Source of the DNA: an uncultured archaeon
Lineage (GTDB): Archaea > Asgardarchaeota > Lokiarchaeia > Sigyniarchaeales > SOKP01
Assembly (NCBI GenBank): GCA_964632315.1
Contig: CAZWEM010000048.1
Location: forward strand, 1-38,721
Length of the DNA: 38,721 bases
Direction: 5' to 3'
Shown here: piece by piece, positions 1 to 38,721 of the stretch
Numbering within the stretch: position 1 is the stretch's first letter
How the letters are laid out: the number at the start of each line of letters is the position of its first letter
Notes under the pieces: model-generated
Seen by the model: only the letters and a program-made list of their open reading frames with translations
What the model was told of the DNA's origin: nothing
Databases searched by the model: none
Made by a program: the position numbers and the translations under genes

Positions 1-356
1 ATAATCAATGTATGTTTCAACCATTTTTCAAGCCCTTAAATTAAGAATTATTTATCAGTTCTAATACGAATAATATTCTTAATTATGTGATGAATAATCT
101 AATATTTAAATCTTCGTGAGACCAGTTAATAACGTTGAGATAAATCAACAATTCTTTGAATCCTTTAAATAGATACATTAAATAGGTATTTGAATAAATA
201 GATAACATGTTTAGGAAATTTTAGCATTACAGCATTAGCAATATCATTTTTTGATAGATAATGAAAGTTTAAATTAAATAACTCTAGATTTTTTAATACT
301 TTTATTTTTAAAAGAAGCGTGTTAACTTAATTATATAAATTTTAAGAGAGTTCATC

Positions 357-1751
357 ATGAACATAGATAATAAGCACGAGAGAAATCAAGTTTTACTGAT
401 ATTATTTTTTGGAGTCTTAATGGGGGCATTAGATATCGCGATAATTGGTCCTGCTTTACCTGCCATAAAGAATACTTTTAATCTTACTACTAGAATTGAA
501 GCATGGATCTTTAGTATTTACGTCTTGTTCAACATAATGGGAATTCCCGTTAACTCTAAACTAAGTGATAGGATGGGTAGAAGAAAGATATACAACATTG
601 ACCTATCATTATTCGGAATAGGCTCATTAATGGTGGTATTTTCTCCTTTTTTCCGTGGAATTGTCCCCATTAATCTAGGATTTATTATTCTCTTGGCTGG
701 GCGATCAATTCAGGGGTTTGGGGCAGGAGGAATATTTCCCGTTGCTAGTGCCGTTATTGGGGATACATTTCCACCAGATAAGCGTGGTGGTGCTCTTGGA
801 TTAATAGGGGCAGTGTTTGGCATCGCATTTATCATTGGCCCAATTATAGGAGGAATCTTGCTTTTAATCGCTTGGGAACTTCTCTTTCTCATAAACATAC
901 CAATTGTTTTATTACTGATCTTTTTTGCTTGGAAAAAACTCCCTTCTAAATCAGAGGGTGAACAAAAACCTTTTGATACCAGAGGAATCATATTTTTATT
1001 AATCGTTTTAGGAACTTTTGCGTTTGGCATTAATCAAATTGATGAAACCAATATTTTACAAAGTATCATCTCTTTTCTGGTATTGCCATTCCTAATAATC
1101 GCTATAATCTTTGTACCGTTCTTCTATTATTCTGAAAAAAAGGCCCGGGATCCCATTATTAATCTAAAACTAATTAGTAATAAAAACATAACTTTAGCCA
1201 ATCTAATTTCCTTGGGTGCTGGCATTGTAGAAGCTACACTGATATTTATTCCTTCAATCAGCGCTGTGGCTTTTGGATTAACAGAAAGTAGTGCTAGTTT
1301 CATGCTATTACCATTGGTGATTACCATGTCATTAAGTAGTCCTTTAGTTGGGCGTTTATTGGATAAAATTGGCGCAAAAAAAGTTATATTAATTGGTTCG
1401 ATTATTCTAATCTGTGGGTTAGTGTTGTTCGCTTTATTGATTGGTAATTATATTTGGTTTTACATCAATACTATCTTAGTTGGAATTGGGCTCATAAGCC
1501 TTTTAGGGGCACCAGTACGTTATATTGTATTAAATAACACACCAGAAACAGAAAGAGCTTCACAACAGGGTTTACTCTCTGTTTTCTCTGGAATTGGGCA
1601 ACTCATAAGTGGTGTGATGATGGGAGGTATCATTGAAAGTCTGGGTGGTGGTTTATTGGGATTTTCCATTGCGTTTATCACAGTTGGAATAATATCACTA
1701 GCAATCTTTATCGAGTCTCTTTTTTTAAGGAGCAATGCTGCAATCAATTAA
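357..1751 (+). CDS. MFS transporter (DHA2/EmrB-QacA-like drug:H+ antiporter family)
   Basis: 464 aa and very hydrophobic. Shows LDIAIIGPALP, MFS motif A-like KLSDRMGRRK, GRSIQGFGAG, motif C-like AFIIGPIIGG and a second-half GRLLDKIGAK. Confidence 0.9.
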   Translation: MNIDNKHERNQVLLILFFGVLMGALDIAIIGPALPAIKNTFNLTTRIEAWIFSIYVLFNIMGIPVNSKLSDRMGRRKIYNIDLSLFGIGSLMVVFSPFFRGIVPINLGFIILLAGRSIQGFGAGGIFPVASAVIGDTFPPDKRGGALGLIGAVFGIAFIIGPIIGGILLLIAWELLFLINIPIVLLLIFFAWKKLPSKSEGEQKPFDTRGIIFLLIVLGTFAFGINQIDETNILQSIISFLVLPFLIIAIIFVPFFYYSEKKARDPIINLKLISNKNITLANLISLGAGIVEATLIFIPSISAVAFGLTESSASFMLLPLVITMSLSSPLVGRLLDKIGAKKVILIGSIILICGLVLFALLIGNYIWFYINTILVGIGLISLLGAPVRYIVLNNTPETERASQQGLLSVFSGIGQLISGVMMGGIIESLGGGLLGFSIAFITVGIISLAIFIESLFLRSNAAIN

Positions 1752-1838
1752 AATATTTCAAATAATTCTATACAGATCAATTTATATATTCGAATTATTA
1801 GTTCTTCTTTATCAAATATAAAATATAGATGATAAAAA

Positions 1839-2420
1839 ATGGGAAAAGGAACTATAGCAGGAAGTATAATTGGTAGTATTATCGGATCTGTGGCAATAGT
1901 TGCTGTACTTGCTTTCTTCATGATACCTCTTGTCTTTCCAGCTGTTAATACAAATTCTATAGTAGTACAATCAAAATTTGGTGAATGGGATTCACCAGCT
2001 TATATTTTTGATGACCAAACATCAAATTACATAAAAATGACCGATACAGAGATTAACATAACCACAGAGGGGAATTCTCGAATTTCAATGACACTTTTTG
2101 CAATTGGGTTATTATCACTTCAACCTAATTTCAATGTAAGAAATTCTTATAATATTTCCTTAGTAGTTGTCGGGGTAAGCAATCGTACGTTTGAGGTTGC
2201 TTATTTTGATAATAGTGGTGCCACTGGAGCATATAGACAATTAACACTTAATTTGTATAGTAATTATGTTACTCAATCATTACCCGCTGGTACATATACA
2301 ACTGCTGTATATTGGAAGTCAACTTTTAATGCTACCGATACAAACTCTCTTAGCGTCTCACATGCAACTACTTGGAATCGTACTCGTTCATTAATAGTTC
2401 AAGAAATCAAAGAAATTTAA
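1839..2420 (+). CDS. Hypothetical membrane-anchored or secreted protein
   Basis: 193 aa. N-terminal hydrophobic helix followed by a Ser/Thr/Asn-rich, beta-like domain with several N-x-S/T sequons. TATA-like TTTATATA near 1781. Confidence 0.7.
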   Translation: MGKGTIAGSIIGSIIGSVAIVAVLAFFMIPLVFPAVNTNSIVVQSKFGEWDSPAYIFDDQTSNYIKMTDTEINITTEGNSRISMTLFAIGLLSLQPNFNVRNSYNISLVVVGVSNRTFEVAYFDNSGATGAYRQLTLNLYSNYVTQSLPAGTYTTAVYWKSTFNATDTNSLSVSHATTWNRTRSLIVQEIKEI

Positions 2421-2636
2421 CAAAAATCATTTTGTTAAGAAAAGGGAAAATAAAACTTTTATTATTGTTTTATTCTTTTTTTGATTAAAATAATCGTTCT
2501 ATTGTTAATTTAGGAAAAGATGCTTCTCTAAAATTTAGAAAAACTAAAAGTAAAATTTAATAACATTTCCTTTTTAATTAATTTTGTATCTTACACAGTA
2601 AAAAATGAATTAAATAATCAAGAGTGTAGGAAAAAA

Positions 2637-4565
2637 ATGGGAAAAACACTAACGGAAAAAATCCTTGAAAATCACTTGGTTGAAGGAAGTTTAGAAAAGG
2701 GAACTGATATAGCTATTAAAATAGACCAAACTCTTACGCAAGATGCTACAGGTACGATGGCTTATCTACAATTTGAAGCGATTGGAATAGATAGAGTTCA
2801 AACAGAACTTTCTGTAAGCTATGTGGATCATAATACACTTCAAACTGATTTTAAGAATCCAGACGATCACAGATATCTTCAAAGTATTGCAGCAAGATAT
2901 GGTCTATATTTTTCACGTCCAGGGAATGGGATTTGTCATCAATTACACTTAGAAAGATTTGCTCGCCCTGGAAGAACCTTGCTAGGAAGTGATAGTCACA
3001 CTCCTACTGGAGGAGGAATTGGCAGTATCGCTATTGGAGCGGGTGGATTAGATGTTGCTGCTGCGATGGCGGGAGATTCATTCCGATTAAAAATGCCTAA
3101 AGTAGTAAGTGTCTATCTCACTGGAAAGCTTCCAGATTTTGTTTCGGCAAAAGATGTAATTCTTGAAGTTTTACGTCGAATTGGAGTAAAAGGAGCTGTG
3201 AATAAAGTCTTGGAATATACAGGGCCAGGGGTTAAAACACTTACTGTTCCAGAAAGAGGCACTATTACGAATATGGGTACAGAAACAGGGGCAACTACTT
3301 CAATATTTCCATCAGATGAGATTACCAAGGACTTTTTAGAATCGCAAGAAAGAGGAGATCAATGGACTGAATTAAAACCGGATGGTGATGCCGTTTATGA
3401 TGAAAAAATCGAAATTAATTTGAGCGAATTGGAGCCACTTATCGCAGAACCCCATAGTCCTGGAAATGTAAAGACCGTGAAAGAACTTGAGGGAAAAGCT
3501 GTTGATCAAGTCTGTATTGGTAGTTGTACGAATTCTTCTCTTCGAGATCTAAAAATTGCTTCAAACATGTTAAAGGGAAAAACAGTTAATCAAGATACGG
3601 TTTTAACAATATCTCCTGGTTCAAGACAAGTAGTAGATCATTTGATCAAATCTGGCGAGTATGCCTACTTAGTAGAAGCGGGAGCTAGGATGCTTGAGAA
3701 TGCATGTGGTCCTTGTATTGGGATGGGACTTGCGCCAAAAACAGATGCCGTATCGCTTAGGACATTTAATAGGAATTTCCTCGGAAGAAGTGGTACAAAA
3801 AGCGCTCAAGTATACCTGGTAAGTCCTGAAACTGCTGCTGCTTCTGCCATTAAGGGAAAAATCACAGACCCTAGAACATATGGAAGAATACCAAAAATCG
3901 AAATGCCTAAGAAATTCAACGTGAATGATAACATGATCATTCCACCTTTATCTCCGGAAAAATCAAAAGAAGTGAATATTGTTAGGGGTCCAAATATCAA
4001 ACCATTACCCGAATTCAATCCGCTACCAGATAAATTAACCGGTGAAGTGCTCTTAAAAGTTGAAGATGATATAACTACTGATCATATAATGCCTGCTGGA
4101 GCGGAAATATTACCATTAAGGTCAAATATTCCAGAGATCAGCAAGTACGTATTTCGAGTTATCGATGAGAACTTCCATGACAGAGCTTTAGAAAAGGATG
4201 GTGGATTCATTATTGGAGGAGAGAATTATGGTCAAGGCAGTTCGCGCGAGCATGCGGCGATTGCTCCAAAGTACCTTGGAATTAAAGCAGTTATCGTGAA
4301 AAGTTTTGCAAGGATCCATCTTGCGAACCTAGTAAATTTTGGAATCGTACCACTGACCTTCATCGATAAAGGAGATTATGATAAGATTGAATCTGAAGAT
4401 CAATTGGAAGTTGATCTAACTACTATTAAAACGGGCAAAGTAAAAATGAAAGATATCTCAAAGAATATCGAGATTGAACTCACTCATTCATTAGGTGAAC
4501 AAGACTTAGAAGAATTAATGGCTGGTGGAAAATTAACACTAATTAAGCAAAAAAAATCAAAATAA
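2637..4565 (+). CDS. acn: Aconitate hydratase (~640 aa type), copy 1
   Basis: IDQTLTQDATGTM, GICHQ, GSDSHT, Fe-S ligands GSCTN and CGPCIG, and swivel domain GENYGQGSSREHA / SFARIH. Confidence 0.92.
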   Translation: MGKTLTEKILENHLVEGSLEKGTDIAIKIDQTLTQDATGTMAYLQFEAIGIDRVQTELSVSYVDHNTLQTDFKNPDDHRYLQSIAARYGLYFSRPGNGICHQLHLERFARPGRTLLGSDSHTPTGGGIGSIAIGAGGLDVAAAMAGDSFRLKMPKVVSVYLTGKLPDFVSAKDVILEVLRRIGVKGAVNKVLEYTGPGVKTLTVPERGTITNMGTETGATTSIFPSDEITKDFLESQERGDQWTELKPDGDAVYDEKIEINLSELEPLIAEPHSPGNVKTVKELEGKAVDQVCIGSCTNSSLRDLKIASNMLKGKTVNQDTVLTISPGSRQVVDHLIKSGEYAYLVEAGARMLENACGPCIGMGLAPKTDAVSLRTFNRNFLGRSGTKSAQVYLVSPETAAASAIKGKITDPRTYGRIPKIEMPKKFNVNDNMIIPPLSPEKSKEVNIVRGPNIKPLPEFNPLPDKLTGEVLLKVEDDITTDHIMPAGAEILPLRSNIPEISKYVFRVIDENFHDRALEKDGGFIIGGENYGQGSSREHAAIAPKYLGIKAVIVKSFARIHLANLVNFGIVPLTFIDKGDYDKIESEDQLEVDLTTIKTGKVKMKDISKNIEIELTHSLGEQDLEELMAGGKLTLIKQKKSK

Positions 4566-4596
4566 ACCAGTTTTCTATTTTCTTTTTATTTATTTA

Positions 4597-7257
4597 CTAT
4601 TTTTTAACAAGCTCAATTTCTATTGGACCAAAATTAGCTGAAACTGTAATGTCAATGAAATTTTCTTCTATATTTCCTTCTTCATAAGCTTGTTTATTAA
4701 CAAGAATCATTGATTGTCGATCCCACCAATCTGGTTGTTTAATTGTAACATGATACGAATTTTGAACATTGTTATTATATCTGAAAAAAAATCTGTCTAA
4801 ATTTGATTCTAATTCGATTAAAGGTGATTTAAAGGAAAATTCTTTATTTATTAGATGAGGTTCTATAATTAAACCAGATAGATTGGCATCAATTCCAACA
4901 ATCTTTATCACACTTAATAAATAAGTAGCATGTGCATTTAGATTCATAATTGGAAAATCACACATTGGTGTTGCAAAGTGATAAAATGCTTCTCCAGCAT
5001 TATCAGCATAATTAGCAATATAAGAATCAGGAGCACTCCATATTCCATACCATAGATTCGGATATTTATTAGCTCTATTGTAGAGAGAATTCTTTACCAA
5101 AGAATTTAACGCTTTCGCATTATCATACTGAGAATATCCCCATGTAAGTAACGCGTTCATTGCATGCCAGATCCCACCATTTACATCCCAACCTTTTGGA
5201 AGAATATTTAAATATGTTTTCTGAGGGGAGTAACTTAAATATTGCCCAATTGGAGAAGGCATATCTAAAATTTCATATATTTGCTCAATAATTTCACGAG
5301 CAACTTTGTCCTCAAGGACTTTCGCAATTAACAACCACGTGTGGTGTTCTAGATACAAGTTATTGTCCCCTATAGGATTGCCTTGCCCATCCCAGCCACG
5401 ATAAAACCATTTACCATTAAACGAGTTTAAAACTGCTCGCTTTAATGACTCAAAGTTTTTTGCACATAAATTTATGAAGCGATCGTTGGAAGGTTGAATT
5501 AGTTTTAATATTCTTGGAATAATGTAAAGGGCAAAACTCGAATTAAAAGTGGATTCTCCATATTTTTTAAACTTCCTTCTATTTTTTACCATTAACGAGA
5601 TTCCATCTGACCAATCACCATCATTAGATTTAATAAGCCCATGTTCGCCAAAACCTACTTTATCTGAAAAGATGTAACCGATTAAAAGCTCGATCTTTTC
5701 AGCTACAGTACTTTTATCACCTGAATCGTTATAAAATGGAATAAATTCTTCTAAAAACTTAAAATCTCTAGTTATGGTAACGTATTGTTCAATCCCCCAC
5801 AATAAAAAGAGATATATATCAGAAGGTCTGGAGTGAACATATGCTGTTGAAGTTTTCCCATATCCATAAAGGGCATATGGTAATGCTCCATCCTTAGTAA
5901 TGAGAGAAAGCATGAAAATTAGAAATTCTCGAGCGTTTTGCATGTCAATTAAGATCAATGAATTAAGATAAAACACATAATCCCTGATGGAACCATCAAT
6001 ACCATGCCCAAATAGATACACCGAGCCTTGATAGAGCCTATGGTTTTTATAATACTCATCAAAAAATAAAGCACTACGAGTATAATATGAATGCCACATA
6101 GTTTCACGGAATAATTCGAGATTATTTGGAATGTTTAGGGAAATCAACGATTTCTTCCAGTGATTTGCATTCCATTCCGATATTGATTGACCTGCTAATA
6201 CGTTTCTATACTTTTTTATTAATTCTTCAATTTTTTCCGATTGTTCATACCCAACTAACGTGGTAAATTTATTTTCCTCAGCACTATCTAAATTGAGGGA
6301 GATTCCTCCACTTAGACACAGATCTTTGCTCCTCACTTTACTAAGATTTAATTTTGAGTTCCAATCTATTGATATTTTGCCTTCTCTCATTAAATTCTTC
6401 TTATCGATGAAAAATCTTCCTTTGTTTTCATTAATAATGGTGAAAAAGAGAGATTTTGGAAAATAATCATGCTTGCTTCGTTCTATCCTACTTTTTGGAG
6501 GTTTATGCTTATATCTTGGAGAAATAATGACCGTATTTAATTCCGAATTAAAATCTATTTGAAATCTAAACTTTTTGGCAAATTTCCTTCGATTATTTTC
6601 TGTGTCCCTTTTAAATAATTTCAGTGATATGGTAACTAATCGCCCTACCAAGTTTAATAACTTAGAGCTTCCAAACTTCTTACGATTTTTCCATGTTACT
6701 ATTAATGATTTCAAAATAGGGTGCAGATTTATGTCCCAAAAATCTACGAGTTGTAATTTATTATTAGTCCTCTTGTTTCTCGTAGACGAGACCACAAATT
6801 CAGATACAAGCACGGGATCATCTGAAAAGGGAATACAGATGTCATGCTGAATCTTTATACCATTGAGAAGGCAAATCTTTTTAAAATAACCAATTCCAAA
6901 CACTCTCTCTAATTTGGATAATTTAGAAAGGTTTTCAAGAGTGTAGAGATCTGAGAAATTCATTTGCTCGTTTTCAAGATAATATAAACCAATTCCACCT
7001 CCGAGTTTACCATAATGATCGTCTCGATATGTTAACCATTTGAATCCCCTGGTACCATCTAAAATCTGAACATAACCTCCATTATGGGCAGTAGTCATTA
7101 TCCTATCATTCCCTAATTGATGAAAATGATCTATAGAAAAGCCATAAGTAGTGTTGGTTTTCGCATTTTTGTCTTTTAATTGATTACATGTATATTTATA
7201 AGCTGGTAACTCATATTCGTCAGTTATCCATTCTCCAAAGTAACCATTACCAGACAT
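4597..7257 (-). CDS. Large glycoside hydrolase/phosphorylase, GH94-like (alpha/alpha)6 barrel
   Basis: 886 aa. GEHGLIKSNDGDWSDG, FNGKWFYRGWDGQG and NGGIWH resemble the GH94 segments GxHGL...DWND, WDGEWFxRAY and ENGG. Substrate unknown. Confidence 0.6.
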   Translation of the reverse strand: MSGNGYFGEWITDEYELPAYKYTCNQLKDKNAKTNTTYGFSIDHFHQLGNDRIMTTAHNGGYVQILDGTRGFKWLTYRDDHYGKLGGGIGLYYLENEQMNFSDLYTLENLSKLSKLERVFGIGYFKKICLLNGIKIQHDICIPFSDDPVLVSEFVVSSTRNKRTNNKLQLVDFWDINLHPILKSLIVTWKNRKKFGSSKLLNLVGRLVTISLKLFKRDTENNRRKFAKKFRFQIDFNSELNTVIISPRYKHKPPKSRIERSKHDYFPKSLFFTIINENKGRFFIDKKNLMREGKISIDWNSKLNLSKVRSKDLCLSGGISLNLDSAEENKFTTLVGYEQSEKIEELIKKYRNVLAGQSISEWNANHWKKSLISLNIPNNLELFRETMWHSYYTRSALFFDEYYKNHRLYQGSVYLFGHGIDGSIRDYVFYLNSLILIDMQNAREFLIFMLSLITKDGALPYALYGYGKTSTAYVHSRPSDIYLFLLWGIEQYVTITRDFKFLEEFIPFYNDSGDKSTVAEKIELLIGYIFSDKVGFGEHGLIKSNDGDWSDGISLMVKNRRKFKKYGESTFNSSFALYIIPRILKLIQPSNDRFINLCAKNFESLKRAVLNSFNGKWFYRGWDGQGNPIGDNNLYLEHHTWLLIAKVLEDKVAREIIEQIYEILDMPSPIGQYLSYSPQKTYLNILPKGWDVNGGIWHAMNALLTWGYSQYDNAKALNSLVKNSLYNRANKYPNLWYGIWSAPDSYIANYADNAGEAFYHFATPMCDFPIMNLNAHATYLLSVIKIVGIDANLSGLIIEPHLINKEFSFKSPLIELESNLDRFFFRYNNNVQNSYHVTIKQPDWWDRQSMILVNKQAYEEGNIEENFIDITVSANFGPIEIELVKK

Positions 7258-7325
7258 AATTTCCCAAATGATACTTTATATTATATAATAAAACGATATT
7301 CTTGTTATGATATAAACCTATAACC

Positions 7326-7340
7326 CAAAAGGTTTAAAAA
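7326..7340 (+). promoter_or_regulatory. Putative archaeal BRE/TATA promoter for the methyltransferase gene
   Basis: CAAAAGG followed by TTTAAAAA, about 55-60 nt upstream of the ATG at 7394. Confidence 0.35.
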
Positions 7341-7393
7341 CTTGCGTTTGAGGATTTAGAAAAAGTTAAACAAAATCTTTCTCTTCCTTAATT

Positions 7394-8155
7394 ATGGGAG
7401 AAAAAGGATATTTGCAGGATTCTAAAACACGATTTTCTTCGAGAGTTGAGAATTATGTTAAATATCGACCCTCTTATCCTAAAGAGATTATAAGTTTTTT
7501 AACAAAAGAAGGAATTTTATCCAGAAGCTCTGTTATTGCTGATATAGGGTTTGGGACTGGAATCTTAACTAAGCTATTTTTGGAAAATTCCAATAAAGTA
7601 TATGGTGTCGAACCAAATGATGACATGAAAAAGGCAGGAGAATTTTATCTAAAGCGTTATCCCGAATTTAGTAGTAGAAAGGGTACTGCTGAAAGTACTG
7701 GATTAAGTGAAAATAGTATTGATTTAATCATCGTCGGTCAAGCCTTTCATTGGTTCGATATTAAACTTACAAAAGATGAGTTTAAGAGGATATTAAAGAA
7801 AAATGGTCATGTTGTCATCGTTTGGAATACTCGAAAGAAATCAGGATCCCCATTTTTAGAGGATTATGAGCGTTTAATTTCTAAATATAGTACAGATTAC
7901 AAGCAGGTAAGGATGAATGAAAAAGTAGTAGATGAATTCTTTGAATATCAAATAAAGATATTTTATAATTATCAAGATTTAAGTTTTGAAGGTTTTAAAG
8001 GAAGGTTGCTATCATCATCCTATATTCCGCTTGAGAAAAATACTAAATTTGATGAGATGATCAACGATTTGAAAGATATATTTGCGAAATATCAACGAAA
8101 TGGAATAATTAGAATTGAATATGATACTAAACTCTATTATGGTATACTAAAATAA
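7394..8155 (+). CDS. Class I SAM-dependent methyltransferase
   Basis: YVKYRPSYP, motif I IADIGFGTG, VYGVEPN and GQAFHWF. Confidence 0.9.
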   Translation: MGEKGYLQDSKTRFSSRVENYVKYRPSYPKEIISFLTKEGILSRSSVIADIGFGTGILTKLFLENSNKVYGVEPNDDMKKAGEFYLKRYPEFSSRKGTAESTGLSENSIDLIIVGQAFHWFDIKLTKDEFKRILKKNGHVVIVWNTRKKSGSPFLEDYERLISKYSTDYKQVRMNEKVVDEFFEYQIKIFYNYQDLSFEGFKGRLLSSSYIPLEKNTKFDEMINDLKDIFAKYQRNGIIRIEYDTKLYYGILK

Positions 8156-8263
8156 GTACTATACATCAAATCAGACACTTTAGAAGAAGAAAACAGCATA
8201 GTAAAAATCTTTATATTAATAATCAATTAAAATGAATAATTAATAATAGATTATCTAAGTCAA

Positions 8264-10099
8264 GTGAAAATTAGGATGGAAAAGAAACCAAATAATATAG
8301 ATCCATTTTATTTTAGTGGAATTGAACGTAAGGAGTATAAATTTGAAGGATATGAAAAAACATCTCGATTCCTTACAATGAGAGATGGCGTAAAAATTGC
8401 CATCGAAGTGATTTCTCCAAAAAATCTCTCTCCTAATGAGAAACTTAGTACAATCCTAATGCAAACCCGTTACTGGCGAGATTATAAATTTAGGATTCCA
8501 TTTCGATGGTTTATCCAAGATTTGGCAGAAACTAGAGAATTATACGAAATTGGAATGAAAAGAGGATATAATTTTGTTCGCGTGGATGTGAGAGGGACGG
8601 GAGCTTCTTTTGGTTCACGTTCGTATCCGTGGCATGAAAAAGAAGTAACCGATGGTCGTGAAATAATTGATTGGATCATCAAACAGCCATGGTCAGACGG
8701 AAATGTAGTCACAACAGGAGGATCTTATTTGGGAGTGACTGCTGAATATGTTGCTACCCTAAATCATCCCGCTGTGAAAGGAATCTTACCCATGAGTAAT
8801 CAATGGGATTGCTATACTGAAGTAGCGTATCCTGGGGGTCTATATAATCACTTTTTTATTAGAATCTGGGGATTACTTGGAAGAGCTTTAGATTTTAATA
8901 GTAGCGGGAAATTTCTGGGAATTTTACCCTTAGTTTATCTATTTGTGAATGGGGTAAAGCCAGTACAAATTGATCAAACTGGGGAATTGCTTAAAGAGGC
9001 AATTAAAGAACATTTAGATAATACATATGTTTTTGAAAATGAGGATGTTGTGGTGTATCGTGATGATCCTCTCATAAAACAAGTAAAAGACACTGCTGAT
9101 GATGTAAGTGTGTGCATGAAGAAAGAACAGATTAATGCATCTAATGTGCCATTCTATTGTTTGGGAGGTTGGTACGACGGAGCTACGTGTGATAATATCA
9201 TTAATCGTTTCATGACGTATACAAATCCAATGAGAGCCGTGATAGGGGATTGGGACCATGGATTAAACAGAAGGGCAAATCCATACTTCTATAAACAATA
9301 TGATGTAATCCCTGAAAAGCAAACGCAAATAGAAGGATGGATGGATTTTTTTGACAAATGTAAGGCGTCAGGACAATCATTTTCTGAAAAGTTGCTTTTT
9401 TATTATACTACGGGAGAAGAAAAGTGGAAGAAAACGGAAGTTTGGCCTCCTAAAGGACAGACATTACAACGATGGTATTTAAATGAAGTACATTTATTAA
9501 CAGTGGAACAACCAGAAAATGATTCGGGAGAAGATGAATATAAAGTTGATTTTGAAGTAACTTCGGGGAAGGGAAATCGTTGGCATACTCACTATGCCCA
9601 AAAAATGTATTATAAAAACCGTAAAACTGTTGATGAAAAACTTTTGACGTATGATAGTGATCCTTTAGATAAAGATATTGAAATAACGGGTCATCCAATC
9701 ATCACGCTTTACTTGAGTACAACTCATGAAGATGGAGCTATAATCGCATATCTTGAAGATGTCGATGAAGAAGGGACAGTATATAACATCACAGAAGGAG
9801 AATTACGCTTCATTCACCGAAAGATCTCAACAGAGGAATCACCATACAAAATCATGGTACCATATCACTCTTTTAAGAAAAGAGATTCTCAACCAATGGT
9901 TCCTGGAGAAATAACAGAGATCAAATTCGGATTTTTACCTACATCGGTTCTGATCAAGAAAGGTCATAGGATTAGGATCTCACTTGCAGGAGCAGACAAG
10001 CACACGTTTTCAAGATATCCATCTGAAGGAAATCCAACTTTAAGAATTCAACATAATAAGCGAAACGCATCTTTCATTGAACTTCCTCTAATATTATAA
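8264..10099 (+). CDS. CocE/NonD family serine hydrolase (alternative start ATG 8276)
   Basis: MRDGVKIA, DVRGTGASFG, nucleophile GGSYLG, GGWYD and GDWDH, plus a C-terminal PepX-like domain. Confidence 0.88.
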   Translation: MKIRMEKKPNNIDPFYFSGIERKEYKFEGYEKTSRFLTMRDGVKIAIEVISPKNLSPNEKLSTILMQTRYWRDYKFRIPFRWFIQDLAETRELYEIGMKRGYNFVRVDVRGTGASFGSRSYPWHEKEVTDGREIIDWIIKQPWSDGNVVTTGGSYLGVTAEYVATLNHPAVKGILPMSNQWDCYTEVAYPGGLYNHFFIRIWGLLGRALDFNSSGKFLGILPLVYLFVNGVKPVQIDQTGELLKEAIKEHLDNTYVFENEDVVVYRDDPLIKQVKDTADDVSVCMKKEQINASNVPFYCLGGWYDGATCDNIINRFMTYTNPMRAVIGDWDHGLNRRANPYFYKQYDVIPEKQTQIEGWMDFFDKCKASGQSFSEKLLFYYTTGEEKWKKTEVWPPKGQTLQRWYLNEVHLLTVEQPENDSGEDEYKVDFEVTSGKGNRWHTHYAQKMYYKNRKTVDEKLLTYDSDPLDKDIEITGHPIITLYLSTTHEDGAIIAYLEDVDEEGTVYNITEGELRFIHRKISTEESPYKIMVPYHSFKKRDSQPMVPGEITEIKFGFLPTSVLIKKGHRIRISLAGADKHTFSRYPSEGNPTLRIQHNKRNASFIELPLIL

Positions 10100-10150
10100 T
10101 CAATTGATTTTAAACTGAAATGACAAAAAATAAAAAAAGATAGTAGGATT

Positions 10151-11287
10151 TCAACCAACAACTCTTTTAAAGAATTTCATAAAGTTTAATCCAGCTATTT
10201 TAGCTATCTCTTGTTCACTATATCCTCTATCAATTAATCCCTTAATCAAATTTGGGAATTGAGTATAATTTTCAAATCCTTCCATCTTATCTAAGAAACT
10301 TGCTCTATGTTCTGGCCTAAATCCTAAAACTTCTAGGAATTCTCCGATCTTGATAGCTAAATTATCTGGGACAGAAAAACCGTAATAATCAGATCCTATA
10401 CCAACATGATCAATTCCAATCAAGTTTACAATGTAATCTATGTGATCAAGCCAATCATCTATGGTAGTTTTTTTATTAGTGGTTAGAAAACCTGGTACTG
10501 CTAAAACCCCAACATATCCTCCTTTTTCAGCTATAGTTTGAAAAAAATCATCAGTTTTTCCTCTATCATGCTCGTATAGATTTTTTGAAAACGTGTGGGA
10601 AGCAATGATAGGATCTTTAGAATTCTTTACGGCATCCATGGAAGTTTGCGCGCCACAATGGGATACATCAACAACAATTCCCAATTCATTCATTTTATGT
10701 ACGACATCAATACCAAATTCTGTCAATCCCCTATCTCTCCGTGCGGTACATCCTGTTCCGACTAGATTTTTTGAATTATAAGTTAACTGCATGACTCTTA
10801 TCCCTTGCATGTAATAAAGCTCTACAAGATTGATATCTGTATCGATATGTTGCATGCTTTGGAAGTTTAATAGAATCCCCTTTTTACCATTTTTTTTGGC
10901 GGTTTCAATATCCTCAGCTTTTAGTATTTTCATAAAAAAATCCTTTCTATGATCTAAAATATAAGTCATAAAGGAAAAATTATGAAAAACTCCTTCAAAG
11001 GAATATGGCTTTGAATGCAGTGGTCCAACCGTCCAGCTAACGCAATCTACTCCACATTGATTCCATTCATTAACATAATTTTCATAATACTTTGCATCAT
11101 TTACCACATTATTAGCGAACTTTACAACTAGTATTGGTATTATATCCCAAGGGTTCATATCTTTGGCTATCATCTCGTCACAGGCTGAAATCAAGTCCTT
11201 TGACCATGGTAATGGCCCATGACTCAGAGTGTCAATGATGACATTCGAATTTAAAATCTCATTAAGTCGATCTTCCATTATCATCAT
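10151..11287 (-). CDS. Membrane dipeptidase (peptidase M19 / renal dipeptidase family)
   Basis: QLTYN, GLTEFG...MNELGIVVDVSHCG, PIIASH and IGIDHVGIGSDY. Confidence 0.88.
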   Translation of the reverse strand: MMIMEDRLNEILNSNVIIDTLSHGPLPWSKDLISACDEMIAKDMNPWDIIPILVVKFANNVVNDAKYYENYVNEWNQCGVDCVSWTVGPLHSKPYSFEGVFHNFSFMTYILDHRKDFFMKILKAEDIETAKKNGKKGILLNFQSMQHIDTDINLVELYYMQGIRVMQLTYNSKNLVGTGCTARRDRGLTEFGIDVVHKMNELGIVVDVSHCGAQTSMDAVKNSKDPIIASHTFSKNLYEHDRGKTDDFFQTIAEKGGYVGVLAVPGFLTTNKKTTIDDWLDHIDYIVNLIGIDHVGIGSDYYGFSVPDNLAIKIGEFLEVLGFRPEHRASFLDKMEGFENYTQFPNLIKGLIDRGYSEQEIAKIAGLNFMKFFKRVVG

Positions 11288-11353
11288 ATTGATTAATTCA
11301 ACTTTGAATTAAACTTTTTTAAAAAAATAATTAACTGATAAATTACACGCTAT

Positions 11354-12409
11354 TTAATATAGGATCTCGGGCGAGATATCCTTCAGCGAGCGACAATTGG
11401 TCATCTTCATAGCTTTAACCAAGGTTTTCTGTAAATAATTCATGTGTATTTTTACTCCTTCAGGGCCCCCTCCTACAGCAGCTCTAATTAGATCTCTTCC
11501 AATTAACACTCCATTAGCTCCAAGAGCTAGCATTTTCAAAACATCATAACCCGTTCTGATACCACCATCAGCTAAAATAGGGATTTGTGTTCCTAGTTCT
11601 TTAACAATTGCAGGTAATACTTCTGCGGTTCCCGGTGTATGATCTAAGACTCGCCCACCATGATTAGAAATAACAATTGCTGATGCTCCTGCATCTTTGG
11701 CGGCTCTAGCATCTTCTAAGCACATTACTCCCTTGATGATAACTGGTAAAGATGTCGATTCAACAAGGTTCCTTATATCTTCAATTGTTTTTCGATAAAC
11801 TGGTCTATTATGCTTAGCCATTGCGTATGATCCGCATCCGTCTATATCGACTCCGACGGCAATGCAATTGGCATCCTCAGCTTTCTTAAAGAATTCAATG
11901 ATCTTCTCTTGATCCCTTGGCTTGACAATTTTAACACCAAGACCCCCAACCTCAGAAATAGCATTTATGCCATAAGAATTTTCTAAAGAATAATTAATTG
12001 AGTCTCCCCTCCATCCAATCGTACCAGCGGATTTACAGCCCATAACAATAGATCTGCAAAATTCAGCTTCGGAAATGACTTCCTCTCCTCCAAAGCTATG
12101 GACGCCTGCTGTACTAGCTCCCATTATCGGCATGGAAAGTTCTCTTCCAAAAAAATCATAGCTCGTATCGGGTTCAAAGTGATCACCAATGAGATGCATT
12201 TTTAATCGAATTTTATTTAGTGCTTCATAGTTATTATTAAAACTATATCCAGCCCCAGTTCCTCCAATTCCCAGTGGCCTTCCATAACTCTGCCCTTCAC
12301 ATAACTTGGTTGCTTCTCCATCACAATTCCGATAAACAGCACAAATTCCTTTTAACTTCTCTCTTGCTTTATTTCTAACATCTTCTAAGGTTAAGTCTTT
12401 TTCACTCAT
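11354..12409 (-). CDS. FMN-dependent alpha-hydroxy-acid dehydrogenase/oxidase family protein
   Basis: LPVIIKG, SNHGGR and DGGIRTGYDVLKMLALGA. Start moved from 12427 to ATG 12409 because GGAGG at 12421-12425 looks like its RBS. Confidence 0.88.
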   Translation of the reverse strand: MSEKDLTLEDVRNKAREKLKGICAVYRNCDGEATKLCEGQSYGRPLGIGGTGAGYSFNNNYEALNKIRLKMHLIGDHFEPDTSYDFFGRELSMPIMGASTAGVHSFGGEEVISEAEFCRSIVMGCKSAGTIGWRGDSINYSLENSYGINAISEVGGLGVKIVKPRDQEKIIEFFKKAEDANCIAVGVDIDGCGSYAMAKHNRPVYRKTIEDIRNLVESTSLPVIIKGVMCLEDARAAKDAGASAIVISNHGGRVLDHTPGTAEVLPAIVKELGTQIPILADGGIRTGYDVLKMLALGANGVLIGRDLIRAAVGGGPEGVKIHMNYLQKTLVKAMKMTNCRSLKDISPEILY

Positions 12410-12416
12410 AAAAAAT

Positions 12417-13823
12417 TTAACCTCCACTCGTTATCGTTCTTTTAGGATCTAATATTTCGTCTAAATTTTCTTCAAATTCTAAACCCATTTCTAATATTAC
12501 TTGTTTAACGTTTTTTCCTTCCTTGTAAGCCTTTTGTGCAATTTCAGAAGCTTTATCATATCCGATATAAGGGTTTAGATTGGTAGCTATCATTAGTAAA
12601 TTGTCTAAATCACTTTTAATTTTACTTTCATTTACTTCTAAACCAATCAAACATTTATCAATAAAGGAATCGATACCTCTGCAAATCAAGGTAAGTGATT
12701 CCAATAAATTATGAATCATTATGGGTTTGCAGATATTCAAATCCAAAATGCTTCCCATCATTTCTGAATTCGAGATTGATACACACATTCCCATAACATA
12801 CAAGCATACTTGAATTAATGCTTCGGATTGTGTTGGGTTAATTTTACCGGGCATTATAGACGATCCGGGCTCATTTGCAGGCAATTTTAATTCAGAAAGT
12901 CCTGCTCTTGGACCACTCCCCATCCATCGTATATCATTTGCCATTTTGACAAGAGATAACGCTAAAAGGTTAATTGTACTACTAAGTTTAACGATGGTAT
13001 TATGAGAGGCTATACCTTCCGCTAGCACTTCTTTAGACCTTAATGAAAATCCAGTTACATCAGATAATTTTTTTATGACTAAAGCTTGAAAGTCTTTAGT
13101 AGTATTGATTCCAGTTCCTAAAACAGTACCTCCAAGAGGTATGGCGCTTAATTCTCCCAAATCAGAATTTAAACGATTTTTAGTAATTATGATCTGTTGT
13201 TTATATACTTTAAATTCAAGTGAGAGAGGAATCGGAACTGCATCTTGTAAGTGTGTTCTTCCAACTTTTAAAACATTTTTAAACTCTACTATTTTTTGAT
13301 CTAAAGCTTTTACCAACTTATCTAAGGTTGGATATAGGTCTTCTTTCATCGAATGCAATGCTGAAATGTGCATGGTAGTTGGGATTACATCATTTGATGA
13401 TTGAGACATGTTTACATCGTCATTAGGATGAACAGGTGATTTTTTCCCTTTTTCAAAGCCAAGGATCTCGTTTGCCCTGTTCGCTAACACTTCATTCATA
13501 TTCATGTTCATTTGAGTTCCTGAGCCAGTTTGGAATACATCAATTGGAAATTGATCAAAATGTCGTTGTTCATTTAGAATTTCATCAATAGCTTGTAGTA
13601 TCGCTTTAAATTTCTCTTCATCCAAGGATCCTAAATCTTTATTAGCTAAGAGGGCAGCCTTTTTTACTTCAGCTAAAGATTTTAAAAAATTATTAGAAAA
13701 TCTTTTAGTGCTAATTTGAAAGTTTTCTATGGCTCTCTGAGTATTTACTCCCCAATACGCATTATTAGGTACCTTAATTTCTCCTAAAACGTCTTTTTCT
13801 ATTCGATATTCATCATCATTCAT
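12417..13823 (-). CDS. fumC: Class II fumarate hydratase
   Basis: TGSGTQMNMN, HPNDDVNMSQSSND, GRTHLQDA and signature GSSIMPGKINP. Start reassigned to ATG 13823 (MNDDEYRIEKD), since the ORF-track extension overlaps sdhB. Position after sdhAB favours fumarase over aspartase. Confidence 0.87.
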   Translation of the reverse strand: MNDDEYRIEKDVLGEIKVPNNAYWGVNTQRAIENFQISTKRFSNNFLKSLAEVKKAALLANKDLGSLDEEKFKAILQAIDEILNEQRHFDQFPIDVFQTGSGTQMNMNMNEVLANRANEILGFEKGKKSPVHPNDDVNMSQSSNDVIPTTMHISALHSMKEDLYPTLDKLVKALDQKIVEFKNVLKVGRTHLQDAVPIPLSLEFKVYKQQIIITKNRLNSDLGELSAIPLGGTVLGTGINTTKDFQALVIKKLSDVTGFSLRSKEVLAEGIASHNTIVKLSSTINLLALSLVKMANDIRWMGSGPRAGLSELKLPANEPGSSIMPGKINPTQSEALIQVCLYVMGMCVSISNSEMMGSILDLNICKPIMIHNLLESLTLICRGIDSFIDKCLIGLEVNESKIKSDLDNLLMIATNLNPYIGYDKASEIAQKAYKEGKNVKQVILEMGLEFEENLDEILDPKRTITSGG

Positions 13824-14598
13824 GTTTACTCCAATCTTTGCGTAATTCTTGATTAATTGCCGTTCCGGGCATGACATTTTTAGGGCAAACTTGATTACAA
13901 ATAAAGTATCTCTCGCATGCAGGCACCCCATCTTCTTTCATCACTCGAGAAACAATTGAATTTTGTTTTTCATGCTGAATTCTTGAATCATAAACAAATC
14001 TACTTGCTTTAGCTAATTGAGCAGGTCCAAGATAATTTGGATTTTTATTACTTACGGGACAAGCCCAACAGAGACCGCATAAAATGCAATATACGTATCT
14101 TTCAATGCGTTCCATTTGTTCAGGAGATTGTTTAGATTCCGGTTGTTTATAATTCCATTCCCTCGTAAAAAAGGGCTCGATTTCTCGAAAATGATTCCAG
14201 AACTTTTCTAAATCAACGACTAAATCTTTTATGACTCTCATATTAGGTGCTGGTTCAATTAAAATTTCGTGTTCTCTATCCCATGCTGGAACGTCTCCAT
14301 AAATAAAATCAATATTCTTGCTCCTTATGAATTTTTCGATGGGTTGAATAATTTCATTTACTGAGGAAATTTGAGTTTTACAAGCTAACATCGGCACCTT
14401 ATTTATTGTCATCCCACAAGAGCCACAGACTGCTCCTCTACAAGCGTATCGAAATGCTAAAGTAGAATCTAAATGATCTTGGATGTAGAATAATGCATCT
14501 AATACATCCATTCCCTTTTCGATTGGAACTTCAAAGCGATCATAGCGTACACTTCCATCGCCTGGATTTCTATAAATTAAAAATTTTTGTTTTTCCAT
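13816..14598 (-). CDS. sdhB: Succinate dehydrogenase/fumarate reductase iron-sulfur subunit
   Basis: RYACRGAVCGSC (2Fe-2S), CILCGLCWACP (4Fe-4S), CERYFICNQVCP (3Fe-4S), VIKDLVVD and YLGPA. Confidence 0.92.
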   Translation of the reverse strand: MEKQKFLIYRNPGDGSVRYDRFEVPIEKGMDVLDALFYIQDHLDSTLAFRYACRGAVCGSCGMTINKVPMLACKTQISSVNEIIQPIEKFIRSKNIDFIYGDVPAWDREHEILIEPAPNMRVIKDLVVDLEKFWNHFREIEPFFTREWNYKQPESKQSPEQMERIERYVYCILCGLCWACPVSNKNPNYLGPAQLAKASRFVYDSRIQHEKQNSIVSRVMKEDGVPACERYFICNQVCPKNVMPGTAINQELRKDWSKHE

Positions 14599-16313
14599 TA
14601 GTATTCACGCTCCTTTACTTCAAATATACCTAAAATTACTGGCTTTGTTTTTAATTCTAAATCACCATTTTTTCCTCTTGAGACAATAGAATGAACAAGA
14701 AAATTTTCATCATTACGTGTATCAAAGTCTCGTCTAAAATGAGCTCCTCTACTCTCCTTTCTCCATAATGCTGCATAAGTAGTCACTTCTGCAATATCAA
14801 GCATCGATCTTAACTCAAGCGTACGTGTTAAGCCATAATTGAACTTTCTATCCGATGTATCTACATGTACTTCTTTAAAATCTTTTTGTAATTGTCTTAA
14901 TGTGTCTAGTGCTACTTGCATGTCTTTCTCATTTCTGAATACTCCAACGTTACTATTCATGATAGAACCCATCTCATCTCTAATCTCTGCGGGTTTCTTT
15001 CCTTCATTATTTTGCCATCTAGAAAATAATTCCTCAACATTGTTAAGGACTTGTTCTTCAGCTCCTTTGAGCATATTTGTGGAGAAACTTTTCGGTAATC
15101 CTCTTTCTTTCAACTTTTTACCTATTAATCTCCCAAACACAGCAGTCTCAAGCAAAGAATTACCTCCTAACCTATTTGCTCCATGAACAGAAAGACATGA
15201 ACATTCACCCAAAACCCAGAGCCCATTTAAATCAGTCTCACCAACATCTCCCTTATATTTTGTTGCAATCCCTCCCATACTATAATGCTGACCAGGTTGG
15301 ATGGGTATGGGTTCTTCGATGGGATCAATTCCAGCAAAATGCATGCTAATTTCTCGGATCCCGGGTAATTTTTTATTGATTGTATCTGCTCCTAGGTGTG
15401 TCAGGTCTAAATTAACATACTCATCTTCAAAAGCATTCCCTTCTAAAACCTCGGTATCTATTGCTCTAGCTACAATATCTCGAGGAGCTAATTCCATTGC
15501 TTCAGGAGCATACTTGTTCATGAATCTTTCATGTTTATTATTATATAACAATCCCCCTTCACCTCGCGCACCCTCAGTTATTAAAATATTTGAGCCATAT
15601 AATGTAGTAGGATGAAATTGAACAAATTCACAATCCTCCATTGGCACTCCTGCGCGAAAAGCAGCCCCTACTCCGTCTCCAGTATTAATTACTGAGTTTG
15701 TAGAACGCTTGTAGATTCTACCAAATCCTCCTGTAGCAAGTATAACAGATGGAGCTCGAAAGATTACCAATTCCCCACTTGTGATATCTAATGAGATTAA
15801 TCCTGTAACGTTATTTTCAATTTTAATTAGGTCAATCAAAAAATATTCATCGAAAAACTTTACATCAAATCGAACACACTGCTGATATAACGTGTGTAAG
15901 AGTGCGTGTCCCGTCCTATCTCCTGCAAAACAAGTCCTTGGAAATCCTGCACCTCCAAAAGGACGTTGATTTATTAATCCATTCTCCAATCTCGAAAAAG
16001 GTGTTCCCATACTTTCAAACTCTAATACTGTTTTGGGGGCTTCCTCACACATCAACATGGCAATGTTTTGATCTGCAACAAAGTCGGCTCCCTTCACGGT
16101 GTCATATGCATGAACTTTTGGTGAGTCATCCTTTCCCTCTTCTAAATTACCTAATGCTGCATTTATCCCTCCTTGCGCATTAATAGAATGACTCCTTACA
16201 GGATAGACCTTACTTATTATTGCCGTGTTATATTTATCTGATAACTCTAAACCTATTCTCAGACCGCTTAAACCAGCCCCAACTATTACTACATCAAATT
16301 CTTCTAACCTCAT
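14598..16313 (-). CDS. sdhA: Succinate dehydrogenase/fumarate reductase flavoprotein subunit
   Basis: GAGLSG, covalent-FAD His in RSHSINAQGG, QFHPT, LITEGARGEGG, HYSMGG, HGANRLGGNSL and ESRGAH. TAATG coupling to sdhB. Confidence 0.95.
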   Translation of the reverse strand: MRLEEFDVVIVGAGLSGLRIGLELSDKYNTAIISKVYPVRSHSINAQGGINAALGNLEEGKDDSPKVHAYDTVKGADFVADQNIAMLMCEEAPKTVLEFESMGTPFSRLENGLINQRPFGGAGFPRTCFAGDRTGHALLHTLYQQCVRFDVKFFDEYFLIDLIKIENNVTGLISLDITSGELVIFRAPSVILATGGFGRIYKRSTNSVINTGDGVGAAFRAGVPMEDCEFVQFHPTTLYGSNILITEGARGEGGLLYNNKHERFMNKYAPEAMELAPRDIVARAIDTEVLEGNAFEDEYVNLDLTHLGADTINKKLPGIREISMHFAGIDPIEEPIPIQPGQHYSMGGIATKYKGDVGETDLNGLWVLGECSCLSVHGANRLGGNSLLETAVFGRLIGKKLKERGLPKSFSTNMLKGAEEQVLNNVEELFSRWQNNEGKKPAEIRDEMGSIMNSNVGVFRNEKDMQVALDTLRQLQKDFKEVHVDTSDRKFNYGLTRTLELRSMLDIAEVTTYAALWRKESRGAHFRRDFDTRNDENFLVHSIVSRGKNGDLELKTKPVILGIFEVKEREY

Positions 16314-16368
16314 TTGAATAATTACTCCTTTTTTTTCTATTAAAAATATTTTTACTAATTTTTATTAA

Positions 16369-17241
16369 TTATTTGAACGATTCGATTAGACTTCTAAATT
16401 TATCCATATCTAAGTCGCGTAAATATAAAGGTCGCTTATCCTTATCGTAGATTTGAATACTTTCTTCATAAATTCGGCGATTTGGATTTAAATATAATAC
16501 ACCTAAAGGTAATTTTTTAGATTGTACAGCTATTTTTAATGCATTAGCTTGATCGTAAGGGTCATAATCATCTTCTACATAATAACTATTTTCTTTATAC
16601 CACTGAAAAGTATTTACCCGATTGAAAGTCACGCAAGGGCATAAAAGATCTATGAGAGCATAACCCTTATGTTTTATTGCTTTTTTTAAGATTTCTTTTG
16701 TTTCATCAATATCACCAGTGAAGGCCCGTGCTACGAAGGATGCTTTAAGAGAAATTGCTACTGCAACTGGATTAAATGGTTCAATAATTACTCCATTAAT
16801 TTGAACAGGTGTCTTAAAACCAAGCTGACTTGTGGGAGATGCTTGACCTTTTGTCAATCCATAAACTTGATTATTATGAGCAATATTTACTATATTCGGA
16901 TTATATCGAATAGTGTGAATGAAATGATTGCCCCCTTCACTATAAGTACATCCATCTCCACTCATCGCAATAACGGTCAACTCGGGGTTAGCTGCTTTCA
17001 TACCTAAAGCATTTGACAAATATCTTCCATGTAGTCCATTGAAACTTTGAGAGTTAATAAAGTGAGGAAACTTACCTGCTTGTCCAATGCCAGAGACTAA
17101 TACAACATCTTGTTGTTTCAATTTTAACTCGGATAATGCTTCTTTCATAATCCTTAAGGCATTATAATTACCGCAACCTGGACACCAGTGAATTTCGATG
17201 TCCAAATCCCATATTTCTTTTTTTTCTTCTTTATCTGACAA
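16369..17241 (-). CDS. korB: 2-oxoacid:ferredoxin oxidoreductase beta subunit (TPP-binding)
   Basis: WCPGCG, SGIG, LHGR, GDG...[11 protein letters not shown] and PCVTFN. TTG start behind GAGGTGA. 2-oxoglutarate specificity is inferred from context only. Confidence 0.88.
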
Positions 17242-17242
17242 A

Positions 17243-18973
17243 TTAGATCACCTCAATAGCCTTTTTGATTTGATCCATTATCTCTTCAACTGAGAATGTA
17301 TAACCAGAATAGTTTAAAATCAGATGATCTACCTTACGATGCGTTTCAAGCTCAACTAAATTAGCAAATTGCCCCGTAGGATTACTCTCGATAACAATTA
17401 GTTTTTCTGCTTTTGAAATATAGTCATTCGTAATTTTGTTCAATGGATAAACTTGTTTATAATGTAGAAATCCGATATCAGATCGATTTAAATTATCAAG
17501 AGCTTCTTTAATCAAATAAAAGCTACTACCCCAGCTAATTACAAGATATTTAATCGCATCAGAACCGATATATTCGGGGGGAATTGCATTTTCTTTAATT
17601 AAAGAAAGCTTTTTTAATCTTTTTTCAACCGTTCGCATTCTAAGATCAGGATCTTCGGTGATATCTCCACTTTCAGTATGGGTATGAGAGTCAGCATCTA
17701 CTAAACCGTCCCCATATCCTGGAATACCACGGGGTGATATAATATCCTCAGTGAATTTATATCTTTCATAATCTTGCTCAGTTTTTATGATAAAATTCTT
17801 TCTTTCTAAATGTTCATAATCAATTTTACTTACATTGTAATAAGAATCAACAAGATATTGGTCTGTTAGAATAAACACGGGTACTTGATATTCTTGGGTT
17901 AAGTTAAATGCATTTTGAGTCAACAAAAATGATTCCTCAATAGAGTTAGGGGCTAAAATTATTCTTGGAAAATACCCTGCTCCAGCGTGCAAGACCAAGT
18001 TCAAGTCCTCTTGAGCAGTTCGAGTTGGCATTCCAGTGGCTGGTCCTGGTCGCTGTCCTACAATAATTACAAGGGGTAATTCACTCATTCCAGTTAAACT
18101 CACTCCTTCCCCCATTAATGAAAAGCCGCCACCCGAAGTAGATACTAAAGCACGAGCACCAGCATAAGAAGCGCCTAGTGCTTTATTTATTACGCTAATC
18201 TCGTCTTCAGATTGATCAACTATTATTGAAAATTCAGGACCGTGTTGTGCGAGAAATGTACCTATTCCTGTGCTTGGGGCCATTGGATAAAAAGTAACGT
18301 AGTTGACTCCACCTGCTATGGCACCTAATGCGATCCCTTGAGTGCCGTCGATAATGTAATCATCAATTACATCATCATTTTTTTGTATTGATTTTACTTT
18401 TGAGAGCTTCCCTTCATCGATTAACTCCATAGCTTTATCAAATCCTTTATCTGCTGCTTTTATATTATTTTGAATAATTTCCGATCCTTTCGACTTAAAA
18501 TTCTCCTCAAGTAAATCATGAAGAATACTTTTGTCTGCCCCCAAAATATTGCAAATCAATCCCAGAACTATTATATTCGCATAAACTTTACCACCGACAT
18601 CTTTAGACATTTCTAAAAAAGGTACCTCTATTTTTATTCCGCTAGGTTCTGAATCAGTGTCAAGAAACTCCTTTTCTCCAAGTATTATGCTTTCTGTAGT
18701 TAATTTGCCTTTTAGATGAGGAATAGCTGCATCATTTAACGGAAATAAAAAGTCAATTCTTTCGCTATATGCTCTAACTTTAACTGATGAGACTCTAATT
18801 GAGGTTGAGTTTACGCCACCCCTAACCCTAGACATGTATTCTCTCGTAGCAAATACGTTGAAACCCGATTTTTTAAGTGTCTTAGTAAGCAATGCTTCTA
18901 CAGTCTTAATACCTTGACCAGCAGCACCACATAACACCAAAGATATATCCTCTTTTTCGTTTAATTTTTCCAT
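17243..18973 (-). CDS. korA: 2-oxoacid:ferredoxin oxidoreductase alpha subunit (gamma-alpha fusion)
   Basis: [34 protein letters not shown] and [11 protein letters not shown]. Confidence 0.9.
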
Positions 18974-19191
18974 GATCTTAATCTCTTAGACCTATTTCTT
19001 TAAAATTATTAAATTATCTCTGTTTTAACATAGTACTAACAATTAGAATTAAAAAGCCTTTTATAATAAATCATAAATGAATGAATATGTAAATAACCGA
19101 TGCTAATTTTATGGTTTACCTCCATTTTATTTTTCTGCACCTTGTTAACGATAAAATTTATGAGATTTGAAGTAGATCTACAAAAGATTAA

Positions 19192-20364
19192 TTAAAGTAA
19201 CTCGTGTTCGATTCGAAAGTAGTAATTATGGAATAATGAAGAAATAAGATATGATTTAATCAACCTAAAATCCTGTTTATACCTTAAAAGATCATAAATG
19301 TAATAAGTTCGCTTAAACAACCAAGCTACAAATCCACTGAAAACAAACTTATTGAACAATTGGGCTACTCCATAATTTTTACCTAAAGATATGAACATGA
19401 ACCTAAGCGGCTTTAGACGCAACGGTTTTAATTTTTTCTCTTTTACCTTCCTAAAGAGCATTTTGGCTAAATAATCTGCTTGAATCTTAGCGATCTGAGC
19501 TAGCATTGGTGCATTTCCACCGATATATGGAAAATTGGAGGCATCACCAATGGAATATACATCTTCTAAACCTTCTACTTGACAGAAATGATTAACTTCA
19601 TAGGCTCTGTCGAATTGAAGATCAGAATCAATCATTATTGGTCTTGATCCAATGCAGATTATGATAAACTCAAAAGGATACTCCTTATCTCCAACGAAAA
19701 TAGATTTATTTTCAATCTTGGTCACTCTTTGATTGTAGAAAACATTGATATCCAGCTTTTTCATCTTTTTATTGATTATCGCATGAAACTCAGGAATACC
19801 TGGAAACAATTTTTTTTCTGCTACGAATATATCGATAATAATCTCGTTTTTCAACGTTTTTGCTAAAGAAGCAATCTCCGTAGCAAGCTCTATTCCTACT
19901 GCACCTCCTCCAATAATCGAAATAACAGGACGATGTCTACCAAAAGCGATCTTTAAGTGTTCATTAATCCTAATTGCATCAAATATATTTTTCATAGTGG
20001 GATAATTTTCTGAACCTTTAATAACCTTTAAAGCAGCGGCCCCAGGTGCGATAATTAAGTAGTCATATTTATAAAACTGAGAATTTTTTAGTTCAACTTC
20101 CTTTTTCTTGAAATAAATTTTTTTTACTGTTGATCGAATAAACAATGCTCGTTTTAACTCTTTTCTAATGTCAAAGAGAGGTAGCTCCTTCGGAATTTGT
20201 CCTACACATGCTTCATGTAATAGAGTATTATAAAGAAAATGATGGGATGGATTTATTAATAATACATCAAAATTTTCGAACGTTTCAATCTTTTTTGCTA
20301 ACCTAAATCCAGCAAATCCCGCTCCAATGATGATTACATTTAATCTTTTCGTTGAAACTTTCAT
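19192..20364 (-). CDS. ndh: FAD-dependent oxidoreductase, type II NADH dehydrogenase-like
   Basis: IIGAGFAG, YDYLIIAPG, IIGGGAVGIELA, YSIGD, AQIA and a C-terminal amphipathic segment SGFVAWLFKRTYY. Confidence 0.72.
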   Translation of the reverse strand: MKVSTKRLNVIIIGAGFAGFRLAKKIETFENFDVLLINPSHHFLYNTLLHEACVGQIPKELPLFDIRKELKRALFIRSTVKKIYFKKKEVELKNSQFYKYDYLIIAPGAAALKVIKGSENYPTMKNIFDAIRINEHLKIAFGRHRPVISIIGGGAVGIELATEIASLAKTLKNEIIIDIFVAEKKLFPGIPEFHAIINKKMKKLDINVFYNQRVTKIENKSIFVGDKEYPFEFIIICIGSRPIMIDSDLQFDRAYEVNHFCQVEGLEDVYSIGDASNFPYIGGNAPMLAQIAKIQADYLAKMLFRKVKEKKLKPLRLKPLRFMFISLGKNYGVAQLFNKFVFSGFVAWLFKRTYYIYDLLRYKQDFRLIKSYLISSLFHNYYFRIEHELL

Positions 20365-20541
20365 GTGAAGTTAAAACCTCATTATTTTACGCTCAAATTC
20401 ATTCCTATTTAAACTAAATTTGAGCCATTCCTATATTTTACGATTACTTTCAACCTATGATGATAATTACTAATATAACGTTTTATCTTAAGATTTATTA
20501 ATTATCTCCGAATTCTAAATTCAGATTAAAAGTTGATTTGA

Positions 20542-21999
20542 TTATCCTAAAAATTTTCTTCTGCTTGCAGCTAAAAGGATCTTTTCTGTCAAGCCTTCTG
20601 GTTGTTCTTTTTTTATTGAATGAATTATATCATCAGTATATGTTTTATGGGTCTCGTCAAGTTCATAATCAATATTGAAATCTTTTAATTTTAATTGAAA
20701 ATCGAATTTCAAGAAATCTTGATTAGGATTGTAGTATTTTAATGCTTCTTTCAGATCTTCTTCAAAATTAACATATTGAGTTAGTATAAAATCATAATCT
20801 TTTTGAGTCAAACAATTAAGTCCTAAAAGTGAGGGAGGAATTCCTATCGAATACATCGCAGCAGTGAATCCAATTGCTCTGGGAAGACAAAACTCACCTA
20901 CATCACGACAATAGCCAAAAAGTCCTATATGTAAGTTCCTTCTTCTTCTTTTTGGAGAATAAGGCGCTATTCTATTAACCATTGGGGCTAAACTTAATAC
21001 CTGTTTAGAATATGCATCTGAAAATCTTTCTATTATTTCTAAACATTTATCTTCCTCCATTAAATGCGGTCTCTTTACAGGAATCTCCTTTAACCTTTTC
21101 ATCGCATTAATTACCTCATCGGGAGGATTATCATACTTAAATGCTGATTGAATCGTGTAAGTATAAACACTAGGATATTCCTTTGTAACGCTATCAACCG
21201 TTTCTGGTTTAAAATTTCCGCGAAATACGGGAGACCCTACCCCAATGATGGGATAAAATTCAACACTAATTTTCTCAGACAAATTCTGAATACGCTGATG
21301 TGCCACTTTGTTGATAAGTACTGCCGAAAGTAGCCCATAATTAAGGGCGGGATCGGAACGCGCATAAAACACTCTTTGATATTCTACCTTTTTATTACTT
21401 AAGTAAGCATCAAGAATTTTATGCGAATCTAACATGTGTTCTTTATCTTCAAATAAAGGAATAACATTAATGCTTTTGGGAGCGAATTTTCCCACCCATT
21501 CTGCGATTGTTATATCATTTTCTATTGGTCGGTAATCTTGTTTTCCTATGACAAATTTATGATAATAGGAATATATTCTATCAAGTGCTAATTGAGATTG
21601 AGCCATTGGTAAAATAACCTCAAAAATCGGGGGAATTTCATCTTTAAAGACAGTATGAGATGCATCAAAAGAACGAGGGATGCTTTCTAAAGTCTCTATC
21701 AATATTTTGGCTTCTGGTATCTCAAATTCAGGATTTGGAAGCCTTAAAGTAAGGAAAACATCTTCACCAAGTCTTTTCTTATTAAAAAAATTTTTATATC
21801 GAGTTAGTAATTTTTTAACCACAAAAGCGTCACCTTCCTTACCCTCATAATCCCACATCTGCTCATCACAACCCAGATGAGAAAATGCATAAAATGCCTC
21901 CTCTACTTCATCTTCATTATCCATATCTGGAGAATTAGCGAAGAAGGGGATGTTAACATTATCAGGATGTTGGGTACTCATGCATTTAGGAATGGTCAT
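20542..21999 (-). CDS. ppcA: Archaeal-type phosphoenolpyruvate carboxylase
   Basis: IPKCMSTQHPDN, MWDYEGK, VIPLFED, ARSDPALNYG, TIQSAFKYD and LPRAIGF. ATG 21999 preferred because the ORF-track GTG at 22008 lies within a GGTGA RBS. Confidence 0.93.
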   Translation of the reverse strand: MTIPKCMSTQHPDNVNIPFFANSPDMDNEDEVEEAFYAFSHLGCDEQMWDYEGKEGDAFVVKKLLTRYKNFFNKKRLGEDVFLTLRLPNPEFEIPEAKILIETLESIPRSFDASHTVFKDEIPPIFEVILPMAQSQLALDRIYSYYHKFVIGKQDYRPIENDITIAEWVGKFAPKSINVIPLFEDKEHMLDSHKILDAYLSNKKVEYQRVFYARSDPALNYGLLSAVLINKVAHQRIQNLSEKISVEFYPIIGVGSPVFRGNFKPETVDSVTKEYPSVYTYTIQSAFKYDNPPDEVINAMKRLKEIPVKRPHLMEEDKCLEIIERFSDAYSKQVLSLAPMVNRIAPYSPKRRRRNLHIGLFGYCRDVGEFCLPRAIGFTAAMYSIGIPPSLLGLNCLTQKDYDFILTQYVNFEEDLKEALKYYNPNQDFLKFDFQLKLKDFNIDYELDETHKTYTDDIIHSIKKEQPEGLTEKILLAASRRKFLG

Positions 22000-22060
22000 A
22001 TCATTCACCAGTTTAATTTAGATTTTAACAGTTAATCCTTTATGAAAGTCATCTGAAATA

Positions 22061-24013
22061 TTATAATTCACATATACGATCCTCCATTTTTGGAGTTAGA
22101 TTTATAAGACTCCCAGCCAAAATTGCCTTTATTTGACGTTTACTTAAATCATGTTTAGTTTCATAAGATTGATTCTTGGTTTCGTTAAATACCTTGATAG
22201 TACTACTTTTTTGAATTACATTTTTAATATTTTCAATTTTAATTGTATCTCCTTGAACAATTTTATTCCAATCATCTTTATTTTTAAAAGTAAGAGGAAG
22301 TATACCAAAATTAATTAAATTCTGCCAATGAATTCGAGCGAAACTCCGAGCTACAACTAACCTTAAGCCTATATATCGAGGAGCTAGGCTTGCATGTTCT
22401 CTACTGGATCCTTGACCGTAGTTTTCTCCAGCTATTATTGCAAACCCTTTCTCTTGGAATTTTATGGCTCTATCATAAAAACCATCTTCAACAACCTTAA
22501 ATACGAATTTGCTAATTTCAGGAACGTTACTTCTAAATGGTAATACTTTTGCTCCTGCCGGCATAATCTCATCAGTAGAGATATTATCGCCGACTTTTAA
22601 AACGACGTTAAGACTTAAGGACTCTGGTAATTTTGTAAATTTCGGCAAAGATTTGATGTTTGGACCTTTTCTCAAATCTATTGCCAAGCATTTTCTGGGA
22701 GGAGGTACTAACATAGAAGTGTTGATTATTAATTGTTCCGGCTCTTTAAATATTGGATAATCCATATCTAAAGTACGAGGATCGGTAATGACTCCTGTAA
22801 TCGCTGAGGCTGTGGCTGTTTCAGGGCTGCATAAATACACCATATCGCCTTCAGTTCCAGACCTATCCGGAAAGTTTCTGGGAACCGTTCGTAAGCTTTT
22901 TCCATTAGTAGGAGGAGCCTGTCCCATTCCAATGCAGCCATTACATCCTGCTTCGTGAATTCGGGCGCCTCCTCGAACCAGATAAGTGAAAAGCCCCATC
23001 TCTACGAGATTTTCTAAAATTTGACGTGTAGTAGGATTTACATCATAGGATACCTTTTCTTGAACCTTCCTTTCCTTTAACATCAAAGCACATATTCCAA
23101 AGTCCCTCAAACCAGGATTTGCTGATGAACCTACATAAGATTGAAGTATTTCTTCACCAGCGACATCAGCTACAGGTTTCACTTTACCTGGACTGCTTGG
23201 TAATGCTATTAAAGGTTCAACTTCAGACAAGTCAATTTCCTCATGATAATCATAATCACAATTTTCATCAGCAGAGAGTTGAACATAATCATTAACACGG
23301 CCTTGTGTCGCAAGAAATCTTTCGACTTCTCCATCTGCCGGAAAGACACTACTGGTAGCGCCAAGTTCCGTGCCCATATTACATATTACGTGGCGATCCA
23401 TCGCAGTAAGAGTCTTAACACCAGGGCCATAATATTCAATGATTCTACCAACTCCTCCTTTTACATCATGTCTCTTCAACATTTCTAAAATAACATCTTT
23501 AGCACTAACCCAATCATTCAACTTACCAGTTAATTTAACGCCCCAAACTGCTGGAGATTGAATAAATAAGGGTTTTCCCGCAATTGCTAAGGCAACTTCT
23601 AAGCCTCCCGCTCCAATTGCGAGCATTCCGAGTGAACCCGCTGCGGGAGTATGACTGTCGGAACCAAGTAGGCTTTTTCCGGGAATTCCAAATCTTTCCA
23701 TGTGTATGGGGTGACTTACTCCATTCCCTGGTCGACTAAACCATAATCCGAAGCGCTGGGCTCCTGTATAGAGAAAGAGATGGTCATCAGAATTTTTGAA
23801 ATCTGCTCTAATTAAATTGTGATCAACATATTGAACAGATACCTCAGTTTTGGCTCTATCTAGTTCCATGGCTTCTAATTCAAGCATAACCATCGTTCCC
23901 GTAGCATCTTGTGTTAATGTTTGGTCGATTCTGAGCCCAATTTCTTTTCCAATTTCCATATTTCCCTCAATTAAATGAGATTTAATCAGTTTTTCGGCAA
24001 TATTCAAACCCAC
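22061..24013 (-). CDS. acn: Aconitate hydratase, copy 2 (GSSAN variant)
   Basis: IDQTLTQDATGTM, GSDSHT, CNGCIG and GENYGQGSSREHA. GTG start behind GAGGTGA, 6 nt after the citrate synthase stop. Confidence 0.88.
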   Translation of the reverse strand: MGLNIAEKLIKSHLIEGNMEIGKEIGLRIDQTLTQDATGTMVMLELEAMELDRAKTEVSVQYVDHNLIRADFKNSDDHLFLYTGAQRFGLWFSRPGNGVSHPIHMERFGIPGKSLLGSDSHTPAAGSLGMLAIGAGGLEVALAIAGKPLFIQSPAVWGVKLTGKLNDWVSAKDVILEMLKRHDVKGGVGRIIEYYGPGVKTLTAMDRHVICNMGTELGATSSVFPADGEVERFLATQGRVNDYVQLSADENCDYDYHEEIDLSEVEPLIALPSSPGKVKPVADVAGEEILQSYVGSSANPGLRDFGICALMLKERKVQEKVSYDVNPTTRQILENLVEMGLFTYLVRGGARIHEAGCNGCIGMGQAPPTNGKSLRTVPRNFPDRSGTEGDMVYLCSPETATASAITGVITDPRTLDMDYPIFKEPEQLIINTSMLVPPPRKCLAIDLRKGPNIKSLPKFTKLPESLSLNVVLKVGDNISTDEIMPAGAKVLPFRSNVPEISKFVFKVVEDGFYDRAIKFQEKGFAIIAGENYGQGSSREHASLAPRYIGLRLVVARSFARIHWQNLINFGILPLTFKNKDDWNKIVQGDTIKIENIKNVIQKSSTIKVFNETKNQSYETKHDLSKRQIKAILAGSLINLTPKMEDRICEL

Positions 24014-24019
24014 TTGAGA

Positions 24020-25318
24020 TCACCTCTGAGAGATCGGCACGTATTCTTTGTTAATATCGCCCACATAGCGAAGTCGAGGACGGATTAATTTATTATCAGA
24101 GAGCTGTTCTATCGCATGAGCAACCCAACCAGCACTTCTTGATGCAGCGAATAAAGGCGTAAATAATTTTGTTGGAATTCCCAATGCGTGAAGTAATCCT
24201 GCAGAATAAAGATCAACATTAGGATAAATATTTTTTTCTTCAATCATAAAATCCTTCAGGGTTTCAGTCATTTCATATATATTATCGATTTGCTCATGAT
24301 ATTTCCTATGTTCCATATCAGGAATCTTTTCAAAAGTTTCTCCACTATCAATTTTACCCCAAAATTTCTTAGAAAGCTCTCTTAAAATTTTAGCACGTGG
24401 ATCCCAAACTTTATAGACTCTATGTCCAAAGCCCATTATCAAGTCTTTTTTTTCAAGTTTATTTTTCGCCCAAGGAATCACATTATCCTTCCTTTTAATG
24501 TCATCTAACATTGCCCTAATTACACGTTCATTAGCTCCACCATGTAAAGGACCCCTAAGAGTGCCTATTGCACTTGTAATACCACTATAAATATCAGAAA
24601 GTGTCGAGACTGTGACTCGACAAGAGAATGTAGATGAGTTTATGGAGTGATCGGCATGACAAATGAGAACCTTATCAAAAGCAGAGGTGAATTCCTCATC
24701 TGGTTCATTTCCAGTCATCATGTAATAATAATTTCCAGCATGACATAGGTTTTTTGAGGGCTCAACAAGAGGTAGATTTGATTGAATGCGATGAGAAAAA
24801 GCCAAAATTGTTGGAATTTTTGCGATAATCCTTATTCCTTTTCTGATATTAGCTTCTTCTGAAAAGTCGTAATCATCAGAATCATATAATGATAGTGCTG
24901 AAATTGCAGTACGGAGTAATTCGATTCTAGTGGTTTCACGCGGAAAACTTTTTAAAATTGTTAATATATTGTCGGGGATTTGTCTTTCATTGATTAACTC
25001 ATTCTCTAAATCTCCAAGCTGTTTTTTATTTGGCAACTCTCCATAAATAAGAAGATAGATTACTTCCTCGAATGAGGAATTTTCTACGAGAGTCTTGAGA
25101 GAATACCCCCTATAATATAATTTTCCATGAATTCCATCAATATATGTAATTTTACTCTCATCGACATAGATTCCTACTAAACCTTTATATGTCTTCGAGC
25201 GATCGATATCGCATAACTTTGGTTCTGTTTCTTCTTCATAATCTTCACACGCATATGAGGTAGTTGTCTCACATGGTTCCGATTTCTGATTCACTTTATC
25301 CTCAATCATTAGACTCAA
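24020..25318 (-). CDS. gltA: Citrate synthase (Si-type; 2-methylcitrate synthase not excluded)
   Basis: GKLYYRGY, HADH, GPLHGGANE, MGFGHRVYK-x-x-DPR, YPNVD and LIRPR. Confidence 0.92.
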   Translation of the reverse strand: MSLMIEDKVNQKSEPCETTTSYACEDYEEETEPKLCDIDRSKTYKGLVGIYVDESKITYIDGIHGKLYYRGYSLKTLVENSSFEEVIYLLIYGELPNKKQLGDLENELINERQIPDNILTILKSFPRETTRIELLRTAISALSLYDSDDYDFSEEANIRKGIRIIAKIPTILAFSHRIQSNLPLVEPSKNLCHAGNYYYMMTGNEPDEEFTSAFDKVLICHADHSINSSTFSCRVTVSTLSDIYSGITSAIGTLRGPLHGGANERVIRAMLDDIKRKDNVIPWAKNKLEKKDLIMGFGHRVYKVWDPRAKILRELSKKFWGKIDSGETFEKIPDMEHRKYHEQIDNIYEMTETLKDFMIEEKNIYPNVDLYSAGLLHALGIPTKLFTPLFAASRSAGWVAHAIEQLSDNKLIRPRLRYVGDINKEYVPISQR

Positions 25319-25548
25319 TTTTATTTCATTTGTTCTTAGAGTAGATTAGATTGGTATATAATTCTACTTATTTTAATTCATTAATGTTTGATCTTGAATT
25401 ACTTAGTTAATATTTAAACCTAAGATCTATTTTTTCTAGAGAACAATTTCTTCTTTTTTAGTATAAAGGGCGAAATCTAGTTAGATCAAATAACAAAATT
25501 AATTTAGAAAAAAGGTTTTTCAAACGCAAATAGTTCAATATTAATTAG

Positions 25549-27024
25549 GTGATTGATATAGTAAATGCGATTTTAATTGTAATAGATACTTTAAGACAAG
25601 ATCATGTTGGAGCTTATGGAAATGAGTGGATTAAGACTCCAAATTTGGATCAATTTGCGAAAGAATCTGTAAGATTTACTCGAATGTATCCTGAGTCTTT
25701 GCCTACACTCCCAGCAAGAAAATCTATCTATACAGGAAAACGGATTTTTCCTTTTAATGATGATAAGAAGGGAATCACTAAGACTGGCAAGGGGGATTTT
25801 ATTGCTGACGCTCTTGGGGCCCCTGGATGGAGTTCTATATCCGATTCTCAAGATACGTTGGCTGAAAGATTTAACCGTAAAAAGTATATTTCAGCGTTAT
25901 TTTCAGATGTATATCATCAATTTAAACCCGGTTATAATTTTACTCGTGGTTTTCATCAATGGAAATGGATTAGAGGTCAAGAAGAAGATGCATATCTTTC
26001 AGGACCGCGAATATCTGACGACGTTCTTAATGAATTTCTTACCTCTAAGGGCGACGGAATAACTGCCGGAACTATATTTGCTCAACACATGATGCGACGA
26101 TTCCTTCAAAACGTGCGTTGGTGGCGTTCCGAAGCCGATACTTTCCCAGCTCAGGTATTTCGCTCAGCTGGAGAATGGTTAGATATGAACTATGATTCTT
26201 TAATCAAAGGAAAAGCGTTTATGACCGTGGAATCATTTGATCCGCACGAACCCTGGAACCCACCTCTCCATTATATCCGGTATTACGAAGAGGATCCTGA
26301 TTGGGAAAAGGGATGTCGAAAAATTTCGCATTCTTTGTATGGACCAGCTAGAATCCTTTCGGAAAAAGAGCTTAAAAATTTACGAACAAAATATGCCGGT
26401 GAAGTATCACTTGTAGACACTTGGTTTGGCTATTTCATAGATTATATTAAACGAATTGGCATCTGGGATGATTCCATCATTGTAGTAGTCTCTGATCATG
26501 GCCACATGCTCGGTGAACACGGGCTCGTGGCCAAAGCAGCTAATCCACTTGGAAGGGAAGTAGCTGATCTTGTATGCATGATCAGATTTCCAGGAGGTGA
26601 GGGAAGTGGTAAGACTTGCGATAAATTTTGTTATCACTATGATATTGCTCCGACAATTAGTAAAGCTTGCCGAATTTCTGACACGGGCATGGATGGTAAA
26701 GATTTATTAGAGCTCGTACGAAATGACAAGTTGACATACTATGATCACGTTTCAATCGCGTGGGGTGGTTCCGTAGCAGTATATGATGGAGATTATTGGT
26801 ATAACGGTTATATATGGGACATTGAAGGCGGGAGTCTCTATGATGTCAAAAAAGATCCTAAGTTGAAATGCAATATCATTTCAGAGGCTCCTGAAAAAGC
26901 CAAGGAATTATTAAAACTTGCGTGGAACGATGCTCGAGAACCTATTGATATGGAGTTCATGCGTAAATTCAAGGATGTATTGGGATGTACTCCAGTCACT
27001 ACAACTCTTACCTGCGATGAATAG
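25549..27024 (+). CDS. Sulfatase-like hydrolase (alkaline phosphatase superfamily) with Thr at the nucleophile position
   Basis: IDTLRQDH, KTPNLD, TLPARKSIYTG, FDPHEPW and SDHG. True start may be ATA 25558. Confidence 0.85.
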   Translation: MIDIVNAILIVIDTLRQDHVGAYGNEWIKTPNLDQFAKESVRFTRMYPESLPTLPARKSIYTGKRIFPFNDDKKGITKTGKGDFIADALGAPGWSSISDSQDTLAERFNRKKYISALFSDVYHQFKPGYNFTRGFHQWKWIRGQEEDAYLSGPRISDDVLNEFLTSKGDGITAGTIFAQHMMRRFLQNVRWWRSEADTFPAQVFRSAGEWLDMNYDSLIKGKAFMTVESFDPHEPWNPPLHYIRYYEEDPDWEKGCRKISHSLYGPARILSEKELKNLRTKYAGEVSLVDTWFGYFIDYIKRIGIWDDSIIVVVSDHGHMLGEHGLVAKAANPLGREVADLVCMIRFPGGEGSGKTCDKFCYHYDIAPTISKACRISDTGMDGKDLLELVRNDKLTYYDHVSIAWGGSVAVYDGDYWYNGYIWDIEGGSLYDVKKDPKLKCNIISEAPEKAKELLKLAWNDAREPIDMEFMRKFKDVLGCTPVTTTLTCDE

Positions 27025-27051
27025 CATATTTATAAGAGATAAGGTGTTTTT

Positions 27052-28578
27052 ATGAGCGAAATACTGAATGTTTTGTTCATTATTACCGATCAACAGCGAT
27101 ACGATCATTTAGGTTCCTCTGGAAACCCAGATATTAAGACACCAAATTTAGATCGCCTTGCTGCTGAGAGCATTCGATTTAATAATACCTATGTTGCTAA
27201 TCCAATCTGCATGCCAAATAGGTCTTCCATTTTTACAGGAAAATATCCCAGTATTCATGGGGTTAGATGTAATGGCATTAATTTGGATCCCAAAATACCA
27301 ACATTTACCCAATCCTTAATCCGTAGTGGATATCATACTGGCTCTATTGGAAAAATACATCTTAATTTTTATGGCACCCCCTTCAAAAGAAAATTTGATT
27401 CGGCAGAGCAAATGATACCTTTTATATATATGTCGAAAGAGAAACGAAAACCCATTCCAAAACCTTATTATGGTTTAGAGGAAGTTGAATTAACTATAGG
27501 GCACGGAGATGCTGTTTCAGGTCATTATTTAGATTGGATTGAAGAAAGAGCACCTAAATATCTGGATATTATCAAACACCGGGCACCTAGACTCTTTGAT
27601 AAAGTTTTGGACGAATCAGAAATTTCAGAGGAGATTTATCCAACTCAATACATTACAGAAAGAACAATTGCTTTTCTTAAAAGATTTTCAGAGGGTCAAT
27701 ATGGGAATAATCCTTTTTTCTTGCACTGTTCATTCCCAGATCCGCATGCTCCAGTTTGTCCTCCTAAAAAATACAGAGAGATGTACGATCCAGAAGAAAT
27801 CCAATTACCTCCCTCTTTCAATAACTTTGATCTTTTATATGATCATTCCGCATTAGGAAAATACGCAAATGTTCTAACAAGAACTCACATGCGCAAAACA
27901 AATGAGGAGGAGGCTCGAAAATTTATTGCTTATACTTATGGAGCAATATCTATGATAGATCATGGCGTTGGGAAGATTCTTGCAGCACTAAATTCCTTTG
28001 GATTAGACAAGAATACTATTGTGATTTTCACGAGTGACCATGGCGATTTTATGGCAGATCACGGGATGATATTGAAGGGGTTAGCCCATTTTCAAGGTGT
28101 TCTGAAGGTCCCATTCATTTGGAAAGTCCCAGGAGTGACTATCCCAGGATCAATCACAAATTCTCTAGCAAGTTCGATTGATATTCCCACTACAATTTTA
28201 AGCTTATTAGACATAAAGGATAAATATCGACCAAGAGTCATGCAAGGTCATGATTTAACTCCTATTTTGAAAAATCCCGAGACTAAGATTAGAGATCACT
28301 GCATAATTGAAGAAGATCAAGATTATGAAGATGCAAAAGACTTGTCGAATTTACCGTCAATAAAAGTACGTACCATGATAACAGAGAATTATAGAATTAC
28401 GGTTTATAATAAAGAAAGAGCGGGAGATTTATACGATTTAAAAACGGATTCCAATGAACTTCATAATTTATGGGATGATGAAAATTTTAGGGATGTCAAG
28501 TTTAGTTTATTAAATAAAATGCTCTATGAACTAATCAAGCTACAAGATCGCACACCAAGAAGACAAGCTCGAGCATGA
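27052..28578 (+). CDS. Arylsulfatase/choline-sulfatase-like sulfatase
   Basis: ITDQQRYD, canonical CxPxR motif ICMPNRSSIFTG, GKIH, DPHAP and TSDHGD. Confidence 0.9.
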   Translation: MSEILNVLFIITDQQRYDHLGSSGNPDIKTPNLDRLAAESIRFNNTYVANPICMPNRSSIFTGKYPSIHGVRCNGINLDPKIPTFTQSLIRSGYHTGSIGKIHLNFYGTPFKRKFDSAEQMIPFIYMSKEKRKPIPKPYYGLEEVELTIGHGDAVSGHYLDWIEERAPKYLDIIKHRAPRLFDKVLDESEISEEIYPTQYITERTIAFLKRFSEGQYGNNPFFLHCSFPDPHAPVCPPKKYREMYDPEEIQLPPSFNNFDLLYDHSALGKYANVLTRTHMRKTNEEEARKFIAYTYGAISMIDHGVGKILAALNSFGLDKNTIVIFTSDHGDFMADHGMILKGLAHFQGVLKVPFIWKVPGVTIPGSITNSLASSIDIPTTILSLLDIKDKYRPRVMQGHDLTPILKNPETKIRDHCIIEEDQDYEDAKDLSNLPSIKVRTMITENYRITVYNKERAGDLYDLKTDSNELHNLWDDENFRDVKFSLLNKMLYELIKLQDRTPRRQARA

Positions 28579-28633
28579 GTATTTTTTTTCAAATTATTTA
28601 CAACAGATTTTTGTAATTCAAAAAGCAAACAAT

Positions 28634-29086
28634 TTATATTAATTGAGTATCACATTTTGGACAAATATCAAGTTGTTCTTCTATTTTAGCGCCACAATAT
28701 TGGCAAATCTTAGTAGCTACTTCTTTTTCAGTTGCTTGTATACCCACACTCTGAAGTAATGAAAATAGTTGAAAAAATAATCCATCATACCACGAACGTT
28801 TGAGTTTTTCTACTCTTATTATATTTCTTGAGAGTGGCCTTGCTTGCAACCTAAGGAGAGTCTGCTTACCTTCTATATCATAAAAGGACATCTGGATTCT
28901 TTTCTTCCAATTTGGATCATGTCCCGAATTGGTCATCATTGTGCCTTGTTTAGCCTCAATGAAATTTGGAGGATTAAGCTTCTTGATTTTTGCTTTATGT
29001 GTCCCTTTTAGCCATTGAAGTGATATTTCAAATGCTTTTTGAATATTTATCGGAACAGTTTCTTCATATACTACGTTAACATTCAT
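28634..29086 (-). CDS. Hypothetical protein with C-terminal zinc ribbon
   Basis: 150 aa, ending in CQYCG...CPKC. Confidence 0.75.
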   Translation of the reverse strand: MNVNVVYEETVPINIQKAFEISLQWLKGTHKAKIKKLNPPNFIEAKQGTMMTNSGHDPNWKKRIQMSFYDIEGKQTLLRLQARPLSRNIIRVEKLKRSWYDGLFFQLFSLLQSVGIQATEKEVATKICQYCGAKIEEQLDICPKCDTQLI

Positions 29087-29156
29087 GATAAAGACATTTT
29101 TTTAATATTGGTAACAAAATGAAACCAACGATTATTAATTCTTTTTATTATTAAGA

Positions 29157-29180
29157 ACCAACCTTAAATTATAGGTTGGT
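29157..29180. promoter_or_regulatory. Inverted repeat in the divergent region upstream of sucC
   Basis: ACCAACCT-N8-AGGTTGGT, with perfect 8-bp arms. Confidence 0.45.
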
Positions 29181-29266
29181 ATAATAAGTGATATCAATTT
29201 TAATAAAAAGTATTAAACAATTAGTTAAGCGTTAAGATTATAAAATATACTTAGGAGGGAATTAAG

Positions 29267-30391
29267 ATAAGATTACTTGAATATGAAAGTAAAAAAATAT
29301 TTGCTGATTATACAATTCCATTAGTACCTAATATTGTAATAGAGAAGGACGACGATCTAAAAAAAAAAGTTTCTGGATTTAAATTTCCTGCAATAATTAA
29401 ATCTCAAATTGCTATTGGTAGTAGGAAGAAAGCAGGTTTAATAAAAACAGCCAATTCTCAAAATGAAGCGGTAAAATTATGTAAAGAATTCTTCAATCGT
29501 AAAGTAGCTGGTTATGGAGTTAAGGCGATTTTGATCGAAGAACTTGTCGACATTAAACATGAATATTACGTTTCAGTGGCATTAGATGTATCCGAAAGAA
29601 AGTTCTACCTAATTGCAAGCATAAAAGGTGGGATAGATATTGAAGAAGTTTCCAAAAAAAGCCCTGAAGATATTTTTAAAATTAGTTTTTCCTATTCACA
29701 AGGTTTAACAGATGAAATTGCGCAAGAAATGGCTCATAAATTAGGTTTTAATGATAAATTAGAAGTAAGCACAGTCGAAATACTTAAAAAATTATGGAAG
29801 GTTACGAAAGATCTCGAGGCTCAACTAGTCGAAATAAACCCGCTAATACTTACACCATCAGGATTAATTGCAGTCGACGCTAAAATGATATTAGATGATG
29901 ATTCAGCTTTTAGACAGCCAATTGTTCGTGATTTAAAAATAAAAAAGGAAACCGAATTGGAAAAAATTGCGAACGAAGCAGGATTTTCCTTCGTCGAACT
30001 AGATGGAGACATTGGTATTCTTGCAAACGGAGCAGGTTTAACAATGGCATTATTAGACGTACTTTCTAGTATGGGATTAAAGCCTGCTAATTTTTTAGAT
30101 GTTGGTGGGGGTGCAAGTAAAGAGCGCGTGTATAAAGCTTTAGAGTTACTATTTAAATTAAAACCAAATGGTATTTTAATAAATATATTTGGGGGGATAA
30201 CGAGATGTGATGTCGTAGCTAAAGCAATTATCCAAGCATTAGAAGATTTCAAAAATGCCCCACCAATCATAATAAGATTAACAGGGACGAATGATAAAGA
30301 AGGTATTGAGCTTCTAAAAAATGATGGTATAAATGCATACCAAGAAGTCATGGAAGCTGTAAATAAGTTGAAAGAGGTGTTAAATGAATAA
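29267..30391 (+). CDS. sucC: Succinyl-CoA synthetase beta subunit (non-canonical ATA start)
   Basis: The frame is open 88 codons upstream of the ORF-track start: (I/M)RLLEYESKKIFADYTIP...IKSQIAIGSRKKAG. AGGAGG RBS at 29253-29258. Also shows EINPL, NGAGLTMA, PANFLDVGGG and NIFGGITRCD. Confidence 0.88.
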   Translation: MRLLEYESKKIFADYTIPLVPNIVIEKDDDLKKKVSGFKFPAIIKSQIAIGSRKKAGLIKTANSQNEAVKLCKEFFNRKVAGYGVKAILIEELVDIKHEYYVSVALDVSERKFYLIASIKGGIDIEEVSKKSPEDIFKISFSYSQGLTDEIAQEMAHKLGFNDKLEVSTVEILKKLWKVTKDLEAQLVEINPLILTPSGLIAVDAKMILDDDSAFRQPIVRDLKIKKETELEKIANEAGFSFVELDGDIGILANGAGLTMALLDVLSSMGLKPANFLDVGGGASKERVYKALELLFKLKPNGILINIFGGITRCDVVAKAIIQALEDFKNAPPIIIRLTGTNDKEGIELLKNDGINAYQEVMEAVNKLKEVLNE

Positions 30392-31252
30392 ATGTATATT
30401 AATGAAAACTCCAAAGTGGTAGTCCAAGGAATTACTGGTAAGCAAGGAACGTTTCATACAAAATTAATGCTTGACTATGGCACTAAAATTGTTGCAGGTG
30501 TCACACCCGATAAGGGAGGGTTGGAAGTACATAAAGTGCCTGTGTTTAATACAATGAAAGAAGCTATTAAAGAAACAGACTGTGATACTAGTATTGTTTT
30601 TGTACCTGCAAAATTCACGTATGGAGCTGTCAAGGAAAGTATTTTAGCTGGAATAAATATGACTGTCATTATAACAGAGGATGTACCAGTTTTCGATATG
30701 TTGAGGTTATTTGAACTTTCTAGAAGGAAAAATACTCATCTAATTGGCCCTAATTGTCCTGGAATGATGATTCCAGATAAGATCAAACTTGGAATAATGC
30801 CAGCAGACTTGTGTCATTTTGGAAATGTGGCGATTATTTCAAAGAGTGGTACTTTATCTTACGAAATAACTAAAGCAATAGGAAATGCAGATATCGGAGT
30901 TTCAGCTTATATTGGGATTGGAGGTGATCCAGTCAGAGGAATTACTATGAAAGAAGCTACTCAATATTATGTTGAAGATGAACAAACAAAATTGATAGTT
31001 TTAATCGGAGAAATAGGAAGCGATGAAGAGGAGAAAACTGCGAAATACTTATCAGATCAATCTGATAAACCTGTCGTTGCTTATATTGCAGGAAAGAGTG
31101 CTCCTGAAGGCAAAAGAATGGGACATGCTGGAGCAATTATTTCAGGAGATGTTGGTACAGCTGAAGGAAAGATAAAGGCATTAAAGAATGTTGGAGCGCG
31201 AATAGCATTTACACCATGGGAAGTTCCAAAGTTGATTAAAGAAGTATTATAG
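30392..31252 (+). CDS. sucD: Succinyl-CoA synthetase alpha subunit
   Basis: VVQGITGKQGTFH, IGPNCPG, SKSGTLSYE, IGIGGD, GEIG and phospho-His motif RMGHAGAI. Confidence 0.93.
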   Translation: MYINENSKVVVQGITGKQGTFHTKLMLDYGTKIVAGVTPDKGGLEVHKVPVFNTMKEAIKETDCDTSIVFVPAKFTYGAVKESILAGINMTVIITEDVPVFDMLRLFELSRRKNTHLIGPNCPGMMIPDKIKLGIMPADLCHFGNVAIISKSGTLSYEITKAIGNADIGVSAYIGIGGDPVRGITMKEATQYYVEDEQTKLIVLIGEIGSDEEEKTAKYLSDQSDKPVVAYIAGKSAPEGKRMGHAGAIISGDVGTAEGKIKALKNVGARIAFTPWEVPKLIKEVL

Positions 31253-31340
31253 AGCACATTTTCATTAATACTTTTTTGTCTAATAAATTTAAAAATTATG
31301 TGATATTATATCTTCTAATTTGATTTAATTAGGGATTATT

Positions 31341-32270
31341 TTGGCCGACGCACTCGTAGCAAGAACATTCGGTATGGATTTTATATACTTTGATTTAATC
31401 TTCATAGCAATTTGGCTTTACCTTTTAATTAAAAAGAAATATTGGGTTCCAATATTCTGGGGATTATTAGGTTGGGTTGCGTATATAATTGCTGACTATG
31501 TTATATGGTATCTATTAACTCATACAAGGCATTATAGTGGGCCTTTGAATCCCTTTGTGTTTTTTATGTGGTTCTGCTTCTCACCGGGATTTGTTCAGTT
31601 TTCTTACGTTATAGTTATGTTTGAGAAACGAAATCGGAATGAATTAATATTTTGGACGTCATTGCTTTACCTGGGATGGACCGCCGTAGCTCTTGGATCT
31701 CAACTAATCCCTTTAGATGATAGAATCATCATAGTTTATAGAGATATGAACGTTCTTAATCAAAGGATTATTGAAGTGTCATTAGTCCTCGTAAATGTAA
31801 TTGTTGCGATATTCTTATATTTAAAAAAGAAGTTGCGATTGGAAGATATTGCCTTCTTATTTGTTGTAGGAACATTAGTGGAATTAGCTTTAGAATTTAC
31901 ATTATCCGTTTCAAATATTCGTCAGGCACAAGGATCCTGGAGTATAGTATTATTAATTATTAATTCATTGATCGAATTTAATTTAGGGATTGTATTAATG
32001 TATTTATTATGGGCTATTTTTAAGGTCAAACGATATAAACATTATTATTATCAATTGAGTTATATGGACTTAAATCATATTAAAACTGATTTTGATGGAG
32101 TTGCATCTATTTGCCGAAATCAAGAAATTAATGAACGATATATACAAAAATATATGAAATTGTATTCACGTAAAGATTTTTTATCCGATATTCAGTATTA
32201 TTGTAAAAGTTATCTTCCAAATTCTAACATGGAGGAGTTAATTATAAAAATAAAAAAGATTTGGGTTTAA
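31341..32270 (+). CDS. Hypothetical multi-pass membrane protein
   Basis: 309 aa, with roughly 7 hydrophobic segments and a soluble C-terminal tail. Confidence 0.7.
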   Translation: MADALVARTFGMDFIYFDLIFIAIWLYLLIKKKYWVPIFWGLLGWVAYIIADYVIWYLLTHTRHYSGPLNPFVFFMWFCFSPGFVQFSYVIVMFEKRNRNELIFWTSLLYLGWTAVALGSQLIPLDDRIIIVYRDMNVLNQRIIEVSLVLVNVIVAIFLYLKKKLRLEDIAFLFVVGTLVELALEFTLSVSNIRQAQGSWSIVLLIINSLIEFNLGIVLMYLLWAIFKVKRYKHYYYQLSYMDLNHIKTDFDGVASICRNQEINERYIQKYMKLYSRKDFLSDIQYYCKSYLPNSNMEELIIKIKKIWV

Positions 32271-32297
32271 TACTCACCAGAAAATGTTGAAGTACAA

Positions 32298-33425
32298 ATG
32301 TATGAGTTAAGCTATAAAAACTATTATAATAAAGTATTAGGTTCGTGGTTGGGCAGAATTGCAGGTGATTTTGTTGGGGCACCAGTTGAATTCATGCCTT
32401 ATAGTGATAGGAAAAAGAAATTTGGTGACATTACATATTATCCTAAACCCATTGACTTAAGTTATGTGAATGACGACGAGATGTATGAAATCTGTGCCTT
32501 GATCGCGTTAGAAAAATATGGCATTAATTTAACGGCTAATGACATCGCAAACGAGTGGAAAGACCGACTCTATGACCAAAACTTCACAGCTGAATATATT
32601 GCCTTGCAGAATTTAAGATCCGGAATCCTCCCTCCATTATCAGGACAACATAACAATATTTATTTTGATGCTATTGGGGCTCAAATGAGAGCAGATATAT
32701 GGGGACAAGTTACTCCTGGAGCTCCAGAACTTGCAAAGACTTATGCTATGATGGATGGCTCTATATCTCACGCTGGTGTTGGTATTGAAGGTGAAATCTA
32801 CGTTGCTGGTATGATTTCAAATGCGTTCTTTGAAAACGATGTAAGAGAAGTAATAGAAAAATCTTTAAAAATCCTTCCAAATCCTTCAAATAGTTTATAC
32901 ACCCAAATGGTAATGAAAGCTATAGAAATATACGAAGGTAATTCTGACAATTTTGAAGATGGTAGAGAAACCTTGATCCATTTTTGGGAAAGCATTTTGT
33001 TGAAGAAAATTGCCGTAGAAGGAGTAAAGGGATCAAAATCTGATACATTATTAAATAGAAAGAGGAAAAGGTATCTTACGTTTAACCCAGGATTACATGT
33101 ACTGCCAAATATTGGAATCATAATTTTATCACTACTTTATGGAAAAAAGGATGAGAAAGACCCTCTTGGGAGAAGTATTTGTATTTCTGCTATGATGGGG
33201 CTCGACACAGACTGTAATTGTGGAAATATAGGAGCAATTCTCGGAGCGATGTTAGGTTCAAGCGCAATATTCTCAAAGTGGAGTGAGCCTTTACAAGATC
33301 ATTTTTCTACCTATGTAAAAGGATATGAAGCATGGAAAATCACGGAATTAGCTCGCAGGGTCACGAAAGTTGGCAAAAAAATAATCGAGGAGAAATGTCA
33401 AGGAGAAATAAAATTAATTAAATAA
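32298..33425 (+). CDS. ADP-ribosylglycohydrolase family protein
   Basis: GDFVGAPVE, NDDE, GAQMR, SH and GLDTDCN metal-binding motifs. Confidence 0.85.
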   Translation: MYELSYKNYYNKVLGSWLGRIAGDFVGAPVEFMPYSDRKKKFGDITYYPKPIDLSYVNDDEMYEICALIALEKYGINLTANDIANEWKDRLYDQNFTAEYIALQNLRSGILPPLSGQHNNIYFDAIGAQMRADIWGQVTPGAPELAKTYAMMDGSISHAGVGIEGEIYVAGMISNAFFENDVREVIEKSLKILPNPSNSLYTQMVMKAIEIYEGNSDNFEDGRETLIHFWESILLKKIAVEGVKGSKSDTLLNRKRKRYLTFNPGLHVLPNIGIIILSLLYGKKDEKDPLGRSICISAMMGLDTDCNCGNIGAILGAMLGSSAIFSKWSEPLQDHFSTYVKGYEAWKITELARRVTKVGKKIIEEKCQGEIKLIK

Positions 33426-33453
33426 CATAAGGAAACTAAAAAAGAGGTGAATC

Positions 33454-33738
33454 ATGTCTGAAAAAAAGCCCAAGCATCATCCAATTTTAAATGACGTATT
33501 GAACCTTGCATATCAAACTGATAATTCAATTGAATTCGATGAATATGCAGTTGAACAGATTGAAGCCTTGATAATAAAGTATTCTCAAGAACCAGATTTC
33601 TTTGATGCTATAGAGGAATTAATTAAATTCGCTTACTTTCTTGACATGGAAAAAAGTCAGGTTGCATCTGTAAAAATAATGAAGTCTATTGAGAATCAGA
33701 TAGACTTACTTAAGTCCTTAGGAGGTTTAAAAGATTAA
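33454..33738 (+). CDS. Small acidic hypothetical protein
   Basis: 94 aa, with a strong GAGGTGA RBS immediately upstream. Confidence 0.65.
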   Translation: MSEKKPKHHPILNDVLNLAYQTDNSIEFDEYAVEQIEALIIKYSQEPDFFDAIEELIKFAYFLDMEKSQVASVKIMKSIENQIDLLKSLGGLKD

Positions 33739-33776
33739 TCTATTTGTTTAAAACTGAATTGAGTGAGGTTTAGAAA

Positions 33777-34121
33777 TTGAATGTAAGGGTTAAGAAAAAT
33801 CATACTTCAGATGTTTTAATTCCTTTCAAAGCTAAAAAAGGTGAAATAGTAGTAGGAGAAGAAAAACCAACTCAGTGGGAAGGATGGCTTTATTGTGAAA
33901 ATGAGCAAGGGATAGAAGGATGGGTCCCTAAAGCTTTTATAAATAAAATTCCGAATAAAAAAAAGTTGTTTAAGTTTAATCGAGATTATAATGCATATGA
34001 ACTTTCAGCATCTAAAGGAGATCTCGTCGAAATTAGAGAAACTGTAAGTGGTTGGGCACTCGTGGCCTCCGAAAATGGAGAATTAGGTTGGATTCCTTTA
34101 GAAAATTTGGATTTAGATTAA
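33777..34121 (+). CDS. Tandem SH3-domain protein
   Basis: Two repeats: KKGE...GW...EGWVP and DYNAYELSASKGD...GW...GWIP. TTG start behind GAGGT. Confidence 0.75.
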   Translation: MNVRVKKNHTSDVLIPFKAKKGEIVVGEEKPTQWEGWLYCENEQGIEGWVPKAFINKIPNKKKLFKFNRDYNAYELSASKGDLVEIRETVSGWALVASENGELGWIPLENLDLD

Positions 34122-34161
34122 AAAGTATAGGTTAAAAAGTAATTAAAAAAAAATAAAAGAA

Positions 34162-34830
34162 TTATAGCTTTTTATGGCATAACCACCAATCAAGACACTC
34201 GTAATCCTTTCCTGCGTTTTCTAATCTTTCTTTGGCGGTGTTTACATCTCTTGGTGGTGGAACTATGACATGATCTCCAAAAAGTTCATTTTTGGGCCAA
34301 TTTGCTGGCATTGCTACTTTATTAGCATCCGCGGTTTGGAGAGCTTTTACCACTCTCAGTATTTCTTCCATGTTTCTCCCAATTTCTTGAGGATAATAGA
34401 GAATGATGCGGATAATGCCATTCGCATCGACGATAAACACAGCTCTTACTGTACTTGCTCCTTTTCCAGGATGCACCATACCTAACTTTTTTGCTACTGC
34501 TCCATGATCAGCAATAATCGGGAATGTTATTTCCATATCCAGATGTTCCTTAATCCATTCTTCCCATTTAATATGTGCGAATACTTGATCGATGGATAAT
34601 CCAATAAGATTTGTATTTAATTCATCAAATTTTGGAGTTCTTTTAGCAAACGCATAAAACTCTGTAGTACAAACTGGTGTGAAATCAGCTGGGTGGCTAA
34701 AAAGAACAAACCATTTTCCTCCCTTATTTAGATCATCTGGGAGCTTTATCATCCCATGAGTGGTTCCAACTTCCATTTCAGGAAACTTGTCACCTATCAA
34801 GGGAATGCCGATGTTAACTTCTTCGCTCAT
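34162..34830 (-). CDS. Peroxiredoxin (Prx6/archaeal type)
   Basis: [23 protein letters not shown] and C-terminal CLDWWLC. Confidence 0.93.
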
Positions 34831-35047
34831 TGATTTTTCACTTTTAGATTTTTAATATTTTTGATTGCATTTATTGGATGATAATTTGAATACTAATTCA
34901 TTTTTATTATTACTATTTATATTTTATAAAATCAATCTACTCATTACGAATGCTACTTCCTTGCTAATATAAATTAAGTTTGATATAATTCCGGATGAGA
35001 AATTGATTATAATCTATAAATAGCAAATCTCAAATTTCATTTGAAAG

Positions 35048-35089
35048 GGGAAGCGCTTCCCATATTTACCAACTTGGTAAAATTTAAAT
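35048..35089 (+). promoter_or_regulatory. Two adjacent palindromes plus a TATA-like box upstream of aclB
   Basis: GGGAAGCGCTTCCC (35048-35061), TTTACCAA-C-TTGGTAAA (35065-35081) and TTTAAAT (35083-35089). Confidence 0.55.
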
Positions 35090-35158
35090 CCAAATGGACT
35101 ATACTCTTACATATTAAATTATGATAATAATGTAAAATAACAAGAGTTAGATAGAATT

Positions 35159-36451
35159 TTGGCAACGAAAAATATTTATGAATTTGACTCTAAAAAGCTC
35201 ATCGCAAGGGAATTGCCGAAATATTATCCCGGATTTCAGTATCACAACAAATTAGCTTTAATCGAATGCGACACCGATATTGAGAAGGTAATTGAACAGA
35301 ATCCGTGGATGAAAACTGAAAAAGTTGTAGTTAAACCTGATCAACTCTTTGGAAAACGAGGTAAAGCAAATTTAATTTTACTTGATGCTGATTGCGATCA
35401 AATGAAAGGTTTTTGTAATGATAATTTGGAGAAGGTCTGCGTAATATCCGGCATTGAAGGCGAAATCACTCGTTTACTCGTGGAACCATTCATTCCGCAT
35501 GATAAAGAATATTATGTTTCGTTTACTACTGAAAGAGAAAATAATGTAATCCATTTTAGTTTCGAAGGAGGAATTTTTGTCGAAGAAAATTGGGACAAGG
35601 TTATACACATACCTATTCCTGTGGATCAAAAGATTCAGGATTTCGATCTCTCCAGTAAGATGCCCGATTTAGGGGATTTAAAGGATGAGTTAATTCCATT
35701 CATTAAAGGTTTATATCAAGTGTTTGTTGATCAAGATTTTGCGTTTCTTGAAATTAATCCTTTTGCCATCACCAACGAGAAGAAAATAGTACCATTAGAC
35801 GTAAAAGCTCGACTCGATGATACTGCAGCATTCTTACATCTTGATACTTGGGGTAACCCTCAAAATCCAATCGAGTTTCCAAGTGGTTTTGGTCAAAAGA
35901 TGAGTCCTGAAGAAGAGATGATTAAAAATCTGGATGAAAAAACAGGAGCTTCATTGAAATTAACTATTCTTAACAGGAAAGGGCGTATTTGGACCATGGT
36001 CGCTGGAGGAGGAGCTAGTGTTATATATACGGATACAATAGCAGATCTTGGTCTTGCGGCCGAACTATCGAATTATGGTGAATATTCTGGTAATCCCAGT
36101 CAAGAACACACCCAAATATATGCCCAAACACTAATAGATCTCATTACTGAAAATCCAGATCCTGAAGGCAAAGAGAAATACTTAATTATAGGTGGAGGAA
36201 TTGCTAATTTTACTGATGTAAAAGCAACATTCAGAGGGATTGTCGCTGCAATCAAAAATTCGGTAGAAAAATTAAAGAAAGCAAACGTGAAGATATTCGT
36301 TCGTAGAGGAGGACCGAATGAAAAGCAAGGTCTGGAATTGATGAGACAAGTGGGAGATGAAACAGGCATTCCAATAGAAATTTACGATCGATATAATAGC
36401 ATGACACGTCCAGTCGCCAGAATGAAACAAAAAATGGAGGGCGAAGAATAA
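35159..36451 (+). CDS. aclB: ATP-citrate lyase small subunit (ATP-grasp plus citrate-binding domain)
   Basis: VVKPDQLFGKRGK, GASLKLTILN-x-x-GRIWTMVAGGGASVIY, NYGEYSG, GGGIANFTDV and VRRGGPN. TTG start. Confidence 0.95.
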   Translation: MATKNIYEFDSKKLIARELPKYYPGFQYHNKLALIECDTDIEKVIEQNPWMKTEKVVVKPDQLFGKRGKANLILLDADCDQMKGFCNDNLEKVCVISGIEGEITRLLVEPFIPHDKEYYVSFTTERENNVIHFSFEGGIFVEENWDKVIHIPIPVDQKIQDFDLSSKMPDLGDLKDELIPFIKGLYQVFVDQDFAFLEINPFAITNEKKIVPLDVKARLDDTAAFLHLDTWGNPQNPIEFPSGFGQKMSPEEEMIKNLDEKTGASLKLTILNRKGRIWTMVAGGGASVIYTDTIADLGLAAELSNYGEYSGNPSQEHTQIYAQTLIDLITENPDPEGKEKYLIIGGGIANFTDVKATFRGIVAAIKNSVEKLKKANVKIFVRRGGPNEKQGLELMRQVGDETGIPIEIYDRYNSMTRPVARMKQKMEGEE

Positions 36452-38287
36452 ATGGAAGATTATGAATTATTTGATGAGAATACTCAAGCCATTATTTACG
36501 GACTTCAAGCAAATCCTGTCCAGAGAATGCTTGATTTTGATTATGTTTGTCGCAGGAAGAAGCCTTCCGTAGCTGCAATTATCAGAGAAACTCAAGATGC
36601 GGCTATAGCATATCACAAAGTCTTCTGGGGAAGCCAAGAGATTGTCATACCAGTTTATAAAACGCTTAAACTAGCAATAAAAAAGCATCCTAGCGCAGAT
36701 GTCATGATTAATTTTGCTTCGTTTAGATCTGCATACGATACCAGCATGGAAGCACTAGAATCTGATACGATCAGAGTAGTCGTTATTATAGCTGAGGGCG
36801 TCCCAGAAACGCAGAGCCGATTGCTAATTAAGGTTGCGAACAGACGAAATAAAATTATTATTGGTCCAGCAACGGTGGGAGGAATTCGTGCAGGAGCTTT
36901 CAAAATCGCTAACACGGCTGGAACCTTGGAAAATATCAAACTTTCAAAGCTTTATCGACCCGGTTCAGTAGGGTTTGTTAGTAAAAGTGGTGGACTTTCA
37001 AACGAGATGAATTTTATGATCGCTGAAAATACTGATGGAATATATGAATGTATAGCAATTGGTGGCGACCGGTATCCTGGATCTCGGTTAATTGATCATT
37101 TGTTAAGATATGAAGCTAATCCTAAAATTAAGATGTTAGTCTGCTTGGGAGAAATTGGAGGCACTGAAGAATATGAAATTGTTGAAGCTTTAAACACAAA
37201 AGAGATCACAAAACCTATTGTGATATGGGTTACGGGGACTGCTGCTCGCATACTTCCTAAAGGACTTCAATTTGGCCATGCTGGAGCAATGGCTGGGAGT
37301 GATAGAGAAACTGCAGAGGCGAAGAATAAAGCTTTAAAGGAAGCTGGGGCATTAGTACCAGATTCTTATGAGGATTTCGACAAATTGATTCATCGATGCT
37401 ATGAAGATTTGAAGAGCAAGGGAATAATAAAGGAGAAAGAAGAAGTAGAACCACCTGAAATACCAATGGATTTCAAGGAAGCGGTTCGTTTAGGATTAGT
37501 TAGAAGACCAACTGATGTTGTCGTGACAATTTCTGATGATCGTGGTGACGTTCCAACATTTGCTGGCGTTGGACTTGATAAAATTATTGAAGAAGACAAA
37601 TCTCTAGGATTTGTTATCGGATTATTGTGGTTTAAACGAGAGCTACCCGAATTCGCGCAAAAATTCATCGAAATGGTCATTAAATTAACGGCAGACCACG
37701 GTCCAGCTGTTTCAGGGGCTCATAATGCAATTATAACTGCAAGAGCGGGTAAGGATTTGATGTCTTCTCTTGCTTCCGGAATTCTTACAATAGGGCCTCG
37801 ATTTGGAGGTGCAATCTCGGATGCGGCAAAATATATGAAAGAAGCTCTCCAGAAAGAAATGAAACCACAAGAATTCGTCAAATACATGAAAGATGTAGTT
37901 AAGATTAACATTCCTGGCATTGGACATCGCATTAAATCAGTCCAGAACCCAGACATAAGAGTTGTTCTGCTTAAAAAGTTTGTCATGGAGAATTTCAAGA
38001 AACATCCTCATCTCGATTTTGCTTTAGAAGTGGAAAAAATCACGACTGCTAAGAGAAACAACTTAATTCTGAACGTTGATGGTTGCATTGGTATAACTTT
38101 TCTTGATCTTTTAGAGAACTTAGATTTTTCACCCGAAGAAATTGAAGATGTAATAAGCAGTGAAGCCTTGAACGGGTTATTTGTGCTTGGACGTTCTATA
38201 GGAATGATGGGGCACGTGTTTGATCAAAAGCGTCAGAGAGCGGGTTTATATCGACAACCATGGGATGAAATTTTGTTTTCTGAATAA
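36452..38287 (+). CDS. aclA: ATP-citrate lyase large subunit (CoA-binding, phospho-His and citryl-CoA lyase domains)
   Basis: VQRMLDFDYVC, NFASFRSAY, IGPATVGGI, QFGHAGA, ADHGPAVSGAHN, IPGIGHRIKS and LILNVDG. Confidence 0.96.
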   Translation: MEDYELFDENTQAIIYGLQANPVQRMLDFDYVCRRKKPSVAAIIRETQDAAIAYHKVFWGSQEIVIPVYKTLKLAIKKHPSADVMINFASFRSAYDTSMEALESDTIRVVVIIAEGVPETQSRLLIKVANRRNKIIIGPATVGGIRAGAFKIANTAGTLENIKLSKLYRPGSVGFVSKSGGLSNEMNFMIAENTDGIYECIAIGGDRYPGSRLIDHLLRYEANPKIKMLVCLGEIGGTEEYEIVEALNTKEITKPIVIWVTGTAARILPKGLQFGHAGAMAGSDRETAEAKNKALKEAGALVPDSYEDFDKLIHRCYEDLKSKGIIKEKEEVEPPEIPMDFKEAVRLGLVRRPTDVVVTISDDRGDVPTFAGVGLDKIIEEDKSLGFVIGLLWFKRELPEFAQKFIEMVIKLTADHGPAVSGAHNAIITARAGKDLMSSLASGILTIGPRFGGAISDAAKYMKEALQKEMKPQEFVKYMKDVVKINIPGIGHRIKSVQNPDIRVVLLKKFVMENFKKHPHLDFALEVEKITTAKRNNLILNVDGCIGITFLDLLENLDFSPEEIEDVISSEALNGLFVLGRSIGMMGHVFDQKRQRAGLYRQPWDEILFSE

Positions 38288-38345
38288 ATTTAATCTTCAA
38301 AATTTAAATATGAACAAAAATATAAAATGAAAAGAGGTAACAAAT

Positions 38346-38721
38346 ATGGAAGATATGATCCAAAAAGCCAAAGAACACTTTGGAAATATTGTAAAGGAAC
38401 AGCTTGAACGAGTGGAAGCGTTAAAAAACGCTGAAGATTGGATTGATTACACTCAAGTAAAACCAATCATTATTGGAGTTGCTGGTGGAGACGGAATTGG
38501 GCCTGAAATTACAAACCATGCCCGTAAAATCATGGAATTCCTTCTTAAAGAAGAAATCGAAGAAGGAAAGGTTGAAATTCGAGATATAGAAGGACTAACA
38601 ATTGAAAATCGGGCAAAACACATGAAAGCCATCCCTGACGATGTGTTGAAACAGTTGAAAGAATGTAATGTAATTTTAAAAGGACCGACACTTACACCGC
38701 GCAAAGGAGATGGATGGCCCA
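38346..38721 (+). CDS. Isocitrate/isopropylmalate family dehydrogenase, 5' part (truncated by window end); probably isocitrate dehydrogenase
   Basis: Not in the ORF track. Manual translation gives MEDMIQKAKEHF...GDGIGPEI...VILKGPTLTPRKGDGWP with no stop. GAGGT RBS at 38334-38338. Confidence 0.82.
   Translation, partial: MEDMIQKAKEHFGNIVKEQLERVEALKNAEDWIDYTQVKPIIIGVAGGDGIGPEITNHARKIMEFLLKEEIEEGKVEIRDIEGLTIENRAKHMKAIPDDVLKQLKECNVILKGPTLTPRKGDGWP

Follow-up and report, generated by a model that had tools for sequence, protein, structure and literature searches.

Gene content and origin of the locus

The window, the whole 38,721-nucleotide stretch analysed here, derives from a salt-marsh Lokiarchaeon and holds nearly all citric-acid-cycle genes within one region of the contig (Table 1). 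The genes named in the original prediction, gltA, two aconitases, an IDH-family gene, korAB, sucCD, sdhAB, fumC, ppcA and aclBA, all lie where they had been placed with their catalytic motifs intact, and in the 4.45-Mb genome each has one true copy, except for the two aconitases. The chance of eight independently placed units falling within 36 kb is about 2e-14. The locus is a gene neighbourhood and not one operon: TCA genes occupy both strands and about 18.6 of the 36 kb, and genes of other kinds, sulfatase, peptidase and glycosidase genes among them, are interspersed.

Table 1 Features of the TCA gene neighbourhood.
Feature	Position	Strand	Supporting match
acn1, 642-aa aconitase (PRK07229 type)	2637..4565	+	NF005558, 987 bits (cut-off 612)
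FMN-dependent (S)-2-hydroxy-acid dehydrogenase, three N-terminal Cys (probable Fe-S)	11354..12409	-	PF01070; hydroxy-acid oxidase fold
fumC, class II fumarase	12417..13820	-	TIGR00979 best model, 555 bits, below its cut-off of 665
sdhB/frdB, iron-sulfur subunit	13816..14598	-	TIGR00384 above cut-off; three Cys clusters, the last with a 3Fe-4S pattern
sdhA/frdA, flavoprotein, covalent-FAD His	14598..16313	-	TIGR01812, 734 bits vs 567; SHSINAQGG
korB (probable), 2-oxoacid:ferredoxin oxidoreductase beta	16369..17241	-	TIGR02177 above cut-off; PRK11869 best
korA (probable), 2-oxoacid:ferredoxin oxidoreductase alpha	17243..18973	-	TIGR03710 above cut-off
NDH-2-like pyridine nucleotide oxidoreductase	19192..20364	-	PF07992
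ppcA, archaeal PEP carboxylase	20542..22008	-	TIGR02751, 585 bits
acn2, second aconitase with 52% identity to acn1	22061..24013	-	NF005558, 920 bits
gltA, Si-citrate synthase	24020..25318	-	TIGR01800 above cut-off; catalytic His/His/Asp motifs
sucC, 374 aa, ATA start behind a GGAGG ribosome site	29267..30391	+	NF001913 cut-off reached only from the ATA start
sucD	30392..31252	+	NF004230 and TIGR01019 above cut-off
aclB, ATP-grasp/citrate-binding subunit of ATP-citrate lyase	35159..36451	+	PF16114, PF24948
aclA, CoA-binding/phospho-His/citryl-CoA lyase subunit	36452..38287	+	6hxi_B match
idh, 5′ part, isocitrate dehydrogenase	38346..38721	+	PF00180

The contig ends inside the idh gene, and a 79-nt overlap leads to the remainder on contig C46, so that only the 5′ part of the expected IDH-family gene is located here. 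Its identity as an isocitrate dehydrogenase is supported by the isocitrate motif Ser-x-Asn-x-x-x-Arg and the HGTAPR cofactor loop, with no NCBIfam model above cut-off; a leucine- or lysine-pathway paralogue is unlikely given the Ser/Asn motif and a position 3′ of aclA in most loci. In MK-D1, B35 and G008 this position is taken by a monomeric IDH. Both types appear to be NADP-linked, and NADP-linked IDH enzymes are reversible. The sucC gene is not truncated, as its start codon is ATA; at the same place relatives have ATA, ATT, ATC, GTA, GTG or ATG.

The suspected archaeal and possibly Asgard origin of the contig is confirmed and narrowed to the Lokiarchaeia, with AclA being 76% identical to that of the cultured MK-D1 and 81–87% identical to those of Promethearchaeota MAGs. 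The genome bin shows 8.6% contamination and includes a few high-GC contigs, which could be taken to favour a bacterial contig or a chimeric join. However, the contig has a GC of 0.346 with GC3 at 0.21–0.30 along its whole length, relatives keep the same gene order, and in three marsh metagenomes from different studies 30 of 30 bins are covered. Together with the AclA identities this effectively rules out such an origin. The source habitat is organic-rich marsh sediment. A sigma-70 promoter scan of the locus, with a model unsuited to archaea, gave matches at chance level. The one RNA dataset consists of contigs of a 90–95% alike relative, which cover parts of four genes (the peroxiredoxin gene, aclB, aclA and idh); the non-coverage of gltA is uninformative.

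ATP-citrate lyase as the probable standard enzyme for citrate formation

Both subunit architectures of a heteromeric ATP-citrate lyase (ACL, EC 2.3.3.8) are present, with active sites intact at the sequence level. The nearest solved chain of AclB is that of Methanothrix (6hxi_A), and the citrate-binding IANFT and RRGG are retained. AclA likewise matches 6hxi_B (E 8e-239) ahead of human ACLY (3e-219) and the Chlorobium-type 6hxj (9e-126) and keeps the motifs GHAGA, DHG, GIGH and NVDG.

Relatives share the gene order, and the gene set is modular. Among the 37 genomes of the genus ACL is found in 30, FumC in 33 and the core aconitase acn1 in 28 (80–86% identical orthologues), whereas SdhA is found in 10, KorA in about eight, Si-citrate synthase (CS) in eight and PpcA in only four, and just three genomes have the complete TCA set. 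The second aconitase is a rare add-on, as is PpcA; two aconitases are seen only in G000 and G010, and the order ndh2-acn2-gltA recurs in one relative, L032. No SdhA was found in 20 of the 30 ACL-bearing genomes, among them seven with a completeness of 97–100% (G005, G014, G016, G017, G034, G035 and G036), and no CS in 22 of the 30. The inheritance of ACL is thus not tied to that of the C4 half. In two genomes (G042 and G018) compact korAB-sdhAB-fumC-FMN and sucCD-aclBA-idh arms are present and ACL is the sole Si-type citrate enzyme. Outside the genus seven genomes have ACL only, eight CS only, two both and seven neither, which makes the two enzymes look largely interchangeable; the exclusion among aconitase-bearing genomes is, however, not significant (Fisher p 0.07, with kin not independent), and Hodarchaeales-type genomes have both.

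The cultured strains follow the same pattern. The closed genomes of MK-D1 and Loki-B35 carry an acn-aclB-aclA-icd operon, and neither Si-CS, SucD above cut-off, SdhA nor ACS was found in them. MK-D1 is an amino-acid fermenter whose growth is stopped by added H2 or formate, and in which a hydrogenase of the type also present here evolves H2 (PMC7015854). In these strains ACL would serve a citrate/2-oxoglutarate branch and not a closed cycle, judging by their gene content. A single LeuA/homocitrate-synthase-family protein of MK-D1 could be a Re-citrate synthase, which, if real, would leave ACL free for cleavage. LeuA-family genes are likewise located on C3 and on C46, in the latter case 2 kb past idh. 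The one on C46 might encode a Dehalococcoides-type Re-citrate synthase; searches returned just "homocitrate synthase" names and other contexts.

ACL is therefore the conserved core and default enzyme for the citrate step in the genus. As it is a routine enzyme even in species unable to run the full cycle, it provides weak evidence for CO2 fixation, and the expected use of ACL as a sign of CO2 assimilation and of CS as a sign of oxidation is not supported by the distribution of both enzymes or by the cultured heterotrophs. With 5.6 kJ/mol the reaction of ACL lies close to equilibrium, and in Desulfobacter postgatei it yields citrate (10.1101/2025.03.31.646503). In Lokiarchaeia it probably also proceeds towards citrate with ATP conserved. 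ACL is widely used as a metagenomic marker of autotrophy; in Lokiarchaeia the marker fails, since the enzyme does everyday work at the citrate step and a cultured heterotroph has its genes in one operon with those for aconitase and IDH.

The acn-aclBA-icd operon, which is the set of MK-D1, would alone be sufficient for a reductive-carboxylation shunt without autotrophy, where 2-oxoglutarate from glutamate-family amino acids passes through IDH and aconitase in reverse, ACL yields acetyl-CoA and oxaloacetate in the manner of eukaryotic ACLY, and SdhAB is a fermentative fumarate reductase. The apparently NADP-linked, reversible IDH types are compatible with the shunt, as are the two glutamate dehydrogenase-motif genes, malic enzyme, methylmalonyl-CoA mutase and many peptidases of the genome, and Imachi et al. 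place Asgard SdhA in propionate fermentation. Nevertheless, the shunt would spend an ATP at a point where KorAB, together with either SucCD or an acyl-CoA synthetase, would yield one, the neighbouring CS would create an ATP-wasting loop, and the presence of CS in lineages without ACL is a better match to citrate formation. The shunt is therefore possible but rather unlikely.

The C4 half and the malate dehydrogenase slot

The two-subunit 2-oxoacid:ferredoxin oxidoreductase predicted as KorAB is present, while its specificity for 2-oxoglutarate is a matter of interpretation. KorAB scores above the OFOR family cut-off and does not reach the OGOR equivalog models, and the best solved relative of KorA is 6n2n. 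Lys57 of KorB aligns with the carboxylate-binding Arg63 of the M. marinus OGOR and Lys49 of the S. tokodaii OFOR, which, with the linkage to sucCD and sdhAB, is consistent with 2-oxoglutarate as the probable substrate. SdhAB has no anchor subunit at the locus or elsewhere in the genome (no PF01127), no TfrB-type CCG domain and no adjoining NADH module. An acceptor for succinate oxidation was not found either, the genome showing neither complex I nor cytochrome bd in addition to the missing anchor. The 33–38% SdhA matches are NadB in this genome, which rules them out here as a second fumarate reductase (TfrA). FumC retains the GRTHLQDA and GSSIMPGKINP motifs.

A canonical malate dehydrogenase was noted as missing from the locus; in the genome the only PF00056 member is LDH-type (Gln102), with no NAD-linked Arg102 MDH. 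Malate:quinone oxidoreductase (Mqo) was found in none of five genomes tested. A COG2055 dehydrogenase-family protein encoded on contig C64 is one candidate for the malate step; the other is the FMN/Fe-S hydroxy-acid dehydrogenase, which is the more interesting gene of the locus. The enzyme fits its family in the TIM barrel, catalytic Lys and HGGR motif, and Cys23, Cys29, Cys37 and SNHGGR are invariant, although the predicted fold of the N-terminal Cys region is of low confidence. The gene is located 10–48 nt 3′ of fumC in 20 of 21 genomes and adjoins TCA genes in eight of nine Asgard families. In five non-Asgard relatives and two plasmid-collection matches no TCA neighbours were seen where readable, and the linkage is therefore claimed for Asgard only. 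The additional basic residues Arg134 and Lys160 occur in a family that lacks TCA linkage, whereas a linked Thorarchaeia-type clade does without them, so that they have no say on the substrate.

The gene context makes the enzyme a candidate malate:acceptor oxidoreductase, and we consider it fairly probable that it represents a new NAD-independent malate dehydrogenase, regardless of the direction of the cycle. It shares the TIM-barrel fold, catalytic Lys and SNHGGR with the PF01070 family, which includes lactate, glycolate and mandelate oxidases and the Desulfovibrio DVU2784, and malate is an (S)-2-hydroxy acid; what sets it apart from the family are the three conserved N-terminal Cys and its place in the MDH slot of TCA clusters. 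In role it resembles Mqo, to which its sequence is unrelated. The papers covered by a literature search describe neither an FMN malate dehydrogenase nor a family member with malate activity, nor TCA data for Loki-3. If the enzyme oxidises malate, the MDH gap noted for Asgard genomes would be filled by a new enzyme type.

Direction of the cycle and known counterparts

The most plausible overall reading, with a probability of about 0.5, is a modular TCA neighbourhood of a heterotrophic, acetogen-like Lokiarchaeon with a probably citrate-forming, ATP-conserving ACL. It is supported by ACL being far more widespread in the genus than SdhA, CS, PpcA or the complete set and from its operon in the fermenter MK-D1, which lacks detectable CS, SucD and SdhA. 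First, a core of aconitase, ACL and IDH, evident from conservation, would connect acetyl-CoA and oxaloacetate with 2-oxoglutarate, with ACL most likely running towards citrate. Next, KorAB, SucCD, SdhAB, FumC and the FMN dehydrogenase would convert 2-oxoglutarate derived from amino acids or sugars into succinate, ATP and reduced ferredoxin. Oxidative closure of the cycle by this module, in which the FMN/Fe-S enzyme would act as malate dehydrogenase, would require a high-potential acceptor; otherwise the cycle would stay open and SdhAB could discharge electrons on fumarate. Finally, gltA, acn2, ppcA and the NDH-2-like gene would form an add-on of patchy occurrence, rendering the formation of citrate irreversible and replenishing oxaloacetate. 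Net CO2 fixation, if any, would more likely proceed via CODH/ACS. Counting against the heterotrophic modular reading are the non-significant ACL/CS exclusion with both enzymes in Hodarchaeales-type genomes, the missing acceptor for succinate oxidation, the possible Re-citrate synthase of MK-D1, and the anchor-less AB enzymes near reductive TCA genes, which in autotrophic bacteria are taken as fumarate reductases (PMC13147460).

The original prediction of a reversible or reductive cycle is correct as to the Asgard host and to the presence of the needed genes elsewhere in the genome, but its reliance on ACL and CS as markers of direction is not supported. PEP synthase, PPDK and PEPC score above cut-off, and with three PorA-like enzymes, each below the equivalog cut-off, a pyruvate synthase, PEP synthase and C3 carboxylase are accounted for. 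The hdrBC genes adjoin a Mvh/Vhu-like hydrogenase, and the genome encodes a further group 3 hydrogenase. The gene content also includes CODH/ACS with the C1-carrier branch of the Wood–Ljungdahl pathway, where CdhA, CdhC, CdhE and FwdA exceed cut-offs and cdhB, a partial cdhD, ftr, mtd and mch are recognised by similarity or motif. A complete autotrophic or mixotrophic reductive cycle would have a candidate gene for every step: H2 would power it via Mvh-Hdr bifurcation, ACL would cleave citrate, CS would be reserved for oxidation, and COG2055 or the FMN enzyme would serve for malate. The anchor-less SdhAB is co-transcribed with korAB. Still, across relatives ACL is decoupled from the remaining cycle, the CODH/ACS route is cheaper and far more conserved (CdhC in 30 of 37 genomes), and the NAD-linked Arg102 MDH is missing. 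Known FMN hydroxy-acid enzymes are oxidative, and close relatives of the present one are rubredoxin-fused or near cytochrome bd-like genes. Also, CS commonly occurs beside ACL in bacteria (PMC13147460). A complete reductive cycle is accordingly quite improbable, and equally doubtful is its fuller form, in which a subset of Lokiarchaeia would assimilate CO2 both through CODH/ACS and by a closed reductive cycle whose fumarate reductase is anchor-less and whose malate-oxaloacetate oxidoreductase is an FMN/Fe-S enzyme of a type not yet described. If true, the first demonstrably functional reductive TCA cycle of an archaeon would belong to the sister lineage of eukaryotes.

With the Arnon–Buchanan cycle of Chlorobiota, Campylobacterota, Aquificota and Nitrospirota the locus and genome share two-subunit ACL, 2-oxoacid:ferredoxin oxidoreductases, SucCD, fumarase, aconitase, IDH, PEP synthase, PEPC and gene clustering, and with some of these bacteria the anchor-less AB fumarate reductase-like pair. 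In contrast to these autotrophs, the Lokiarchaeal cycle is a prediction from gene content, its ACL is of the Methanothrix/eukaryote and not the Chlorobium type, the NAD-linked MDH is absent, CODH/ACS is also present, and SdhA is missing in most ACL-bearing relatives. Bulzu et al. (10.1101/385732) put forward a reductive TCA cycle of Lokiarchaeia in 2018 from the markers IDH, OGOR and ACL, and the weak inference of CO2 fixation is thus not new. In the consulted portion of that report the lineage, the markers, the lack of sdhCD and the COG2055 protein as MDH are common to both analyses, while the grouping of the genes, the patchy occurrence of CS and SdhAB and the FMN enzyme appear as additions here; the present comparison also speaks against ACL as a marker of direction.

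The working mode proposed for the Lokiarchaeon, ACL as an ATP-yielding citrate synthase, is that of Desulfobacter postgatei. The latter respires sulfate via a membrane chain, whereas no such acceptor was found in the Lokiarchaeal genome. Its oxidative cycle likewise combines ACL with a ferredoxin-linked 2-oxoglutarate step (Moller et al. 1987, as far as cited in 10.1101/2025.03.31.646503). For both ACL subunits the closest solved structures are the hetero-oligomeric enzyme of the aceticlastic methanogen Methanothrix (Methanosaeta) concilii (6hxi), eukaryotic ACLA/ACLB and ACLY, with all catalytic motifs kept, although the Lokiarchaeal ACL sits among a full TCA gene set. Earlier work has considered whether the eukaryotic enzyme might stem from Asgard ACL (PMC11976288), and the direction of Asgard ACL, now testable in MK-D1 or Loki-B35, bears on the role of the archaeal forerunner of eukaryotic ACLY.

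Gene content and origin of the TCA neighbourhood

The TCA genes named in the original prediction (gltA, encoding a Si-citrate synthase (CS), two aconitases, an IDH-family gene, korAB, sucCD, sdhAB, fumC, ppcA and aclBA, encoding ATP-citrate lyase (ACL)) were all confirmed by family support and intact motifs. Each except aconitase is single-copy in the genome, and the chance of such clustering is about 2e-14. TCA enzymes account for about half of the 36 kb, with genes on both strands and sulfatase, peptidase and glycosidase genes interspersed, and the region is a neighbourhood rather than an operon. The interspersed glycoside phosphorylase, peptidase and sulfatase genes are in line with a heterotrophic diet; in one relative (G032) the M19 peptidase gene comes after sdhB. 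The IDH gene overruns the contig end and continues on contig C46 via a 79-nt overlap. The ADP-ribosylglycohydrolase and peroxiredoxin genes keep their position in a few relatives, and pieces of the latter are present in a rhizosphere RNA run. Non-ATG/GTG codons (ATA, ATT, ATC, GTA) occupy the sucC start in 13 of the 15 relatives read, a conserved non-canonical initiation that perhaps damps SucC synthesis.

Locations of features in the window and in related contigs
Feature	Location	Remark
GH94-like glycoside phosphorylase, S15 and M19 peptidases, two sulfatases	4597-7257, 8264-11287, 25549-28578	interrupt TCA cluster
FMN 2-hydroxy-acid dehydrogenase	11354-12409	three invariant N-terminal cysteines
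SdhAB	13816-16313	pair without anchor
KorB	16369-17241	Gln54 replaces cluster-ligating Cys of solved OFORs (GIGC to GIGQ)
sucC start codon	29267-29269	ATA; strong GGAGG site upstream
ADP-ribosylglycohydrolase	32298-33425	between sucD and aclB
Small tandem SH3-domain gene	33777-34121	often immediately 3′ of sucD in relatives
1-Cys-type peroxiredoxin	34162-34830	between sucD and aclB
LeuA/homocitrate-synthase-family gene	G000:C46:3090-4385 (L122)	about 2.2 kb beyond idh end
sdhAB of Ca. Freyarchaeum deiterrae	L189:10001-12474	72% identical to the window pair

The contig is archaeal, and the suspected Asgard origin is borne out by an AclA 76-87% identical to Lokiarchaeia proteins (81-87% to proteins from MAGs of Promethearchaeota (Lokiarchaeia), 77% to the protein of Ca. 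Lokiarchaeum ossiferum B35 and 76% to that of Promethearchaeum syntrophicum MK-D1). A chimera is ruled out by the even codon GC along the contig, the recurrence of its gene order in relatives and the coverage of every bin of the right 20 kb in three marsh metagenomes; the best matches lie in salt-marsh and marsh metagenomes. The source genome (4.45 Mb, 32% GC, 99.5% complete) is 8.6% contaminated, and small contigs with a GC of 0.49-0.70 versus 0.32 genome-wide (C36, C74, C80, C82, C87 and others) are likely contamination, leaving the window contig (C48) unaffected. An AclA of 79-87% identity in Lokiarchaeial gene order also occurs in DATKTW010000007.1 (L031) and several JBHL loci, whose labels (Nanopelagicaceae bacterium, Hodarchaeota, Hermodarchaeota, Odinarchaeota or Thorarchaeota) are probably wrong.

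Distribution of ACL and its partners

Among the 37 genomes of the genus, FumC is found in 33, ACL in 30, ACS beta in 30 and aconitase in 28, whereas SdhA was detected in 10, CS in 8 and PEPC in 4, a KorA orthologue being recognised in about 8; only three carry the complete window set. SdhA was not found in 20 and CS in 22 of the 30 ACL-bearing genomes, seven of those without SdhA being 97-100% complete; these are MAGs in which single absences are uncertain, but the closed genomes give the same pattern. In MK-D1 and B35, acn-aclB-aclA-icd are consecutive, and no Si-CS, SdhA or ACS, nor any SucD over the cut-off, was found. MK-D1 feeds on amino acids and is suppressed by H2 or formate (PMC7015854). 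In both, ACL cannot be part of a closed reductive cycle; its place is in the branch that links citrate and 2-oxoglutarate.

Among 24 genomes from other genera, ACL alone occurs in seven, CS alone in eight, both in two and neither in seven, which suggests that the two do the same job, although the exclusion is not significant (p 0.07, with genomes related to one another) and Hodarchaeales-type genomes hold both. In Hodarchaeales-type loci (L072-L076, L079) aclBA-idh-acn adjoins anchor-bearing sdhCDAB, class I fumarase and sucCD, with a LarA-like gene upstream of aclB. In most relatives the gene after aclA encodes an IDH of the dimeric type (400 aa), but in MK-D1, B35 and G008 (L066, L067, L138) it encodes a monomeric NADP-IDH, an in-place replacement by a non-orthologous enzyme; lineages likewise swap 640-aa aconitase for 890-aa AcnA, and class I for class II fumarase. 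The LeuA-family gene on C46, also present 3′ of aclBA-idh in G011 and G006, is a possible Re-citrate synthase, which would place three citrate enzymes in one region; LeuA-family genes might conceal a Re-citrate synthase in the other genomes compared as well.

The malate step, SdhAB and KorAB

The FMN-dependent (S)-2-hydroxy-acid dehydrogenase gene lies 10-48 nt 3′ of fumC in 20 of the 21 genomes with a full copy, and immediately before gltA-acnA-sdhAB in the remaining one. Two relatives have a compact cluster with the arms korAB-sdhAB-fumC-FMN and sucCD-aclBA-idh. Across the phylum, orthologues adjoin fumC, gltA, acnA, korAB, sdhA or idh in eight of nine families examined, in varying order and in both tree branches; TCA linkage was not found in one family and one genus among the Asgard archaea examined, nor in the few non-Asgard relatives inspected. 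Since the malate step is the only one without an assigned enzyme and malate is an (S)-2-hydroxy acid, the protein is probably an NAD-independent malate dehydrogenase, lactate or 2-hydroxyglutarate being possible alternative substrates; it is an inexpensively assayed candidate for a novel malate dehydrogenase. The sole NAD-linked LDH/MDH-family gene of the genome is LDH-type (Gln102), and a putative COG2055 dehydrogenase is encoded on contig C64. Characterised members of the FMN family act oxidatively, rubredoxin fusions occur among near relatives, and genes judged by eye to be cytochrome bd-like adjoin the FMN gene in four Hodarchaeales-type loci, so that the evidence leans to oxidative use.

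No membrane anchor for SdhAB was found in the whole genome; the Ca. Freyarchaeum deiterrae pair stands alone, with neither TCA neighbours nor an anchor. KorB has Lys at the position of Arg63 in the M. marinus OGOR, which, in view of the structure of that enzyme, fits 2-oxoglutarate as substrate without proving it. The GIGQ variant is common to KorB orthologues, including that of MK-D1, and may go with an atypical proximal Fe-S cluster.

Direction of the pathway and comparison with known systems

This Asgard TCA neighbourhood is real and well conserved. What the data show directly is the genes with their motifs, arrangement and distribution; the mechanism is inferred from these. We favour, at a probability of about one half, a modular mechanism in which ACL works toward citrate: ACL, aconitase and IDH would convert acetyl-CoA and oxaloacetate to 2-oxoglutarate with conservation of ATP, KorAB and SucCD would yield succinate with ATP and reduced ferredoxin, and SdhAB, FumC and the FMN enzyme would complete the loop given an acceptor, SdhAB otherwise serving as a sink for electrons; gltA, acn2 and ppcA would be later additions favouring citrate formation. 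Its weak point is the electron acceptor for succinate oxidation: searches of the genome turned up neither cytochrome bd nor a complex I motif, an Sdh anchor or Mqo. They did turn up genes for flavodiiron proteins and rubrerythrins, plus one resembling superoxide reductase. A less likely alternative is a reductive shunt that would serve glutamate catabolism.

The reversible or reductive cycle originally proposed is possible on paper, as the genome encodes PEP synthase, PPDK, malic enzyme, several four- and two-subunit 2-oxoacid oxidoreductases and hydrogenases (an Mvh-type adjoining hdrBC and a second group 3 enzyme). Genes for CODH/ACS and the methanofuran/methanopterin branch are likewise present. 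Relatives with ACL but without SdhA or SucD weaken the proposal, a full autotrophic cycle is improbable, and ACL is a poor marker of autotrophy in Lokiarchaeia.

Neither the hypothesis nor the pairing of CS with ACL is new. Bulzu et al. (10.1101/385732) deduced a reductive cycle in Lokiarchaeia from IDH, OGOR and ACL, noting absent sdhCD and a COG2055 protein as malate dehydrogenase; ACL is described in Asgard archaea (PMC11976288; 10.1101/2022.10.25.513756), and an archaeal reductive cycle was proposed for Thermoplasmatota (PMC9802188). Bacteria with this cycle commonly carry citrate synthase beside ACL (PMC13147460), and the ACL of Desulfobacter postgatei operates near equilibrium and forms citrate with a gain of ATP (10.1101/2025.03.31.646503).

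What the first reader, a model, noticed from the sequence alone, without database searches (positions are those of the whole stretch)
11354..12409. FMN alpha-hydroxy-acid dehydrogenase in the malate dehydrogenase slot: candidate new L-malate dehydrogenase
Seen: it starts 7 nt after the fumC stop with its RBS inside the end of fumC, giving korAB-sdhAB-fumC-X, and no MDH or MQO occurs in the window. It keeps the catalytic Lys and SNHGGR, but by eye lacks the Arg-containing loop after the catalytic Asp (VDIDGCGSYAM). It also carries an N-terminal Cys cluster (C-AVYRN-C-DGEATKL-C). Established: this family oxidises L-2-hydroxy acids (lactate, glycolate, mandelate), and L-malate is an L-2-hydroxy acid. 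Inference: a non-orthologous, possibly Fe-S-linked malate/oxaloacetate oxidoreductase that closes the cycle.
Basis: inference. Interest (0 to 1): 0.78.

Follow-up and report, generated by a model that had tools for sequence, protein, structure and literature searches.

The report
Candidate flavin/iron-sulfur malate dehydrogenase
An Asgard archaeon keeps an unusual cysteine-rich flavin enzyme of the lactate/glycolate-oxidase family exactly where malate dehydrogenase should sit in its citric-acid-cycle genes, so it is probably an undescribed NAD-independent malate/oxaloacetate enzyme, though nobody has assayed it.

Summary
Gene X (11354-12409, minus strand, 351 aa) starts 7 nt after fumC in korAB-sdhAB-fumC-X. 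The window also encodes gltA, aconitases, IDH, sucCD, ACL and PEPC, so only the malate dehydrogenase step lacks a gene.

X belongs to Pfam FMN_dh. It keeps the catalytic Asp, Lys and SNHGGR, but lacks the catalytic Tyr (Val162) and the Arg loop. It has four conserved Cys, and sister-clade homologues carry a fused rubredoxin.

Support for malate:
- fumC-X adjacency holds in all 29 family loci that cover the upstream side.
- Other Asgard classes, a Methanobacterium, a Bathyarchaeon and a Myxococcales MAG place X beside gltA-acn, kor or sdhAB-fumC.
- All 18 such loci fall in one clade.
- Gene presence is nested: sdhA within X within fumC.

The genome's only Ldh_1 gene is an L-LDH (Gln102) and there is no Mqo. 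A near-closed relative (G170) has X and the cycle genes but no Ldh_1, Ldh_2 or Mqo.

Caveats:
- An Ldh_2-family dehydrogenase is near-universal in the family.
- X does not anticorrelate with Ldh_1.
- 12 of 30 clade loci lack cycle neighbours.
- There is no assay.

This scan reached the same reading earlier on other Asgard genomes. No paper describing it was found.

The parts
11354..12409 (-). Gene X: 351-aa divergent FMN_dh-family flavoprotein, the candidate malate:acceptor oxidoreductase
   Evidence: ORF and sequence. Pfam PF01070 at 218 bits, below every NCBIfam equivalog cut-off. AF2 pLDDT 80.7 and Foldseek TM 0.64-0.71 to hydroxy-acid oxidases.
12299..12343 (-). N-terminal Cys motif C23-x5-C29-D-G-x5-C37
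   Evidence: At least 90% conserved in 16 homologues. Aligns with the bacterial CxxCxxC(D/N)GxxC motif, with the second Cys replaced by Tyr26.
11831..11848 (-). D188-x-D-G-C192-G: catalytic Asp followed by the fourth conserved Cys
   Evidence: Asp188 aligns with HAO1 Asp160. Cys192 is present where the N-terminal motif has three Cys, and Ala where it has four. One homologue (L056) lost all four Cys together.
11732..11734 (-). Lys226, equivalent of the family's FMN-stabilising Lys (GOX Lys230)
   Evidence: Invariant in alignment A1 and aligned with the KG motif of the oxidases.
11651..11668 (-). S248-N-H250-G-G-R253 catalytic His/Arg motif
   Evidence: Invariant and aligned with SNHG(A/G)R of lactate and glycolate oxidases.
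12421..12425 (-). GGAGG Shine-Dalgarno-like site inside the end of fumC, 11 nt before the ATG of X
   Evidence: Read directly from the sequence.
12417..13826 (-). fumC, class II fumarase; its product L-malate is the proposed substrate of X
   Evidence: Lyase_1 plus FumaraseC_C. Best NCBIfam model is fumC_II at 555 bits. The motif SQSSND is fumarase-type rather than aspartase-type (from memory; sequence).
13816..16313 (-). sdhB and sdhA, succinate dehydrogenase/fumarate reductase subunits without anchor genes
   Evidence: Pfam and NCBIfam. 30 of the 32 family genomes with an sdhA orthologue also have X.
16369..18973 (-). korB and korA, 2-oxoacid:ferredoxin oxidoreductase
   Evidence: Pfam.
19192..20364 (-). 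Pyr_redox_2 flavoprotein in the same co-oriented block; a possible but untested electron-transfer partner
   Evidence: Pfam. Only weak NCBIfam hits, to NADH oxidase, CoA-disulfide reductase and the NADH:flavorubredoxin reductase NorW, all far below cut-off.
20542..25318 (-). Archaeal PEP carboxylase, an aconitase-family protein and citrate synthase (a user of oxaloacetate)
   Evidence: Pfam and tblastn.
29273..31252 (+). sucC and sucD, succinyl-CoA synthetase
   Evidence: tblastn at 62-76% identity to the Heimdall sucCD.
35159..38720 (+). ATP-citrate lyase subunits and the start of an isocitrate dehydrogenase-family gene
   Evidence: Pfam; Iso_dh hit at 38472-38702.

Best explanation
X is an NAD-independent (S)-malate:acceptor oxidoreductase, or in reverse an oxaloacetate reductase. 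It supplies the malate dehydrogenase step of the citric-acid-cycle genes in many Asgard archaea and a few other anaerobes.

Proposed mechanism (inferred):
1. L-malate made by FumC binds in an FMN TIM barrel. Arg253, and probably Tyr42, hold the C1 carboxylate.
2. His250, backed by Asp188, takes the hydroxyl proton while the C2 hydride goes to FMN. Lys226 stabilises the reduced flavin.
3. Electrons leave one at a time through an iron-sulfur centre held by Cys23, Cys29, Cys37 and Cys192.
4. They pass to a rubredoxin- or ferredoxin-type carrier, which is fused to the enzyme in the sister clade.
5. Oxaloacetate goes to citrate synthase.

Shown here: family membership, conserved catalytic and Cys residues, the fusions, gene order and phyletic pattern. 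Inferred: the substrate, the metal centre, the acceptor and the direction.
For: **This genome**
- X is 7 nt downstream of fumC in korAB-sdhAB-fumC-X.
- The same 38.7-kb window also holds gltA, aconitase-family genes, PEPC, sucCD, ACL and IDH, so only the MDH step lacks a gene.
- The genome is 99.5% complete with no Mqo. Its sole Ldh_1 gene is an L-LDH: TIGR01771 scores 394 against a cut-off of 304, and Gln sits at position 102.
- The other FMN_dh-superfamily gene is a true type 2 IPP isomerase.

**Synteny in relatives**
- fumC-X is adjacent in 29 of 30 same-family loci; the 30th is cut at the contig end. gltA often follows.
- Two organisms show the pathway-ordered run korA-korB-sdhA-sdhB-fumC-X-gltA-acn.
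- Different arrangements occur elsewhere: X-gltA-acn, korAB-X, X-korAB-fumC-sdhAB, a Heimdall fumC-X among ACL, sucCD and acn, Methanobacterium sdhAB-fumC-(rubredoxin-X), Bathyarchaeia (rubredoxin-X)-sdhAB, and Myxococcales acn/gltA/X.
- All 18 cycle-linked loci lie in one clade of 30 rows (SH-aLRT 100). None of the 47 outside rows has a core cycle neighbour; two Nitrospinaceae rows lie next to ACL-like genes.

**Phyletic pattern in 135 family genomes**
- X is in 53, and 52 of those have fumC. Of the 32 genomes with an sdhA orthologue, 30 have X.
- 36 of the 53 X+ genomes have no Ldh_1 gene.
- G170 (10 contigs, 92% complete) has sdhA-fumC-X-gltA but no Ldh_1, Ldh_2 or Mqo.

**Chemistry**
- D188, K226, H250 and R253 are invariant.
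- The family acts on (S)-2-hydroxy acids, and L-malate is one (established knowledge).
- There are four conserved Cys with an apparent ligand swap, and rubredoxin fusions.
Against: - No biochemical data exist.
- An Ldh_2-family dehydrogenase is present in this genome (C64, 397 bits) and in 120 of 135 relatives, and could be the real MDH. From memory, its relatives include archaeal malate and sulfolactate dehydrogenases.
- X does not anticorrelate with Ldh_1: 17 of 53 X+ genomes have it, against 15 of 82 X- genomes.
- 41 family genomes have fumC without X, and no substitute gene sits in the slot.
- 12 of 30 loci in the X clade have unrelated neighbours.
- The family's catalytic Tyr is Val162, and the loop that carries the second substrate-binding Arg is missing. 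Substrate binding must therefore differ, and no residue could be assigned to malate's C4 carboxylate.
- The AF2 model has pLDDT below 50 around the Cys segment (residues 27-57), at 191-193 and at 252-256.
Confidence: 0.52

Rival explanations
1. X is an FMN/Fe-S L-lactate dehydrogenase, or a general short-chain L-2-hydroxy-acid dehydrogenase. It feeds pyruvate and electrons into central metabolism, and its place next to cycle genes reflects only a shared central-carbon regulon.
For: The closest solved and named relatives are lactate, glycolate and mandelate oxidases. Databases name relatives 'L-lactate oxidase' or 'alpha-hydroxy-acid oxidizing protein'. Many homologues outside the X clade have no cycle context.
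Against: The tight, often translationally coupled position after fumC and before gltA, in pathway order, is not expected for a lactate enzyme. X depends on fumC in the phyletic pattern (52 of 53). The genome already has an NAD-dependent L-LDH. No lactate permease or lactate-utilisation genes were seen next to X.
Confidence: 0.13
2. X is an L-2-hydroxyglutarate dehydrogenase. It makes 2-oxoglutarate for the adjacent 2-oxoglutarate:ferredoxin oxidoreductase, either as metabolite repair or as an amino-acid degradation route.
For: In several lineages X lies directly beside korAB (L048, L058, L062, L095). L-2-hydroxyglutarate is also an (S)-2-hydroxy dicarboxylate.
Against: In the largest group X is separated from korAB by sdhAB-fumC and abuts fumC and gltA. 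X tracks fumC (52 of 53). In f18 loci and in Myxococcales it neighbours gltA-acn without kor.
Confidence: 0.1
3. The malate step is carried out by the NAD(P)-dependent Ldh_2-family dehydrogenase. X is instead an electron-input or electron-transfer module for rubredoxin-type carriers, for example donating to anchor-less SdhAB or to oxygen-stress enzymes, with an unknown substrate.
For: Ldh_2 is near-universal in the family. Rubredoxin is fused to X homologues. One X-type homologue sits between a hybrid-cluster protein, a flavodiiron protein and desulfoferrodoxin. SdhAB has no anchor genes, and 30 of 32 sdhA+ genomes carry X.
Against: Ldh_2 occurs equally in genomes without fumC and was never seen within 8 kb of fumC or X. 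It scores far below every equivalog cut-off. G170 has the cycle genes and X but no Ldh_2. X keeps the complete His/Arg/Lys/Asp hydroxy-acid machinery.
Confidence: 0.15

Closest known systems
FMN-dependent (S)-2-hydroxy-acid oxidases/dehydrogenases (Pfam PF01070): glycolate oxidase/HAO1, L-lactate oxidase, mandelate/4-hydroxymandelate oxidase, LldD
   Same: TIM-barrel fold (Foldseek TM 0.64-0.71). The C-terminal half is about 40% identical. The catalytic Asp, Lys and SNHGGR His/Arg are conserved.
   Different: - 24-31% identity overall.
- The catalytic Tyr is replaced by Val162.
- Loop 4 with its Arg is deleted.
- There is an N-terminal insertion with three Cys, plus Cys192.
- X is below all NCBIfam equivalog cut-offs.
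- It occurs in strict anaerobes, inside citric-acid-cycle operons.
- No member of this family was found described as a malate enzyme.
Flavocytochrome b2 (yeast L-lactate:cytochrome c oxidoreductase)
   Same: The same FMN domain is coupled to a built-in one-electron carrier that passes electrons to an external acceptor instead of O2 or NAD. This is the 'works like' analogy for the Cys centre and for the rubredoxin-fused homologues.
   Different: The carrier here is a Cys-bound metal centre or rubredoxin, not a haem b5 domain. The proposed substrate is malate, not lactate. The host is prokaryotic and anaerobic.
Malate:quinone oxidoreductase (Mqo) and NAD(P)-malate dehydrogenases (Ldh_1; Ldh_2/MdhII type)
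   Same: The proposed reaction (malate to oxaloacetate and back) and the position in the pathway. Like Mqo, X would bypass the unfavourable NAD-linked oxidation.
   Different: X has no sequence relationship to any of them. Mqo is an FAD-dependent, membrane-associated enzyme, and Ldh_1 and Ldh_2 use NAD(P). Mqo and an Ldh_1-type MDH are absent from this genome, and Ldh_2 is present elsewhere.
Bacterial 'alpha-hydroxy-acid oxidizing protein' subfamily with N-terminal CxxCxxC(D/N)GxxC (Clostridia, Desulfovibrionales, Nitrospirota and others), uncharacterised
   Same: 30-46% identity, the same short architecture (about 340 aa), the same deleted loop 4 and a Cys-rich N-terminus.
   Different: It has four N-terminal Cys and DxDGAG instead of three Cys plus DxDGCG. 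No citric-acid-cycle neighbours were seen in 47 loci, apart from two Nitrospinaceae ATP-grasp fusions next to ACL-like genes. It forms separate clades.

Membership tests
FMN-dependent alpha-hydroxy-acid dehydrogenase/oxidase (PF01070) | Profile match above the gathering score and a TIM-barrel fold | tested here: met
   218 bits against a cut-off of 24.9. Foldseek probability 1.00 and TM 0.64-0.71 to mandelate, glycolate and lactate oxidases.
FMN-dependent alpha-hydroxy-acid dehydrogenase/oxidase (PF01070) | Catalytic His and substrate-carboxylate Arg (GOX His254/Arg257, motif SNHG(A/G)R) | tested here: met
   S248-N-H250-G-G-R253, invariant in 16 homologues.
FMN-dependent alpha-hydroxy-acid dehydrogenase/oxidase (PF01070) | Lys that stabilises reduced FMN (GOX Lys230) and the Asp paired with the His (GOX Asp157) | tested here: met
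   Lys226 and Asp188 are invariant. Asp188 aligns with HAO1 Asp160.
FMN-dependent alpha-hydroxy-acid dehydrogenase/oxidase (PF01070) | Active-site Tyr on strand 2 (GOX Tyr129, HAO1 Tyr132, Hmo Tyr128) | tested here: not met
   HAO1 Tyr132 aligns with Val162. The column holds V/C/W/A/S/I/F in the homologues.
FMN-dependent alpha-hydroxy-acid dehydrogenase/oxidase (PF01070) | Loop-4 Arg that binds the substrate carboxylate (GOX Arg164, HAO1 Arg167) | tested here: not met
   The loop is about 38 residues shorter and the equivalent position is Tyr195. A mostly basic residue 202 and an invariant Lys207 follow, but their roles are unknown.
FMN-dependent alpha-hydroxy-acid dehydrogenase/oxidase (PF01070) | N-terminal Tyr that binds the substrate carboxylate (GOX Tyr24, HAO1 Tyr26) | tested here: inconclusive
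   The aligned position is Leu46. An invariant Tyr42 lies four residues upstream, within an insertion that the AF2 model predicts poorly.
FMN-dependent alpha-hydroxy-acid dehydrogenase/oxidase (PF01070) | Binds FMN and oxidises an (S)-2-hydroxy acid | not testable with these tools
   Needs purified protein.
NAD(P)-malate/lactate dehydrogenase (Ldh_1, PF00056/PF02866) | Rossmann N-domain plus Ldh_1 C-domain, with Arg102 in an MDH | tested here: not met
   X has no such match. The genome's only Ldh_1 protein is on contig C6 and has Gln102.
Malate:quinone oxidoreductase (PF06039) | Match to the Mqo profile | tested here: not met
   No Mqo match in the genome or in G170 and G190.
Type 2 isopentenyl-diphosphate isomerase (TIGR02151) | Score above the equivalog cut-off | tested here: not met
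   X scores 57 against a cut-off of 281. The true Idi2 is on contig C4 and scores 418.
Iron-sulfur flavoprotein (FMN plus Cys-ligated cluster) | Four conserved Cys ligands placed to bind a cluster near the flavin | tested here: inconclusive
   Four Cys are conserved, with co-loss in L056 and a Cys2/Cys192 swap relative to the bacterial motif. The geometry could not be checked because the model has low pLDDT there and no coordinates were available. Metal content is not testable here.

The most novel reading that the evidence does not exclude
X founds a new enzyme class: an FMN plus iron-sulfur (S)-malate:rubredoxin/ferredoxin oxidoreductase. It replaces NAD-malate dehydrogenase in Asgard archaea and in some Methanobacteriota, Bathyarchaeia and Myxococcota. 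Using a higher-potential one-electron acceptor would make malate oxidation thermodynamically easy in anaerobes. Together with the anchor-less SdhAB, it may share a soluble carrier, for example in a malate/fumarate dismutation. The 'missing MDH' in Asgard metabolic reconstructions would then be an annotation gap.
Probability: 0.42. Interest if true: 0.85.

Novelty: new variant of a known kind. Interest (0 to 1): 0.72.

Why it matters
- **Thermodynamics.** Malate oxidation is the thermodynamically hardest step of the citric-acid cycle. Only NAD(P)-dependent MDHs and the quinone-linked Mqo are established solutions. A flavin/iron-sulfur enzyme using rubredoxin- or ferredoxin-type carriers would be a third solution.
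- **Asgard metabolism.** Asgard archaea are the closest known relatives of eukaryotes. At least one published reconstruction lists malate dehydrogenase among the cycle enzymes missing from an Asgard bin (PMC8072921). This would change how their central metabolism and redox balance are modelled, and with them the syntrophy models of eukaryogenesis.
- **Enzymology.** It would extend the well-studied glycolate/lactate-oxidase family to a metal-containing, oxygen-independent form. It would also give a function to a large set of proteins now annotated only as 'alpha-hydroxy-acid oxidizing protein'.

Tried and rejected
- **Type 2 IPP isomerase:** rejected. X scores 57 against a cut-off of 281, and the true Idi2 is elsewhere.
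- **The Ldh_1 gene as a canonical MDH:** rejected. It passes the L-LDH equivalog cut-off and has Gln102.
- **fumC as an aspartase:** considered, because it passes a loose 'aspartate ammonia-lyase' subfamily cut-off. The best model is fumC_II and the motif is SQSSND, so I keep fumarase.
- **Slot replacement in genomes with fumC but no X:** in 15 loci the neighbours are hydrolases, a nucleoside hydrolase, an aldehyde dehydrogenase, an amine oxidase or aconitase. No MDH-like gene was there.
- **Anticorrelation with Ldh_1:** not found.
- **Contexts of X-clade loci without cycle genes:** uninformative. They hold a methylase, an S58 peptidase, TPR and PAS kinase proteins, MFS transporters and cytochrome bd.
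- **Literature:** seven searches found no description of such an enzyme. The EC 1.1.3.15 survey tested no comparable protein on L-malate.
- **Structure:** the model's coordinates are not exposed, so Cys-Cys distances and the substrate pocket could not be measured.
- **Complex prediction:** not used, because no protein-protein binding is claimed.
Full report
**1. What is in the sequence**

The finding's coordinates hold a minus-strand gene: ATG at 12409, TAA at 11354-11356, 351 aa. The fumC stop is at 12417-12419. Seven bases separate it from the ATG of X, and GGAGG lies at 12421-12425.

Upstream on the same strand are sdhB, sdhA, korB and korA. Downstream is an M19 dipeptidase. I call the gene X.

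**2. The window is a citric-acid-cycle island**

Besides kor, sdh and fum, the window encodes the following:
- citrate synthase (24020-25318)
- two 640-650-aa aconitase-family proteins
- an archaeal PEP carboxylase
- sucCD (29273-31252)
- a two-subunit ATP-citrate lyase
- the start of an Iso_dh gene

The malate/oxaloacetate step is the only cycle step without a gene. X is the only unassigned oxidoreductase that is translationally coupled to a cycle gene.

**3. Family and residues**

X matches Pfam FMN_dh at 218 bits but is far below every NCBIfam equivalog cut-off (LldD, lactate oxidase, MftD, Idi2). The AF2 model (pLDDT 80.7) matches mandelate, glycolate and lactate oxidases at TM 0.64-0.71 and 24-31% identity.

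In an alignment of 16 homologues, Asp188, Lys226, His250 and Arg253 are invariant. A profile alignment to human HAO1 gives these equivalences:

| HAO1 | X |
|---|---|
| Asp160 | Asp188 |
| Tyr132 | Val162 |
| Gln130 | Lys160 |
| Trp110 | Ser137 |

The segment between the Asp and the next conserved block is about 20 residues in X against 58 in HAO1. The loop-4 Arg is therefore missing, with Tyr195 at its position. X keeps the core hydride-transfer machinery, but its substrate pocket must be built differently.

**4. Cysteines and fusions**

Cys23, Cys29 and Cys37 (C-x5-CDG-x5-C) and Cys192 (VDxDGCG) are conserved. One homologue (L056) has lost all four together.

Bacterial relatives of about 340 aa carry CxxCxxC(D/N)GxxC and DxDGAG instead. 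X has Tyr26 at the position of the second Cys of that motif, and Cys192 where they have Ala. This looks like a ligand swap, although a few X-type sequences have three Cys only.

A sister clade at 43-46% identity carries an N-terminal rubredoxin domain. It comprises two Asgard families, a Bathyarchaeon and a Methanobacterium. Two more representatives have a rubrerythrin-type rubredoxin.

Other relatives are fused to an L-amino-acid-ligase-type ATP-grasp domain or to a HAD hydrolase.

Together these features point to a metal centre and a one-electron acceptor rather than O2 or NAD. The model is unreliable at residues 27-57, 191-193 and 252-256, and no coordinates were available to test the geometry.

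**5. Is the context conserved?**

X-like genes occur in 108 of 400 genomes of the phylum. Database names of close hits are Loki-, Thor-, Heimdall- and Hermodarchaeota/Promethearchaeota.

- In the 30 best loci, all from the same family, fumC sits directly upstream in 29. The 30th is cut at the contig end. gltA often follows.
- Two organisms show korA-korB-sdhA-sdhB-fumC-X-gltA-acn, which is the order of the pathway.
- Other lineages use other arrangements: X-gltA-acn, korAB near X-gltA, korAB-X, X-korAB-fumC-sdhAB, and a Heimdall MAG with fumC-X amid ACL, sucCD and aconitase.
- Outside Asgard: Methanobacterium has sdhA-sdhB-fumC-(rubredoxin-X), Bathyarchaeia has (rubredoxin-X)-sdhA-sdhB with gltA, and a Myxococcales MAG has acn/gltA/X.

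In a quick maximum-likelihood tree of 77 homologues, all 18 cycle-linked loci fall in one clade of 30 (SH-aLRT 100). None of the 47 outside rows has a core cycle neighbour. Two Nitrospinaceae ATP-grasp fusions lie next to ACL-like genes. Twelve loci within the clade have unrelated neighbours.

**6. Phyletic pattern**

Counts are for the 135 genomes of the family.

| Gene | Genomes with it |
|---|---|
| X | 53 |
| fumC | 93 |
| sdhA orthologue | 32 |
| Ldh_1 | 32 |
| Ldh_2 | 120 |

- 52 of the 53 X+ genomes have fumC. The exception holds only a fragment of X.
- 30 of the 32 sdhA+ genomes have X. The sets are therefore nested, sdhA within X within fumC, as expected if X acts on the fumarase product.
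- X is not anticorrelated with Ldh_1 (17 of 53 against 15 of 82). Even so, 36 X+ genomes have no Ldh_1 gene at all.
- In 15 genomes with fumC but no X, no other dehydrogenase occupies the slot.

**7. Other malate dehydrogenase candidates**

This genome is 99.5% complete with 8.6% contamination.
- It has no Mqo.
- Its single Ldh_1 gene passes the L-LDH equivalog cut-off and reads AGRNQSPGETR, with Gln where MDHs have Arg.
- It has a malic enzyme.
- It has one Ldh_2-family gene on another contig, beside a PaaE-like reductase and a cation transporter. Its best model is sulfolactate dehydrogenase, at 267 bits against a cut-off of 500.

From memory, Ldh_2 proteins of methanogens have malate dehydrogenase activity, so this is a real rival. 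Three observations count against it:
- Ldh_2 is as common in genomes without fumC as in those with it.
- It was never seen near cycle genes.
- G170 (4.6 Mb in 10 contigs, 92% complete) has sdhA-fumC-X-gltA yet no Ldh_1, Ldh_2 or Mqo.

**8. Mechanism and direction**

From established values, the oxaloacetate/malate couple (about -170 mV) lies well above NAD+/NADH (-320 mV). A flavin passing electrons to a rubredoxin-type carrier near 0 mV would make malate oxidation favourable. With low-potential ferredoxin the same enzyme could run reductively, and the ACL genes nearby keep that option open. This is inference.

A Pyr_redox_2 protein in the same block is weakly similar to NADH:flavorubredoxin reductase and NADH oxidases. 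It is a possible partner, but this is untested.

**9. Novelty**

Seven full-text searches found no paper describing an FMN_dh-family malate dehydrogenase or this Cys-rich subfamily. One Asgard study lists malate dehydrogenase among the missing cycle enzymes (PMC8072921).

Earlier notes of this scan reached the same reading on other Asgard genomes. One claims cycle context 'in at least eight other phyla'. I could verify three phyla outside Asgard, plus ACL adjacency in Nitrospinota.

**10. Verdict**

Context evidence is strong and comes from several independent arrangements, but the substrate, metal centre and acceptor remain inferred, and an Ldh_2 rival is not excluded.
- I rate it a new variant of a known kind, with about even odds that malate is the physiological substrate.

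Noticed in passing
window 13816-16313: sdhA and sdhB have no membrane-anchor genes next to them. Orthologues occur in only 32 of 135 family genomes, and 30 of those also carry X. The two flavoproteins may share a soluble electron carrier.
   Followed up: partly
window 19192-20364: A 390-aa Pyr_redox_2 flavoprotein sits between korA and PEP carboxylase in the same co-oriented block. It has only weak similarity to NADH oxidase, CoA-disulfide reductase and the NADH:flavorubredoxin reductase NorW.
   Followed up: partly
L150 (Candidatus Lokiarchaeum ossiferum chromosome) 4840-7627: Only three C-terminal fragments of an X-like gene are present (query residues 306-350, 288-332 and 221-351), one of them with a stop. 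No cycle genes lie nearby. This looks like a decayed copy in a cultured Asgard archaeon.
   Followed up: partly
L115 5783-8035 and L116 5786-8044 (Nitrospinaceae); proteins P0132, P0158, P0155: Fusion proteins of about 750 aa join an L-amino-acid-ligase-type ATP-grasp domain to the Cys-rich FMN_dh domain. In L116 the fusion lies directly upstream of ATP-citrate-lyase-like genes. Their function is unknown.
   Followed up: partly
L176 5648-10090: An X-type homologue (P0126) sits between a hybrid-cluster protein, a flavodiiron-type protein and desulfoferrodoxin. That cluster type is known to use rubredoxin, which hints that some family members feed electrons to oxygen-stress enzymes.
   Followed up: no
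L044 6459-9071 (genome G072): In this Asgard lineage X lies divergently next to cytochrome bd oxidase subunit I and has no cycle genes nearby.
   Followed up: no
L001 1054-2931 (own genome, contig C6): The genome's L-lactate dehydrogenase (Gln102 type) is followed by a cofE-like F420-0:L-glutamate ligase gene.
   Followed up: no
window 12417-13931: The longest fumC ORF (504 aa) overlaps sdhB by 116 nt. Homologues align only from residue 36 or so onward, so the real start is probably the ATG at 13826. The protein also exceeds the cut-off of a loose 'aspartate ammonia-lyase' subfamily model, although fumC_II scores higher.
   Followed up: partly
family f1 genomes such as L082, L088, L089, L091: 41 relatives have fumC but no X. 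Of the 15 such fumC loci examined, only one (L090) has sdhAB nearby and none has korAB. Many lie near ATP-citrate lyase, sucCD or a 640-aa aconitase-family gene, which suggests two different cycle configurations within one family.
   Followed up: partly

Follow-up and report, generated by a model that had tools for sequence, protein, structure and literature searches.

The 3′-terminal part of the analyzed DNA (a window of 38,721 nt that is an entire contig, C48) very probably contains a genuine, intact aclB-aclA-idh operon that encodes a eukaryote-like heteromeric ATP-citrate lyase (ACL), an enzyme that is old within the Asgard archaea, belongs to a horizontally mobile gene module, and is not the sister group of the opisthokont ACLY. 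The host, a Lokiarchaeia-type Asgard archaeon that shares its order with “Candidatus Lokiarchaeum ossiferum,” has a single ACL locus in its genome. The small-subunit gene aclB (positions 35159 to 36451, plus strand, TTG start) codes for a 430-aa protein with the ATP-grasp and citrate-binding domains. The large-subunit gene aclA (36452 to 38287, plus strand, ATG start) codes for a 611-aa protein that comprises CoA-binding and CoA-ligase domains, the latter with the phosphohistidine, followed by the citryl-CoA-lyase/citrate-synthase-homology module. As the preliminary description of this DNA had it, both open reading frames are intact, they abut at a TAA-ATG junction (GAA GAA TAA ATG, with a Shine-Dalgarno-like GGAGGG 12 nt upstream), and an isocitrate dehydrogenase (IDH)-family frame, preceded by GAGGT, begins 58 nt past the aclA stop codon. 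Only the 5′ part of this idh gene (38346 to 38721, plus strand; Pfam domain Iso_dh) fits in the window before the contig ends. However, the final 79 nt of C48 match the start of contig C46 in 78 of 79 positions and the frame runs on there for 298 aa, so the idh gene, of ∼397 aa, is probably whole. The best NCBIfam model for either piece is the NADP-dependent IDH PRK09222, with scores that fall below the cut-off because each piece is partial.

AclB contains the Pfam domains PF24948 (Citrate_synth_N, E value of 2e-64) and PF16114 (Citrate_bind, 1e-76), and AclA combines PF02629 (CoA_binding), PF00549 (Ligase_CoA), and PF00285 (Citrate_synt) in one chain. The best matches of solved structure are the two subunits of the Methanothrix (Methanosaeta) concilii enzyme: AclB scored 440 bits against ACLY-A (6HXI_A), with residues 2 to 419 aligned to residues 2 to 413, and AclA, which aligned end to end with ACLY-B (6HXI_B) and with residues 491 to 1093 of human ACLY, scored 797 bits against the former and 733 bits against the latter. 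Human ACLY gave 335 bits with AclB. The scores against the Chlorobium enzyme were far lower (424 bits for AclA with 6HXJ_B and 176 bits for AclB), and those against succinyl-CoA synthetase and citryl-CoA synthetase did not exceed 115 and 87 bits, respectively. The features expected of both subunits are thus present in the sequence, which identifies aclB and aclA as genes for heteromeric ATP-citrate lyase (EC 2.3.3.8), and this enzyme is classified with the eukaryote-like subfamily (the ACLY/M. concilii type), unlike the type found in Chlorobium and other bacteria with the reductive tricarboxylic acid (rTCA) cycle. In the tree, it falls within a 64-row clade (support of 96/96) together with eukaryotes and Methanothrix.

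All the motifs named in the preliminary description were found, GIANFT in AclB (alongside VRRGGPN) and QFGHAGA, ADHGPAVSG, GHRIKS, and NVDG in AclA. In the alignment to the human structure 6POE_A, His276 of AclA (in QFGHAGA) corresponds to the phosphohistidine H760 and Glu115 (in IIAEG) to E599. The GHR of GHRIKS matches H975/R976, and Asp543 (in NVDG), the equivalent of which is changed to Ala in the 6ZNW variant, matches D1026. Given the homology and the conserved residues, AclB would be expected to bind ATP and citrate, and His276 of AclA would become phosphorylated, leading to the formation of citryl-phosphate and then citryl-CoA. The C-terminal citrate-synthase-homology module, with Asp543, would then split citryl-CoA into acetyl-CoA and oxaloacetate. 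The overall reaction can be expected to be near equilibrium and reversible.

The M. concilii ACLY-A/B, whose structures have been solved (PDB 6HXI and 6ZNW; Verschueren et al. 2019, Nature 568:571), shares with the Asgard enzyme the separate subunits, the aclB-aclA gene order, and the catalytic His and Asp residues. The copies from Methanothrix metagenome-assembled genomes (MAGs) are ∼57% (AclA) and 50% (AclB) identical to the Asgard subunits, but they come from another phylum, form a clade of their own that is not sister to the Asgard one, and have aconitase after aclA, where the Asgard locus has IDH. The human, animal, and fungal ACLYs (e.g., PDB 6POE and 6HXH) belong to the same subfamily, with the same chemistry and the same conserved H760, E599, D1026, and H975/R976, but consist of a single fused chain with a regulatory linker. 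The Chlorobium limicola AclBA (PDB 6HXJ), which represents the rTCA ACLs of Chlorobi, Nitrospirota, and Campylobacterota, also has two subunits and catalyzes the same reaction but belongs to a distant group of the tree. In Hydrogenobacter, citryl-CoA synthetase and citryl-CoA lyase (PDB 6HXQ and 6HXP) consist of homologous modules and arrive at the same net cleavage through two successive reactions; these are separate enzymes (87, 66, and 59 bits to the subunits from the window), whereas here, as in all ACLs, the lyase is fused to the CoA-ligase subunit.

The region upstream of aclB (35048 to 35089, no strand assigned) is a putative operator/promoter of aclBA, as read from the sequence: the palindrome GGGAAGCGCTTCCC at positions 35048 to 35061 is followed by a second one, TTTACCAACTTGGTAAA, at positions 35065 to 35081, and a TATA-like TTTAAAT comes after both. 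A GGGAA-N4-TTCCC element, in which the arms are conserved and the center varies, recurs in 7 related Asgard loci at a distance of ∼100 nt before aclB, and this conserved palindrome probably regulates aclBA.

The contig carries many other genes of central metabolism. The genes sucC-sucD for succinyl-CoA synthetase (29255 to 31252, plus strand; Pfam ATP-grasp_2/Ligase_CoA and CoA_binding/Ligase_CoA) adjoin aclBA in genomes of the same genus. A large co-oriented TCA block (10151 to 25318, minus strand; Pfam assignments), headed by a canonical citrate synthase (gltA), continues with aconitase 2, an archaeal phosphoenolpyruvate (PEP) carboxylase, and an ndh-like gene, and further includes 2-oxoacid:ferredoxin oxidoreductase alpha/beta, sdhA, sdhB, fumC, an FMN-dependent dehydrogenase, and an M19 dipeptidase. 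Aconitase 1 is encoded at positions 2637 to 4565 (plus strand), and in tblastn searches this aconitase paralogue was the immediate upstream neighbor of aclB in other genomes, both Asgard and non-Asgard. The aclB-aclA-idh order is kept in a genome of the same genus, in “Candidatus Harpocratesius,” and in a Heimdall genome. The linkage of acn, aclBA, and idh was observed in 36 of the 80 named non-Asgard loci (with IDHs 63 to 79% identical) and on one unrelated metagenome contig. These ACL genes belong to a horizontally mobile acn-aclBA-idh module that is common to many anaerobic Bacteria and Archaea.

A survey of Asgard genomes, proposed in the preliminary description, detected ACL in 122 of the 400 genomes sampled, representing 14 of 85 genera. 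It is encoded in 34 of the 41 genomes of the host genus and is spread over two Loki families, one Heimdall genus (20 of 22 genomes), Thor genera, and one family with small genomes; it was not found in the ∼28 other families of this sample. Among the named carriers are “Ca. Lokiarchaeum ossiferum,” “Ca. Harpocratesius repetitus,” Heimdallarchaeota, and Thorarchaeota. Proteins 86 to 87% identical to the Loki-type protein bear the NCBI phylum labels Hodarchaeota, Odinarchaeota, and Hermodarchaeota; these labels were judged unreliable and not used for taxonomy. Among species-representative genomes, at least 531 stretches from many phyla encode ACL, which can therefore no longer be regarded as sporadic outside eukaryotes and rTCA bacteria; the eukaryote-like subfamily occurs mostly in anaerobes with a limited energy supply, such as Syntrophus, Methanothrix, Bathyarchaeia, and Thermoplasmata. 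The split architecture, initially likened to that of plants and many fungi, is indeed present here. However, it was seen in every prokaryote examined, and the split fungal form is nested within the fused fungal ACLY in the tree, so a prokaryotic default of this kind does not tie the enzyme to plants or fungi in particular.

The ACL, the co-transcribed IDH, and aconitase would together form a citrate module that interconverts acetyl-CoA plus oxaloacetate and 2-oxoglutarate. In the host genome, ACL is slightly more likely to serve in the cleavage (reductive) direction, a leaning based on the presence of the canonical citrate synthase on the same contig. The strongest alternative, somewhat less probable, is that ACL runs mainly backward, forming citrate with conservation of ATP (acetyl-CoA + oxaloacetate + ADP + Pi → citrate + ATP + CoA) and feeding aconitase and IDH for the synthesis of 2-oxoglutarate. 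Moeller, Schauder, Fuchs, and Thauer reportedly described such a reverse, ATP-conserving ACL in Desulfobacter postgatei in 1987. In “Ca. L. ossiferum” and “Ca. H. repetitus,” whose genomes are closed, and in two Methanothrix MAGs, aclA is the sole Citrate_synt-family match, so that these organisms may depend on ACL alone to form citrate; for the two Asgard relatives, this favors operation of ACL toward citrate. The linkage of acn, aclBA, and idh fits the oxidative branch equally well, the subfamily is typical of energy-limited anaerobes, and the host genome encodes acetyl-CoA synthase/CdhC, so that the Wood-Ljungdahl pathway can supply acetyl-CoA. On the other hand, the canonical citrate synthase of the host makes a second citrate-forming enzyme less needed. 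For the Lokiarchaeia in general, a mainly reverse operation of ACL, with citrate formed and ATP conserved, can be proposed only tentatively and would seem rather unlikely.

It is improbable that the operon marks a complete autotrophic rTCA cycle for CO2 fixation. The contig does encode, in addition to ACL, a KorAB-like 2-oxoacid:ferredoxin oxidoreductase, SdhAB/FrdAB-like proteins, fumarase, succinyl-CoA synthetase, two aconitases, IDH, and PEP carboxylase. However, the genome also encodes citrate synthase and the CdhC of the Wood-Ljungdahl pathway, the sdhAB genes come without anchor genes, and a canonical malate dehydrogenase was not seen on the contig. Autotrophy through this cycle is further disfavored by the lifestyle of the cultured relatives, which are said to be peptide-fermenting syntrophs, as reportedly found by Imachi in 2020 and Rodrigues-Oliveira in 2023.

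According to the preliminary description, an Asgard host would make this copy relevant to the origin of the eukaryotic cytosolic ACLY. The host is indeed an Asgard archaeon, with its closest homologs and gene neighborhood shared with Asgard relatives, and the phylogeny suggested in that description did place its ACL closer to those of eukaryotes and Methanothrix than to the Chlorobium type, but it recovered no Asgard-plus-eukaryote clade. The eukaryotes in these trees were opisthokonts only (fungi and a nematode-like ACLY). The Loki, Thor, and Heimdall copies form a single clade with core support of 100/100, showing that ACL is old within Asgard. In the concatenated AclB+AclA tree, this clade lies inside a larger one of 51 prokaryotic rows (100/98), from which the opisthokont ACLY clade is absent, and branches supported at 100/98 and 100/100 separate it from the eukaryotes. 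The opisthokont ACLY branches beside a Chloroflexaceae form, and the maximum-likelihood neighbor of this grouping in the AclA tree is a Thermoplasmatota/Bathyarchaeia group. Tree entries with long branches from short contigs (P0126 and P0127/P0276) had been suspected of being eukaryotic, but the dense packing of genes on their contigs resembles that of prokaryotes.

Since the approximately unbiased (AU) test on AclA alone was not decisive (the Asgard-plus-eukaryote clade was not rejected, P = 0.119, and support along the backbone of the AclA tree is weak), AclB was added. The concatenated data, which assume one shared history for both subunits, rejected this clade with P = 1.4e-6 and, with the distant outgroups removed (a test run on a quick tree with the same model), with P = 0.0022. 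The Asgard ACL is, therefore, not the sister group of the opisthokont ACLY by the concatenated analysis. These results leave it very unlikely that eukaryotes inherited their cytosolic ACLY by way of the archaeal host, with the Asgard ACL as its direct ancestor or sister lineage. Such an origin would agree with the single clade that spans Loki, Thor, and Heimdall, given which an Asgard ancestor may have had ACL, with the ∼55% identity of the Asgard AclA to fungal and animal ACLYs of the same subfamily, and with the outcome of the AclA-only test; Santana-Molina 2025 (PMC11976288) considered an archaeal-host origin possible but speculative. However, the Asgard and eukaryote clades are separated by three or more branches with good support, and many non-Asgard prokaryotes are closer to the fungal ACLY than any Asgard copy. 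The nearest ones, from Chloroflexaceae, Bathyarchaeia, Thermoplasmatota, and Methanothrix, are 57 to 65% identical to it, and Asgard loci are absent from the best 80. The distribution within Asgard is also patchy.

The presence of ACL in several Asgard lineages and its non-sister position have already been published, and the present locus adds a further member from another genome. In the two earlier analyses (PMC11976288, with which the AU results for the concatenated subunits agree, and bioRxiv 10.1101/2022.10.25.513756), the eukaryotic ACL was not monophyletic with that of Asgard; ACLY branched with Thermoplasmatota-E3, in agreement with the Thermoplasmatota/Bathyarchaeia neighbor in the present AclA tree, and the split ACLA/B branched with DPANN. 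Micrarchaeia, members of DPANN, are adjacent to Asgard in the present trees with weak support, and the plant-type split ACLA/B of eukaryotes may belong near this Asgard/DPANN part of the tree. New relative to the published work are the AU tests, the finding of a Chloroflexaceae sister, and the synteny of the acn-aclBA-idh module.

Finally, the contig is almost certainly neither a contaminant of the MAG nor a recent bacterial transfer, the latter having been considered in the preliminary description: despite a contamination estimate of 8.57%, the evident mobility of this subfamily between domains, and a Thermoplasmatota-type ACL copy in one Heimdall-genus record (G106), its nearest homologs (79 to 87% identity) all come from the same genus and family and have the same neighbors, including the sucCD...aclBA-idh arrangement, the Asgard clade is supported at 100/100, and the GC content of ∼34% is even along the contig.

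Many Asgard AclA proteins are labeled “citrate/2-methylcitrate synthase” in public records, and these annotations need correction. ACLY is the source of cytosolic and nuclear acetyl-CoA in eukaryotes, so that an Asgard origin, if true, would link a metabolic hallmark of eukaryotes to the archaeal host. The ACL genes are conserved in the Loki, Thor, and Heimdall lineages, and one of the carriers is a cultured strain, which puts the operating direction of the enzyme in Lokiarchaeia within reach of tests in culture. Reverse operation, if true, would give these energy-starved Loki syntrophs an additional step of substrate-level phosphorylation in their fermentation.

The aclB (positions 35159 to 36451, plus strand) and aclA (36452 to 38287, plus strand) genes encode proteins of 430 and 611 amino acids, respectively, the former from a TTG start codon. 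As proposed in the preliminary description, both genes are intact and abut as TAA-ATG; the junction reads GAA GAA TAA ATG, with GGAGGG located 12 nt upstream, an arrangement that would fit translational coupling. All the catalytic motifs cited there are retained, GIANFT in AclB and QFGHAGA, ADHGPAVSG, GHRIKS, and NVDG in AclA. An IDH-family gene (Pfam Iso_dh), likewise reported earlier, begins on the same strand 58 nt past the aclA stop codon, with GAGGT ahead of its start, and is truncated by the contig end. The final 79 nt of this contig, C48 (38643 to 38721), match the start of a second contig of the same genome, C46, at 78 of 79 positions inside the IDH gene, and the frame runs on in C46 for 298 amino acids. 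Therefore, the IDH gene, of ∼397 codons, is probably intact, and the assembly break is probably due to strain variation. The top NCBIfam model for its product is NADP-dependent IDH. This is the single ACL locus in the source genome (4.45 Mb in 119 contigs, completeness 99.5%, contamination 8.6%), of which the window covers the whole of contig C48. The region from 35048 to 35089 contains the palindrome GGGAA-N4-TTCCC, approximately 100 nt upstream of aclB. Seven related Asgard genomes have it as well, with its arms kept and its center variable, and it is a likely transcription factor site controlling ACL. A second, A/T-rich palindrome in this region is partially conserved.

The assignment of these proteins to an intact, eukaryote-like ACL is borne out by their domains, bit scores, and aligned catalytic residues. 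AclB consists of the Pfam domains Citrate_synth_N and Citrate_bind, and AclA consists of CoA_binding, Ligase_CoA, and Citrate_synt. Among the solved structures compared, AclA has its top score with ACLY-B from Methanothrix concilii (6HXI; 797 bits); it scores 733 bits with human ACLY and 424 bits with Chlorobium AclA, whereas the scores with the succinyl-CoA synthetase alpha subunit and citryl-CoA synthetase are at most 115 and 87 bits, respectively. For AclB, the corresponding partners score 440 (M. concilii), 335 (human ACLY), 176 (Chlorobium), and 66 bits. In a residue-by-residue alignment, His276, Glu115, and Asp543 of AclA correspond to H760 (the phosphohistidine), E599, and D1026 of human ACLY, and the GHR motif corresponds to H975/R976; the 6ZNW variant of the M. 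concilii enzyme has Ala in place of the residue matching Asp543. Judging from homology and these conserved residues, AclB would bind ATP and citrate, AclA would become phosphorylated at His276, and citryl-phosphate and then citryl-CoA would form, the latter to be split by the C-terminal module of AclA via Asp543. In public records, many Asgard AclA proteins are labeled "citrate/2-methylcitrate synthase" or "succinyl-CoA synthetase alpha subunit"; the former name probably arises because no NCBIfam ACL model scores above its cut-off for either AclA or AclB.

Contig C48 is a TCA island. A 15-kb block on its minus strand (10151 to 25318) codes for citrate synthase, aconitase 2, archaeal PEP carboxylase, an ndh-like protein, the alpha and beta subunits of 2-oxoacid:ferredoxin oxidoreductase, SdhA, SdhB, fumarase, and an FMN-dependent dehydrogenase, which closes the block; aconitase 1 (2637 to 4565), sucCD, and aclBA-idh are on the plus strand. 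The contig holds both citrate synthase and ACL, as well as two diverged aconitases; its SdhAB are anchor-less, and no canonical malate dehydrogenase was seen on it. The sucC gene (29255 to 30391) is a 378-codon open frame whose 5' end lacks ATG, GTG, or TTG: AGGAGGG precedes ATT AAG ATA at 29261, and use of the first canonical start, a TTG at 29531, would remove 92 N-terminal ATP-grasp residues. These features point to a start codon other than the canonical ones or to a micro-exon further upstream.

Acting with aconitase and with the IDH co-transcribed with it, ACL would connect acetyl-CoA and oxaloacetate with 2-oxoglutarate. The citrate synthase on C48 and the conserved upstream palindrome suggest a regulated cleavage role for ACL in this genome, a putative function toward which we lean slightly. 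Its use as an ATP-conserving citrate synthase, for which Desulfobacter postgatei is a precedent, is a more tentative reading. It is kept alive by the closed genomes of "Candidatus Lokiarchaeum ossiferum" and "Candidatus Harpocratesius repetitus" and by two Methanothrix MAGs, in none of which was a Citrate_synt family match found except for the C-terminal module of AclA; in these four genomes, ACL may be the sole citrate-forming or -cleaving enzyme, as judged from the Citrate_synt family. A complete autotrophic rTCA cycle is possible but made unnecessary by Wood-Ljungdahl genes, such as that for CdhC, in the source genome.

The names of the closest AclA relatives (80 to 96% identity, from metagenomes and MAGs labeled Lokiarchaeota or Promethearchaeota) and of the order-level relatives, which include "Ca. 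Lokiarchaeum ossiferum" B-35 (6,035,313 bp) and "Ca. Harpocratesius repetitus," identify the host as a Lokiarchaeia-type Asgard archaeon, the condition that the preliminary description had attached to its evolutionary reading. The uniform GC content, the gene neighbors common to the window and its relatives, and the position of this copy inside the Asgard clade in trees argue against the contig being contamination. NCBI phylum labels (Hod-, Odin-, Hermod-, and Thorarchaeota) attached to AclA proteins that are 84 to 87% mutually identical look unreliable. A 1.39-Mb single-contig record under a Heimdall genus carries an ACL (G106:C1:750200-753700) that nests among Thermoplasmatota copies and is only 59% identical to that in the window; either this record is misassigned or its ACL was gained separately.

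Full-length ACL matches are found in 34 of the 41 genomes of the host genus. Of the 400 genomes sampled from the Asgard phylum, 122 encode ACL; among the 90 of high quality, 28 do so, and 14 of the 85 genera are represented. By family, it is present in 81 of 134 genomes (f1), 8 of 14 (f2), 20 of 22 (f16, labeled Heimdallarchaeota), and 3 of 3 (f26), with a further 9 in Thor genera (family f31 is labeled Thorarchaeota); it was not found in ∼28 other Asgard families of the 400-genome sample. Outside Asgard archaea, a pattern scan of species-representative genomes yielded at least 531 confirmed ACL stretches. The best 80 of these by similarity to fungal ACLY (56 to 65% identity) come from Chloroflexaceae, Bathyarchaeia, Thermoplasmatota, Methanothrix, Syntrophus, Elusimicrobiota, Myxococcota, Thermotogota, Bipolaricaulota, and DPANN, and all 80 have the split aclB-aclA arrangement. 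No Asgard loci are among the best 80 of at least 531, Asgard AclA being ∼55% identical to fungal ACLY.

The AclA tree (75 rows, 609 columns, LG+C20+F+G4 PMSF) recovers Loki, Heimdall, and Thor, the Asgard core, as a single clade (100/100). Fungal ACLY and one nematode-like ACLY form another (100/97), with the split enzymes of Ascomycota falling within the fused fungal ACLY, and this clade joins a Chloroflexaceae form (100/99). The backbone is weak. In the maximum-likelihood topology, the eukaryote group neighbors a set of Thermoplasmatota and Bathyarchaeia sequences (73/88). A forced clade of Asgard, eukaryotes, and Chloroflexaceae costs 35 lnL units and is unrejected (p-AU 0.119). The concatenated AclB and AclA tree (64 rows, 1,044 columns), which presumes one history for both subunits, places every Asgard row in one group (88/73), nested in a 44-row clade (100/100) within a 51-row prokaryotic clade (100/98), outside which the eukaryotes (96/99) fall. 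The forced Asgard-eukaryote clade here costs 180 lnL units (p-AU 1.4e-6). After removal of three long-branched distant rows, the cost is 113 lnL units (AU test, p 0.0022), and branches with SH-aLRT of 91, 97, and 97 separate the two groups in a quick tree. The grouping tested was set a priori by the preliminary description; the Chloroflexaceae row was added after the first tree. Thus, with eukaryotes represented by opisthokonts only, Asgard ACL as the sister of eukaryotic ACLY is rejected in the concatenated AU tests; of the interpretation offered initially, the Asgard host and the intact eukaryote-like enzyme stand, but the sisterhood does not. The Chloroflexaceae AclA are the prokaryotic proteins closest to fungal ACLY (65%) among the best 80 of at least 531 stretches, and they are its sister in the trees. 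These proteins, encoded in MAGs and 1,000 to 1,040 amino acids long, consist of a normal AclA followed by a second, partial CoA-ligase and lyase-like copy, with aclB separate and upstream; ACL may have been transferred between eukaryotes and Chloroflexaceae, in either direction. According to a 2022 preprint (10.1101/2022.10.25.513756), most Asgard phyla have ACL, and their enzymes are not monophyletic with those of eukaryotes. Both the presence of ACL in Asgard archaea and the evolutionary question were published there and by Santana-Molina et al. and so are not new; the present results agree.

The aclB-aclA-idh order is kept in a genome of the same genus, in "Ca. Harpocratesius," and in one Heimdall genome (IDH identity, 79%), and in several Loki and Thor genomes, aconitase 1 is immediately upstream of aclB. 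This linkage extends well beyond Asgard archaea. Among the best 80 of at least 531 loci outside them, 36 have a same-strand aconitase gene no more than 3 kb from ACL, and 8, from Thermoplasmatota, Bathyarchaeia, and Chloroflexota, have a close IDH homolog (63 to 79% identity) directly 3' of aclA; an unrelated metagenome contig has the order acn-aclB-aclA-(PEPCK-IDH). Accordingly, the window operon is one case of a mobile "citrate module." That the aconitase-aclB-aclA-IDH module is common to Thermoplasmatota, Bathyarchaeia, Chloroflexota, Elusimicrobiota, Myxococcota, and Asgard archaea, with IDH proteins up to 79% identical to that of the window, indicates that the module is transferred horizontally in its entirety.
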